Positions 1 to 64,000 of a stretch of 64,000 nt of DNA are shown here, piece after piece. Source of the DNA: Octopus vulgaris (taxonomy: Eukaryota). Position 1 is the first letter of the stretch; each line of letters opens with the position of its first letter. The DNA lies in the NCBI GenBank assembly GCA_951406725.2, contig OX597828.1, forward strand, positions 56,916,001 to 56,980,000, given 5' to 3'. The notes under the pieces are model-generated. The model did not search any database. It was not told where the DNA came from and saw only the letters and a program-made list of their open reading frames with translations. A program made the position numbers and the translations under genes.

Positions 1-1039
1 TTGTGTAGAATATTCTTTGGCGGTTAAATATGAAGGAAAGAAAAATAAATAATCTCCAATATGTACTTTGGATGTAAATGAAGAACCTGGAGTAAAAAAC
101 TAACGCAACTTGTATCGAAACAATAAAAAAAGTAGGTTATATCAAAGACAAGCATCAAAATTTACATACCTGTTGACAAATATTGTGTTGATGATAACTG
201 TCTACAAATTAAGTATTTCGAAGAGTGTCAGAAAAATATCGGAATCTGTTTTTCGTTGCAGTATAGATTGCTTTTGGAATACGAGAATATATTTTCACTT
301 AAAAGACAAAACAAAAAAAAACAACAAAATCTGAGCACGATTCATGTTATAGATCCTAACATTCTCTAAATTAGACCACTGTATTTCAGAACTCCGATGT
401 AAGTTTTCTTTGTATGGTATTTGTAATCTGTATTTTAGCACAATAATGTGTCCCATGTAAAGAGTAGCATTCGTGATCTTTACAAATAAATTTACGTCTG
501 CTAGGATGTATTTGATTAACTATATAGAAGCAAAAGCGCAGATTTTTGTAATGCTATTAAATAATAAGATTATATTCAGTTATGTTTTAGAAATAAGTTT
601 GTAAATAATTTGTATAGATGAATCTATGCAACATGACAAGCTTTTGTGCCCATCTACACAATTTGTTCACAACGCTTTGACAATACGAATAAAATACATA
701 CTAGATTTAAAAGTATATGCAGGGACGATAATATGTATTAAAATCGAACGGCGGTGCTCCAACACCACTTGCGACCATATTCGTGAAACAAGGAAGAATA
801 AAAGGCATAATACAGAATGTTCAAAAATTCTCTCTGCAGTGAATTTTCTTTTCTCCAAGATGAATTTCAAAACATGTGTAGAAGAATCAACTTATGTACT
901 GAAAATGAAGGACAACACTTATACGATCCTATAAATATTCATTTTGCAATAATGTACTTCCTGACGAAGGACATTTTTGTACACCCTATCAAAAAACTAA
1001 TGTTGCCTACGTTGCCTGGTGAAGGACTAATCCATTACA

Positions 1040-1193
1040 TTGAATCCAGTGTTTCGCTGGTACTTAATTATCAACCGCGAAGAGAAGAAAGGCGAAATCG
1101 ACCTCCGCAGAATGTTGAACACGAAACATAGCAACGGGCAAAATATTTACTCGATATATTTTAGCGGCCTAATGTTTCTGCCAGCTCACCGCC
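1040..1193 (-). mobile_element. tRNA-derived octopus-type SINE (decayed); second partial copy at ~1255-1336
   Basis: Head GGCGGTGAGCTGGCAGAAAC and the shared gtcgatttcgcctttc core on the minus strand. Confidence 0.65.
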
Positions 1194-2293
1194 ATAAAAG
1201 AATACAATAAACCATTCTAGTAAAAATATAAGAACTGAAAATTAGGGGAGGAATACTCGATTACAACGAAACCAGTATTCAACCGATACTTAAGCATTTT
1301 GTCCGGCAGCGAACGATTCTGCTATTTCGCCGCCTTAAAAGAATACAATAATATTACCAGAATCACAACATGACCACGTATTATTGATGCAAAAACTTGT
1401 TACCTGAATTTTGAAATCTAAGCAGGCATATAAAGAAATTTAAAATATTTTGGTCCTATCAGTGCTTTTCAACCGCTTATTGTATATCATTATTTATTGG
1501 TCTTATCACATAGTAGGAAATAGATTTCTTTTTCAAACGTATCAATAAATTCCACACTAGAAATATTACGTAACTTCGTTAGAGATGTTTGCAAATATAA
1601 CGCTATCTTTTTAAATCTTGGTTTATAATAAACATATGTAATGATACAGTACATGCATTTGATTAAAGAATGATTCACGTACAAATATTATGAAATATGT
1701 GTGTGACACTTGTACGTGGAAATGAAATCTATTATTTCTAGAAAGTAATAGGACAGCAATGCAGCAGTATCGTTCGTACGCCAAACAAAACGCCCATTGG
1801 CATTTTCCCATCTAGACGCTCCGAAACAATGTGAATTGTGACTTTCATAATTTTTGAGATCGATCAAACAGTACCAGTTAAACGCTAGAGTTTCTGTCAC
1901 CCACGTCTTCCGCATTTCAAAACTGCTGACCTTTTGCCATAAGTTTAAACCATTATTTATTCAAGATTATAAATTGTATACATATAGATTTATATTGAAG
2001 AGCATATGAAATATGTGTAAGTGAATGTGACATCAGATATAGATGACTATATTTGAACAGAGTGAATAGAAAATACAAAACTAGTTCAGGAAGACCCTTC
2101 ATTATTTTAGCGCTACAATGACTATAAATAATGGAGGATTTGTCTGGATACTTTCTGACTAAATAAATATATATGTCGTAATAGCCTTTGCAAATATCAG
2201 ACAATAATATGTTTCAAGAGGTATGACTATTGCATACCACCAGTTAATAACTATGAATGACATTAGAACAATTGATGTTTTATTGAACATACG

Positions 2294-2295
<2 letters not shown>

Positions 2296-2366
<71 letters not shown>

Positions 2367-2407
2367 TGTGTGTGTGTGTGTTTAAATATATATATTTATA
2401 TATATAT
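2296..2407. repeat. (TA)n(TG)n microsatellite, representative of many in the window (e.g. ~8450-8710, 10450-10517, 15705-15870, 23280-23372, 30945-31110, 33960-34095, 35270-35345, 48420-48500, 50740-51010, 54600-54910, 60670-60785)
   Basis: Direct reading; these repeats produce the [12 protein letters not shown] spurious ORFs. Confidence 0.97.
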
Positions 2408-2514
2408 GTCTCTATAACGGGAAGATTTACGAAAATAAACAAAAGACGAAGGCATGTGGCATACAAACAAACAAACGTATTAGTATGGCGCTCAGGAATA
2501 GAAATAGAACAAGT

Positions 2515-2550
2515 TTTTTACGTTTCGAGCCTGCGCTCTTCGACAGAAAG
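2515..2550 (-). ncRNA. Degenerate minimal hammerhead-like motif (Penelope pLTR-type fragment)
   Basis: Minus strand CTTT-CTGTCGA-A-GAGC-GCAG-GCTC-GAAAC-GTA-AAAA; core deviates from CUGANGA. Confidence 0.4.
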
Positions 2551-3301
2551 ATTCACAGAAAAGAAACCAGGAAAGAAATATATATATATATGTATATATA
2601 TATATATTACACAGTTTCCAAAACGTATAAGTGACCGATATCATAACACTCCACTAGAATGGAATTCTAATGAGCATCAGTGTCCCTTCTTTAGGATCGA
2701 GTGTACTCGTGAATTATGAAAAAAAAGGATTGCTTTACGAACACAACGCCCAAAATTAGGGCATTTTAATGTATCGAAACATTAGTACTTATCACTAAAT
2801 GACAACATGTCTGAAAATAAAAGTTCTATGATGCGATGGAATTGGCATGATGGGACATGTTTTTATGTGGTTTTATGGGCGTATATGTGTGTAGAATTTT
2901 GCAAGAGTGAAAGACTCCGGTCGTAGGGGAGTAGAGATTTGAACTGTTATGGTTTGTATGTATGCTTTCGTGTGTGACGTGGTAAGCGGGGATTTAGGAT
3001 TTAGGATTGAGCCCGACTATGTCTGTTTGAAGAGAAACACAGAAAGTGGTTTTGAAGTCTAGGCCTGCGTATGACACGGTATTGTATAGAATTAGTGCAT
3101 GAAAAATGGAACATAAAGCGATAATGGATGGGCGTTCAATGAAGGGAGACAAAAAAATAAGACAAGATTAGTTCCTTGGATAAGCGTGGCAACCTTGTCA
3201 AGTTGCTTTTCTGTAAATCATGTGCCCAGTGTAGATTTGAATGTACAATAAATGTCTTAGAATCATTTCCTTGTTTTAGCAAACTCTTTAATTAATTATC
3301 A

Positions 3302-3691
3302 TCTCTCTATATATAAACGGCAAAATGTTTGTCTGTTTGTGTGTGGGGGTGTCCTTCTTACAAATCCACAATTTTTCAGTTAGAGTCCTCGCACTTTCTA
3401 TGATCATTCAAAACCGTCCAAGGGTGGTCGTGCACATCTTTACATTTCCCCAGTCACCACGCAAAGCCATTAAAAACCAATAGAAGTGACTTTTTTGTGA
3501 ATTTTCTATCGAAAACCCTATCAAAATGCATGAAACGTGATACGCTAATTGAATGCCAGCTAGCTGTATGTGATTGGTCGGAGATTTGGACAGTACTCGC
3601 GTGTAAGTGTGCACGCAGCTGTATATGCACGCACTAGCACTATGACCCGGCGTATAGGATATAAAGTGAGTGACATGATGTCGACTACTAG
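3302..3691 (+). mobile_element. Non-autonomous Helitron-like element (older)
   Basis: 5' TC..TATATATAAACGG start similar to the 22688 copy; ends in CTAG; subterminal hairpin degraded. Confidence 0.45.
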
Positions 3692-4465
3692 CTTTATATT
3701 GAATGCATATATTTTATACATAAAATCCAATGTGCATCACTATTTTCTTTTATGCTTTTGCGGTGCCTAAAACGAGGAGATATTTAATAATGATTTCGAA
3801 ATAAACTATTTTGAATATATTCAAAGGACAGATCCGTCTTTGCCAAATTCATCATCCTTCTTTTATTTATTTTGTATTATTTAGATTTAAATGTTATAAT
3901 TTAATGTAGCATAGTATGTCAAACTTGAGGTGAAGAAAGATCTGTTGTTTTACAAAATTATTTTAAAAGCGTACGGGACATTGTGCAAAAAGCCGGTGTA
4001 TTCGAAATTCACTTGTCTGCGTCAACTCTTCAAATGGTTCTTAGATAAAACAGAGAATGTATGTGCATTGAGTTAGGTTTTTGTTAGTAACTTCTGCTTC
4101 GCTTACGTGCGCAGGTTGTTGTAGTTGCTCGACATAGTCTGATTGTTTCTCTGTGTTTGCAAAATTGCAGGAAAGCGTCTGAAAAGATGTTCACCACATC
4201 TGAGGGAAATACCATTAGGTGAGAGGTTCGAACTCGTTAAATCTTGATTTATGTTCAAAACTGGCGGATATAGGCGTAAACGATAAGGAAAGGAAATAAC
4301 TCTTGATGTCGTTTTGTTGAATTATAAATTTAGCTGAGAAGGTATATTTTGAATGAAATTTTGTTTTAAATATGTGTGTACGCAGGGTCTGCATTGCCTC
4401 TCTGATGCCTTATTATTTTTCATTATGTAATAGAAAAGTATCAGACTACTCGTTTCTGTGTCTTA

Positions 4466-5614
4466 CTAAAAACTCGACACAGCAAAAAATATATAAAATA
4501 CTAAAAGGAATATAACAATTGTTGACAAAAATATTTTGTCTAGCTTCTGATAGTTTATAAAATGTCTTTGAGAAATATTTACATCTCTTACTTCAATATT
4601 CTGTTCATCTGAGGTTTCTATGACACCAACCTTATTTCTGGATCCTTTGGATTCTCGTGTAATTTCTGGAGTTAAATTGATGTCTGCTCCAGTCTGTTGG
4701 GCATAAAGTTTACACACAAATACCGCCTCGATAGAGGAACATCCACTGACAAATGTCAGAATCAAAAGATATATCAGATATAAAGAGGGATCCTGTGAAT
4801 TATTGCCCAATATTTTTTCAGTTTCAGAAAGGAAAACGATGTTTGTAAGAAAAATAGTTATTGCAGCACAAACTTTCTCTCCAGATGCAGCTGGCAATAA
4901 ATGAACGGAAAGGATCAATAATGTTAACATTATTGGGGGTATAATTTTTGTTATTGTTGCACTGCTAACCTTTCTCTTGCCGTGAAGTGTAAGACCAACT
5001 GCTATAACATCCTTAGTTTCCTTCTCAGTCTCAGTAAAAGTGAAATCCCATTGATTTGATTTAGCTTTCAATTTTATATCAAAATCAAAATCCTCTATAA
5101 TTACGTCCATAAATATCTGATGGTCAAGGCAAACAGATACATCACATTCGTGCACATCAAAAGGATAATATTTAACGTTAATCCTGCAGTATATTTTAAA
5201 TATTTTGTCTATATGTAAGTGAACGAACCCATCTTGTTTGACAGTGACTTCCTTGAACGGATCGAAACTGAAATCACCTGATACGGTATTACATATTTGA
5301 ATATTGGGATACCAAATTTCAGATAAGTAAGCCTCTCTATGTATTTGTGTAAATATTGAATCATTCCACTTCAGATTATTATCCTGCCATTTTATGCCGA
5401 GATTCAGATGACTTACGAGAATACCTTGCTTCATGTCTAATTCCAGAATATTCTTTATGACAAGTGTCACATATAGGCCTAATTCGGTTTCATTCGCAGC
5501 AACAGGTGTCATTTTTTTATCATAGCCTTTGTTATATTCACCTTCCATGTAATAATAATCTTCTGTAGAAGCGCTTCCAATTGATATAACAATTAAGGCA
5601 ACTATCAATTTCAT
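4466..5614 (-). CDS. Cephalopod chemotactile receptor-like Cys-loop ligand-gated ion channel subunit (atypical nAChR-like), paralog 1, 382 aa, intron-free CDS
   Basis: Uninterrupted ORF. Likely start is the ATG at 5614 (MKLIVALIVISIGSAS signal peptide), not the TTG at 5674. Contains WYPNIQICN, Cys-loop C-x13-C (CRINVKYYPFDVHEC), M1 IIPP, SGEK before M2, four hydrophobic TM segments; no vicinal Cys in loop C. Confidence 0.93.
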   Translation of the reverse strand: MKLIVALIVISIGSASTEDYYYMEGEYNKGYDKKMTPVAANETELGLYVTLVIKNILELDMKQGILVSHLNLGIKWQDNNLKWNDSIFTQIHREAYLSEIWYPNIQICNTVSGDFSFDPFKEVTVKQDGFVHLHIDKIFKIYCRINVKYYPFDVHECDVSVCLDHQIFMDVIIEDFDFDIKLKAKSNQWDFTFTETEKETKDVIAVGLTLHGKRKVSSATITKIIPPIMLTLLILSVHLLPAASGEKVCAAITIFLTNIVFLSETEKILGNNSQDPSLYLIYLLILTFVSGCSSIEAVFVCKLYAQQTGADINLTPEITRESKGSRNKVGVIETSDEQNIEVRDVNISQRHFINYQKLDKIFLSTIVIFLLVFYIFFAVSSF

Positions 5615-6260
5615 GATGAATAATTGAATGGAAATATTCCGCTTTATTCCTCCCTTGGATGTTAAACGTCTCAATGTCTCAAAGTACGTATATTATGCAC
5701 TTCTGAATATTTCCTTAATATATTTGGAAGCACAGGATTTTTTAACAGGTGCTGTTAAATAAAAGTATTGTCAAACAGATTGTTTATGGGATATATAAGC
5801 GTTGTATATAATTTCTCTAGAAATTTATAAAATAAGTTTAAATTAGCTTGCCTTTCCTCTGACGGTCTATGTTTATGAAATGGAAACAGAAGGTGGTTTA
5901 TATATTTCAGCATGCCAGATCGGTGTAGCAGTATAGATTATATTCAAATGTCTGAAGCAATGTTGATGATTTCCGGGCGTGCCTAGCAGTGTTGTATTTT
6001 AGTATTAACTTCTGTACTTAAAAGCCTTTAAATAAAGTATACTATTTCTTTTTAGTCTGCCCCTCTCTACCTACCTTTCTCTTTATTCCTCTCTATCTAT
6101 CTTTCTTCCTCTATTCCTCTCTGCCTCTCTTAGTCTGTGTCTCTCTTTCTCTCTCACTGTCTCTCTCTGTCTCTCTCTCTCTCTCACTCTCTCTTTCCCT
6201 CTCTTTGTCGAATAAATCTTTTATCCTTTTCTTATATATAATATGTCATTTGAGACAGTT

Positions 6261-6309
6261 AAGTGTTAGTTTTCCCAAAAGGTTAAACATGATCGGACAC
6301 GCCGAAATT
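6261..6309 (-). promoter_or_regulatory. Conserved upstream motif of the CR unit (paralog 1)
   Basis: aagtgttagttttcccaaaaggttaaacatgatcggacacgccgaaatt; 43/49 identical to 28631-28679. Confidence 0.55.
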
Positions 6310-6588
6310 ATCTAGTATTGTTTGGTTAAACACAAAAACAATAATTAAACTTGTTGCTAACCACTGGCTGTTAATCAATTCATATTGAACGGTAGTTAGT
6401 TGTGAGCACGAGTCTTTATTTAAGATCTTAACTTTCACTTTTTTACTCGCTCACACTGCTGATTAAAAATTTCGCCTATTGTACTATTATAATGCTCAAC
6501 GTTTCACCTTCAGTATCAAAGTGACTGATACGTTGGGTGCATTCGATAAACAATATATATGTATGTATATATATATATATATATATAT

Positions 6589-6916
6589 TGATACGAGCAG
6601 GTCAGCTGGGAAGCAACTGCCTTGACCTACTTTGCTTGAGGTGGAGACTGGAAGTCTACAATGTAAAGTTAATGTCCTTTGTTCTGTCGATTCACGAAAG
6701 AGTGATGGCTTTTCGAAAGACCCCTGTCCTTTTGCCGGTCAGGGAAGGGTCAAGGAAACTACCCTATCAAAAAGGAGGAGGTGTGAGCCTGTAAGTTCAG
6801 TTCGGCCGGAGAAATTGAGGTGGTAACAAGGCAGATGCGATTACGAAGGAAGCGGTCAGTTGAGAAAGACAGACACACAATCATGAGAGATGACAGGCGA
6901 GATAGTGACAGTGACA
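6589..6916. mobile_element. Truncated LTR-like fragment related to the 53351-54459 solo LTR
   Basis: Shares ttgacctactttgcttg.ggtgga...aagtcta.aatg.aaagtta and aagagtgatggctttt with ~53380-53465. Confidence 0.55.
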
Positions 6917-9326
6917 TTCTTTGTTTTAATACTTGAAGATAACCATGGGTAGAACATTCATCTGCAGGGGGGAGCCACTCTGTAGTTTCTATTTCATTAG
7001 TTATATAGAATTAAATGTATATTTTCGAGCAATGCTATAACATGATAATACGATAACACACCATAAGTTTAGTCATAGCCTTTCCTGTTCTATAATATTG
7101 ATGTGCAGATACGTGTAGTACTGCATACCTAACTTTAGGATCCTGGCGTGCCCTCTAATGTTTTGTAGAGTTGTTGTTCTTTTTCTATTGCTCTCAATGA
7201 AATTTTAGCATACGGATTTGATTAATGGAAAAGCATTCAAGCAGTATCGTATGAGTGTATTATAAATGCGTTATATACCTACAGTTATATCCACAACTAC
7301 ATATGAACCTCTTCCCACTTCAGTAGCTTTCGAGTGTAATTTCGGTAGGAAACTCTGTGGCTGATAGTGCGGCTTCAGTTTATGACATTTACGTTGAATA
7401 TGATTCCGTTTCAAGCAGTTTCTAAATGATGAAGCAGATCTGTGTGAATCAAGTTATTCAATTAATGTAACATGCAAAAGCTATATTGCAGAAAAATTTT
7501 GTATACATCTGCGCTATAATATGCATATGTCTGTCGAATCGACTTGATTTAAAAGGAAGTATAAAATGGAATCGTTAGCGAAATATAGTAAAATACAGTG
7601 TTTATCGTTGAAATTACACCAGCTTAAATTATTGTTACATGCAACAATTTGTATGCATTTCGAAACAGAAGAAAGCACTGGAAGGCTTAATCTTTTGTAA
7701 GCTTCCAGGTACAATGCAGTGCAGACAACCAGAAAGGAAATGCATAGAGCTCGTCCTAGAATTAGTGGGTGATATTTTGAATGACTACTTATTGTAATTC
7801 TGCAGTAAATTCTTTGAAAATAATACTAAGTTATCAGGTGATGCTGACTGGTTTTAAATCTAGATAGGCCATATGCATTCTAAGACGGCTGATATTGAGA
7901 ATTGAAAATAAATGGATACAGAAAGCTGAATTTCACATATTATGAACTCCTCCTTTTTCTTTTCAGAAAGAGTTCGATGTATTGATGAAGAGTTCAACAG
8001 CATTGAAAGCTGTAGTTGGGAAGATATTAGCTGATATGATGGATTGCATACCATCTAAATATTGGAAAAGTTTGATCGGTATGTTAAGTATTAGCGCCGG
8101 CTATCAAAATGCTGACATTATGGCCGCTCTCCTCAGACATAACAGAATATGCTTCAACACACGAACTCACATAAAGAGTCTTGCAAACCAAATCGAAAAA
8201 TAAATATACGTCAAATTTAGCACAAAAAATTTACGTCAAATTTAGCCCAAATTTGAACTGTTGAAAAAAGTAAAAACAAGTAGTAAAAAAAATCAAACAA
8301 CGATGGTGATAATGAAAAAATATCATCTGTTGAAATATGTGATATATAAAAAGAAAAAAAATCTTTCTATATCTTAATATACAAATGTAAGAATTCTCTC
8401 TTTTGTTTTTATATATACAATTATACATCTTAAACTTCTAACAATGTATGTATATGTTTATACATTCTTATGTTCATGTAGATGTATGTATATGTGCAGA
8501 CACATTTGTATGTTTATATGCATGTTGGTATATGTGATCGTATATATGTATGTATGCATGTATGTGTATTTGCATGCATGTACTTGTGGGTATATATGTG
8601 GGTGTATATGTGTATGTGCATGTATGTATATATGTGTGTGTATATGTGTATATATATGTGTATATGTATGTGTGTGTATGTATATATATAGATATGTATT
8701 TATGTATGTATATCTATATCAAACATTGAATGCTAAAACCCACAGAGAGTGCCAAGATAAAAGTGGACACAAAAGTTTCTTTATTTTTATATTTTAGATT
8801 TTCTTTTATTTTTTCCCTTCCTTTCTTTCTTATATTCAGGGACATACAGTGCATGTATGTTTGAATGTTTATGAAAACAAGCACACATACAATAAGTTCC
8901 TCCATATATAAATATATATATATATAAATATATATATATATAGATATATAGATATATAGATATATAAATGTGCGTGTGTGTATTTGTATGTAAGGGTATA
9001 TGTGTGTGTGTGTACATAGCAACACTCCTACCATTGAAAAACAAACCCTCTTTTTCCTTCTCTCTTTCCATTTCTTACAAAGGTCATCTCAAAAGTACAA
9101 AAGGACACAAAAGGAAAGAAACGAAAAAGAGAAAAAAATGTTTTTAAAAACGCACCCTTATTCTCTTTCATTCAGGTTCTCCATCCCTCTATTTCCCTAT
9201 CGCTCCCCCTCTCTCTGTCTCTTTCACCTTCGCTCTCCCTATATTTCTCATTATATACACACACACTCTCTCTCTCTCTCCCCACTTCATTCACCCATAA
9301 TATAAACACAGGCATATATATATATG

Positions 9327-9364
<38 letters not shown>

Positions 9365-9371
9365 TATAGGG

Positions 9372-10443
9372 AATAAATATTAGGGAATAAATCCAAACTT
9401 ACAGGGGAAAATCAGATTTAGGATTGAATCCAATTTTATAGTAAAATATTATATTATACTAAATTAGAGACACAACCACTATTAGGCAAATCAAACAATG
9501 AAAGACTTAAGCCAATACATAAATTTAGTTCATTGTTTAAAACTCGCCAAGAAAAGTACGTATCTTTTAAGATCTTCAAATTGTTAATTTTTAATATTGT
9601 ATAAGCCTTAGGAGTAATAATATTCTCCTTATGTAAATATTGTTGTTTATGTAATGATCTAATTATCGTAATTTTCTATGTTATTAGATATTAAATAATT
9701 TAGATAAACTTTGATAAAATTAGATATGTTTCGACTAAAGATGGTCTAGGTCATGTCTAATTTAATAGGATAATTTATATTAGATAATTATTCCCATTCA
9801 TAATTATGTTTATAGTACTTATAGTATTTATTTAATACTATATTACTAAGAATGGAATATTTCTATAAGTATTTTACATAAGATTTCTAAAGTCAGTTTA
9901 AGTTAGTTTATTTGTATTTTGAAATTAGCTATTTCATCTTTAAATATGAAAAATTAAATATATTAGGTTTTCATTATATACAATTGTTTATAGAGATTAT
10001 TTTAGATCTTGATTATAAGATTTATATATATTTTCATTGATAATTTATATATATTAGTCATTTTAAATATCTATGTAATTAGATATAGACTAATATTGAT
10101 ATTAGAATATGGGTTTTCTACCTTATAAATTAAAGTTAATATTTAACATTATAGTCGATCTCGATATAATCATATTTAATAATAGAGTTTATTATAAGTA
10201 AATTATTATTTTAGATTATATATATTATTTATATCTTAAAAATATTGATTATATTTTAGATTTTGAAACCACCTGATGAATGTCTGCGACTCAAAAATTT
10301 GATGACAGAAGACAGGAAACGATCGTAGTGGATATTAATTATATTTTTTAATAATTGTTACACATTTAAATAATATAAATTAATTTATGTATTGGCTTAA
10401 GTCTTTCATTGTTTGATTTGCCTAATAGTGGTTTTGTCTCTAA

Positions 10444-10450
<7 letters not shown>
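9372..10450 (+). mobile_element. Penelope-like element remnant with inverted pseudo-LTR ends, set in (TA)n
   Basis: ~9457-9525 is the reverse complement of ~10383-10450; hammerhead motif just inside the right end; related end fragments at 11705-11858 and ~58545-58578. Confidence 0.6.
10269..10331 (+). ncRNA. Minimal type I hammerhead ribozyme motif (Penelope-like element associated)
   Basis: CCAC-CTGATGA-a-TGTCT...AGACA-g-GAAAC-GATC-GTA-GTGG: stem I CCAC/GTGG, intact core boxes, palindromic stem III ACGATCGT, GUA cleavage triplet. Confidence 0.7.
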
Positions 10451-10518
<68 letters not shown>

Positions 10519-11856
10519 GGGGAGAAAGAGAACGGGTGTGAAATAAAGAGTGTGAGGAAAAATAAAATAATAGTCCTATAAAATTTAAAAGTTTATTTTT
10601 TTAAATCGAAAACCGTCAGCTAAATTGTGAGTAGCAGATGGCAATGTCCTAAAAACTACCACCCTCAGCTTACAGAACGGCCTCAAGTCGGCTTCGGAAT
10701 TTCGCAGACAGTGCGACAGGTATCCTTCTCAAATACGCCCTACACATTATAATGCGTGTGATACAATCGGGGAAATAGGATGTCCAGAAATTTAGGCCGG
10801 TGAAGTAGTAGAGATTCCCGGACACATGATTTTTTCTGGAGGTCTATTAAAGAGCCGAATCCTCGTGTCACACATATGGGCTTTCAATAGCCACCATCTC
10901 ACCAGTAACAGTTTTGCTATAGACATCAGCAGCTTCATGTAGCCGTCGACTGAAAGCACACACAAAGGCGATCAAAATTTGCGAAACTTAATTTTCATGA
11001 TGACTAAGTCACGTCTTATAAACTTTGAATTGGTCACGAAGCATTGAGCAGCGGACATAATGTCAGCATTTTGATAGCCGGCGCTAATACTTAACATACC
11101 GTTCAAACTTTTCCAATATTTAAATGTTATGAATTCCATCATATCTGCTAATATCTTCTAATATCTTTCTATGCTGTTGAACTCTTCATCAATACATCTA
11201 ACTCTTTCTGAAAAGAGAAAGGAGGGGGTTATAACATGTGAAATGTAGCCCAAACACACTTTACGTTTCTATTTATTTTCAATTCTTACATCAGCCGACT
11301 TAGAATGCATATGGCCCATTTTGATTTAAAACCAATGAGCATCACCTGCTGACTTATTTTCAAAGACTTTACTGCAGAATTACAATAAGTAATCAGTTAA
11401 AATATCACCCACTAATTCTAGGACGAGTTCTATGCATTTCCTTTCTGGTTGTCTGCACTACAGTTACCTGGAAGCCTACATAAGAATAAGCCTTCTAGTG
11501 TTTCTGTTTCGAAATGCATCAAAATTGTTATATGTAACAATAATTAAACCTGGTGTAATTTCAATGATACACACTTTATTTTACTATTTTCGCTAACGAT
11601 TCCATTTTATTCTTCCTTTTAAACCAAGGCGCTTCAAAAGACATATGCAAATTATAGCATAGATGTATACAAATTTTTATATAAATTTTAATTTATATAA
11701 ATTATTTTATGTATTGACTTAAGTCTTTCTTTGTTTGATTTACATAATAGTGGTTTTGTCTCTAATATAATATAATATAATATTTTACTATAAAATTGGA
11801 TTCAATCCTAAATCTGATTTTTCCCTGTAAATTTGGATTTATTCCCTAATATTTAT

Positions 11857-11908
<52 letters not shown>

Positions 11909-12399
11909 GTATTTATATATGTATATATATCAGGTTAACTCTGGTGTCCTCGCACTTAAGTTTCTCATTACACATTAACAAAACAAGGAAACAATGATAC
12001 ATGTCAATGATACAAGCAATGAATCATGCTTTGTTTGCAATAGATATGATGGAAAATAGATCAGTAGTAACATTCTAAATTTCCATGAATTTATTTAAGA
12101 ACAGATTTAGAGTTGCATTCCACGAGCTTTTTAGTCATTTTTAGGAGAGGCAGCCACAATTGCCCTATATCATTGTAAGTTTCCTATAGCATTAATATAT
12201 ATCTTATAATGTGACCTGCACACATTTCTTATTCTAGATGGAAGGAGAAGGTTTGGACAGCATTTTGAACATCCCTATTACTGATTGTCACATCTGACAT
12301 GTTTCCAGAATGCAATCGGGACATGAAAACAATTTGGAAGTCCGATACACAGTAAGAGTTTGTTTGTTTTTTTAACTTGGCGAACACTTTACAGAAACA

Positions 12400-12973
12400 C
12401 ATGGAGCGCTGAAGACCGCTTATGTATTAACTTTCATGAACCGAGAAACTGTTTTTCGCTGGCACAAGAGGTCATGAAAAGCAAGTCCACCAGGAATCTT
12501 ATGATGGATCACTTCTTTGGCAGTAAAGGAATCATCTACATCCACTGGATTCCGTCTAGCCAAGCAACCAACAAGGAATTTCTTTTGGGATTTGAGGAAG
12601 TTCAGGGAGATATTTCATCGAAACAGTCCACAGAAACTGCACCAGAACAATGCGCCAGTACAAAATTCCGTTTGGTAACCAACTACTTAACTGAGATGAG
12701 CAGGAAAATACTCCCTTCCTATCGCTCTACACCATTTGGTCCCTATGATGTCAGGATGTTCGCCAGACTCACGGTGAAGATGACAGAGACTGTTTCAAGG
12801 ATCCTGGATAGCTTCAATTTGGAGGACTTTCAGGACGTAGCTGGAACGCTGCAACTATTGCAATGACGTCAGTGAAGCCTACTTTCAAGAGCATTGGAGT
12901 ATTTAAACACTTTGAAATTAATAAAAGCCTGTCCTGAAAAAGGAATGTCTAGACTTCTTGAATGCACCTTGTA
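12400..12973 (+). mobile_element. Decayed mariner transposase 3' fragment
   Basis: Translation HFFGSKGIIYIHWIPSSQATNKEF resembles mariner FFDxxGIxxxxxxPxGxTVN; ends in a TIR-like ttcttgaatgcaccttgta. Confidence 0.55.
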
Positions 12974-15701
12974 CCCTCTGTTTTGAACATTATCAGTAAG
13001 GTGTCCTTATTCTTACCAGGATATCAGGTTACAACAAGGAATATAGGGAAAAAAAACGATTCAAGTGTTAAAGATTCAATATAGAGTAAAAGCTACAACG
13101 TGGTTATTAACAATACATTCTGCTAACACTGGGGCAGGGATAGCCTCAGCAAATAGTCCATATATACATATCATAGCTGATTCATTTTCTCTTTTCGTTT
13201 CAGGGATTTTAACGCACAAATATCATTGGTATAAAATTTAAGCAAATCAATGTGTGAATTAATGAAACCGTTTTTATTTTTCAGGTGTTATTTGGATGAT
13301 GTGAAAAATTCGAAACAATTTTTGCCTGCATGTATGTGTACATATGCATTATATATACTCTTTTTACCTATGATATAAATCTCTGATATTCTTGATTTGT
13401 TATTCTTTATTTTTACAAAAACGAAAATGTATGAAATATCAGAAGAGAAATTGTCGAAGTGTGTATATTTGAAGATGCACATACAGTGTCTTTAAAATCA
13501 TTGAGGCTTTCCAAAAATAATGGCAAAAATAAATCTCGCATGTAAAGAAAAACTCGCAGAGGGATGGTAGAATAGCGAAACTTATATCTAAAAGCCTCGA
13601 GGTACGGCTCCAAAATTGACAGCAGATATAAAGCACCACATCACAAACCTATATACAAACAAAACCTTTCGTCATATTCACCCTAGAGCTAGTTACTTTG
13701 AGAGAGCTACAATTACTAAACATCTTTTCTCACTCCCCTAGCAAAACTGATAGACAATAAAAAGTGTGTCTAGACTATTACAAGTGGCTGATGACGCGCG
13801 TAATAACCAAATCTCTGAAAAATCATTACTAGCGCATTTACCTTTACGGGGTGTATTTATGGCTGGAAACATGAAGGCATTCAATCCTGAATGCTTTGCT
13901 CCTGCCGTGAAATAGGGAGGCAAATCTACGATGATTTGATTATTTATATGAAGTTTTTCTGATCATGTCTATCTTTTATCAAACTTTGTTTCCTGGTATA
14001 TATATAGCGCCATCTGCTAGGATACTAATGCTGCTATTCACGGGACTAATGCTTTTAAAACTGGTATCAAATGCAGAAATGTGAGGTAGTAGAAGTCTGC
14101 TGGTCCCAGCAATCAGTAATTCTCAATATAGCAAGAAATTATAGTGCATTTTGAATCAGCAGCTGAGAAGCCACTTAGCTTCTCCTTTGACGTAAAAGAC
14201 ATTTTAATTGATGAAGGTAACTAAGTTCCGATAACCACAGGTAAGAACCAATTCGAGTGAATTCATCGCTATATTATAGCTGTGATTGAGGCCAATATTG
14301 TGGCCAACTTTTTTCTATCTTTTATCACTATATGTAACTGTATGTCTCTTAGTACTTTGTGTGCGCAATCGTGGGTATGCATGTGTGGATGAATCTTTTG
14401 GAGGAAAATCTCTGGTGAGCCTGGTAATAAAACATGAGAAATTAAGTGCATAATTAAGAGTTGTAATGTACCAGCAGAAAAAGCGTGTGAAAGCAAGGCC
14501 AAGACGTACACATCAGTGTTAGTGTCATCCATACTTTCACTCAAATGAGAGGTTTATTCAATCCCTTGATACCAAAGGTCACAGTTTCAACATGCAACCT
14601 CCAGGTAGTACATATTGGGCGATAATTATTTTGCATTTGTAGTTGCTATATTGTCTTGGTATGAGTTACTGGATATCAATTATAATTCTCTTCGATTTTT
14701 AATCATGCTTTCATGTGGAAAATTATCGTTTATCGCCCTCGGATTATTTGTGGAATTGACTTGTACGTTAGTTAGTTTTGGTATTCTTGTTATTTTTATT
14801 AAATTTGGAACGTATTCTATTTTCCCTTTTCACTAATCATTAATTTTGTTTGTATTTTTGCAACCATACTTTTTAATTCTCGCATTTTATTGGATTGGGT
14901 TTCTTCTCTCTCTCTCCCTCTATTTTTTCTATAGATCTATTAATTTTCACCTACTTTTCTGTTCGTTCGAAGGTCTCTGGAAAACTTTCTCTTTCTAATT
15001 GATTTCCAATACGCTTGATTTTTTTAAATTTAATTCTCATCTTATACACTTAGTACATTTTCCTGTAAACTTCATTATCCACATGAAGTTTATTCCATTC
15101 ATTAAACGTAATTTGTGTATTGGAATGTTCTGAGGTTATTAAACATTTTCAGAGTTTGTAACTTGATTCTTTGTCCATTTTTTTTTCTAATTTTTCTCAT
15201 TAAAAACGATTTTGTGAGGATTGACTTTTTTTTCAATATTGCCTCAGTTCCCCTTGCATTAATACATACAGGGAATTTTGATCATGTCAGTGACCTTCTG
15301 ATCTTATATTGTTTATTTGCATATTTAAATGTTTCTGAAAAAAACAAGACACTTCATACAGTGAAAATATTTTTTTAATGGTTTTCTTCAGTGTTGTTAA
15401 TTTAAAATAAAAGAGAAACCGATGTGTTTATTCTCCAGCATTAGAGAGCAGTTGCCACAATTAATTCCAAAACAATTACATCTGAAGAGCGCAGGGTTAC
15501 ATAATCGGAGTGTTGCTTAAAATTCCGATGAAGCCTTTGTACGAAACCTATTGATTAGATCGGCAGTAATAGGTAAATAATACTGTACACTTTGTATAGT
15601 ATACCATATCTACTGACAGATATGCGAACGCATTTTATTGACTTATGGATTCCTACACAGCTTACACATGCACACATACAACGCGCATACATACAGACAC
15701 A

Positions 15702-15759
<58 letters not shown>

Positions 15760-15889
15760 GAGAGAGAGAGAGACAGACAGTCATTTAGACAGACAGACAT
15801 TTAGATAGATAGGTAAATAGACAGATACATACATATATAGACAGTTTGACAAATAGATAGATAGATAGAAAGATAGATAAATAATTGCA

Positions 15890-17345
15890 GGCGAGGTTCT
15901 AATTATCAATATTCCACCATTGGCTGCATATCGTCCAACTCCCCCTCAACTCCCACTGGATCAATATCCCATCCAAATATTTTATTTAACCTGTTATACC
16001 TCTCTTTATCTATTGCATTCACATTTTCCGAGGAAATATCCGTAGGCAAGTAAACCCTTATTACGGATTTAAACTTCGGTATGTTTTTTTTTATATTCCC
16101 CTTCTCTTGCGCATCTTCAGCTTCCATGTTTGTTTGATTTTTTTTCTTTGCTCCACTCTTGGCGCCTTCCCTCGGTATTTATCCTCCTCCATATTAGTTA
16201 TAGTCACTGCTTCACTTTTGTGCTGTTGTCTCCTTACACCATCCAAATCTTCCTCCTCCGCTAGTGTAGCTAATACACTTGCTACTGCCACCTCTTTCAC
16301 AAGCCCCTCGTAAAGCTCCTTCTCCAACTGTTTTACAACCCCCTTCTCCACCTCCTTATCTCCTTTTTTTTCTTTTTCTGCCTCTGCGGCGGAGAGTTTA
16401 CTCTTTCTTTTCTTTTTCGTATTTTAACCACTATGAACGCTTCCTTTCTTATTACCGTCATTTCAAACCATCTTGTACCGCTTCGTCCACCTCTTGCTCT
16501 TCAGACTATTCCATCTGTTGTTCTTCCTCTCTGTCTGTGCATATCGTCTTAATGTGTCGGCCTTTTTCCCCACATTGATAACATATACGAGGCCTGCCCT
16601 CCACTACTATTCTCAGCCTCACATCCTCTGTTAAATCTATTTCCTCCAGAATTTCGTTAATATCTTTCAAAATCGCTTGTATGGCCATCTCTATGCTATA
16701 ACCCCACCAATATAACCATATGGTTCTCGTCACTTTCAGTATTTTCGCGTCATCCTCCATGTTGAATATTATCACTGCTACCACCCATGTTTCATTTATA
16801 TCCGGGGGTTCTTTTCCTACTCTCACCCTGGCCAAACGCTTGCCACAGTACGATGGCAAAAGTACCCATTCATCCGTCTTTTTGGCTACAGGGGATTACT
16901 GTATCGCTTCGTCTTCAGTCGCGAATCGCACATCGCACATCCACTATGCTATACGTTCTTCCTCTCGTGATGTATGTCGTGACCTTTTTAATTTCTTTCA
17001 AGCATTCTTTAACAACTTCGATATTTTCGATTTCGCTTTCCTATCTTCCCCTCACGAAGGTTCTACCTTCCCCTCACGAATCTGTAAAGCATCAGAATCC
17101 ACTCCAATGCCTGTTTCTGCCGCATAACTGTGGCTGGTACGTGTTCCATAACTCTCATAAATGGGAAGGAAACAATCACAGTTTAAAAATTTCGTATGCA
17201 AAGAACAGCAACAGTAATTTCAACAATTCAACAAATAGGTTCACCATTACGGGATACCTTCATCAGACAATTAACAATGCTACTCACGTCTAACAGGAAT
17301 CAAAAATGATTGAACAGAATAGAAAAAAAAACAGCGGCGAGTACT
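15890..17345 (-). mobile_element. Non-LTR retrotransposon (L1/Tx1-like) 5'UTR plus decayed ORF1, copy A
   Basis: Frameshifted ORF1 with zinc knuckle LRIVVEGRPRICYQCGEKGRHIKTIC; homologous along its length to copy B; no ORF2 seen. Confidence 0.7.
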
Positions 17346-18958
17346 AATTCTTTTATTAAGTACTTAGGCTCTTACGCAGGGGGGACAGCACAAGGGCAGT
17401 CAGAACACCAAAGTGGGGACAAAAGCATACAACGAATGAATAATGAGAAAAATGTTATATAAAAATGAAATGTCTGCCTGAGCAACACTATCATGCAGTA
17501 CAATTTGATTGTTTTTATGCACAGTTTATAATATTTTCTTTTTTTCCTTTGTCTTTGTTTCTATTATCATGGTTTTACTTGTTTTAATGTCTCCTAAATT
17601 GTTCCAGCTCTCTCTATTCAGCCACTGGTCACAGTTCGTGAAACTCCACCGCAACTCCCGGCGAATGAATCTCCCCTCTACACATTTCCTTTAACCTGTT
17701 ACATCTATCTTTATCAATTAAGATGGCCTTCACACTTTCCGGGTAAATATCATTAGACAACTTAAACTTTATAAAAGACTTGAACTGCTTTATCTTTCTT
17801 TCCCTTGCTGTGTCCTTAGTGTATATAACGAAATTCCAGCTGTGCATTTTCGCCTTTCGCACTTGTTTTCCTTTTCTCTGCCCCTCTCTTGACACCTTCC
17901 CTCTGTCCTTATCCTCCTCCATTTTGGTTATCATTGCTGTTTCTCTTTCATGCTGTTATCTTCTATACCGCCTAAAACTTCTTCTTTCTCCCCAGTTATA
18001 GCTATTCCCCTTCGTACTGTCTCCTGCTCCTCAGACTGTTTCATCTGCTTCTTCCCCCCTCTCTCTGGGGGCTACCCGCCTTCATATGACTATTTTCTCC
18101 ACACAGGCAGCACATGGGAGGTCCACCCTCCACCACCACTCTCAGCCTCACATCCTCGGGCAAAACCACCTCTCCGCAATCCTGTCCAGCTAACTTAAAC
18201 CTGCCTGCACGGCAATCTCTATTCCATAACCCCAACAATTCAACTCTCTGGTCCTCGTCACTCTCAGCACTCTTGTATTCTCCCCCATGTTGAACATCAT
18301 CGCTGCCACCAACCATGTTTCATTTATTTCTGGTGGCACCTATCCCACTCCAATCCCAGCAACACGCTTGCCACAGTATGTTGGCAAATGTACTCATTCC
18401 GCCGTTTTTATGGCTTCAGTGGAGAGCGTCATCGTTTTGTTCGTCGCGAATCACACCTCCTCAGCGCTATACTTCCTTCCTTGTGAGATAAAGGTGGTGA
18501 ATCTTTTAATTTCTTTCAAGCACTCCTCAATATCTTCAACGATTGCTATTTCCATTTCCTTGGATGACACCTTCAGTGTATTAATTATAATAGTTCTTTC
18601 TGTCACACCGTTCGTTAGTTCCAATGGTGGCGTCAGTTTCAAAGTATTGCCTTCCTTTTTCAACAAATTTTCACACTCTTTCAGCTTCCTCAGTTCCACC
18701 TTCACCTCACGAACCTCCAAAGCTTCAGAGTCCACTCTGGCCCTTTGCTGGTACTTTTTCCATCTCCCCCATAAATGGAACTAAAACAAACACAATTCAA
18801 CAATATCGTATGCAAACAACAGTAACAGTCATTTCAACAATGAATAATTCTAGGTACAGCCACGAAGGGAGACCTTCAACAAATAATTAACAATGTGACT
18901 CACGTCTAACGGGGATCAAAATGAAGAAACGGAAAAGAAAAGGAGCGGTGACTACTCA
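17346..18958 (-). mobile_element. L1/Tx1-like 5'UTR, decayed ORF1 and 3' tail, copy B (head-to-tail with copy A)
   Basis: LRVVVEGGPPMCCLCGENSHMKAG knuckle; shared 5' block attaacaatg..actcacgtctaac.gg.atcaaaa; A-rich 3' end near 17350 on the minus strand. Confidence 0.7.
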
Positions 18959-19454
18959 TCCAGCATTTCACTCTGTTCTTATTTATCGTAATCGGTCAGT
19001 TCACATTCAGACACGCGGTGTTGTTGAGGAATCTCCCATAGCACTACATATGCATAATCTGAACAATACCATTGTTTACGTGATTCCCGATGGTTTAAAC
19101 TTAAATATATGCAGAATAAATATACAGTATTTATAATATAGTATAATTTGTATAATTTCAAGTAAACTTAGGTGAGAAAACAAACTCAACTATAACCACT
19201 GTCGTGCAAATTGCCAACAATGATGAATATTGGAGACACTACATACACATCATTGTTCAGGTCGTCATTTTTGGCTTAATGAAAAATAAATCATATGATT
19301 TATTTAATTAAAAATGTCCTCAAACGATAGATTAATAAATTTAAAATATGTAATTAATTGTATACAAATTTGTTCAATGACGTCAAGTGCTTCTTTTCTT
19401 TATTGGTAAATTGTCCATCTCAAATTTAAAAGAAACATATACACACACAAAATA

Positions 19455-19690
19455 CATACAGATGCGCCACAAACACACACGCCACAGACACACACGCCAC
19501 AAACGCACATTCCATAAACATACATTCCACAAACAGACACGCCAAAAACACACATTCCACAATCACACACGCCACACCACAAACACACACGCGAGAAACA
19601 CATACACCCGCAGACACACCAGGCTCATACACACCACAGACACACATTCCACAAACACACAAGCCACAAACACTCTCCACAAACACACTG
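19455..19690. repeat. Degenerate ~15-bp minisatellite (cacaaacacacacgc/attc)
   Basis: Repeated CCACAAACACACA units. Confidence 0.8.
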
Positions 19691-20971
19691 ACATACAGAT
19701 ACGCTATGTTCCTATGCATCAAAGTACCTTCGCCCAAGGTTCATGGAAATTACACTGATGTTGGACACACCCTACACAATGCTCGTATAGCAATCAGACA
19801 ACAGTAAGAATTGTAATATACTAGAAGAGCTTAAATAAACTGACGAATGTGTTGTTCTTTTCTGAAAGCAAATCAGGTTTGGTGCGATGGGAAGTATCTG
19901 AACATTTCAAAATTCATTATATAATAGAGTTGAAATCGTTAAGGGGATTTCGTTATCATGCTACAATATCCACATTTTGTGCACCAAAACGTGCAATATT
20001 TTATGTGTACCCGAATGAAGAAATCGTAAATGCGATAAGATGATATATTGCTGAGTTGGAAAACCTTATTCGATTAGCCGTCCATCATCGAAAATGTGAA
20101 TTCCTTTTTCTGCGAGAATGTACTTCATTTTGTGTTGTTTTACTATTTGAAGACATCTGTTTGCGAAAGATCGAAAGCTATAGGATAGTCATTATGTGGA
20201 TTCTATTTGATTAGCTTTAGAGAATTAAAAATAGGGATAAAATAAATGTTATGATATACTATAACTACACTATAGGTGCAAGTGTAGATATGTGCAATAA
20301 TGCGGGTTTCTGTGTACGCATCTATGGTAACTCCTAACATTCCAACAACAGGATCAATACGATAAAAACAAGATTTAAAGATAGATACTCTTAAGATAGA
20401 ATCATTGAAACCTTAAAGATGGCGCTCGACCAGACTTGCAGTCAAATGAGTGAAACCACAAAGAATAAAAAATAGAAAATCAACATTAATAGCATTACTA
20501 TGAAAGCTACTTTTTATTAATACATAGGTTATTTTACAAGAAGCTTCAGCTGTTATGGAAGTGCATATCATTGAATTAAATTCAAAATTATAAAAGAAGT
20601 ACAATCAGTTTGGTGTGTGTTAAATAATTCTTAAAGGCAACGATTTGGTGATCTGACCGATCAACAGAATATGTTTTCTTTTTCTTTCATATATATTGAA
20701 AATTACTCGGAAGATTGTTTCTAAGTGTTATAGGTATTAAGGAACATAACAGCTTTTGCTCTCACCGTGCGATATGCTATAAACATAGGTAATAATACTG
20801 TGAAGAATTTTCCAGTTGTGATTCATTCCTGAAAGTGGAAAGAAGTTGAAAAACGCGTAAAAAGTTAATACAAAATAAACCTAAAGTTCTTGTGACACAG
20901 TGTATATGAAAATTCATATTATTTTCAATTATAAATAGTTGTTCTAAATGTTGGCACAAGGACAGCAAATT

Positions 20972-21146
20972 TAGTCGATTATATCAACCCCAGCTGATAC
21001 ATATTTTATCAGTATTTTGCATTACAGCATTTTACTAAAAATGATGTAATGCAAAGTCCACACCGGCAGGATTTCGAACATAAAAAGGGATTAAACACCA
21101 CTAAGCACTTTACCCGGCATGCTAACGATTCTGCCACCAACCGCCA
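20972..21146 (-). mobile_element. SINE, same family (decayed)
   Basis: Minus-strand ggcagaatcgttagcatgccggg head. Confidence 0.6.
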
Positions 21147-21649
21147 TCAATTATAAATTATTAATCATTTTATAACTGCCGCGTAAATAATGGCATTCTT
21201 AGTTCTTCTTACTCTGTGCATGAATATATACGTTATCATAAGAACATTTGGAAATGTCACTTATCAAATTACAAGGAGCATATGTGTCCACCTTGCCTGG
21301 GAGCTAGCGTAATAGAACGGGCGTATTCTATATTACAGCTACTGATATGCGATTCCATGTAAAATTAGGCACATGAAAGAGTATAAAGCATAAGAAGGAA
21401 CAGTGAAAAGCGAGTAGAGAAGTGGAATTCAAGGAAAGTTTTCAGAAGAGGTAAATGACAGAACCGATAGAAACGTTATTCAGAATAAAGAGGACAAATT
21501 GAATTATAATAAAACACATAGACAAATTGAGAAGTTTTGTCAGCACATAAATTTGAAACAACACACTAAAACAGTAGATAGACTTACTAAAACATTAGAT
21601 ATATGCGTGGTCACATGTTTAAAACACATTCTCATTAAATATCAATTTC

Positions 21650-23275
21650 TTTTAAATTTCAATATTTGCGTGATGCGTGCTGTAGCAAAAATACCGAATG
21701 TATGAAACATATAAGTGTCTCAACGTATTGCAAATTCAAATAAGAAAGAATAAACGAAACGCTGATCAACATGATCGTAGTACATTTTCAGTTCAAATGT
21801 CACCAGCATCAGCTTATTAATTGTCTACTCACACCTTTAAAATATTTCGTAGATAAACGATTGTTTTGGTATTCTTCGGGGTAAAACAGATATTCTTTGT
21901 AAATCAAGAATATGAAATAATGTCTTATGATCTATTTTCTCAACAATTTCAACAAGCAGTAATCGCATATTATGCAGTTTTGTACAAAGTGCATATGAAA
22001 TGCATTTAAACAATTTAAAACACGATGGGCATCACTGATGCCTGGTTTCCAAATATGTAAGATATTGTGCCTTCTCAAAACAAACATATATTCATTAATG
22101 TTGTCGAAATAAGCAAATTCATAACAGCTCAAAGCTTAGAGCTGTGTTCGTTTAATTCGTTGACCTCTAATTCTTTTAAATTCATTCTTTTTACTTCATT
22201 GTTATATTCTCTTTCTTTCTGTTTTATTTTGGTTTTAAGGATATGAACTGCAATTTATTTTAAGTCGTATATAGTTTTAAAATACGACAGATGAGCACTT
22301 TCTGATAATACTATATACAATTCTCATTGAGAAGTACCAAGTAAAACTTAATCTGCAAAGCGTAAGCTTATATATATATATGAATGTTATCGTATATGAT
22401 CAGGAATTTCAAATGTCTGTAGCATTTTAGATGACCTTCGAATCTGTGAGATAATGTGTATGGTCTGCCTGCGTATGTAAAAGGTACGAAATTATTCGTT
22501 CTGAACCTTAATTCCCTTAATTACGTGTTCTTATGTCTCTTCCAGACTGTTGCAAACGTTTCCCCTTTGTTTCCTATGACTCTCCCTTTCTCTCTATGCA
22601 CAAGCCAATACATAATATGTTTGAAGCATAAGCCTTAAATGTTTTGAAGATCGAATATAAATTTAACACTTGCAAACCATGAATAAATCTATATATATAA
22701 AACTGTAGTTGTGTGAGTGTCTGTCCCCTTCGATTTAGATTCCTAACTACTCCCACATTTTGCGGTGCAGTTTAACCAAATTCGGGTATCTTATAGTCGT
22801 GATTCATATCGAGCCCGTCTGAGTATTAGCGTGCGTCTACGATGAGTCTACGATTTTAAAAATAATTTAAGATCATTTTTTATTCCATTTTAATGCATAA
22901 TTTTTCGTGTGTCGATGGCGGCGGAGTTGGCGTCCACGCTCAAACACCTGCACCTGTGTTTGCTTCTCCCCCTTCTTCCCTCCCTCGTGAAGCTGTGGGG
23001 GAGGGAGTGTAAGGAAATCAACGTCGTAAAGCGTTGTCAAGGAGACCAGCGTTCTTTTAGAACAACGACTTCATGGCTTGAAGACACCAAAACAGAAATG
23101 GCTAAGAAAGCCCGAATTGGCATCTATAAGGGAAGTAACTCACTAAAAATGCTTATATAGTTATTTCCCTTACAAACCCGAGCAACGCCGGGCGATACTG
23201 CTAGTACTACATAAAAAACATATATTGTAATTGGTAATTATATTCTTTTCTTATGGACACTCCGACAATTTCCAT
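21650..23275 (-). pseudogene. CDS-less remnant of a fifth CR repeat unit (downstream and upstream flanks fused)
   Basis: 21650-22380 aligns with the downstream flanks of paralogs 2 (~25800-26535) and 3 (~37760-38405). 22380-22687 and 23205-23275 align with the upstream flank of paralog 2 (28180-28683). No coding sequence lies between them. Confidence 0.8.
22688..23204 (+). mobile_element. Non-autonomous Helitron (517 bp)
   Basis: Inserted between A and T; 5' TC, 3' CTAG; subterminal GC hairpin cccgagcaacgccggg (23177-23192); no TSD; interrupts the ghost unit's upstream flank. Confidence 0.85.
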
Positions 23276-23313
23276 TTTCATATATATATACATACATAAA
23301 TACATACATATAC

Positions 23314-23375
<62 letters not shown>

Positions 23376-24179
23376 CAAACGTTAATAATTTTGATATTTG
23401 CTAACAAAATGAACAATTGGTGTTTTCAGTTGTGTATATTTTTGTTTGTTTTGTCTTCTCATGTGCCGTCTGATCAGAAAGGAAGATGTATTTGAGGAGA
23501 TGACACGGATGGAATGGTTAAAACTCGTTATCGACAAATCTGCATGGAACATGCTGCTCATACTGATCTTGAAAAGAGTAGAATTAGGAAACATGCAGCG
23601 ATGCAAATTGGTTTCCTACATGGTCTCACCCACGTGGAGGACCGCTCGTTGGGAAAGCATGTTTCTTGAATATTCCTTTCCCCTTTAGATAGAAAACACC
23701 GAAAAAAATTATATCATGATGAAAATGTCAGAGAATGTTACATACGTGAAAACATTATTCAAACTAAGAAAAATATTAGAATGCATAAAAGGCAGTAAAT
23801 AGAGGCTTAAACAAATCCCGTGTCGTTCAGAAGAAAAAGGAGAAGCAAACACAGATAAGTAAAATACTAAGAAGAAAGAGAAAAGGCTTAATACAACGCC
23901 AAAAGAATCCAGAATACCTTCCAGCAAATGTGGGGAAAGTGCATTTGGACGAAAAATCTGGGAAAAGTACATCAAAGGAAAGTGCATTCTATATATGTTT
24001 TAACTGGAGAATTTTGTATTCAGCCATTCTTTGGAACAATCTCATCCTCTGATCTGTGCATTACTTTCAGGTATACAGTATACATAAGAAGAAATCAAAT
24101 GAACATTCATTTCATTTCTGTCACGAAAAATAATAGCAAAACATGCAGTGACCTGCGAATCGTTTCATTGTAGAGAAGT

Positions 24180-24484
24180 TGTTTGTTCCTTCTCGAGCCA
24201 TGTCTGGCTCATAAGGGCCGGTTTCTAGGTTTCCTTGGCGTATATGTTCCCCACCTGGACGGGACGTCGGTCCGTCGCAGGTGAGCTGCAAGATGCCGGA
24301 GGAAAGAGTGAGAGAGAAAGTTGTGGCGAAAGAGTCAGCAGAAGTTCGTCATTACCTTCTGCCGGAGCCCCGTGGAGCTTAGGTGTTTCGCTCATAAACA
24401 CACACATCACCCGGTCTGAGAGTCGAATACGCGATCCCTCGACCGCGAGTCCGCTGCTCTAACCACTAGGCCATGTGTCTCCTC
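24180..24484 (-). mobile_element. Full-length tRNA-derived SINE (second family) with TSD
   Basis: A-box TGGCCTAGTGG, B-box-like GTATTCGACTC, (AAAC) tail, 8-bp TSD AGAGAAGT at 24172-24179 and 24485-24492. Confidence 0.85.
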
Positions 24485-25313
24485 AGAGAAGTCTACTATA
24501 TGAAATAACTGTTTGGAAATGCAGAGAAAATATTTTCAGAAGACACGAAACCTTTGGAAATCATGAACTAGAGTTGTCTATAATGCACTACATGCATTTT
24601 TATGAGACAATGAGTGTGATTTATGTTATTTTACTGCATGAAATGTGATATTAGGTTGTTAATGTCAACGAAACCTAAAATTGCGTGTGTAACCAATAAA
24701 GGGATTTAATCTAAAATTCACGTCGCAGATGTAGTAAGTGCGACCGATGCGAAATCTAATGATTATAAAGGGAAGCTCCCAAATTCAGTGAAGAGGAGGA
24801 TCGGCGTCCTAAAGGCAACGCAGATAGAGTCGGAAAGCATTTCAGAATGGTCTTATTAAGAAAATTAGAAAACAAATTTAGAACTCAGTGCACACGCGCA
24901 CACAAAAACTTATATCTGGGAAATGTAGTTATCAAAAGCAAAAATCAAGCAACACATGGTAAGTATATTCGATTAATATTTAAGAGAATATAACTCTTTA
25001 AACGTCCTTTCGTGAAAGGAAGAAATTATAGAAGTGAGAATGAGGAAAAGTTTTGAGATGAAATGAAAAACTTGGGCAAGGTTTTTGTGACCCCTGAGAA
25101 TGATCTTCTGTGGATAGAAAATAAAATGGGAGTGGAAGCAGGTACATGTGCTTGCAGGTATTCAAATGTAACCTTCCTTTGGGATAGGCATAATGGGGTG
25201 ACTAATATATGTGTGAGTGTGTGTGTGTGTGTGTGTGCGTGTGTGCGTGTGCGCGCGCGCGTGTGTGTGTGTGTGCGCGTTTGAGAGAGAGAGAGAGAAA
25301 ATTATGTGGGGGA

Positions 25314-25543
25314 CAGGGCGTTCAAAAAGTCTCTCCGCACTGACTATTTCATTGCAAAATAAATATCTATAGGATGGTAAAAGACTGCAAAAGAATATAT
25401 TAGACTTTATACGACTTTAAAAAACATTTTAAGGGGTGTTGAGAATATCGTCCTTCATTTTAAATGCATAAAGTTTAATTTCTCTTTAGATTCCGTGTGA
25501 GCTAGGCTGAGACTTACTGCCGAGAGACTTTTTGAACACCCTG
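25314..25543. mobile_element. Tc1/mariner-type MITE (230 bp)
   Basis: 22-bp TIRs CAGGGCGTTCAAAAAGTCTCTC / GAGAGACTTTTTGAACACCCTG (1 mismatch); TA on the right flank. Confidence 0.85.
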
Positions 25544-26703
25544 TATATGAAAGGGTGTAACACATATAAACGGAGAGCGAAAACAGAACCAGGAATCGGA
25601 TTGTAAGGTAAGTTGTGAGAGCAGGTTGAGGAGAGAGGTGAGAGAAAGATTATAAAAAAATTGGAGGAGAAAATTTAATTAAAGAACACTACAAATATAA
25701 CAATCAACTTTTAATCGTTTGTTAGTACACACTATAATATAAGACTGATAGCTACATGCGCTCACAAACGCAAACATATATATCCAAAACAGATTCTCAT
25801 AACATATCAAAATTTCTGTAAGTACAATATTTTCCGTATATATATAAAAAATATCGAACATACAAAATGTACGAAAACATATTTCAACATGAATAAAGAA
25901 TAATTAAAATGGTGACCAACATGATCATATTACTATTGTAGCTCATATATCACCATCATTAGTATAAAATTAGTCTATCTGGCATTCATAAATCATTTCC
26001 AAGGAATAAGGTAGCATTTATTTTGACATTCCTCTTATTTTACTTTGTAAAGTAAGGTTACATTACGATGCCTTATAATCTATTTTCTCAGCAATTTGAA
26101 TAAATAGTAATCGTATAGTATACGAACAGAACGAAATGATTTCGAATTCCAGTTTAACAGAAAGTGCATATGAAATATTTAAAAAATCACAATAGATAAC
26201 AATGATTTTGTATCTGATTTCTAAACTTGAAAGATATTTAGCTTTTTCATGACAGATATATATGGCTTAATTTTGTCGAAATAAAGAATACTGACCTACT
26301 CTGAGCATAGAATTGTGTTCGTTAAATTAAGTTTACTTATACATTTTAATTGGCTTAATCTGTATTATTTTCGTTTTAAGGATATGAATTTTATTTTTTC
26401 ATTTATTATACGTCGTATATATTTCCAAGATATAATAGATCAGCAATTATCTCTTTTGTCATAATACTGTATGAAATTCGTGTTGGAAAGTGAAAAGAAA
26501 AACGTACTATGGAAAGCGGAATTTTGTACATACATGAGATAGCGTCAATATTTAATGGCACTTATAGACGAAATACGGAATTAAAGCACATACAACTAGG
26601 TCTTTATGGTTTTACATTAGCATAGTTTGAAAAGACCCTGTTTTTGGAACATGAATACTTTTTGTGCGAGATAGTATTTCCAAACATTGCTTCGCAACTG
26701 AAA

Positions 26704-27876
26704 TTATTGTGAACTTTCTTCATCTTTGTCAGTATTAATTGCTGACAAAGCAATTATGATAAAGAAAATGAGAAATATGACAATTATTGACAAAAATATT
26801 TTGTCTAGTTTCTGAGACGTTAGAAAATGTTTTTTATACGCAGTTTTCGCCTTTATCTTCATATTGTGCTCATCTGATATTTCTGAAACGCCAACACTGT
26901 TTCTTGATCTATTTGTTTCTTTTGCAAATTCTGGAGTTGAGTTATTGTTCGATCCAGTCTGGTGGGCATGCACTTTACATATAATTACTGACCCGACAGT
27001 AGAACAACCGCTGACAAATGTCAAAATTAAGAGATATATTAGATATGCAGATGGTTCCTCAGAATTATAACCCAATATTTTTTCAGTTTCAGAAAGAAAA
27101 ACGATGTTTGTAAGAAAAACAGTGATTGCAAGTGAAATTTTCTCTCCAGAGTCAGCCGGTAGCAAATGGACAGAAAAGATCAAAAATGTTAACATAATTG
27201 GGGGTATAATTTTTGTTACTGTTGCACTGTTAAGTCTTCTCTTACCATGAACTTTAAGGCCCACTGCTGTAGTATTCGTCCTTCCGATGTCAATCTCCTC
27301 AAACTTGAAATTCCATTGTTTTAATTTGGATTTGCATTCTATAGTGTACTCAAAACCGTTTATAGTTTCCTCCATATGCATCACATGCGCAAAGCAAACC
27401 AATATATCACATTCGTGCTCATCAAAAGGATATTTCTCAACGTTAATCCTGCAGTAAGATTTGAATATTTCGTTTATATACAAGTGAATGTATCCGGCAG
27501 AATTTATAGTGACTGCCATGGTCGGATCCATACGAAATCTACCCAATACGCTATTACATATTTGAATATTAGGGTACCATATGTTTCCTAATTCAACATT
27601 TATGAGACTTTTCCCGTATGTTGATTCATCCCACTTGAGATTAGTGTCGCGCCATTTTATGCCGAGTATTAAATTACTTGCCAGTACACCTTGCTTGATG
27701 TCTAATTCAATAATGTTCTCTACAGAAAGTGAAACATTTACATGTACTAAGCCATCTTCCTTATTAGCCGGTTTCTTTGTTTTATCGTAATTACTGAATA
27801 TCTCTTTTTCTAAAGGTTTATTTTGTGAAGAAGCACTTGCAAAGGAAATAAATATTAAGTCAATTATCAATTTCAT
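26704..27876 (-). CDS. Chemotactile receptor-like Cys-loop channel subunit, paralog 2, 390 aa from the signal-peptide Met (in-frame upstream ATG at 27975 also possible)
   Basis: MKLIIDLIFISFASAS aligns with the paralog starts; Cys-loop CRINVEKYPFDEHEC; SGEKISLAITVFLTNIVFLSETEK; M1-M4. Confidence 0.93.
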   Translation of the reverse strand: MKLIIDLIFISFASASSQNKPLEKEIFSNYDKTKKPANKEDGLVHVNVSLSVENIIELDIKQGVLASNLILGIKWRDTNLKWDESTYGKSLINVELGNIWYPNIQICNSVLGRFRMDPTMAVTINSAGYIHLYINEIFKSYCRINVEKYPFDEHECDILVCFAHVMHMEETINGFEYTIECKSKLKQWNFKFEEIDIGRTNTTAVGLKVHGKRRLNSATVTKIIPPIMLTFLIFSVHLLPADSGEKISLAITVFLTNIVFLSETEKILGYNSEEPSAYLIYLLILTFVSGCSTVGSVIICKVHAHQTGSNNNSTPEFAKETNRSRNSVGVSEISDEHNMKIKAKTAYKKHFLTSQKLDKIFLSIIVIFLIFFIIIALSAINTDKDEESSQ

Positions 27877-28630
27877 GATGATCAATTTAAAGGCAATATT
27901 GGGTTTTATTATTATTTTTCTCAGTATATTTAAATCTGTGCAAGTATTGCGTATTTCTATATATTTTTTCTGCATGTTTAAAACATATAGGAAATCGTTT
28001 TATGAAAAGTGTCCTAATAATAGAGATGATATAAGTTACGTATATACTGTCAATCTATTTTCTGTTCAAATTAATACACAAACGTCTAAAAAGAGTTCCA
28101 ATTACTTCGCGTTTCATAGGATTGTCTGTGTTTATGTAATGCAAACAAACGAAGATCATATAATTCAGCTTGGCTTATCATGAACGTCATCATATATCAT
28201 CAGGTCTTCAAATGTCTTTACTATTTTGGATCGTTTTTGGATCTATGTATTAGTGAAGATGGTCTGCATATATGTGTAGGTGTGCAGTAGGAAGTAGGAA
28301 ATTATTCGTTCTAACGAATAGAGATTTTTTGGGCCTCATCCCCACTGCTATTCATGTCTTTTACTTTCGTGTCTCTCTCTTCCGTTTTTGACCATGGGCC
28401 ATTATATAATATTTTGAAGCACAGACTTTAAATGATCTGAAGATCGAATATGCATTTAACGCTTGAAAACTACAATTATATGTTGCAAAAGATATTTTCA
28501 CTTAGTTATTGATAATACATCAAAAGAAAATATTTTGTTAGTAATTTAATGTATTATTAAAAATACATTAAATAGATTGATGTAAGTAACTTTATTCTTT
28601 TGTTATACGTAGTGTGTTGTTTCAGGCGTC

Positions 28631-28679
28631 AAGTGTTAGTTTTCCCATAAGGTTAAACGTAAATGGACACTCCGAAATT
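28631..28679 (-). promoter_or_regulatory. Conserved upstream motif of the CR unit (paralog 2)
   Basis: aagtgttagttttcccataaggttaaacgtaaatggacactccgaaatt. Confidence 0.55.
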
Positions 28680-29589
28680 TTCCACTTATAAATATATCTA
28701 TATGGTAACTATTGAATATTATCGAATGGATACTGAACAATAGATGTTTTTAGGAGTGTATAGTTCATATCTTGACTTGTGATTATACGTTCTCTCATAT
28801 CCCACAGCTGTACGGGGAAAAGACATTGATCAAATGGAAAGTTAAAGTATGGTGATCAACAAATCGCCATTGCACTTTCTGCTCATGCCGATAATAAAAC
28901 TGTCTTGATATTTGCTGATATACGATGAGAAGAGAAATTAGAAAGGCAAAAAACGAATGAGTTTTTCTTTTCCTCATTGAAATATTCTCCTCTCTATATA
29001 TTTACCAGACTCTATATATGTATACCACCCATGCTGAGAGTATGTATGCGTTTGAGTCAGAGTGTGTGTATGCGTGTGTGAAAGGAATTTCATTAGCGTC
29101 ACAGGGTAATTAAAAAAGCTATGTATATGATAACTTATTTTAATAAAACACTTTCCAATTAGAAAATATTATTTTTCTTACGTTGACAAACACTTTGATA
29201 CAGACACGCGCGCACACGCAATATTTAAATTGGAAAATTTATTGCTGTTGTTGCTTAAATACCAGCAGTGGATTACATTGAGGAGAAACAAAACTATTAC
29301 TTCCAGTTCATCATTCCATAAAATATGTTTAGTAAAAGAAAAAAAATTGCAAAGCATCAATACAATTCATAATGGCAAAGAAACGATGAATCTACCAGGT
29401 GGTTGTGGGATGTGCTGGAAATAATAGCTAAATCTGCCTTAAATCGCACATCTGATAGTTACCTAAAATTATAAACTTATAAAATTTATCGTGCTGAGGA
29501 CAATGCAAATGACTTCGCCAGTTTTTTTTAAACGGCGATCCTTTTTTGTTTGAAAATAAAGGAACTGGTGATGTGGTCACAGAAATTAT

Positions 29590-30027
29590 CTGACAGTCAT
29601 GGCTCGGTTCTCCTGCTTGTTTGGCATAGTGCAGAGATCTGTTGCTACATGTAAGTTCTTCCAGCAGCCACCCGCTTGACGAAGAGTAGCATTAACTCCT
29701 CCTAGCACTTGATGTAGGCCTTGGTGTGGGGTCTGAGGCCATATGGGAAGATGAATGGAAGCATAACGTCGCCATCGCTAGTGATCACTCCAAACAACAT
29801 GATGTTAATTGGATGTTTGATTTTTATCACACCCGGTACATGTTTTGGGGACATGGCAAGTGAATGGTTGTTTTGTGTGTTCACCATTTGAACCTGGCAA
29901 AATTTGTTCTCGCCTGAGAAAAACTAAAGCATGTTCGTTTGGAGGGGATGCTTGTGTTTGTTCAAAAGATTCCTAGCGCGGTCTTTTCTCTTGTCTTTGA
30001 TGGCTTGGGATGAAAACTGGCCCTTTC
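29590..30027 (-). mobile_element. Tc1/mariner-superfamily (maT/Tc1-like) transposase fragment
   Basis: Translation FFSGE..F..VNTQNN...KHPINIMLFGVITSDGDVMLPFIFP, typical of the DDD/E catalytic region. Confidence 0.7.
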
Positions 30028-30034
30028 ATTAGTG

Positions 30035-30535
30035 ACGATTTAGACATGCTATAGCACATTACCAAAAACAATTCATGAAGACGCATTATTGGTTTCCTTC
30101 GATGTTATTAATATTTACACCAAAACCGCAGATAACTTTGGAATAAAAGCAATAAAATTCTGGTTCGAAAATACCCGGAAGTAGTCCCGGAACGCATAAA
30201 TCATGTCTTTATAATTGAATCTTTAAAAATTATACTTCATAACATTTATTTCCTATTTGATGACACCTACTATCGACAAAATGCGGAATTGCGATGGGGA
30301 CGAAAGCAGCCCCTTTTCTTGCGAACCTGATAAAGGGCTATTTTGCATTCATCATATATGAAGCGTCATTTCAAAAATATGGTTATCCATTTCACCATTC
30401 CATAAGAGAAAACTGGAAAAGATACCTAGATGACTGCTTTATCATTTGAGACCATTTATCAAGGAGACCAGTGACAAACTTTTGGAATTCAAATCAACAC
30501 TAAATGATATAAACAGTAACATTCAATTCACAGCC
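30035..30535 (+). mobile_element. Penelope-like reverse transcriptase fragment
   Basis: Translated motifs SFDVINIYT, GIAMGTKAAPFLANL, WKRYLDDCFII, INSNIQFT, with stops and frameshifts. Confidence 0.8.
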
Positions 30536-31052
30536 TTATATTTTTAACTCATTCTGAATTTCTTTTATATATATATATACACATATGCTGATATATCATT
30601 TACGTTGGACTTTTCATTGGCATAATCACCGAACCTGGAGCTTAACTATAGTAAATCCATAACACTTAACAGCATAGCCTGGCACCTTTCGGTCTTATTG
30701 ACACCATTACCTCTTATAGCTATATATATAAAGATATTTATCGGATGACCCAACAACTCAACATGAGGTACGGACCATGGCAATTGAATCAAACACGATT
30801 ATACATCAAGTGTACGAACAGCTGGGACAAAGCACATACAGGAGTGGTAATGTGAAACACCCAAACTGAGGAAGTTAGACAGACCATGGTGGTGCTCCAT
30901 GATGACCACGGACGCATGGCTAAAACGAGTAAAAGTGTATAAAAAGTGTGTGTGTGTGTATATATATATATGCGTGTGTGTGTGTGCGTATATATATATA
31001 TTCATATATATATATATATATATACGTATATATATATGTATATATTTATATA

Positions 31053-31111
<59 letters not shown>

Positions 31112-31243
31112 TGTCTTTTATATTTTATGTCTTTCCGTTTAAGGTTGTTGCCTCGATTTCTATCGATATTTTCTCGAACTATAACGTTAGAGGCTATATA
31201 TATTAGCATATGCACACACACACGCACACACATACATATATAT

Positions 31244-32232
31244 ATAGGCCATTCAACCCACTAGAAAGAGCAGCTAAACTCAAACCGCTAAATAGTTGTA
31301 ATTCAGAAACCAAAGGAAAATAAAAACATTTACCCTTATCATCTTTGGACTATGCATAGTTTCGACATATATATTGGCAAACCGATTTAATTAAATTAAA
31401 TTAAATCTATTTGCCACTGGCGTGTCTCGTCAGCAAAGAAGCCAGGGAAATATATATCCACGATGCGACAGCATCGACGCCTCCAGGATATATATTCTAA
31501 ATTTTCAAAATCTACCGTCACCGCGCCAACTTATCAGCAGCAAATATAAACTGCTGATTTAATTTCAGAATTAGCCAAAAAATCATTAATTAATCAATAT
31601 CAGGGTAGCAAAAAATTCAAGAGAAATTTTTCGCCACCAGCGTTCCAGTGAGAAAGAAAAAATAGTCAACAGACTATATAATATACATTCAACAATATTA
31701 AGAAATGGCCTTGATAGGCCATTCAAAACACTAGAAAGAGCAGCTAAACTCAAACCGCTAAATAGTTGTAATTCAGAAACCAAAGGAAAATAAAAACATT
31801 TACCCTTATCATCTTTGGACTATGCATAGTTTCGACGGTAGATTTCGAAAATTTAGAATATATATTCTCGAGGCGTTGATGCTGTCGCATCGTGGATATA
31901 TATATTCCCTGGCTTCTTTGCTGACGAGACAGGCCAGTGGCAAATAGATTTAATTTAATTTAATTAAATCGGTTTGCCAATATGTATATCGAAACTATCA
32001 TCCAAAGATGATAAGGGTAAATGTTTTTATTTTCCTTTGGTTTCTGAATTACAACTATTTAGCGGGTTGAGTTTAGCTGCTCTTTCTAGTGGGTTGAATG
32101 GCCTATCAAGGCCATTCCTTAATATTGTTGAATGTATATTATATAGTCTGTTGACTATTTTTTCTTTCTCACTGGACAGCTGATGGCGAAAAATTTCTCT
32201 TGAATAACTTTTTGCTACCTTGATATTGATTA

Positions 32233-32234
<2 letters not shown>
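31244..32234. repeat. Rearranged foldback structure: B-C-spacer-A-B followed by the reverse complement of A-B-C
   Basis: B at 31244-31366 and 31714-31836 (direct); C 31367-31516; A 31589-31713; 31837-32234 is rc(A-B-C); TA-rich repeats on both sides. Confidence 0.9.
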
Positions 32235-32293
<59 letters not shown>

Positions 32294-34006
32294 AAGCCAT
32301 ATGTATGTGCATGTGTGTGTTTGTGCGAGTACGTGTGTATATACAGAACGCAAAAAATCATAATATATGAAGAATACAAATAATAATCACCACGGTTATA
32401 ATTTGCTGATTAGATATAAAAAATGTCAAATAATTCGTTGGTGGATAAACGGTAACAAGTCACATGGAGACATTACAATAATCCGCTTCTTCTCATCAGG
32501 TGAGGATTGGCATATGCAGCTCACAGAGTAGTTCATCCACAGAAGGACACACCACACGCTCACAAGTGCACACATACATGCACACACATGCACACACATA
32601 CACACACATACACAACCCGCAACACCACAGCCACAACGTATGAAGCGTCTTTATAACTAAAAATCCAGAAAAAACGTGGATTTTTCTGTGAGGAATATAT
32701 AAATAATATATTAGATGTAGGAGATTTATTTAGATATAGTTATAGGCTTAATAATCGTTGGATTACGTTTACCAACCTTTTCCATGAAAGAAATTACACA
32801 TTGTAACCAGCATTATTTAATAGAATTTTGTGTTTAAAAATGTATGCCAATGAAGGAAGTTAGCTCATCAGGTCACATAAATATGGTTCGACCACTCTTT
32901 AAATTTAGAATGTGTGGAAGATCGGAATGGGTTTAAATTCTATGGATGTTGTGAGTAAAAGAAAAGCAACACATAAAAGATGTACATCGTGCCAAATAGA
33001 GCTTTAGGAAGCATAACGGTCAGAAAGAGAGAGATGAGCATGACTAGCAAGATGTGTTCAATCACCAGCAGAATATAGTCCTGTGTGAAATTTTGCTGCA
33101 ATTTTTTTAGATATCATCCAAATGTGCCAAAACGAGGCGAAAATAATTGAAGGTTAAGTGCACGTAAACGCAACTGAAGATGCTCTAATGTCCGTGGAGG
33201 TTAAAAGATGATAGTAGAAGCGATTACATAACTATTAAATTTATAATCATATACATACATATTACATAACAAATTCAGCTCATAATGACTGCAGGCGTAA
33301 GGTGAGGTGATAGATAATGCTAAGCATAAACTGAAAATACAGATAAGTAATTAAAAAATGATAAAAATACGTAGATTTATCAGTTGAGTCAAACACATCT
33401 ATTGATGACGAAAAATAAATATTTTGAAGTAGTAATATCTGCATAAGATGACAGCCTATTCTTGGCGCTACAAGAGTCAGTGTGAATGTACACTTAGAAT
33501 CTCGGTGGATTTATTGCAATAAATATCACAGGAAGTTCAGCCACTTCTCTACAGTTTTTACCATAATACTTAATATCTTAAAGGAAAGCGGCTGGCTAAT
33601 GAAGTAGAAAATGATCCAATATATAATAAAGAAATTTCTCTTAAAGTCTACCAATCAAACTACAGGAACTATAGTAGAATTGTGTTATCGAATATGTACG
33701 GTGTATTTACATATCGCATTATAACTCGTCCAATAACAATTCAATGATCGTTTTATCAAAAGTTCTAAAGTTTCATTTGTTATCAACTATCGTTTAAAAG
33801 CGATTGCCATTTCTCCCATTTTTCTTATTATTCGTATGGTCATGTTGACAAGTACTTAAACTGTGTGAATGTAAGTTAGCGAGCAATATGCTGCTTCTTT
33901 TATGACTACTGAAAACATAACATTGACGTCAATGTGGCTATCGTTTCTGTCTCAATAAATGTGTATGTGTGTGTACGTATATATATATATAAGTATATAT
34001 ATATAA

Positions 34007-34092
<86 letters not shown>

Positions 34093-34834
34093 ATATGCAT
34101 GGATTCATACATACATAGATGGACACTTGCATAATGCATACATATATACATACATACTTAAACGCACGCACAAAAAATCGTAGTTTTCATTTAGCATTAC
34201 TCGTTAAGCTCTCACCATTTAAACATTCATGTTCGGAAATAAATTTAATATTCTAATGTTATTTGGTATTTATGAAAGTCCTGCAAGTTTTATTCAGTTC
34301 GTTTCAATTTGTTTGTGTTATTTCATTTTATTTCATTTTCTGCCTCTTTTTAAAATATATGACTGGAGAAATGCCATATAACTATATTATAGATATCTGA
34401 AAATAGACTGTTCTTTAAATATGAGATATTATGTACAAATTTAATAATGCTGGACATATCTTTTACTTGCCTTTTCAGAACTGAAAAGTAATATAACTTT
34501 GAAAAAAAAAAAGAAAAAGAGAAAGTGGAATATAAATACAAAATACAAGAAAACGTCTCTACGACACGTTGTACAAGGAAATCAATGTGTTTTGAAGACC
34601 TTATCAAAATATGTTTGTGCAAATATAATGTAAAATATATGAATGATTTATTGTTAAAAAAGACATTCATTATTGCAATGAAAAATCGATACGTTGTGCA
34701 TAAATATCCATCATTATTCTAATTCTTCAGGATATGAATATTGGTGAGCAGATGTGGTAAGTTTATTATGTGGTGCTATTAAGTTAGACATGGCCTGGAC
34801 CAATCTTTGGTCGAAACATATCTAAGTTTATCTA

Positions 34835-34869
<35 letters not shown>

Positions 34870-34872
<3 letters not shown>

Positions 34873-35270
34873 GGAGTAGGGTGGTTTTGTGATAAAAAGT
34901 TTGCTTCCCAACCACATGGTTCCGAGTTCAATCCCACTGCATGGCTCCTTGGGCAGGTCTTCGACTATAGCATCCGATCGACCGCTACCTTGTGAATGGA
35001 TTAGGTAGACTGAAACTGAAAGAAGACGGTCATATATATATATATATATATATACATGTCTATATGTGTATTTTAGTATCTGTGTTTGTTCCCCCACCAT
35101 CGCTTGACAACCGATGTTGGTGGGTTATCGCCTCCGTAACTTAACGGTTCTACAAATGAGAGCGACAGAATAAATACTAGGCTAACAAAGACTAATTTCT
35201 GGGGTCGACCTGTTCGAATGTAGGCGGTGCACCAGCATGGTCGCACACAAATGACTGGAACAATCAAAAG
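34870..35270 (+). mobile_element. tRNA-derived SINE (third family) with internal (TA)n
   Basis: B-box GAGTTCAATCCC; 3' part also seen at ~36540-36710, ~45880-46110 and in the 52.4-kb palindrome. Confidence 0.7.
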
Positions 35271-35271
35271 A

Positions 35272-35348
<77 letters not shown>

Positions 35349-35630
35349 CACACATATACACAACGTGGTGATTACATTTCGGAATGTCAAACAGTAATAC
35401 TTTGCAAGGTGTACGTTTGTCCACAGCACCAGTTAGGCGAGTACATTCTACAGTTGAATTACATTTGTGCATAACTATAATCTCTAAACCGTAAATTTTG
35501 TGTCTTAGTGTTCCCACTTTTATACTTTAGTACTAGTTGTCCTTGCTATTTTTCTCTAGGTCAATCAATCAAAAAGTTTCAACAATGGTTTCAGGGTGGT
35601 TGATTATTAATTGGTGTAGAAACTCCATAA

Positions 35631-35663
<33 letters not shown>

Positions 35664-38595
35664 ATAGTACTCCATTTATTACATATTCATTTTTACAGTC
35701 ATTCCAACAGTTTTAGAGTAATTCCCGCAGTTCATATAAGTGACAATGTAGAGGGTAACCTCATTATTGTTAGTGGTGATACATTCATATTTATAATGCG
35801 ATAGATCGAATTCCCTGATTTATTTTGTAAAGTATAGTAATTATTATGTGTATCAGATGAGAAGTGGTCCTTCAATATCGGTACGGTTGCATATATTATA
35901 CATTTGCGAATCTGTGAAGGATCTAAGCTGATAAAATTGCATCTTCTGCCACAGCTATGAAACGTATCTCAAACTGTTAAATATGTAGTTCGTAGTATAT
36001 TACTTCACATGCGAAAATCAGAAAAAAACATCTTGAAAAATAGCTGTGCTTAGAAAGAATGAAATTTCACTGTTTATTCTCATGTTGAAAGTTATGTATG
36101 CCAACAGGAGCCTCGTTATACAAAGGAAGTTGTTAAAAAGGATATATTTTGGATTCCTAAGCAAGGAAAATAAAACCGCAATATAAATAATAAGCATACA
36201 TTGGTTACGATTACATTTCTGTCATAGTTGCATGTATGTAAGCACAGGAAAATGTTCAAACGATGAAATGATATACACACCACCTCGTAAAATTTCATGA
36301 CAAATGGCTGATGAAGCAATGCTTACTCCTAAAATATCAATGAAATTTTATTCATGCAGAAAAGACTTTCAAAAGTTATTAAGGCAGCAAATAATCCTCA
36401 ATAATCTCAAAGCAAAAGCGATGTAGAAATATACAAACCCATAAATATTATGCATTTCATATAAAATGGAATTTAAAAGTCATTTTTAGAAAATGCAAAG
36501 ATATGTAACTGAATTTTAAAAATGTGTGTACGTGTTCTTTTATTCTTTTACAGTCATGTGATTGCAGCCATCCTGGAGCACACCTTAAACTGTTTTAGCC
36601 GAGGAAATCTAATATTTCTTCTATCGCCTCTTCTGCTGAATCGTTGTTACGAGAACATAAACACATCAGCATCTGTTATCAAGTGAAGACGGGTGGACAA
36701 ATAAAGACACACACACACACACACACACATCAATATGAGACCCCCTGTGTCTCGTTGGAGATTTTCTTTCTCCGTCTTCCCTTCCTTGGACCTTTCATAA
36801 GGAGATGATATGCAGCTAAATCTTTAAGAAGCCGGTGGGAAAAGTGTCCGATATAGTGTAAATAAATACAGTTGTGTCTGCATGGATAAGGGATTTACCG
36901 TACTTTTACTGTCTCTGAACAAGTCTACCCCTAACAAATCTTCAACAATAGAAATGTGTTCAAGCTATGTTCAACTGGTGTGTGTTCCCATTTCAGGAAT
37001 ACAGAATATAATCTACAGAATAATTTCCACGGTTGATAGTGCTGACCTAGTATTAAATTTATTCATATTCAGAGAAGTTGCTTTGTATTGGAAGTGCCTA
37101 TGTATGCAAGCACGGAAATACGCTGGCATGGGTTAGTAGGGTTGTGAGTTATTTGTCAGCGAGTTTGATTCATTTATGTTTCTGTGTCAGCGAAACTTGG
37201 ATATGAGTTAGTGAAACGAGGCGAGTGTGATGTAAAAGGTAAAGGAAGAAAGATTTGGATTGTACGACCAAAATGTAAATGTATGTGGATGTAGTGAGTG
37301 AGACAATATTGTATGGAATCATCCCCATAAAAACTAATCGGAAACAATGAAATAATGGTGTTAGATACGTGGGAGAAAAGATTTTAGAGAAGAATATGGA
37401 AAAGAATAGTTACAGTGCAACAGTGGTACGAAGATAATATTATGAGAGATAATAGAGTCTGTAAAGTGCATAGAGTTGTTTGAACTGAAAACAGTAACAT
37501 GAAAACAGTAGCATGAAAAAGATAATGAAAGAAAAGTTAACAATGCAGCTAATGTAGAGAGAATGGTAGTAATTTAATATACTTATTACAGTAAAATCAA
37601 TTTCAATAAGACATTAATATTACCATTTTTTTAACTTTATGTGAGAAGAAATTCAAAAGCAGCACAATAAATCATGATATACATAAATATACATAAATAA
37701 GTATGCGTATACACATACATATCCATAACTAAAACGGCACCCAATAATACATCAAAATTGTTGCTTTATGTGTGCAATAGCAAAAATATCGAAAGTATAA
37801 ATCGTAGAAAAGGATGCTTCAACGTTTTGCGAAGGACAAGCAATAGAACAAAGTATAATTAAAATGCTGTTAAATATGATCGCATTACTTTCTCAGTTCC
37901 AATACCATGAGTATCATGTTAACATTCATCTATCTGTCTTTCAAAAGAGAATTCCTGTGTAAATTTGCGATTAGAATGTAGTGTCTTAAATTCCATTTTC
38001 TCAGCAATTTCTAAAACTATTAATTGTATAGAATGTACACAAATGGACAGTTCCAAGTACCAGTTTTACACAAAGAACATATGCAATGAATTTAAAGCAC
38101 AATGCATTTCACTATTTATATATCTGCATTTGGAAATATATAATATTTGTGCCTTCACAAAAGAAGCAGGTATTTCTATACGTTCTCGAGAAAAGTAATT
38201 GTGATAAAATCAAATGACAGCGTTGCGTATCTTTAACGTGGTTTCCTTTTTCTTTCTCTTTATATTTTCATTTTCATTCTCTATATTATGATTTCATTCT
38301 ATGCATGGTATATATTTCAAAAGAGTAGTTGAAAGATGATGTGAAAATTATCTTTATAAAACTCATTCGGAAGTTTTACAGAAAGCTCAGTAAACAATGC
38401 GGAGATTGCGTCGTTTTCAGTCATTCAGAGGCGAAATATAGAATTAATGGCATCCGTTGTGGTTTAATATTTGTTGTTTCCTATCATTTCTAAGGTTTCT
38501 AATTTTTGATACTGAAAATATTATTATTTTAGTTACTATTTCAAAGCTTTTCGTACACACTGAAAGTAATGGTAGTTTCATTTTTTTTACTACTA

Positions 38596-39741
38596 CTACG
38601 AAGATGTCGACAAGGAAATAATGATAAAGAGTAGTAGAAATATAACAATTATTGACAAAATTATTTGGTCCAGTTTCTTATAGCTTAATAAATGCTTTAT
38701 ACAAGGCTTTATAGCTTTTATTTTAATATTTTGTTCATCTGAAATTTCTGAGACACCAACTCTATTTCTTTTTCCGTTTGATTCTTGTGTAATTTCGGGA
38801 GCGGAATTGGTGTTGGCTCCAGTCTGGTTCGCGTACAGTTTACACACAATTACCGCGGAAATAGAAGAACATCCACTGACAAGTGTCAGAATTAAGAGAT
38901 ATATTAGATATATAGATGCTTCACGAGAATTATTACCCAATGTTTTTTCAGTTTCAGAAAGGAAAACGATATTTGTAAGAAAAACAGTGATTGCAACAGA
39001 AACTTTTTCTCCAGATTCAGGTGGTAGTAAATGGACAGAAATGATCAAAAAAGTTAACATTATTGGAGGTATAATTTTTGTTACTGTTGCACTGCTAACT
39101 TTTCTCTTGCCGTGAAGTATAAGACCAACTGCTACAATATTATCATTTTCCACATCAGATGTTTCAAAATCAAAGTCCCATTGACTAGATTCAGATTGGA
39201 GTTTTATGTCGTAATCAAAAGCACCCACTGTTTCTTCCACATACAACTGATGCGCAAAGCAAACAGATATATCACACACGTGCTCATCAAAAGGATATTT
39301 TTCAACGTTAATCTTGCAGTAAGTTTCGAATATTTTGTCTATATATAAGTGAACGTCTCCGTTCCTATTTATTGTTACTTCTTTGTTCTCATCAAAACTA
39401 AATTTACCTGTTACACTATTACATATTTGTACGTTAGGATACCATACATCACTTAATTTGGCATTTATGTACCCTATATTATATTGTGTATCAGTCCATT
39501 TCAGATTAACGTCGTTCCATTCGAAGCCGAGTATAAGATTACTTGCGAGTGCACCTTTTAGAATATCTAATTCTATAATTTTCTTTAGCGTAAGTGATAC
39601 ATTTGCGTATATGATGTCGTCATCGGATTCAACAGGTCTCTTTGTTTTATCGTACTTGTTAAATAACATCTTTCGGAGCGCGCTTTTCTGGGACGAAATG
39701 CTTCCAATTAGCGTAAAAATTAAGATGACTATTAATTTCAT
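38596..39741 (-). CDS. Chemotactile receptor-like Cys-loop channel subunit, paralog 3, 381 aa
   Basis: Signal peptide MKLIVILIFTLIGSISS; WYPNVQICN; Cys-loop CKINVEKYPFDEHVC; SGEKVSVAITVFL; four TM segments. Confidence 0.94.
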   Translation of the reverse strand: MKLIVILIFTLIGSISSQKSALRKMLFNKYDKTKRPVESDDDIIYANVSLTLKKIIELDILKGALASNLILGFEWNDVNLKWTDTQYNIGYINAKLSDVWYPNVQICNSVTGKFSFDENKEVTINRNGDVHLYIDKIFETYCKINVEKYPFDEHVCDISVCFAHQLYVEETVGAFDYDIKLQSESSQWDFDFETSDVENDNIVAVGLILHGKRKVSSATVTKIIPPIMLTFLIISVHLLPPESGEKVSVAITVFLTNIVFLSETEKTLGNNSREASIYLIYLLILTLVSGCSSISAVIVCKLYANQTGANTNSAPEITQESNGKRNRVGVSEISDEQNIKIKAIKPCIKHLLSYKKLDQIILSIIVIFLLLFIIISLSTSS

Positions 39742-40460
39742 GTTTATATTGATTAAATGAAAATATTCCCTTTTATTTTGTGCTCAGTGTCTGAAGCTTG
39801 ATTATATATCAGATAGTTAGAAATATTTCATGTATATACGAAACACATCAGGGAATTTGATGGGTAATTTCTTTCTTTTTTTTTTGTTTTTGCTATTATA
39901 CTCGTTAAAGTAATTTATGATGCATGAGGTGTTCAAAACGATTGCTCCACAAATCTAAATAAGAACATTTAAAGTGAATCAGTTCGAAATACCTTACGTT
40001 GCAGTCTATATTTTAAAAATATAAATAAAAATATGTTTTTATAATTCAGCATACCGTGCCATGAATGCTGGTCTTCGCGTACAAGTAGCCGTGTAGATCA
40101 TCTCCGTATCAGTGTAGGTGTGAAGAGAAAAATGACGCCTGTTCAACATGAACGCCCTTAAATAAGTCATGCGGTTTCTCTACGACTGTCGTCTTCTCAT
40201 TTTTCTTGCTACCCTTCCCTTCTTTATGTGTATATCTACTTATGTATTTGTTTCAAGCACAAACATGTCAAATGTTTTAAAGTTCGAGTACATATTGGAA
40301 AACACTGCAATTACTCGATGTAACAGATGATTACACTTATCTATTTATAATTCATAACACGTAAAGTCAAATCTTATGTATGTAATGTGAGTTTTTGTGA
40401 TATAGTTGTCCATCCTATCCGTTTAGTGATACATCATCATGTACCGTTTAAAACAGCCTG

Positions 40461-40492
40461 CCCACATTGTTAAACGTGAACAGGCACGCCGA
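40461..40492 (-). promoter_or_regulatory. Conserved upstream motif, partial (paralog 3)
   Basis: cccacattgttaaacgtgaacaggcacgccga, 24/32 identical to the paralog 2 motif. Confidence 0.45.
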
Positions 40493-40842
40493 TGTCTTCT
40501 AGTCATATATGGTTAGATATAAGAATAATTACTCACTTTATTGATAAATATTTAACGTCATATATTGAACAGCAGAAGCTATCAGGGAGGTGTCGTTCGC
40601 ATCTTGTTTTCTTATTCCGTGTTTTGTTCGATCCCACGGCTAAAATATATGGGTCAGCCTGCGACTATACTCATGGGTTGAGTGACACGTTGGGAGTGGG
40701 TTTCCAGTGCATTTAAACAAAATAACGCTGGGCGTCTATCAATCTATCTATCAATCTATCTATCTATCTCTCTATCCATCTAGTTATCTATCTGCCTGCC
40801 TATTTGTCTGTCTATCTATCGATCTATTTATCTACTATTTAT

Positions 40843-40843
40843 G

Positions 40844-40904
<61 letters not shown>

Positions 40905-40951
40905 TATCATTATTATTATTAATATTATTATTATTGTTATTATTATTATTA

Positions 40952-41016
<65 letters not shown>
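40843..41016. repeat. (ATC)n(ATT)n compound microsatellite
   Basis: Direct reading. Confidence 0.97.
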
Positions 41017-41017
<1 letters not shown>

Positions 41018-41150
41018 GGTGGTGAGCTGGCAGAATCGTAAACACACTGGGCGAAAGGCTTAGAGGCATTCTATCTATCCTTACGTTCCGATTTCCGATT
41101 CTGCTGGTGTCGACTTTGCCTTTCTTCCTTTCGGGGTCGATAAAGTCTGT
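41018..41150 (+). mobile_element. SINE, first family, 3'-truncated
   Basis: GGTGGTGAGCTGGCAGAATCG head and GTCGACTTTGCCTTTCTTCCTTTCGGGGTCGATAAA core. Confidence 0.75.
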
Positions 41151-41959
41151 AGCATAAATTGAATAGAAATAACAAGATTCCATACGCTCCTATGCTCTTC
41201 TGTAAGCTCCTATCGACCTTCTGGACAAATTTGTGAAAGACACATACAAAGTGGTCAATGAAGAGCCCGCCTAATTTGAAACCCATGAACAGTCAAACTG
41301 AAGACATCCGGAAAGCAACTTCAAACGCCACTCCTAAAAACAGCACTGAATGTAACAATAGTTGTAATGATAACATTCAAGACAGAACTGTAACGAATAA
41401 CAGAGACAGGAAAGCAGGTGATGCAGCCGGGCAAAATGATGTTCTCCAAAAGCCCTGAAAGCAGGAACTAAAACAAAGATAAAGACTCGGTATACCAAAA
41501 ATGTCACCTGGACAGAATTTGACAGAGCCCAGATCGTTAGTCAAATCTATCTAAATGTCACCTGCTGGCGTAGGGAAAAGCGAACAAACTGCAAATTGTC
41601 CCATACGAAGCATTTTCATAATAACGGGCAGAATAACCGCCTACCACAACACCAGCTTGTACGCAGAAGAAGGAAACCATCAAACATGGACCTGCTCACA
41701 ATACAAGGACAAATTAGGTCTCGTAGGGATACGTAGATAAACCAACACAAACCCTCTAACCCTCTGAATAAATAAAATGTATAGGCTGTGAGAACTACTG
41801 TTAGCGAACAGCAAGCATATTTTATCATAGTTCAAAAGACATTACAATAGATGACATGGTAGCAAATAACGCGAAATCAAATCCATGCATTTTAATACAC
41901 AAAGCCAACGAAAGTGACAGACTCAGGATGGCAACTATTAACACCTATAAAAACTTCCA

Positions 41960-43360
41960 GATACCGAACATATATTTTTTTTTAAATACTGGAGGCCTAT
42001 TACACATCAGTAACAGAGGTAAAATGCTCTATCTGAAAGAGCGCTCCGCATGCAATAAAGCAATATGTATGGCGCTTATAGAAACGCATCTAACTTCTAA
42101 TATAACATGCAAAAATACGTATACCAGGGTATGTTGTATTTTGTATAAGAAGAAGAGAAAGAAGTTCTGGAGTATTTGCTATGTACATCCGCCAAGACAT
42201 CTCACCTCTTGAACTATGGTCATACTCAAACAGTTTGTGATGCTTTAGTAAAACATGTAAAGCAAATTGATGTAGTAATATGTACAACATACCGTCCAGT
42301 AACTGCCGCAAAATAGGATGGTAAATTTGAGGATAGCTTCAGACGCATAAAAGAGGCATTGACAAACCTGAGCCAACATATCAATACACTACTCATGGGT
42401 TACTTCAACATCCCAAATGTTACATGGCCAGAAAGTATCATCTCTCGATGACATCACTACAGGAACAAAGATAATTAAAAGCATTACTTGAACTTTGTAA
42501 TATGCTGTTCGTGGGAAAATGTCACACTAGCCAATCAGGCGTAACAGCATCTTGGATCTCTGCTTCTCAAATAATGTGAACACTATTCATTACCAGAAGG
42601 AGACGCCTGAGCACTTTCGGAAAAAAAAACATTATAAGTCTCACATTTTATGCTTTTACATGAACTGTTGCATCTACCCTATTAGAAAGATTCAGTCATA
42701 ATATAAATTGAATTTGAATAAAACAAAATGAAAATCAATACGCAGAGAGATCCAAAACTGATCAGCCATTCTGTCTACATAAGACATTGACTTAAAATGC
42801 AGTTGGTTTATGTTGGGACACATCTAGATGAAATAATTCAGTTAAATTCTTTAATATTCCAACTGCAGACGAAGGCGGCAACCATCTATTACATCGACAT
42901 TGAGGAGACAGATGTAACAGCGGCCAGAGACGAAATGGACTTAAGTTCAGCAAATGATCTCGATGTTTTTCCAACTATTCTCCTGAAGTCATTTAAACAG
43001 GCTTTAAAGAAATCACTGCAAACACTTTTCCAAAGTTTCCTTGCAAGGGGAAACTATCCAAAATGCTAAAAGAACGAAAAAAAGCGTTATATGCGCCTTG
43101 CTTAATGATGGTGGCAGAGTAGAATCTACAAAACTCCAAGCTAATCTCTTTGATTTCAAATATCAGTTAAGATATGGACCGAATCGTTGGAAAGAAACTG
43201 GACACGTTCCACGAAGAAAAGGACTTATTGGACATCGCTTTCATCTAGAGCGAAGCTGACTTACACAGCCCAGGGGTTGAAGCAGCTCTTTGACCATTCC
43301 GATGTGTATGTACGATATATTGACTTCACAAAGCAATTGATAAGGTGTATCATAGCATAT
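41960..43360 (+). mobile_element. Old CR1/Jockey-group LINE remnant (endonuclease and RT fragments)
   Basis: Decayed motifs LIETHL, G(Y)FNIPNVTWP, NSILDLCFSN, VYVRYIDFTK. Confidence 0.65.
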
Positions 43361-43368
43361 GTCACAAT

Positions 43369-43986
43369 CCTTTGTGAGCCGCTCTCCGGCTATCTATCTG
43401 CGGCTTTATATAGCTATGGTAAGACCTCACCTGGAATTTGCATCACCGGTCTGGAACCCCTATCTTGCCCAGGACATCAATCGTCTGGAAGCTGTTCAGC
43501 GACGTGCAACCAAAAGAATACCCTCCATCAGGCATTTGCCATATCCTGAACGCCTTACTTCCCTGGGCATGGACACATTGAAACTCCGACGCATGGCAGC
43601 TGAATTGGCAGACACCCATAAAATTATCAACCATCGCACAAACAATAACTCTGAGCACCTCTTCAAACTCCACCCATCTAACACCCGTGGACATATTTAC
43701 AAAGTAAGAAAACAGCACAGCTCCCATGACTTCAGGAAACATTTTTTCACGCTGAGAGTTGCTGAAGCGTGGAACAAACTGCCGGCATCGGTTGTTAGTT
43801 GTCGGAGCACTGCATCCTTCAAAACTTCCATGCTTCCTGAGATTCGCCAACACTAGACTTGATACACAAACAAGCATGTTCACTTTCCAGACATTTCTAT
43901 ACTACTGCATGTACTTTATATGCACTTTCTGACAAGTCGTGGTGCACCTGAGCATTGTATACAATAATTTCATTATTATTATTATT
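43369..43986 (+). mobile_element. Younger 5'-truncated CR1-type LINE 3' end
   Basis: Open frame LRLYIAMVRPHLEFASPVWNPY..LEAVQRRATK..NTRGH..FFTLRVAEAWNKLP, then a 3'UTR ending in an (ATT)n tail. Confidence 0.88.
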
Positions 43987-44769
43987 TTCTGCGTGACGTT
44001 TGCATAGTTGCTAGACTGTGTGAGTGACTGCAAGACTTCTTAAAAGTTATAAGTTGGCAGTAGCAAAAGATGGGTCCCTTTCTAAGGAAACTCTAATTCT
44101 GGGTGGCATGCAAAGCATAATGAAATCAATATACCTTTTAAATTGGCAAGAAAATGGTGCATGATTGTATTGACTTCCGAGATCCGGAATAAACTTAGAA
44201 ATATATTACTAGACAGAAAATAGCCGGTGAGCAAATTACACAGAGATTATGTTATTCGAAGTGTATCTAATATGTGTATAACGAAATACAGCTTTAAATA
44301 AAATAAGCAATTTTGACATTATAGATAAAAATGGTGTACCCATTTTGACAAATATTCTCTAAGTATCGAAAGAAAAATATTTTAATCATTACCTTTAAAG
44401 GTAACAACTGAATAGACAAAAGTAATTGGAGTATATCTCTAATAAGCCATTTTAACATAGTAGTAACTTATAACGAGAAAAATTAATAGAAGTCCATAGA
44501 GAGCACACACACGGGCAAATGAGAGGGAGCCTTAGTCTTGGTAAATGTAAAGTTGTTTTGTGATTGGAGCATACACACAAACCATTCTATAGTGCAGTAA
44601 TTCTGAGAAAAAATTATTAAAATGGGAATTTCTAAAAATTTTATATTCTCTATAGATTTCAACATTTAATTTACATTAGTAAAATTTTTACTCTCTAGGC
44701 TAAGAAAAATATGGAAAACTCTTTATTTGAAAATAGATAATATCTCTCTTTTTCTTTTCTGTTTTTTTG

Positions 44770-45038
44770 TTTCTTTTTCCGACCAGGCTATCGGATGTTG
44801 CTACACATCGCTGGTCACAATGCGATTCACATTGTTTTAGCATTCTAATAACGCCACCCCGCTGGCTAAGCGAGCGGGCCAACAAAAGAAAGAGTGAGAG
44901 AAATTTGTGACGAAAGAGTACAGCAAGGATCGCCACAACCACCTGCCGGAGCCTGGTGGAGCTCTACGTGTTTTCGCTCAATAAACACTCACAACGACCG
45001 GTCTGGGAATCGAAACCGCGATCCTACGACCGCGCGTC
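44770..45038 (-). mobile_element. SINE sharing its head with 24180-24484 but with a different 3' part
   Basis: ctgccggagcc..gtggagct....gtgttt..cgctc and accggtctg.ga.tcgaa blocks are shared; tails differ. Confidence 0.7.
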
Positions 45039-45129
45039 TTTGTGTTTGTATGTGTGTGTGCAAGAAAAAACATTAGATACTTATCTTGTATATATGACAT
45101 AGTTCGATATTGGGGCATATTTCTTTTTG

Positions 45130-45765
45130 CGAGAAGTTTGTGTGCTGTGTTTGTTCACGTTTATGATAGGAGCTATCCTGGTAGGGTCGCCCTAGTCTAT
45201 AAGGACTCTTCTTTGAAGTATTTCAGTGTAAAAGTTTTTTTGTGTAAGCAGGGAGAAAATGTTCCATCCCTACTATTTAAGATGTTAACTTTTCATTGTA
45301 AAATGTTTAATTTTTCAGTAATAGGGATCTCCCATTGTACCCTGTCCACTGCATATTTTGACTTTAGCAATAATTTTCAATTCTATCTGTTTTTGTCTCT
45401 GAATGATGGAAGTGTTGTGTATACCTTTCCTTGAACGAGTTGTCCATCAATCCTATATAGGCTTTTGCTGTTGCATTTGGGGTCCGTGATATTGGCCTTG
45501 TATAAGAGATCTTTCTGGAGACTGTTTTTATGATTAGAGTGCAGTAGAGTTGGGATGTGTAATTGCATTGTCATTCTGGGGTGTTTCTGGTGTGTTTATA
45601 TATTGTTATTGGGTAATATTGACCCTGTATTGGCGGGGGGGGGGGCGATTTTAGCTAACTCTAATAGTATTTTTGTTCAAAATCTTGAGGTACTTGTGTG
45701 GATGTGTAATGTGGTTGTCTATTACTTTTAAGAGTTCCCTAGCTATCTTGGTAGCTGCATTTATG
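45130..45765 (-). mobile_element. Penelope-like element C-terminal / GIY-YIG endonuclease remnant
   Basis: Decayed KILNKNTIRVS and LLYKANIT segments resemble the PLE linker and GIY-YIG region. Confidence 0.5.
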
Positions 45766-47721
45766 TTATAAGATAGGTTGAATCATAAAATTTTCCTCTG
45801 TCTGTGTCTTTGGTCTATTTATATTAATGTAGTGTGTGTTATTCTTGAAGTTGGAACTTTCTAATGCAGCACTATAATACATATGTATGTGTCCTTTTGT
45901 CTGTATTTGTACCCCAAATACAGCTTTACAAGCAGTGTTGGTGTGTTTACGTCCCTGCAAATTAGCAGTTTGACCAAAGAACTGAATAGAAATGCTCTGC
46001 TTTAAGAAAAATAAATAAGCCTGGAGGTCAATTTGTTCCACTAAAACCTTTCAATGCAGTTCCCAAGTATATCAGCAGTAGAAATGAGTGAAAGAAGTAA
46101 AAGAATGAAATAATAGATTGGATATGATTTGATAATTATATATAGAAGATTCCGAAAGGTTATAGAGGTACTCTGACTGATTTAATGAATTGGTGTAAAG
46201 GGCAATGATAGATGTTATATTATAATACGATTATGCGGTAGGTACAGCATTAGAATTTCATTAAGACCTGTAATTCTACTCCAATTTTTAATATAATCTC
46301 GATTCAACGAACACTTTTCAATTTAAGTTTTTAGAGCGGATTTGTTCCGAATGCCGATTATATTATTTATGTATGTATGAATGCATGTATATAAGTATAA
46401 ATATTTTATATGTGTATGCATGCACCGATATGTTTCTGTGTTGAGTTTGTTTCCTCTATTAACTAGTAATTAGATAGAAGTTCTAGGAAATATATAGTAC
46501 AGCTATATGTATCATGTATGTATCATGTCGATAAGATCGATTAAAACTTGTGGGTATTGTTCCAACATTGCAACAATGTATTAGAACGACGGGTGATAGC
46601 AAAACACAGAATGAGAAAGAAAAGAACAATGTTGATAGTATTATTTTTTCAATTTTTTATTTCATAACGAACGATATTTTACATAAATTTTTAGATCTTG
46701 TAAAGCTGTGTAACACCAAATTCAACGACTCATAAACAAATAATATTTAGTGTGTTAATACCTCCGATGTGTAACCGAGCAATAAATATAATCATATCGT
46801 GATGTTGCAAAATAGGAGAAACTATATCTCTGTTTAAATGTGCATATCATGCAGCAAGTAAATATTAAATAATTATCTCACAATCGTTTAAAAATATAAT
46901 GATTGTTTAAATAAAAATATTTTCAAATCAATTTTATTTGGTGATTCATAAGGTAAGAAAACTTCAGAAAACACACACGCAATTAAGCAATATAAAGCAA
47001 TAGCAATCGTTTTGCTGCAAATTGGAAATGAAAATCAAAGCCATATTCTCGTAATTATCGATTATGTATATTATATTTTAATTTGAAGCGTGTATAAGAT
47101 ATGTATTTGTTTAATCACAAACATAAATGAATTGATTTTAGGAAAAATGTTTTATTTCAGTTCCGTAGCAATGCAATATTGCTGAGCAGTTATATCAAAT
47201 AATTGTTAAATAAATATATATATACCTTAACGGAATTGTAAGTTCTCCATTTTCTAGTTTCCTGTGTATACATGCTGTGATTAACCTAACAAATTCTGCT
47301 GAAGAATTGTTTTGCAACCAAATATAATCTTAGATGCAAGCATATTTGTAGTGGAGTGCTGTGCTTTTGCAGTAGCTTTTTTTTTTCCTGTTCCCCTTCC
47401 TGCTGTTTAACTGGAAATCCACCAAGATTGAAAATATCTGTGATCAAAGAAAATTCGTACAAGCAGTGAAAAATACGATTCCTTTTCCTGAGTATTATCT
47501 AATTCTACCAGCTCCTGATTGGATATACCACTTTCCATTTCAAGAAAATATTTGGCTTGGTGGGAATGATATTTCCATTGCGTGTAGTGAATGCGACCGC
47601 CCAAGAGTTTTCTACTTCAACGATTGTTAGTTTGTGTTATATACATTTTCTGTTTAGAATTAAATTAATTTACACGCCTACATTCAGTTGTAAGGTAGTG
47701 TCGTTTTTTCAATAAGAAAAA

Positions 47722-47918
47722 TGGCAGCAGCCTTGCAGAATCGTTTGCACCCTGCATAAAATGCTTAGCGCCATTTCATCCATCTTTATAAATTTCGATT
47801 GGAATTTCTCCGAGGCCAACTATGCTTTTCAATCATTCGGGACTGAGGAAATAAGTGCCTGCTGAATGCTGAAAGCGATGTTATCGACTAACCTCCTTCT
47901 CCAAAATTTCAGGCCTTA
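47722..47918 (+). mobile_element. SINE, first family (decayed)
   Basis: gcagaatcgtttgcac..aaatgcttagcg head and decayed core. Confidence 0.6.
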
Positions 47919-47931
47919 TGATCTCTATGTA

Positions 47932-48004
<73 letters not shown>

Positions 48005-48416
48005 GCACTCATATACATATATATATATATATATAAATTATATTATATTATATAGAAATTGTTAGCATTGACAATACTCGGAAACAGGTTAGAATCGAAG
48101 TGCTCAAATTCAGATAAGTTCTAATTTATACGAATAGAAAACTAGATGAACATGACCTATTTTCCGTAGAATATTCGTATATATGTGTACTTTCTTCAAC
48201 ATGAATAAATCAATATAAAGTTCGAAATAATATTAGTATTAAAAACATACAAGCATATAAACAATTGAAAATTTCATATTTAAAAACACGCAAATATTTA
48301 AAAATACGTAGGCATTTCAAAAATATATAAACACATAAATAGATATAAAAAAACGTCAATTTGATATCAGACATAGTGAAGTATAAATTCACACTATATG
48401 ATAGAAAAAATGATAT

Positions 48417-48504
<88 letters not shown>

Positions 48505-48995
48505 TCTGTGTGTGCGCGCATGTGTATGTAAAACAGTAGAAGTGTGCTTCAGTATGCCCACCTTTCATCACACTAGGTAAAAACATTTCGTTAATTCTGG
48601 AAAATTAGTGGTTTTATAATGCATGCGTGTAAAAAGCGATTGTAAAATTTTTGTGTTAGTACAGAATTAAACGCAACTGTTATTGTTAATGATGTAAATT
48701 GTGTATATTATCAAAGGATTTCTAAATGCAGAAACACACTTGTTATTAAAATTGCTAACCGTGAAGAAGAGTGTAATTTGCAATGTCGGAGCATTTTAGA
48801 TGGATAAAATGACAGCGAAACCCTCAGGGATTCGCTACATGATGTTCATAATTACTCCACTTTGGTGAGAATCTGCTTTGCTTGTCATCCAATATAATCC
48901 TCTTTTCCCTGGATACCTTTTACGCTAGGTATTTTTTAAAAACATTACATATTGTCTGACATTCATGAGAAATGTGCAAAATTTTCTTTTGCTCG

Positions 48996-50147
48996 TTATT
49001 TCTCAGAAGAGGCTGATAAAGCAATTATAATATAGAGTAGTAAGAATATAATAATTAGTAAGAAAAATATTTTATCAAGTTTCTGGTGGCTTAGAAAATA
49101 TGTCTTAAAATAATTATTAGATTTTGTTTTTACAGTTTGCTCATTTGCACATTCTATAATCCCAATTTTATTCTTCGAATAGCTTGATTTTTGTGTTATT
49201 TCTGGTGATGATTCTATGTTGGTACCCCTCGGATGTGCATAGAGTTTAGATATAGCAACTGAAACGACAGTAGAGACTCCGCTCACAAATGTCAGAATCA
49301 GGAGATATATTAGATACATAGATGCTTCACGAGACTTATTACCCAATATTTTCTCAGTTTCAGAAAGAAATACAATATTTGCAAGGAACACGGTAATTGC
49401 AACTGAAACCTTTTCTCCAGATTCAGGTGGTAAAAAATGAACAGAGAGTATCAATATTGTTAGCATTACTGGGGGTATTATTTTTGTTATTGTGGCGCTA
49501 GTAACTTTTCTTTTGGCGTGAGCTACAACACCAGCCGCTACGCTGGGCTTTCTTTTACGTTCACTCAATTCCAACCTAAAATCCCATTGACTGGATGTGG
49601 ATTCTAACTGCGCAAAATGATTAAATTCACTGATAGCTGCAACCATAAATATTTGGTGATTGAAACAAACTGAAATATCACATTCGTGTTCATCAAAGGG
49701 ATATTTATTAACATTAATCCGGCAATAAGTTTGGAAATTTCTGTTTATAAACAAGAAAACGTTTCCGCCAGGTTCCAAAAAGATTTCTGTGTCCTCGTCA
49801 ATTTTGAATCTATCCATTACGCCGTTACACATGTTTATGGTAGGGTGCCATATATATTTTAGTGCAAAACTTATGTAACTAATATTGTTTACCGATTCGT
49901 CCCACTGAAGATTCATATCGTTCCATTGTAGTCCGAAAATCAAATCACTTGTTGCTACACCATTCAATATGTCAAATTCAATTATGTTTTTTATCACAAG
50001 TGTTACATTTACTAATACAATATCATGATCGTTATCAACAGGTTTCTTCGTTTTATCATAATTTCTTAATAATTTGTATTTCAAGGCGTCCTTTTCCGAG
50101 GCATCGCTTCCGATTAACACAAAAATTAAGACAATTAGCAATTGCAT
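48996..50147 (-). CDS. Chemotactile receptor-like Cys-loop channel subunit, paralog 4, 383 aa
   Basis: Signal peptide MQLLIVLIFVLIGSDA; WHPTINMCN; Cys-loop CRINVNKYPFDEHEC; SGEKVSVAITVFL; four TM segments. Confidence 0.94.
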   Translation of the reverse strand: MQLLIVLIFVLIGSDASEKDALKYKLLRNYDKTKKPVDNDHDIVLVNVTLVIKNIIEFDILNGVATSDLIFGLQWNDMNLQWDESVNNISYISFALKYIWHPTINMCNGVMDRFKIDEDTEIFLEPGGNVFLFINRNFQTYCRINVNKYPFDEHECDISVCFNHQIFMVAAISEFNHFAQLESTSSQWDFRLELSERKRKPSVAAGVVAHAKRKVTSATITKIIPPVMLTILILSVHFLPPESGEKVSVAITVFLANIVFLSETEKILGNKSREASMYLIYLLILTFVSGVSTVVSVAISKLYAHPRGTNIESSPEITQKSSYSKNKIGIIECANEQTVKTKSNNYFKTYFLSHQKLDKIFFLLIIIFLLLYIIIALSASSEK

Positions 50148-50760
50148 TGCGATTAATCTATGGAATATTTATCCTATATCCTTTTTTGCGAATGCTTGAC
50201 CTTTGAATAGATATCGTGATTTTGAAATATTTCCTCAAATTATGGATGTGAATAAAATTCGATTAAGAAATTGAAATAATAGTATATATATATATATATA
50301 TATACATGTGTGTAGATACAACTGTATGAAAATATTTCAAAATACCTCGTGATTCCTTTATGCTGTGAGTATGAAATGCACACACATTATTTAACTTGTT
50401 AGCATTTGGTACCATGAAAGATTTTGAGTATCAGTTGGTCATGAGGCCTAAGACGCAATGGCATACGATGAAGTGATACTTTTTGTAAATGTTTATCTCT
50501 TTAATTATAGTCTCTTATACTACCGAAATTTTATCACTAACTCTCTATAAATGATTCATCTTCTTCCCACGTTTCTTTCTTCTCTCTCGTTCTCATTGTA
50601 TGTGTGTGTCTCTCTCTCTATGTGCAAAGATATATATAATGGAAACTACAGTTCAGTTCCACTATATATAGGCTATTTTCTGATTTCTCGATATTATTAA
50701 TACAAAATATGTATATATCTGTGTATATATGGTTACACACATGCACACACACACACACAA

Positions 50761-50808
<48 letters not shown>

Positions 50809-50813
50809 GTGTT

Positions 50814-50856
<43 letters not shown>

Positions 50857-50920
50857 ATGTATATATATATATGTGTGTGTGTGTGTGTATGGGTATATAT
50901 TATACTTATATATATTTGCG

Positions 50921-50976
<56 letters not shown>

Positions 50977-51071
50977 TATATATGCATACACACATACACA
51001 CAAACATATATAAAGTAAATTTGCCACGTTCTGTCTAATATATAAGACACTATTTGGTAAATAATGAAATT

Positions 51072-51092
51072 AAGTGTTAGATTTCCCATAAG
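51072..51092 (-). promoter_or_regulatory. Conserved upstream motif, partial (paralog 4)
   Basis: aagtgttagatttcccataag, 20/21 identical to the paralog 2 motif. Confidence 0.45.
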
Positions 51093-51489
51093 ATTGACTC
51101 GGGAAAATACACTGGAATATACAATGCGCAGGTTTGGAAACAATGACTGGAGTTGATCGTTATAATTCAATAGCATACTATTGGAATAGATCGATTACAA
51201 CAGAAAGGAGTTTAGCTCTAAAAGGATAATTCACAATCTCAAGGTTTGTTGTTCGATGTGAAAGTTAAGCTTCAATTGTCTTGACGTAATTTCCGGCTGA
51301 CCGTTATTTGGGGTTTAGAATTATGAGTAAAGTATGCAACACTTGATCGTTTATGTCGGGAAATTTAGTATATTTTTATATAGTTAGATAGGTTTCAGCT
51401 AGATTTGGCCCACTCCGTGTAATATTATTTTATTCACTTACCTTTACATGTTTACATTTTTTATCGCTTTGGAATATCGTTCATTTGAA

Positions 51490-52214
51490 GAGATGCATCG
51501 AGCCAGACGTGTTTACCACTGTTGGAAACATTGCTGGATCTCTTGCGAATTGATGCCTTTTAACGACTCTGTGGTTTTTTCATCATCTCATCCACATCTG
51601 CAAATTCTGTAGCACCAGCATTCGTTAGCAGAAATGACCTTCGGAAAAAGGTCAGGATTAATTTCCAACTGATCTTTCAATTCATGATACGCTTTCGGTC
51701 GTGACTGCTTTTCATTTGCAATTCCACGCTCAAAGTTCCTTGGAAGAAATTGTAGTAGACACCAGTCAAATCAACTGGTTCGTCATTTGTTCGGTGATGA
51801 TCTTCCAATATCAGTTCTTACATTTTCTTGATACTTTATGTCGTTTCAGAGGTCGACGGATGCTCTGAATGAGATTTGTCTTCAATTGACAAGGACCATT
51901 GCTAAAGCGTACTAGCTACCCGAAAACATGTTTTGCGCATTACAGCGTCCTTGTAAGCATAACAACTGTTTTGGCCACCTTTGTTTCGAGCAGATAACAT
52001 AATTTCACGGAATCACGCTGTTTTTCGTTTCAGCCATTGCAAAAATCGGCGAAGAGGGGACAAACACTACAAAGCACAGATGCACTACGTGTTAGCATGT
52101 ATACACTTGACGACGCCGATGGACTTAGTGATGCCTGATGGTCGCACCAAGTGGCTTCTAGAGACGCAAGTCTGAACCACAACGGGATGGTACCAGAGTG
52201 AATGTTTCCGGTTA
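51490..52214 (-). mobile_element. Decayed mariner-like element, 5' portion
   Basis: Minus strand begins TACGAGTGGATACCCAAAAATAACCGG (mariner-type terminus next to TA); GC-richer decayed coding-like interior. Confidence 0.4.
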
Positions 52215-52346
52215 TTTTTGGGTATCCACTCGTATATATATATATACATGTGTGTGTGTGTTTGTGCGTGCGTTTTTCTGCACGTATGTGCGTGCATCCG
52301 TGCGTACGTGTGTACGTGCAGGCGTGCGTGCCTTTATGTGTGTGTG

Positions 52347-52614
52347 CTCTTTTACTATTTTACTCTTTTATTAGTTTCAGTCATTTGACTGCGGCCATGC
52401 TGGATTATCGCCTTTTAGTCGAGCAAATCGACCCCAGGGCTTATTCTTTGTAAGCCTAATACTTATTCTAGTACCGAAAGAGACCGATAGAATAAGTACT
52501 AGGCTTACAAAGAATAAGTCCTGGGCTCGATTTACTCGACTAAAGGTGGTGCTCCGGCATGGCCACTGTCAAATGACTAAAACAAATAAAAGAGTAAAAG
52601 AGTATAGTAAAGAG
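52347..52614. repeat. ~270-bp imperfect palindrome made of two inverted SINE 3' segments
   Basis: Arms 52347-52470 and 52488-52614, loop 52471-52487; arm sequence matches the SINE tail at ~35165-35270. Confidence 0.88.
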
Positions 52615-52676
52615 TATATATATGAAAGGGTTCGGCATATACTGCAATTGTGAAGTGATTAGATAAGGATAATGAG

Positions 52677-52890
52677 TTTATTTCTTTATTGCCCACAAGG
52701 GGCTACACACAGAGGGGACAAACAAGGACAGGCATCGATTCCAGTGCGTAACTGGTACTTAATTTATGGTCCCGAAAGGATGAAAGGCAAAGTCGACCTC
52801 GGCGGAATTTTAACTCAGAGCGTAACGGCAAACGAAATACCGCAAAGAATTTCGCCCGGCGTGCTAACGATTCTGCTAGCTCGCCGCCTT
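52677..52890 (-). mobile_element. SINE, first family, near full length
   Basis: Head ggcggcgagctagcagaatcgttagcacgccggg, core, and tail ending caataaagaaataaa. Confidence 0.85.
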
Positions 52891-53350
52891 AATGAGTTAA
52901 GTTCTATAGTTCTACATTTCTCTAAGGATATTTTGAGCTGTGATATGCACACTAAAGTTGATTTATGCACCTAAAATAATTTTTTTGTTTTGTTTTTTTT
53001 GAGCGGGTAGGCTTGGCGGATGGTCAATATACTATGCGTAAGTGAAGATTGATGAACCAGAGGAGAAGAAAAACGAAATGTAGAGAAGAATATTCATGAT
53101 TTGTTTTTGATCAAATTAAATTATCTAAAGTGAGCTAAATATCGATTCTACAAAACACAGCAATTAAATGCAGCAAATATTTACCTTTTCTATATATAAA
53201 TACTCATTGTAGAATTACGAACAGTATACAAACGTAAATTTAAACATTCTCTCACGTTATGCTTCATCTACATTTAGATCTGCAGCTTTCACCAGTTTTC
53301 ATCAATTTCACATAACACAGATGTCTTCACTAGACAGATGTATACCATAT

Positions 53351-54459
53351 CGTTGTGGTTCGGCTGGTTCACCGTACTACTTGACCTACTTTGCTTGGGG
53401 TGGAATCTGAAAGTCTAGAATGCAAAGTTATAGTCCTTTTTTCACGGAAGAGTGATGGCTTTTAGGGGACCTTTGGCCCTGTCAGGTGAATTAGAGTTCA
53501 GTGTGTGAGAGACAGTGAGAGAAATGTTGAGTGCCGAGGAAGACAGATTAAGGAATCTGGGGGCTTGTCATGAGAGATACAGTAGAGTGAGATGATGAAG
53601 GGCTGAGAAAGACAGATTAATGAATCTGGGAGCCTGTCGTGAGAGATGACAGCAGAGTGAGAGGATGGGGGGGGGCTGAGGAAGACAGGCACATAGGACT
53701 AAGCGGCGATAGAGAGAGTATTACAGCAAAGAGAGATTGGGGGTAGTGACAGAGCAAGAGGTTTTAGCAGTCGGTATTTGGAAGTCAAGGCGAGCGGTTG
53801 GATTTAGCGGTGAGGATTTGGTATTCAGGGCAAGCAGTTTAGCAGTTGGATTTAGCAGTGCTAAGAGAGATGAGGTGCAATATGAGACATTGGCTATTAT
53901 AGCAGGAACTGAACGGTATGTGTTGTTGTATTAATATGTGAAGAGAAAGAAGGAAAAAGAATCGATGTATTGAAATGTAAAAGAAATGAGACAGTGAAAA
54001 GAACAATGTGAACTGTGTAAAGACATTGTGTACAGAGTTGTGTTAAGGCAAAAGATAACTGTGTAATGAACATTGAACTGTATAGGCCTTTAATATCCTT
54101 TGAACTGTAACTTTAATGTGATTTGAGACAGAACTGTTGTCTCCGGACTGTTATATTGTATCTGCATGTTTAAATGCTTTGATCTGTGGTATACCTGTAC
54201 GATGTAGTGAGTTGTTGTTTAATTCGACGTGTCCTCTTTAAATGTATCTGATATGTATTTGATGTTGTAACAATTATGAAGTGTTATAAACTAGTACGTT
54301 AAATGTGAGCCAATTGCCTTCTTTGTGTCTCTCTCGATTGCTTCTGTGTCTCTTCTTGTGGCTGCTGTTGTAGTTGTTGTTGTCTCTCTCTCTCTCCTCT
54401 CCGAGTTTCCGTGCCGAACATTCGCTGATCGACCGAGCGACGGCAGGTGGTCCGTAACA
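53351..54459. mobile_element. Solo LTR (Gypsy-like, ~1.1 kb)
   Basis: Termini cGTTGTGG...CCGTAACA (imperfect TG..CA inverted ends); 4-bp direct repeat ATAT at 53347-53350 and 54460-54463; internal tandem duplication ~53540-53660. Confidence 0.65.
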
Positions 54460-54627
54460 ATATAAATGTAGGCTATTTTATGAGGGCTGTGCAAATTCTA
54501 CTCTTTAATTTCAATCAGTTATTCCTTTCGTCTTCCCTTCGATTAATTTAATCTTCTACTTAATCAAATGCACTCTTAACTAAACTCAACTTACTATTCA
54601 TCTCTCTCTCTCTCTCTCTCTCTCTCA

Positions 54628-54658
<31 letters not shown>

Positions 54659-54773
54659 CTCAGACGAAGTAGACTCTCGGTTACTCGATGGATCCGTGTC
54701 CTCCACTCAGTTCTATCCTGGGCAGCTTCTTTCAGAATGTCGTTCAGATAACATATATATATATCTATATCTA

Positions 54774-54818
<45 letters not shown>

Positions 54819-55896
54819 TTTATAAATTACATATGTATATTTATATATATATGTATGTATGTATATATATATATATATATATACATTTTATACATTACAT
54901 ATATATATATGTAATGTATAATATGTATGGAAGGTGAGAAGTCGACAAAATTACTTTCACTTGTTTGAGAACACGTAAACATCATATTAGAGTTATACTA
55001 TGGCTATATTATTATGGCATCGGACGTAATACCCTGAGGCTCGTGTGATTAAATGACTATATTCAACATTCAAAAGGCCTAACTTTATGTACATATATAT
55101 TTCACACCCAAAAATTTTATCGTTCAGCTTTTCTGGATTTTCAGTTACACAGACAGCTTAAGTTACATTACTCTTATAATTGATTACAATGTAGACTGGA
55201 AAATACATCTATATTGATAACTGTGTAGCCGAAAATTTCTAGGTTACTTTTTAGAGGGATCGAACATGTATCAACCTGACTGCAAAATATACGAGTTAAA
55301 TGTATATTATTTTGTGGTCATCGCTATCATTAAATTGCATTATAGTAATTGATTGTCAACAAAGAAAATCGTTGTCATTGTCTTTGCCTTTGTGACTGTA
55401 TTATTTCCATGCAATTTACTCGCGTCAATCTCATGGGAGAATTACCACTTATATGTATTATCAACGTAACAATATATTATACATTAAGGGTAATGTGGTA
55501 ATATTATATGTATATTTACTTAATGCTCACACGCATACACACATACAGTTACACACACATATATTCATACTTACATACATAAATATGTGTGAGTGTATAT
55601 ATATATATATGATATATTATTAATTTAAAACGTAGGCGTAAGATGCGTGATATAAGGGCTGCTATCGAACACTAGTTTTTCAGTTCATCTGTCATTGCCT
55701 GAGGGACATTTTTATCTCTCGTGGACGAAAATCCTCTACGACAACCACTCCGCCTCCCATAAAAGTCCCTTTGTTAAAATGGGAGAGTGAACAATGCCAC
55801 GTCAGTTATAATTTTCGGCTATTTTCCGTTTTTTTTAAATATACTTGTTTCAGTTATTAGACTGCGGCCACGCTAGGGCAGCGATTTTATTAATCG

Positions 55897-56127
<231 letters not shown>

Positions 56128-56653
56128 AGATGCCCTGATGCAGTACCAGCTCTCATGGTTTCTGATCTTAAATGCAAGTGTTTTGTCTTGATATAAAAGA
56201 TGGTCTACAGCAAATATTCTGCTCAATACCACAGATTTGCTTGTCAGTTGTTTGACCATAACTCGTTGACTATGCCCATAAGTGGCTAACGTTATGTGCA
56301 TTTCTGATCATGAGCAGAAGCAGTGGGGGAGCATCATAGCTGTGTGTTAAAAGTCATTCTTGGAGGTTTGGATAATTTACCTTTGGAAACATGGGTGGTT
56401 TGTTCAACATCCTTAAACAATCCTTATTCAGGGACCATTTCAGCGAGAAGGGCTACTCGATCAGAAGAAAATGACCTGCAAGGTCATGTTCTGTTTATCG
56501 TGATATGATACCCCCACGTCGCGCACATATGGTTGTGATGGATGTGCCTAGTGTACCCTTGTCAGACAGGTAGTCATGATGCGTATACTGGGCTTCGTAT
56601 ATTTTACCCCAGTGTCACTTTCATGGCATGCTCTACCCTCTCACGTAATGATG

Positions 56654-56736
<83 letters not shown>

Positions 56737-56738
<2 letters not shown>

Positions 56739-57010
56739 GGACAGAAGTTAGCGTTTTATACATTGTTGTTAAGCAGGTTATGGGTCGATAGTTTTTTGGT
56801 TCTTTTGTTTCTTCATTTTTGGAAAGTAGAAATGGTACACCATTAACCAACCAAGAGGGAATTATACTAGGATGTGGCTAAATATTGTTGCAATGTATTG
56901 TTAGCAGTTCATGGCTTTCTGGGAAGGCATTCAACCAAAGGTTATGAATTTTATCCTTTTCTGGAGACTTCAATTTGTTTGACCTCCTGAGAGCAGATCT
57001 TACATCTCTA
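56737..57010 (-). mobile_element. R4/Dong-like (or RTE-like) LINE RT fragment
   Basis: SPGKDKIHNLWL and TKEPKNYRPITCLTTMYKTLTS motifs, adjacent to (AAT)n. Confidence 0.6.
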
Positions 57011-58063
57011 CATTGATACCCTCCCCTAGGAAAAAACATTTAAGTAAAGATCATTTACGAAAAAATTACAATGATTCTTCGGTCTTTTTGCGTAAATATA
57101 TCCGGATCTAGTCGATTTATATCCGGATCTAGTCGATTTATATGGAACTTTTCGAAGTTAATCTTCCAAGAAATGTCTCAAGGTTTTGAAACGTGTCCTT
57201 CTCTCATGTGTCTTGGAATGATGTTAAAGGGAAATGAGCTATCTAAGGTGAAATATCTCTAACTTAGTGGTGCGTTGTGATCTGACACAAGTATCATTTT
57301 CATAGATGACAGGTAGCAAGGGGTTCGTGTTTTAATTGAATTTTAAATTGATGCAATCATCATTTGAGAAATGCTGTTGGAATATTTTCCATTTAATACA
57401 GATGAATTAGCGCTCACAAGGATGTTGCAGAGAATAAAGTTTGAGTTTCTCTATGACAGTTACGGTCTTCTGGCAACCGTCTTCCTGAGTATTAATTTCA
57501 GTGTGAAGAAAATATACGTATATGTTTGTTTTAATATATATGTTCAGCATAATACTATACAGTTGTAAATTCGCAAATTCGTGCCAATACAGAAAGCTAC
57601 CTCATCAGAGAAGCAGAATATCATGGCTGCAACAACTTGACTTTAATTATACAAAATTCACTGTTTGTATTTACTGACAGAATTGGAACAAATTACATTG
57701 GTTTCGTCAGGGAAAGCAATACAACTGAAAAAGTATGTTGCCAAATAGAGCTACATATGAAAGGCACATAACGGAATTTAGAAATAGATAAGAATTAATA
57801 GAAACGCTGGTTAATCACCTGCTTGCTATAAATCCATCTGAATATCTAGCTACAAATTTTCTGGATATCATCCAAGAGGGAGAAGGCTGACGATATCAAC
57901 TGACATTAAGTGGATGTATATGTTGACTTTCTAATTGAGACGGAATTTAAAATAGTTGCTAGAGATATAATTAGATAACTATCAAGCTTATACTTTCGCA
58001 GACAAATAATGGCCATACCCTCAGATTATGTCGTATGTGTATTTGGAGGACTAGATTGTAAAG

Positions 58064-58096
<33 letters not shown>

Positions 58097-58271
58097 ACAA
58101 GAGAGAGAGAGAGAGAGGGAGAGAGAGAGAGAGAGAGAAACAATGAGAGACAAAGAGATAAAAAGTAAAGAAGCTGCAACTTTTTGCAACGGATATGTGT
58201 TTGTAATTTGAGTTTACATATGACTTTTGATATGAATTCACAATGCTTTTTTTTACTTTTTTTTCGACTCT

Positions 58272-58455
58272 AGGCACACAGCCCAAAATTTTTGGAGAGC
58301 AGGGCCAGTCGATTAGATCGATCCAAGTATGCAACTGATACTTAATTTATAGACCCCCAAAAGGATGAAAGGCAAAGTCGACCTCGGCGGAATTTAAACT
58401 CAGAACGTAAAAACAGAAAAAATAAGGTGAAGCATTTCACTCGGCATACTCAAGT
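58272..58455 (-). mobile_element. SINE, first family
   Basis: aaaggatgaaaggcaaagtcgacctcggcggaattt core matches ~52775-52810. Confidence 0.75.
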
Positions 58456-60666
58456 TTCACAAATAATTTAATTTCAAATTTTATATTTTATATATTTTGT
58501 ATGTTATATTAATTATATTTATTTTTGGTTTATGTTTTTCACTATTTGATTTGCCTAATAGTGGTTTTATCTCTAATATAATTTATATATATATACGTAC
58601 ATATGTACACAAAAAGGTGTGTATTTGTGTGTACATATACGTAGATACACTCACATAAACACGCATGCATAGTTTTGTGCGTGTGTTTGTGTGTGTATAT
58701 ATGTATGTGTGTACGCCTCTGTATATATGTGTCTATGTATGGGTATATTCATGCGAATATGTGTGTGTACGTGTGTGTGTGTGTGTATTAGTATTTGTAT
58801 TTGTATATGTCCGTAATTATACTTTCTCTAAGTAAACAGTGAATAAAAAGAAATCTAAACTATCAGTTCGAAAACTGCTTTTAAGTAAGGAAATCCTATC
58901 AGAGTCACCTTTTGTGAACCTCTAAATAACTAAATGTTTAACTGTAAAAATTATCAGAAAAGTAATTTCCGTTCATTTTTTTCAAATCTAGATAAGAACA
59001 GTTGAAAGGTTTTATCACGTATTTAGTGACTCCGTAGCTATGAATTTATATATGTATATATATGATTGTGTGAGTGTCTATATTATGCAGCCAAGGACAC
59101 ATTCGTAGAAACGTGAATACTTAAAACTGAGACGACAAAGTGAATTTTCTGATAATGTATTTGACTTTCTAGAATTACAGAATATTCTTAAGTTGAGCTA
59201 TACATTATTGTTGGCTGTAATGTATATGATCTTGCGTTTGCACTTAATGTTTGTGATGCAGACATAAATGTTCATAATTAAATTATCCTGTTGAGATTAT
59301 TCAAACGAATAATCCTATTTCTGTGGAAGTTGTGTAATATATCACTTCGTCTATTAAATAATAAATGTGTTATTTTGAATAATACGAGCTTAATACACCA
59401 ACTAATTGTTTAATCGTGTTAAGTAATGGAAATTGTAGTTTGTTATTCAAGCATGCTTCGAAATATTTACTTCATCTTGGAAAATCTAGAATGCCAATTT
59501 ATTTCAACACGAAAGAATTTATACAAACACCTAGATATGATATTTTGTTTACTGTGGATTATTTTATGTATATGTAAATGTGTGCTCGGCAGATGAGCAA
59601 CTATCTGTATGTATATATGACATAGGACTATCCTTGTGAAAAAATTCTATGTATATGTAAATGTGTGATCGGCAGATGCTCTAAGTCTATCCTTGTCTTG
59701 CTGATGGATATTATGGAGGTAATTTGGAATAAACTTAAATTATATCAGTCTCTTGGTTATCTGCTTTACGTTATGCATTGACTGTAGGTTCTGTTAAGAA
59801 AAGAAACAAAACATCTTGATTGTAAAAATGGTAGCTAGTGTGTTATATCCCACTAAATCGTTGAATCTTTGTAAACGATTTTTCAAAATATCATTCTTGC
59901 TTTTGCGATTCATCACTTCTCTAATCAGGTGTATTTCTTCTATGAATATCATCTCTTTGGTTGTTTCTTAGAGAACCAAAATCATAGAATGTATTCTATA
60001 TGATAATGTGCGTTAGCAAATTTAGATAGTGATTGATAAAGAGAAATCATGAAGCAAATGCTGTCGATTCCTGAATATTCACTGAAAGCAAAAGAAAAGT
60101 AGATATCACTGAAACGGATTGCTTTCAATATCAAATCAAAAGCGAACCCACACACGAGCATGTAGGAAGACATGTAGCTTTGAGTGACTCTGAGCGAGCG
60201 TGATTTTGTGTGTATGTGTGTGTGTGTGTGTGTATGCGAGCATGTGTGTGTGTGAGTGTGTTTGTGTGCGTGTGTGTGTGTGTGTGTGTGATAGTCCATG
60301 TGTGTATACGCCTATAGATTCAGTCACGGCAGACATAGGAATACGCATACAGATATATGTATATGTAATTTGCTTAGTCTATTGATAAAATCCCACCTTG
60401 AAACATATAACTCTTTTTCAAATATGCCCAATATTATTCAAAATGCTGTCTTATTCTAGTCATAGGATTTATTCAAGTTTATCTTTTAGAATTTTTTGAA
60501 TTTGCAATTTATATTCAACTGAATGCGTAGGTTTTTATTTGAGATTTATTTTTATTTTAGCAGTATATTAATAAATTAATTTCACATCCTGTCCTATTCA
60601 CATTCTTACTTATATATATGTGTGTGTTTGTGTGTGTGTACATATAGACAAGCACACACACATAAG

Positions 60667-60752
<86 letters not shown>

Positions 60753-60787
60753 TATACACATATATATATATACACAAATATATATAT

Positions 60788-61998
60788 TAGGTTGTCAACT
60801 ATGAAATTTGTATTAAGGAATATGGTAAACTTTGACAGATATTCATGTCGCGCCATTATTATATTTTGACAATCTTTTTTCTTAGAAAACTGACACAACT
60901 CTTTCTTTATTGTAACTCAATTTACGCTTTGTAAATTATTTATAAATCGCTTTTGGCATTTCTGTTTAGAAATGGATAAGTTGGAAATTCGTGCAGTTTT
61001 GAAATATGAGTTCTTACTTGGAAATACAGCCTCACACACAGCTCGGAATATTAATGAGGTATTTCATTCTAGTGTTACTACACAGCAGACAGTATTAAAT
61101 TGGTCTCCAAAATTTTGTTTTCGTAACTTTGACCCAACAAATGAGCAACGTGGTCGACAATAAACAAAGGTGGATGATGATAAACTGAAAGCCAGCGTCG
61201 AGTCACTTCCATCTCAAAGTGCCCGTGAATTTTCGTTGTTCTTTGGTATTAGCAAAGAAAACAATATTGACTCACCTAGTTCACATCGGTAATGTGAAAA
61301 ATTTGGATAAGTGTGTTCCACATGAACTCAATGAATCATTTTAAAAACCGAATTGTAACATGTGACGAGAAATGGATCCAATACAACAACCGTAAACGTT
61401 CATCAGAAGGGCTGGAGAAGGACGAGCCACCAAACTACAGTCCAAAAAGCAAAATTCATCAAAAGACGCTCATGGGGTGTGTTTGGTGGTCTGGCTGAGG
61501 TATGATCCATAATGATTTCATTAAACCTGGGTCATCAATCACGGCCGTAGTATACCCCAGCCAACTGGACCAAATGATGCAGAAACTTACAAAAGTATAG
61601 CCTAGACTAGTCAACAGATCCACTCTTATTTTATTGGAAGACAACGGCATAACACACATCACAGAAATGACATTGGTGAAACTGCACCATTTGGATTTAG
61701 AAGTGCTCCATCACCCTACTCACCTGATCTTTCATCCGTTGTCTATCACGTTTCTAGAAATTGGATATATTTTTACAAGGAAAAAAATTCCGACTATGTG
61801 GTAAAGTAGCCCTTCCAAGATTTTATTGACTCTAGATTTCTCGTCTTTTACAGTTCTGGGCTGGACAAGCTACCGCTGAAGTGGCAGAAGTGTATTGACA
61901 ATATGGGTGCATACTTTGATCAATAAATCTATTCCTTGTATTTATATAACGTTAGAAAACTTTTTTTCTTTTCTACAAATTTGATACTTGACAACCTA
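60788..61998 (+). mobile_element. Near full-length defective mariner transposon (~1.2 kb)
   Basis: TIRs TAGGTTGTCAACTATGAAATTTGTA / TACAAATTTGATACTTGACAACCTA; broken transposase MDKLEIRAVLKYEF..RIVTCDEKW..HHPYSPDL with stops and frameshifts. Confidence 0.9.
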
Positions 61999-62039
61999 TC
62001 TTATATATCGATCTACCTAATAAGACACAGGTTGCAACA

Positions 62040-63350
62040 TGTTTTCATTTGTGGCGATTTAAATGTTATTGCTCTCCTACTACGTTTTCAAGGGGGATAA
62101 ACTAAGTATCCCTTTCTTTCTGTGATAGCAGGGCAGACAGCCAGCACTATAACCAAAAAGACTGGCCACCAAAAACCTGCTTCTTCCTCGAAAATCACAA
62201 CGGGAAAGCTGTGTCGTTAGTTGACACAACAAAATTCTTATTTCTTTATTGCCAACAAGGGGCTAAACACAAAGGGGACAAACAAGGACAGACAAAAGGG
62301 AATAAGTCGATTACATCGACCCCAGTGCGTAACTGGTACTTAATTTATCGACCCCGAAAGGATGAAAGGCAAAGTCGACCTCAGTGGAATTTAAACTCAG
62401 AACGTAACAGCAGACGAAATACCGCTAAGTATTTCGCCCAGCGTGCTAACGTTTCTGCTAACCCACCGCGTTATTGCCCCCACAAAATTCTGCTGCCACC
62501 ACTCCACATCAAATAAAGGCTTATGAAAAAAATTGCGGAGGCCCTGAACAAGAAAGGAGTTACTTTCAAGTACCTGGATTCAAAACTTCCTCGTATAAGT
62601 GAAGGCAAGGTAAAAGCAGGAATCTTTGTAGATCCTCAAATTTTATACTTGATGTGGGACAAGCATAGTGGAGAAGCATTAGCAGGTGTCGAAGTGAATG
62701 CTTGGATTTCCTTCAATAAGTTTGTCGAAAAATCTTGGGAAACAGCCGCTTCCCAGAGTATGGAAAATGATCCAAGACCTGATATCAAGTTTGAAACAAG
62801 ATGGGTCTTGAATGAATGTGAAAATGCATTTTTTGCACTCATATCTTGACTAGTTTCCCAAGAATTGTGGGGACTACAGTGAGGAAGAAGAGAAGCGGTT
62901 CCATCAAGACATTTGCACCATAGAAACTCGATACCAGGGCAAATGGAATGTCAGCATGATCGCGGATTTCAGCTGGTCATAAAGACATGATGGTCCCGGT
63001 GCACAACACGAGCGGCAGTCAAAGCGCTCCTCCTTCATTTATATCAATATGTAGGCTAACAATTAGGAGCATATTTTTTACATTCGTTTGGTTTGATGTT
63101 GACAATTCTTATTCATTTCATTATGAACGTGGTTCGTTTCATGTTGATTTGCAAACCATATGTTCTTAAAACAAACAGAATGTGCTTTTCATTATTTACT
63201 TGATTTTAATAAAATAATTCGTTTAAAAAATCATATTTTATATTATTATTAAGTTGTATTTTACTCAACATCCTTATGTGACAGAGCAAATTTGTTTCGC
63301 TATCTTAAATCAGTAACCCAAGAATATGTAACATCCATGAATAGAAAGAA
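62040..63350 (+). mobile_element. Chapaev3-like (CMC) DNA transposon remnant interrupted by a SINE
   Basis: KILLPPLHIK*GLMK..PRISEGKVKAGIFVDPQI..SEEEEKRFHQDI..ETRYQGKW..MIADFSW; family assignment is from recalled motifs; ends uncertain. Confidence 0.6.
62239..62481 (-). mobile_element. SINE, first family, inserted in the Chapaev-like transposase
   Basis: 10-bp TSD ACAAAATTCT at 62229-62238 and 62482-62491; removing it restores VD..KILLPPLHIK. Confidence 0.88.
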
Positions 63351-63896
63351 TAAAATAAATCACGAATGTAGACGAGTGTTATACACCATGTGTCATTAAA
63401 TTTCATTGACCCAAATTATAATAGCTCGTATATTTGTACCAATTTAATAATTGTTAAGATGTTCATGTTAGAGATTTTGTAAACAAAAGGCAATTGGAAC
63501 AGCCCTAAGAAACGTGAGCCTAACAGTCTCTGCAAACCGATAATCACATTATTCTACACATTGAACTTGAGGGTGGTGGTTGCTATGCTGGACATGTCGA
63601 CTGCAATATCAATGCGTAACTCTCAGATAAGAAACACGATTATATCACACTTAAACTAAACAGGAAATATGCATGCTTCATTCAATGAAGAGTTTCCTCA
63701 TCATACATTCTACCTTATTCATCAAAATCAACATCATGTATATCTAACTGAAGTCATCATCACAAAAGCATCGAATTGCTTAGTATATCATACAGAGTAT
63801 TTCCAGCAAGATCAGGGATCGTTGCTTCGTCAACAAATAGAGTAAACCCACGAAATTTGAAGTGCATTTTCTAAAAGGGAAATATTCCGCACTGTA

Positions 63897-63935
<39 letters not shown>

Positions 63936-64000
63936 AACACATTTTATCAATTCAAAATGAACAATTGAATTATTACACCATCTAGAAAATTACATATAAT

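Follow-up and report, generated by a model that had tools for sequence, protein, structure and literature searches.

RESULTS

Receptor genes of the array

The stretch of Octopus vulgaris DNA that was analyzed, here called the window (64 kb), contains four genes of the chemotactile receptor (CR) family, designated paralogs 1 to 4, and a ghost unit (Table 1). The receptor coding sequences are intronless single ORFs arranged in tandem on one strand. The Pfam LBD and membrane domains were present in 4/4 paralogs, and paralog 3 matched CRT1 at 1e-51, squid CRB1 at 1e-28, and the best nAChR at 7e-26. On their sequences, the four genes are classified as Cys-loop channel subunits nearer CRT1 than nAChRs, that is, as cephalopod chemotactile receptors. 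The Cys loop was found in each of the four proteins and the CC pair in none; the lack of vicinal cysteines is a feature of cephalopod chemotactile receptors. Paralog 4 is the most distant of the four (amino acid identity of 0.49–0.55); in the tree the other three group without it (support 84/83, unstarred). Each paralog has an O. bimaculoides relative of its own. The family and the tandem arrangement are the same as for octopus CRT1 (PDB 8eis, 9e6b), and a cluster of 26 CR genes has been reported in O. bimaculoides (PMC9068888). The passages available on these receptors deal with the proteins, the cluster and expression, and contain no description of upstream elements.

Table 1. Positions of the receptor genes and of the upstream features in the window
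Feature	Positions	Strand	Description
Paralog 1	4466..5614	-	single-ORF CR-family gene, 382 aa
TATA-like word, paralog 1	6027..6034	-	TATTTAAA; candidate core promoter; 420 bases upstream of ATG
Block, paralog 1	6259..6309	.	full, both modules; includes the TYAAGTG word at 6259
Ghost unit	21621..23567	-	3′ and upstream flanks homologous to paralog 2 and meeting at ~22380; entire coding region missing
TATA-like word, ghost unit	22516..22523	-	TAATTAAG; homologous place
Block, ghost unit	23253..23272	.	distal remnant; ~60 bases with the proximal module deleted
Paralog 2	26704..27876	-	single-ORF CR-family gene, 390 aa
Block, paralog 2	28629..28679	.	full, both modules
Paralog 3	38596..39741	-	single-ORF CR-family gene, 381 aa
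Leader, paralog 3	39742..40140	-	RNA-like contigs span it with no splice joint: X1, 39902-40140; X15, 39833-40018; X9, one contig reaching 40091
Initiator-like word, paralog 3	40129..40135	-	candidate; 31 bases after TATA-like word
TATA-like word, paralog 3	40157..40164	-	TATTTAAG; candidate; 423 bases upstream of ATG
Block, paralog 3	40461..40497	.	distal half; proximal half diverged
Paralog 4	48996..50147	-	single-ORF CR-family gene, 383 aa
Initiator-like word, paralog 4	50470..50476	-	candidate; 33 bases after TATA-like word
TATA-like word, paralog 4	50500..50507	-	TAATTAAA; candidate; 360 bases upstream of ATG
Block, paralog 4	51070..51095	.	proximal half; distal half diverged

The upstream block consists of two modules

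A conserved non-coding block had been predicted upstream of every receptor unit. All reported locations were found again: the block starts at 6261 and 28631, is partial at 40461 and 51072, and is reduced to a half copy at 23255 in the ghost unit. The start codons of paralogs 1 to 4 lie 647, 755, 707 and 925 bases away, respectively, the distance for paralog 3 being 720 bases if counted from its partial match. The reported identity between the copies of paralogs 1 and 2, which is 43/49, was also reproduced. On the other hand, the data did not bear out a single motif common to every unit, because the copies of paralogs 3 and 4, one with the distal half only and the other with the proximal half only, agree at just 16/49 positions. 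The block is thus made up of two modules. Paralogs 1, 2, and 4 retain the 24 bases on the gene-proximal side, and the distal half persists in paralogs 1, 2, and 3 and in the ghost unit, which is without a coding region. In this one case the proximal module is gone by deletion and the coding region is missing too, with no coding remnant detected by tblastn. That a half copy persists in the ghost unit is uninformative, because the ghost unit and paralog 2 reach 42/49 elsewhere as well.

The orientation of the block is identical in 5/5 copies, each of which lies upstream of a unit. A 22-base pattern with up to three mismatches was found at three places in the window versus none in 100 shuffles. 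When a weight matrix built from paralogs 1 and 2 was used, the copies of paralogs 3 and 4 ranked next window-wide, with 17.9 and 11.0 bits, while the next best site scored 9.7 bits. Within the 64-kb window no further copies were found outside the receptor units. An origin of the block in a transposable element or another dispersed repeat is highly improbable: the window does contain dispersed repeats in both orientations, but within its 64 kb the copies of the block are confined to the upstream sides of receptor units, in one orientation. Additionally, a DNA run of a related organism covered the paralog 3 copy at one-contig depth (4.6) and 80% likeness, whereas simple repeats draw many contigs, although this depth argument is weak because contigs show presence only and the paralog 3 copy is diverged. 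Separately, an exact 21-base pattern was found in metagenome contigs at two loci, without a receptor gene or a notable flank match, and these were taken as chance. We also considered whether paralogs 3 and 4 had each exchanged a half of the block for the opposite half in inverted form, but this failed in a DNA-level test, in which 62/300 and 118/300 shuffles were equally good.

Conservation of the block relative to the flanks

The flanks were described in the original prediction as barely alignable, which is largely fair because their identity of 0.49–0.57 is close to the 0.46–0.51 obtained for 12 non-homologous pairs. In the three-way alignment of paralogs 1, 2, and 4 the best 24-column window was the block, with 21/24 identical columns versus a flank rate of 0.33. 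Conservation was evaluated in a permutation series of 20 window tests, the P values of which are optimistic because even rates along the flank were assumed. None of 3000 permutations was as good as the three-way peak, and the P values were 0.0013 for paralogs 1 and 2 (43/49) and 0.007 for paralogs 2 and 4 (22/24). The identical three-way measure applied to the 3′ flanks gave peaks of 12–15/24 in four trios, and the three-way identity at fourfold-degenerate codon sites of paralogs 1, 2, and 4 was 21/51. Paralog 4 keeps the proximal module even though it is the most distant of the four.

The three pairs involving paralog 3 and the four-way alignment gave no significant excess of the block over other flank windows (permutation P 0.13–0.95). 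The distal half was conserved in the paralog 3 pairs no better than other flank blocks (P 0.33–0.95), and the four-way alignment contained no base run common to all four genes, with its best windows located elsewhere than the block (P 0.13–0.15). Thus, the proximal 24 bases stand above the flanks when paralogs 1, 2, and 4 are compared, and the block as a whole does so between paralogs 1 and 2, but this does not extend to comparisons with paralog 3.

These data bear on the explanation that the block is functionless, either as the part of an old duplicated flank that decayed most slowly or as a short tract of gene conversion. The flanks of paralogs 1–3 are collinear and contain several alignable blocks, including one upstream at 5840/28099 (36/49) and one beyond the 3′ ends of paralogs 2 and 3 (39/49). 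In neutral simulations the best window reached 43/49 in 2–5% of runs at an identity of 0.65, the fourfold-site value, and in 15–33% of runs at 0.70. Half of the block was lost in two of the four genes, one half in each, and promoter gene conversion between paralogs was proposed for some mouse V1R subfamilies in the available part of one study (PMC1955453). However, conservation peaks over identical 24 bases in three paralogs together (21/24), with flanks near the floor of the aligner, and two conversion events would be required between sequences that are just 50–57% alike, so that we consider a functionless block quite unlikely.

Candidate transcription factor sites

The sequence TATGGGAA, predicted on the gene strand of paralogs 2 and 4, is present in these two copies only. 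Its proposed match to the CSL/Su(H) consensus YRTGRGAA stands for paralogs 2 and 4 and fails in the other two of the four copies, because at this position paralog 1 reads TTTGGGAA and paralog 3 reads TGTGGGCA. This consensus has 12 matches in the window, and paralog 3 is without the CSL site though its gene occurs in RNA-like runs. The NK2-type word TYAAGTG, which is the NK2/Tinman consensus, is a predicted site that is exact in paralogs 1, 2, and 4 and absent from paralog 3 and the ghost unit. It varies among the three copies only at its Y (TTAAGTG, TCAAGTG, TTAAGTG). A predicted Rel-like word matches in 3/4 copies. The window has 20 matches to TYAAGTG, and three short overlapping consensus words match the same 24 bases, so that the factor cannot be named from these matches. 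The exact COE word TCCCNNGGGA had no match in the window, and the forkhead word was uninformative with 262 matches. The literature search gave nothing usable on NK2 in suckers, and found YRTGDGAD in no paper.

Predicted core promoter and leader

A TAWTTAAR word occupies homologous alignment columns in four of the five units, 360–423 bases from the ATG and 227–284 bases downstream of the block, or farther where insertions intervene. Paralog 2, the owner of the best block, has no TATA-like word at the homologous place. Both patterns, TATA and initiator, were adjusted with the sequence already in view, and a looser standard TATA/initiator pair occurs 16 times over the two strands of the window. 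This downstream word had not been part of the original prediction. A second TATA-like run was observed at about −300, which reads TATATAAA in paralog 1 and TATAAAAA in paralog 3, and is poor in paralogs 2 and 4. It falls inside the stretch covered by two contigs, and could possibly be a second start.

The leader of paralog 3 is unspliced over 350–400 bases in RNA-like contigs from three studies. Coverage was examined at paralog 3 in 4/24 listed runs, and the RNA nature of the runs, which carry no tissue label, is a guess: among the listed runs containing 38400–40600 none is recorded as RNA, and 14 small ones were guessed to be. The three RNA-like runs do not cover the block at 40461–40497; their contigs end at 40018 (with 23 further unaligned bases), 40091, and 40140, the last, from X1, being seven bases from the predicted start. 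These ends were not counted as evidence, because they differ, because the DNA run also has a hole at 40101–40380, and because filters drop records.

The block had also been suggested to be a core promoter or a non-coding first exon. If it were the core promoter, or if a long or spliced 5′ leader started there, transcription would begin within it or about 50 bases after it. An AT-rich TATA-like run does follow the block in paralogs 1 and 4, and an ATAAxAAAAGxATA segment is kept after it in paralogs 1 and 2 and the ghost unit. The absence of the downstream word from paralog 2 also fits this explanation, as do the mouse V1R upstream homology peaks, which are reported to contain start sites (PMC1955453), and the fact that assembled contigs often stop short of 5′ ends. 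On the other hand, the three RNA-like runs at paralog 3 contained no splice joint, nor an upstream-pointing loose end among those listed, although contigs show presence and not absence. No conserved donor or acceptor was seen by eye in the alignment, and such a leader would contain 14–16 upstream ATGs in paralogs 2–4. Upstream ATGs also count against the leaders predicted in our preferred proposal, which hold 6–9 in paralogs 2–4. Hence, the first-exon suggestion is not supported at paralog 3, and the core-promoter suggestion is weakened because of the downstream TATA-like word in 4/5 units. Overall, we regard a start in or just after the block as rather unlikely.

It is very hard to credit that the block acts as RNA, either as a conserved hairpin or as the CTAAC branch point of an upstream intron. 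The gene strand of paralogs 1, 2, and 4 does carry CTAAC, and folding was better than in shuffles for two copies, those of paralog 3 (z of −2.8) and paralog 4 (z of −2.4). However, the two best-conserved copies fold like shuffles (z about 0), the hairpins of paralogs 3 and 4 are centered at different positions, there were no Rfam matches in the window, and by eye no pyrimidine tract with a conserved AG follows the block.

DISCUSSION

The position and orientation of the block, its confinement to receptor units in the window, and the excess conservation of its proximal 24 bases in paralogs 1, 2, and 4 were established directly. As the best reading of these sequences, the block would be a conserved cis-element inherited with each duplicated unit. 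Accordingly worded, the earlier proposal of a shared cis-element is retained, with a measurable excess in the proximal half, while its first-exon form is unsupported and its core-promoter form weakened. We think it probable, with considerable room for doubt, that the block is a proximal promoter module, older than the split between the vulgaris group and O. bimaculoides, rather than a first exon. The 50-base stretch is likely to be a landing site for transcription factors that helps to switch the receptors on in sucker sensory cells.

According to this proposal, a non-coding element would have been duplicated along with each tandem receptor unit. The block may predate the duplications, given that each paralog has its own O. 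bimaculoides relative, and the losses would then have come later, of the proximal module in paralog 3 and of the distal module in paralog 4. The module could be a cluster of factor sites about 230–300 bases upstream of a predicted TATA-type core promoter, with transcription starting about 30 bases after the TATA-like word, near 40133 in paralog 3 and 50474 in paralog 4, which would give an unspliced leader of 330–400 bases. Among the bound factors there may be a homeodomain protein of the NK2 type and a factor that reads GGGAA, either Rel-like or CSL.

This kind of element is ordinary for chemoreceptor arrays. Vertebrate clustered protocadherins have one short conserved element, the CSE, upstream of the start codon of each tandem paralog, which binds CTCF and serves enhancer looping. 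The octopus block is similar to the CSE in place, but by eye shows no likeness to the CTCF consensus. Mouse V1R genes are likewise tandem chemoreceptor paralogs with intronless coding sequences and an upstream non-coding homology island within a subfamily (Stewart and Lane 2007, PMC1955453). Their peaks are described as 500–1000 bases long, located kilobases upstream across introns, with the start site inside (PMC1955453), while the octopus block has 50 bases, lies <1 kb from the ATG of a gene with an unspliced leader, and is predicted to be upstream of the start site. The O/E-like and other motifs of mouse OR and V1R genes are also short motifs common to many chemoreceptor promoters, and were proposed as sites for sensory-neuron factors (Michaloski et al. 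2011, PMC3247230). Mouse OR and V1R genes are chosen singly, whereas CRs assemble as homo- and heteropentamers (PMC11526382). A literature search that left out the primary receptor papers found no earlier description of an upstream CR element.

CRs are intronless and thought to be retroduplicated, a process that usually strips regulatory DNA (PMC11526382), which bears on how they gained sucker expression. A farther-reaching scenario, which we consider rather doubtful, is that the chemotactile cells of the octopus have their selector code in this block. Sites for NK2 and a GGGAA factor would together form a composite module that gave a promoterless retrocopy its sucker expression and was then copied across the cluster; the loss of halves in single paralogs would set which subunits are co-expressed, and hence the heteropentamers.

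According to the available part of a 2026 preprint, no functional promoter had been identified in cephalopods until its ATAC-defined elements, and the same preprint describes Minos transgenesis and labeled sucker cells. Another preprint, as far as its available part goes, describes the use of a joint ATAC and expression kit on O. bimaculoides sucker nuclei (10.1101/2025.10.28.685082). The block offers exact coordinates and a split-module prediction that are testable with existing ATAC data and transgenesis, and it could possibly yield a driver for chemotactile cells. If the proposal is true, the block would be a first handle on the regulation of the octopus touch-taste receptors.

Receptor genes and the ghost unit

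The window has the composition of AT-rich animal DNA (GC 0.34) and contains four tandem genes of the chemotactile-receptor (CR) family, paralogs 1–4. Each has the ligand-binding and membrane domains typical of a Cys-loop channel, retains the Cys loop and shows no CC pair, and paralog 3 matches octopus CRT1 at 1e-51 versus 7e-26 for the best solved nAChR. The O. sinensis proteins are 96–100% identical to the four paralogs. In a 25-row tree, built from all 19 hits except the two from the window itself and with four cluster members added, each paralog paired with an O. bimaculoides protein of its own, so the duplications predate the split of the vulgaris group from O. bimaculoides; paralog 4 fell outside paralogs 1–3 with moderate support. 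The start of paralog 2 was set at the form present in the protein collection.

Features of the receptor cluster (window positions)
Feature	Position	Strand	Description
Paralog 1	4466-5614	minus	single ORF; near-identical recent duplicates elsewhere (P0001-P0004), differing mostly in the N-terminal extracellular part
Paralog 2	26704-27876	minus	single ORF, counted from ATG at 27876
Paralog 2, upstream in-frame ATG	27877-27975		+33 residues ahead of signal peptide; protein collection has short form only
Paralog 3	38596-39741	minus	single ORF
Paralog 4	48996-50147	minus	single ORF
Full block	6259-6309; 28629-28679		paralogs 1; 2
Distal half	40461-40497		paralog 3
Proximal module	51070-51095		paralog 4
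Distal remnant	23253-23272		ghost unit
Ghost unit	~21621-23567		junction near 22380
Ghost insertion	22701-23197		500 bases in upstream flank; single copy in window
Second conserved block	5828-5916; 28087-28174; 40004-40055		~300 bases upstream of ATG; 36/49, paralogs 1 vs 2
Block between motif and TATA-like word	28398-28470; 22604-22677; 40240-40355		82%, paralog 2 vs ghost; alignable in paralog 3, missing in paralog 1
3′ flank blocks, paralogs 2/3	26069-26183/37982-38096; 25886/37841		39/49; 36/49
Half-copy hairpins	40449-40485; 51071-51113	gene strand	z -2.8; z -2.4
Diverged direct duplication	15910-18941		67-74%; strong strand skew, overlapping ORFs; between paralog 1 and ghost
Dispersed repeats	7493-8128 + 11050-11678; 31244-32290		inverted and direct, 250-650 bases, 86-98% identity

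Both sides of the junction in the ghost unit match the flanks of paralog 2, and no coding remnant was found in this unit. Relative to paralog 2 it has lost about 1.65 kb (28180 to 26535), comprising the entire coding region and parts of both UTRs, and the promoter-side flank is joined directly to the 3′ flank. The ends of the ghost insertion are, in our estimation, reminiscent of Lep1-type non-autonomous Helitrons, and the diverged duplication probably represents retroelement remains.

A two-part block upstream of the receptor units

The original prediction placed one promoter or enhancer motif upstream of every receptor unit. Its positions were borne out, at distances of 647, 755, 707–720 and 925 bases to the start codons of paralogs 1–4, and whole or partial copies do lie upstream of all units, but the block consists of two modules, and paralogs 3 and 4 share 16/49 positions. 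The gene-proximal 24 bases are 23/24, 21/24 and 22/24 identical among paralogs 1, 2 and 4, versus just 10–11/24 against paralog 3. The distal 25 bases are 20/25, 18/25 and 17/25 identical among paralogs 1, 2 and 3, versus 6/25 (ungapped) against paralog 4, where a one-base shift brings a short GTGT core into register. The half-block proposed for the ghost unit is kept as part of the distal half, while the proximal half is gone with about 60 lost bases. The block is a real, partly conserved element. Within the window it was found at receptor units only, and its being a repeat fragment is very improbable.

Pairwise identity at fourfold-degenerate sites of the paralogs was 0.52–0.69, and the upstream flanks aligned at 0.49–0.57, versus 0.46–0.51 in 12 non-homologous pairs. 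Permutation in 10 alignments was used to test the block as a peak. It was a significant peak for paralogs 1–2 (43/49, P 0.0013), 2–4 (22/24, P 0.007) and the trio 1-2-4 (21/24, reached in 0/3000 permutations), and a marginal one for 1–4 (P 0.04–0.08), 2–ghost (P 0.06) and the trio 1-2-3 (P 0.018 and 0.13). In pairs 1–3, 2–3 and 3–4 and the four-way alignment it was not significant. The best windows of 3′ flank trios, for comparison, reached 12–15/24. The 43/49 identity noted at the outset was reproduced, but by itself it is modest evidence, since neutral simulation attained this value in 2–5% of runs at identity 0.65 and 15–33% at 0.70. The strong part of the conservation evidence is the retention of the proximal module in three paralogs; constraint on the distal half was not demonstrated in the permutation tests of flank alignments. 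The reading of the block as a functionless residue or conversion product seems decidedly unlikely.

Other conserved stretches were also observed. In both paralog 1 and paralog 3 the second conserved block contains a TATA-like run, and its paralog 3 copy lies within the contig-covered leader. The 3′ flank blocks are possibly 3′ UTR elements, because an RNA-like contig covers them in paralog 3.

Candidate factor words and RNA structure

The proximal module contains what we take to be a T-box-like word, AAGTGTTA, overlapping TYAAGTG, and GGGAAAWCTA, presumably Rel/Dorsal-like, whose occurrences in 3/3 copies make up 3/5 of the window matches. TYAAGTG, exact in all three copies (paralogs 1, 2 and 4), which vary at Y, is given as the Tinman/NK2 consensus in 10.1101/2023.06.28.546941. 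The proposed CSL site, given as YRTGRGAA in PMC6071610, is present in two copies, but one of the three proximal copies has no match. As short consensus words overlap and are common, none of these candidates (NK2, T-box, Rel, CSL) is established for the module.

No RNA structure common to the block copies was found, and their DNA palindromy was not above chance; an RNA element is a highly improbable explanation of the block. The paralog 3 half-copy hairpin has a 13-pair stem with all three mismatches G–U, and neither half-copy hairpin is significant as a DNA palindrome.

The TATA-like word and the leader

In the five-way alignment the TATA-like word TAWTTAAR, a candidate core promoter, follows a purine-rich run and occupies homologous columns in three paralogs (1, 3 and 4) and in the ghost; paralog 2 has no such word there. 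Its distance to the ATG is 420 bases in paralog 1, 423 in paralog 3 and 360 in paralog 4. The block lies upstream of it by 227 bases in paralog 1 and 284 in paralog 3, and about 298 bases upstream of the homologous place in paralog 2; in paralog 4 (565) and the ghost (732) a microsatellite and the 500-base insertion lie between. Words that we take to be initiator-like stand 31 (paralog 3) and 33 (paralog 4) bases past TAWTTAAR, in a pattern tuned post hoc, and the window has 16 occurrences of a looser TATA-plus-initiator pair.

Paralog 3 was aligned with contigs of three small runs from three studies, which were taken as RNA by guess. One contig starts beyond 37400 and extends without a break across the coding region as far as 40091, further contigs span 39902–40140 and 39833–40018, and no splice joint was found in the contigs over this gene. 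Provided that the runs are RNA, the leader is unspliced over at least 350–400 bases; the contigs do not map its start. The reading of the block as the core promoter or the start of a long leader is unlikely. In DNA run X18, from another organism, the stretch 40101–40380 is a gap, and a contig departs from the window's sequence at 40381 with 325 letters that do not match; between the motif and the TATA-like word there may thus be an insertion or rearrangement in that organism.

Origin and meaning of the block

The position, conservation and modular loss of the block are observed, and it is probably a regulatory element. We consider it rather likely that it is a two-part proximal promoter module of the founding receptor unit, with predicted factor binding, start site and cell specificity. 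Every tandem duplication would have carried along the module and roughly 1 kb of flank, and as the flank decayed the factor sites would have been maintained by selection. Paralogs 3 and 4 would each have dropped one part, and the ghost would have lost its proximal part together with or later than its coding region.

Mouse V1R promoters have upstream homology islands and motifs in common (PMC1955453), and motifs are also shared between mouse OR and V1R promoters (PMC3247230); the CR block is of the same ordinary kind. No description of CR upstream elements was found in the octopus and cephalopod CR, sucker and regulatory literature as accessible in part, including PMC11526382, PMC9068888, PMC9839350, 10.1101/2025.10.28.685082 and 10.64898/2026.09.23.753964, and mention in primary receptor papers or supplements is possible; in 10.1101/2025.03.03.641191 a term search turned up neither promoters nor upstream sequence. 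The block is unsurprising in kind, in a gene family for which no earlier description of such an element was found, and it is directly testable: sucker ATAC data exist, and transgenesis has newly become available in cephalopods.

What the first reader, a model, noticed from the sequence alone, without database searches (positions are those of the whole stretch)
21650..23275. 'Ghost' fifth receptor unit: both flanks intact, whole CDS missing at a CATGA microhomology
Seen: up to ~22380 the sequence follows paralog 2's downstream flank (gcaaagcgtaagcttatatatatatatga vs ggaaagcggaattttgtacatacatga). It then switches directly to paralog 2's upstream flank (atgaatgttatcgtatatgatcagg..ttcaaatgtct vs atgaacgtcatcatatatcatcagg..ttcaaatgtct). 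In paralog 2 both switch points carry CATGA (26533-26537 and 28179-28183), 1646 bp apart and spanning the CDS; the ghost has TATGA at 22379-22383. No ORF-based annotation would see this. Inference: gene death by microhomology-mediated deletion, a direct record of birth-and-death evolution. A less parsimonious alternative is an empty pre-insertion site for the intronless cassette.
Basis: partly seen in the sequence, partly recalled or inferred. Interest (0 to 1): 0.8.

Follow-up and report, generated by a model that had tools for sequence, protein, structure and literature searches.

The report
Octopus touch-taste receptor copy, coding deleted
In an octopus cluster of four touch-taste-type receptor genes, a fifth copy survives only as its flanking DNA, and a close relative still has about 1.6 kb of extra DNA at that exact spot, so the coding part was likely cut out recently from a copy that was probably already dead: an ordinary gene loss, caught cleanly.

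Summary
Real, and ordinary in kind. Window 21373-22381 and 22380-23574 match the downstream and upstream flanks of receptor gene U2 (E 2e-71, 4e-24) with no coding remnant between them. One short-read contig spans the junction (run X2), so it is not an assembly collapse. A flank tree pairs the ghost with U2 among coding units (99/99). In run X5 (another organism label, 1.5% diverged) a single-copy contig carries 1,586 extra bases at exactly the junction; U2 has 1,644 there. So this is a recent deletion, not an empty insertion site. The flanks are not intact: a 517-bp Helitron-like insert lies upstream, and 58 bp of the best-conserved upstream block is gone. The 5-bp CATGA belongs to the paralog; the relative's contigs show only a 2-bp AT overlap at a (TA)n tract (up to 4 bp not excluded). 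The copy was probably a pseudogene before the deletion: the insert predates it, no intact sister protein turned up, and a truncated, decayed U2-sister fragment (P0024) exists. I could not see the relative's extra bases, so an intact lost receptor is not excluded.

The parts
21373..22381 (-). Ghost unit, downstream (3') flank; homologous to U2 25547-26535 and U3 37493-38300
   Evidence: mostly single-copy depth
22369..22383 (.). Deletion junction: short (TA)n tract; 22380-22381 (AT) is shared by both sides in the relative's contigs; about 1.6 kb with the coding region inferred missing here
   Evidence: table 8 (X2 record 1 spans it; X5 records 10 and 11; X7 record 18)
22380..22687 (-). Ghost unit, proximal upstream (5') flank; homologous to U2 28180-28481
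22688..23204 (+). 517-bp non-autonomous Helitron-like insert: TC start after A, CTAG end before T, short GC-rich stem near the 3' end; genome-wide repeat; its 5' end is also in the relative's contig
   Evidence: sequence; depth 1e5-1e6; the stem is not above shuffles (z -0.97); Helitron end rules recalled
23205..23574 (-). Ghost unit, distal upstream flank, interrupted by a microsatellite (about 23276-23375); lacks 58 bp (U2 28605-28662) of the conserved promoter-like block at 23252/23253
   Evidence: promoter role inferred, no RNA evidence
26704..27876 (-). U2, intact uninterrupted Cys-loop receptor ORF, 390 aa (open back to an upstream ATG at 27975); sister of the ghost
4466..5614 (-). U1, intact paralog, 382 aa
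38596..39741 (-). U3, intact paralog, 381 aa
48996..50147 (-). U4, intact paralog, 383 aa

Best explanation
The stretch is the flanking DNA of a fifth copy in a tandem array of four octopus Cys-loop receptor genes of chemotactile type, joined across a gap where a close relative still has about 1.6 kb, so the coding region was likely removed by one recent deletion from a copy that had probably already decayed. Order of events: (1) tandem duplication made the ghost and U2 (shown by the flank tree; roughly 60 My by a borrowed rate, inferred); (2) the ghost copy took a Helitron-like insert upstream (shown; older than the deletion because the relative's contig has its 5' end), lost 58 bp of its promoter-like block (shown; timing untested) and probably decayed in its reading frame (inferred); (3) in the window's lineage a break at or slippage from the (TA)n tract was likely joined to an AT about 1.6 kb away by end joining on 2-4 shared bases (deletion shown indirectly; repair route inferred). 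Nothing functional is predicted to remain.
For: Flank homology on both sides with no coding remnant. U1, U2 and U3 align continuously across the breakpoints, so the coding region sat in these flanks before the units split. Tree (ghost,U2)|(U3,U1), support 99.1/99, informative sites 41 vs 19 and 20 of 566 gap-free columns. X2 contig spans 20800-22711 with 1 mismatch and no gap. X5 record 11 (1,918 nt, depth 46.2 against 48.3 and 49.1 for its neighbours) joins at 22380 with 1,586 nt before it that do not fit the window; X5 record 10 and X7 record 18 stop 8 and 10 nt past 22381. The same segment is 1,644 bp in U2. Prior decay: insert start shared with X5; 58-bp loss of a block that is 79.6% identical between U1 and U2; no full-length sister of U2 beyond its orthologues among 18, 1 and 1 hits of three searches; P0024, a 200-aa fragment in the U2 clade, changes 5 of 37 otherwise invariant positions, against 0-3 in 17 other family members (p about 0.0006).
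Against: The letters of the 1,586 extra bases were not shown (the loose-end and piece tables were cut), so it is inferred, not seen, that they hold the coding region and that it is broken. P0024 has no locus attached and could come from another octopod or another duplication. An insert in a 5' region need not kill a gene. Whether the relative also lacks the 58-bp block was not visible. X8 had no usable cover at the junction. X7's right-hand contig was not listed. Only 1 of the organism-A runs was laid, and it may be the assembly's own source. Two shared bases are no statistical evidence for a repair route (20% by chance).
Confidence: 0.7

Rival explanations
1. The deletion itself killed a working receptor: the relative still has an intact fifth gene, and the window's lineage lost it within the last few million years.
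For: The relative's extra segment is nearly full size (1,586+ vs 1,644 nt) and its sequence was not seen. The insert lies outside the coding region.
Against: No intact U2-sister protein among the hits. Named O. sinensis proteins for U1-U4 carry consecutive accessions XP_029646605-8 with none left for a fifth gene (a weak hint, and organism B was not identified). The only sister sequence found is truncated and decayed. The upstream block is lost.
Confidence: 0.17
2. The coding region was deleted long ago, and the relative's 1.6 kb is an unrelated later insertion at the same spot.
For: The extra letters were not seen. TA tracts can receive insertions (own knowledge). The relatives also carry other sequence that the window lacks, at 21367.
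Against: The segment is unbranched, at single-copy depth, of the size predicted from U2, and sits at the base predicted beforehand from the paralog alignment.
Confidence: 0.08
3. Empty pre-insertion site: the ghost copies the locus as it was before an intronless receptor cassette was retroposed into it, with CATGA as a target-site duplication.
For: CATGA flanks the U2 segment on both sides. Intronless CRs are attributed to retroposition (PMC11526382 and PMC13174522, passages).
Against: The ghost pairs with U2 among coding units. The left CATGA is absent at the aligned place in U1, U3 and U4. The ghost's own orthologue in X5 is filled.
Confidence: 0.02
4. Assembly collapse, or chance similarity of AT-rich or repeated DNA.
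For: AT-rich sequence; the junction lies in a short TA tract.
Against: z 67 and z 32 against shuffles; single-copy depth; an unbranched short-read contig spans the junction.
Confidence: 0.01

Closest known systems
Cephalopod chemotactile receptors (CRs; octopus CRT1, PDB 9e6b and 8eis; squid CRB1, 8eiz)
   Same: The intact neighbours are uninterrupted, tandem Cys-loop channel ORFs whose best solved relatives are CRT1 (E 7e-48, against 7e-30 for alpha-7 nAChR). They lack vicinal cysteines and have orthologues in O. bimaculoides and O. sinensis.
   Different: The ghost encodes nothing. Ligands and expression of U1-U4 were not tested, and databases name them only 'acetylcholine receptor subunit-like'.
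Birth-and-death evolution of chemoreceptor families (review PMC11526382, passages; molluscan nAChR arrays, PMC6896357, passages)
   Same: Tandem duplication followed by loss of one copy.
   Different: The copy is lost by clean removal of the coding region, leaving a flank-only footprint that protein-based pseudogene searches cannot see. A relative apparently keeps the earlier state.
Deletion by end joining on short microhomology at a (TA)n tract (recalled)
   Same: Clean junction, 2 shared bases, one end in a TA tract.
   Different: Two bases is within chance; the route cannot be told from the sequence.
Non-autonomous Helitron (end rules recalled; Helitrons in O. vulgaris: PMC13282606, passages)
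   Same: TC...CTAG ends, inserted between A and T, very high copy number.
   Different: Not compared with a repeat library; the 3' stem is weak.

Membership tests
Cephalopod chemotactile receptor (neighbours U1-U4) | Cys-loop channel with ligand-binding and transmembrane domains | tested here: met
   PF02931 above cut-off in 4 of 4; PF02932 hit in 4 of 4, above cut-off in 3 of 4
Cephalopod chemotactile receptor (neighbours U1-U4) | Closer to CRT1 than to canonical nAChRs | tested here: met
   U2 only: CRT1 166 bits, alpha-7 107 bits; no tree with reference CRs was built
Cephalopod chemotactile receptor (neighbours U1-U4) | Intronless coding region, tandem array | tested here: met
   4 uninterrupted ORFs on one strand, 10-22 kb apart
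Cephalopod chemotactile receptor (neighbours U1-U4) | Loss of the loop C vicinal cysteines of alpha nAChRs (feature recalled) | tested here: met
   No CC in 4 of 4
Cephalopod chemotactile receptor (neighbours U1-U4) | Sucker expression; gating by hydrophobic compounds, not acetylcholine | not testable with these tools
   No RNA run laid; no assay
Deleted paralog (flank-only footprint) | Both flanks homologous to a coding paralog and joined without coding sequence | tested here: met
Deleted paralog (flank-only footprint) | Nested among coding units | tested here: met
   (4 units; U4 left out because its flanks barely align)
Deleted paralog (flank-only footprint) | Orthologous site filled with the coding region in a relative | tested here: inconclusive
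   Filled with 1,586+ single-copy bases in X5; letters not shown
Microhomology-mediated deletion at CATGA | 5 shared bases at both ends of the parent allele, one copy kept | tested here: not met
   X5 contigs overlap at 22380-81 only, and the right contig does not match 22379; best register against U2 is 1,644, not 1,646; up to 4 bases not excluded because the left contig ends 8 nt later
Empty retroposition site | Basal position, empty in relatives, target-site duplication shared by all filled units | tested here: not met
Helitron (insert) | 5' TC, 3' CTRR, insertion between A and T, high copy | tested here: met
Helitron (insert) | 3' hairpin; match to a named Helitron family | tested here: inconclusive
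   Stem folds but z -0.97; no repeat library available

The most novel reading that the evidence does not exclude
The relative's 1.6 kb is an intact, expressed chemotactile receptor. One deletion then took a working taste-by-touch receptor from this octopus lineage within about 2 million years, giving a PCR-typable presence/absence difference in receptor repertoire between sister species or populations whose sensory effect could be assayed.
Probability: 0.17. Interest if true: 0.58.

Novelty: new member of a known kind. Interest (0 to 1): 0.33.

Why it matters
Counts of octopus chemotactile receptors come from protein searches, which cannot see a unit like this. It shows that the array had at least one more member and that losses can be read from flanks alone. 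A close relative apparently holds the earlier state, so the order of decay and deletion can be settled by looking at one 1.6-kb region. The process itself, duplication followed by loss, is textbook.

Tried and rejected
No whole genome is held for this window, so no genome-wide search for other ghosts was possible. Within the window, blastn with 9 flank tiles showed no second flank-only unit. tblastn for coding remnants in the ghost: none; longest stop-to-stop frame 95 codons. Rfam on 20000-30000: 0 matches. RNA: no holder on record as RNA was listed and none was laid, so transcript ends, any 5' intron and the promoter role are untested; splice-like motifs upstream of the four ATGs were not conserved by eye. 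Run X8 had no usable cover at the junction. Extending the ghost-U2 homology left of 21367 or right of 23575: scores within shuffles. Search with P0024 for similar fragments: only itself, 1 of 111 candidates. Unequal crossing-over between the ghost and U2 was rejected by reasoning: it would leave one hybrid unit with a coding region and remove the spacer, not the coding region alone. Earlier scan notes: none found. The primary CR paper that I tried (PMC7605239) is not held. Four searches listed no paper describing this loss; I saw listings and passages only and no supplements, so a mention in the primary CR papers or their supplements is not excluded.

Full report
Setting. The window holds four uninterrupted minus-strand ORFs of 381-390 aa (U1 4466-5614, U2 26704-27876, U3 38596-39741, U4 48996-50147). 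All 4 hit the Cys-loop ligand-binding and transmembrane families. U2's best solved relatives are octopus CRT1 (E 7e-48), ahead of alpha-7 nAChR (7e-30) and squid CRB1 (3e-28). None has vicinal cysteines. Each has an O. bimaculoides orthologue at 78-84%, and each has an O. sinensis counterpart at 96-99.5% over the first 200 residues. They behave as a tandem array of chemotactile-type receptor genes; expression and ligands were not tested.

Self-blastn matches 21373-22379 to U2's downstream flank 25547-26535 (E 2e-71) and 22380-22688 to its upstream flank 28180-28481 (E 4e-24). Homology resumes after an insert, to 23574. Scores are z 67 and z 32 against 40 dinucleotide shuffles each. tblastn with 4 of 4 intact proteins finds nothing in the ghost. 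I laid 4 of 24 listed runs on 20800-23270. In X2 one 3,841-nt contig covers 20800-22711 with 1 mismatch and no gap, at depth 13.1. The junction therefore exists in short-read data and is no assembly collapse. X2 may be the assembly's own source, so it does not show that the deletion is fixed.

It is a deletion, not an empty site. U1, U2 and U3 align continuously across the positions of the breakpoints, so the coding region sat in these flanks before the units split. On 566 gap-free flank columns the ghost pairs with U2 against U3 and U1 (support 99.1/99; informative sites 41, 19, 20). U4 was left out because its flanks barely align. The direct evidence is run X5, a different organism label that differs from the window at 28 of 1,915 aligned bases. 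Its record 10 follows the window to 22381 and ends 8 nt later. Its record 11 (1,918 nt) joins the window at 22380 and has 1,586 nt before that point which do not fit. Record 11 has 3 mismatches in 332 nt and runs into the insert, so it is the ghost's orthologue, not U2. Its depth (46.2) equals that of its neighbours (48.3, 49.1), so the extra bases are single-copy. U2 has 1,644 bp between the same points. X7's left contig likewise stops 10 nt past 22381; its right contig was not listed. X8 had no usable cover there. The tool cut its tables and did not print the extra letters, so their identity with the coding region is an inference from position, size and copy number.

Timing. With the rate 0.0036 per million years quoted in PMC13282606 (passages), ghost and U2 split about 59 My ago, and the window and X5 about 2 My ago. 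Both figures are rough. The second is close to the 1.22% heterozygosity reported for O. vulgaris (bioRxiv 2023.05.16.540928, passages), so part of it may be allelic. [quoted passage not shown] I did not identify organism B.

The CATGA story does not hold as written. The motif is in U2 at both stated places, but U2 is 0.42 substitutions per site from the ghost. The best-scoring register removes 1,644 bp (score 110), while the best 1,646-bp registers score 103, and a shared 5-mer within 15-nt windows occurs in 16% of random pairs. In the orthologue the two contigs overlap only at 22380-22381 (AT), at the end of a TA tract. The left contig probably ends inside a longer TA tract, so up to 4 shared bases cannot be excluded. 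Two or more shared bases arise in 20% of random breakpoint pairs, four or more in 2.7%. End joining or slippage at the TA tract is the likeliest route (own knowledge); the sequence cannot prove it.

The flanks are not intact. A 517-bp element with TC and CTAG ends sits between A and T at 22688-23204. It reaches depths of 1e5-1e6 with hundreds of differing neighbours, which fits a non-autonomous Helitron (end rules recalled; its 3' stem is not above shuffles). X5 record 11 runs 24 nt into it, so it predates the big deletion. Further upstream the ghost lacks 58 bp (U2 28605-28662; 59 against U1) of the block best conserved between units, 79.6% over 93 nt for U1 and U2. The block holds a TATA-like stretch; its role as promoter is inferred, and whether X5 also lacks it was not visible.

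Was the gene dead first? Three protein searches covered all lengths from 30 to 683 aa: 18 hits of 2,843 candidates, 1 of 319, and 1 of 111. No full-length sister of U2 appeared beyond its orthologues. The named O. sinensis proteins for U1-U4 have consecutive accessions, a weak hint that no fifth protein is annotated there. One fragment did appear: P0024, 200 aa from unnamed assemblies, covering U2 residues 48-247 at 69.5%, inside the U2 clade (100/100) on a long branch. It changes 5 of 37 positions that are invariant in 17 other family members, including prolines next to the Cys loop and in the first transmembrane helix; those 17 show 0-3 each (Poisson p about 0.0006). It looks like a decayed sister of U2 and is a candidate for the ghost's missing coding region, but nothing ties it to this locus. 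Together I put decay before deletion at about 0.7 and loss of a working gene at about 0.17.

What is known. Birth and death of chemoreceptor genes, and intronless tandem CRs and molluscan nAChRs, are described in PMC11526382, PMC13174522 and PMC6896357 (passages). Two CR preprints (10.1101/2025.10.28.685082 and 10.1101/2025.03.03.641191; term searches) have no occurrence of 'pseudogen' or 'vulgaris'. Four library searches listed nothing on this loss, but the one primary CR paper I tried is not held and no supplements were read.

Verdict. A real flank-only footprint of a fifth receptor copy, emptied by a recent deletion of about 1.6 kb. It is a neat, easily tested instance of a known process. 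Interest 0.33; 0.58 if the relative's copy proves intact and expressed.

Noticed in passing
window 21367, 21710 and 21973-21974: X5, X7 and X8 carry sequence that the window lacks: at least 160-180 nt on each side of a contig break at 21367 (not all seen in every run), about 27 nt at 21973-4 (U2 has the matching stretch) and 3 nt at 21710. The window's haplotype seems to have lost DNA several times in this dead unit.
   Followed up: partly
window 15896-18959: Two decayed tandem copies (67-73% alike) of a minus-strand element whose broken frame has a CxxC-type zinc-knuckle-like motif; it looks like a retroelement ORF1/gag remnant (label recalled).
   Followed up: partly
window 6621-6713 and 53380-53463: A 93-nt block, 79.6% alike, lies upstream of both U1 and U4; shared regulatory element or repeat, not told apart.
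   Followed up: no
window 6220-6312, 28591-28682, 40455-40547, 51070-51095: Conserved block upstream of all four intact genes, with a TATA-like stretch and a TYAAGTG motif (NK-2-like, recalled) in U1, U2 and U4; candidate shared promoter of the array.
   Followed up: partly
window 27877-27975: U2's frame is open 33 codons upstream to another ATG (423 aa), but the database protein and the three paralogs start at the position of 27876.
   Followed up: no
window 43359-43856: 165-aa plus-strand ORF that reads like the C-terminal end of a LINE reverse transcriptase (recalled); no Pfam hit.
   Followed up: partly
window 7460-8128 and 11050-11703: Inverted pair of about 670 nt, 84% alike; probably two copies of a transposon.
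   Followed up: no
proteins P0020, P0021, P0022: Further U1-like proteins (85-96% over the first 200 residues) are named from O. vulgaris and O. sinensis, against one hit in O. bimaculoides: recent births next to this loss.
   Followed up: partly
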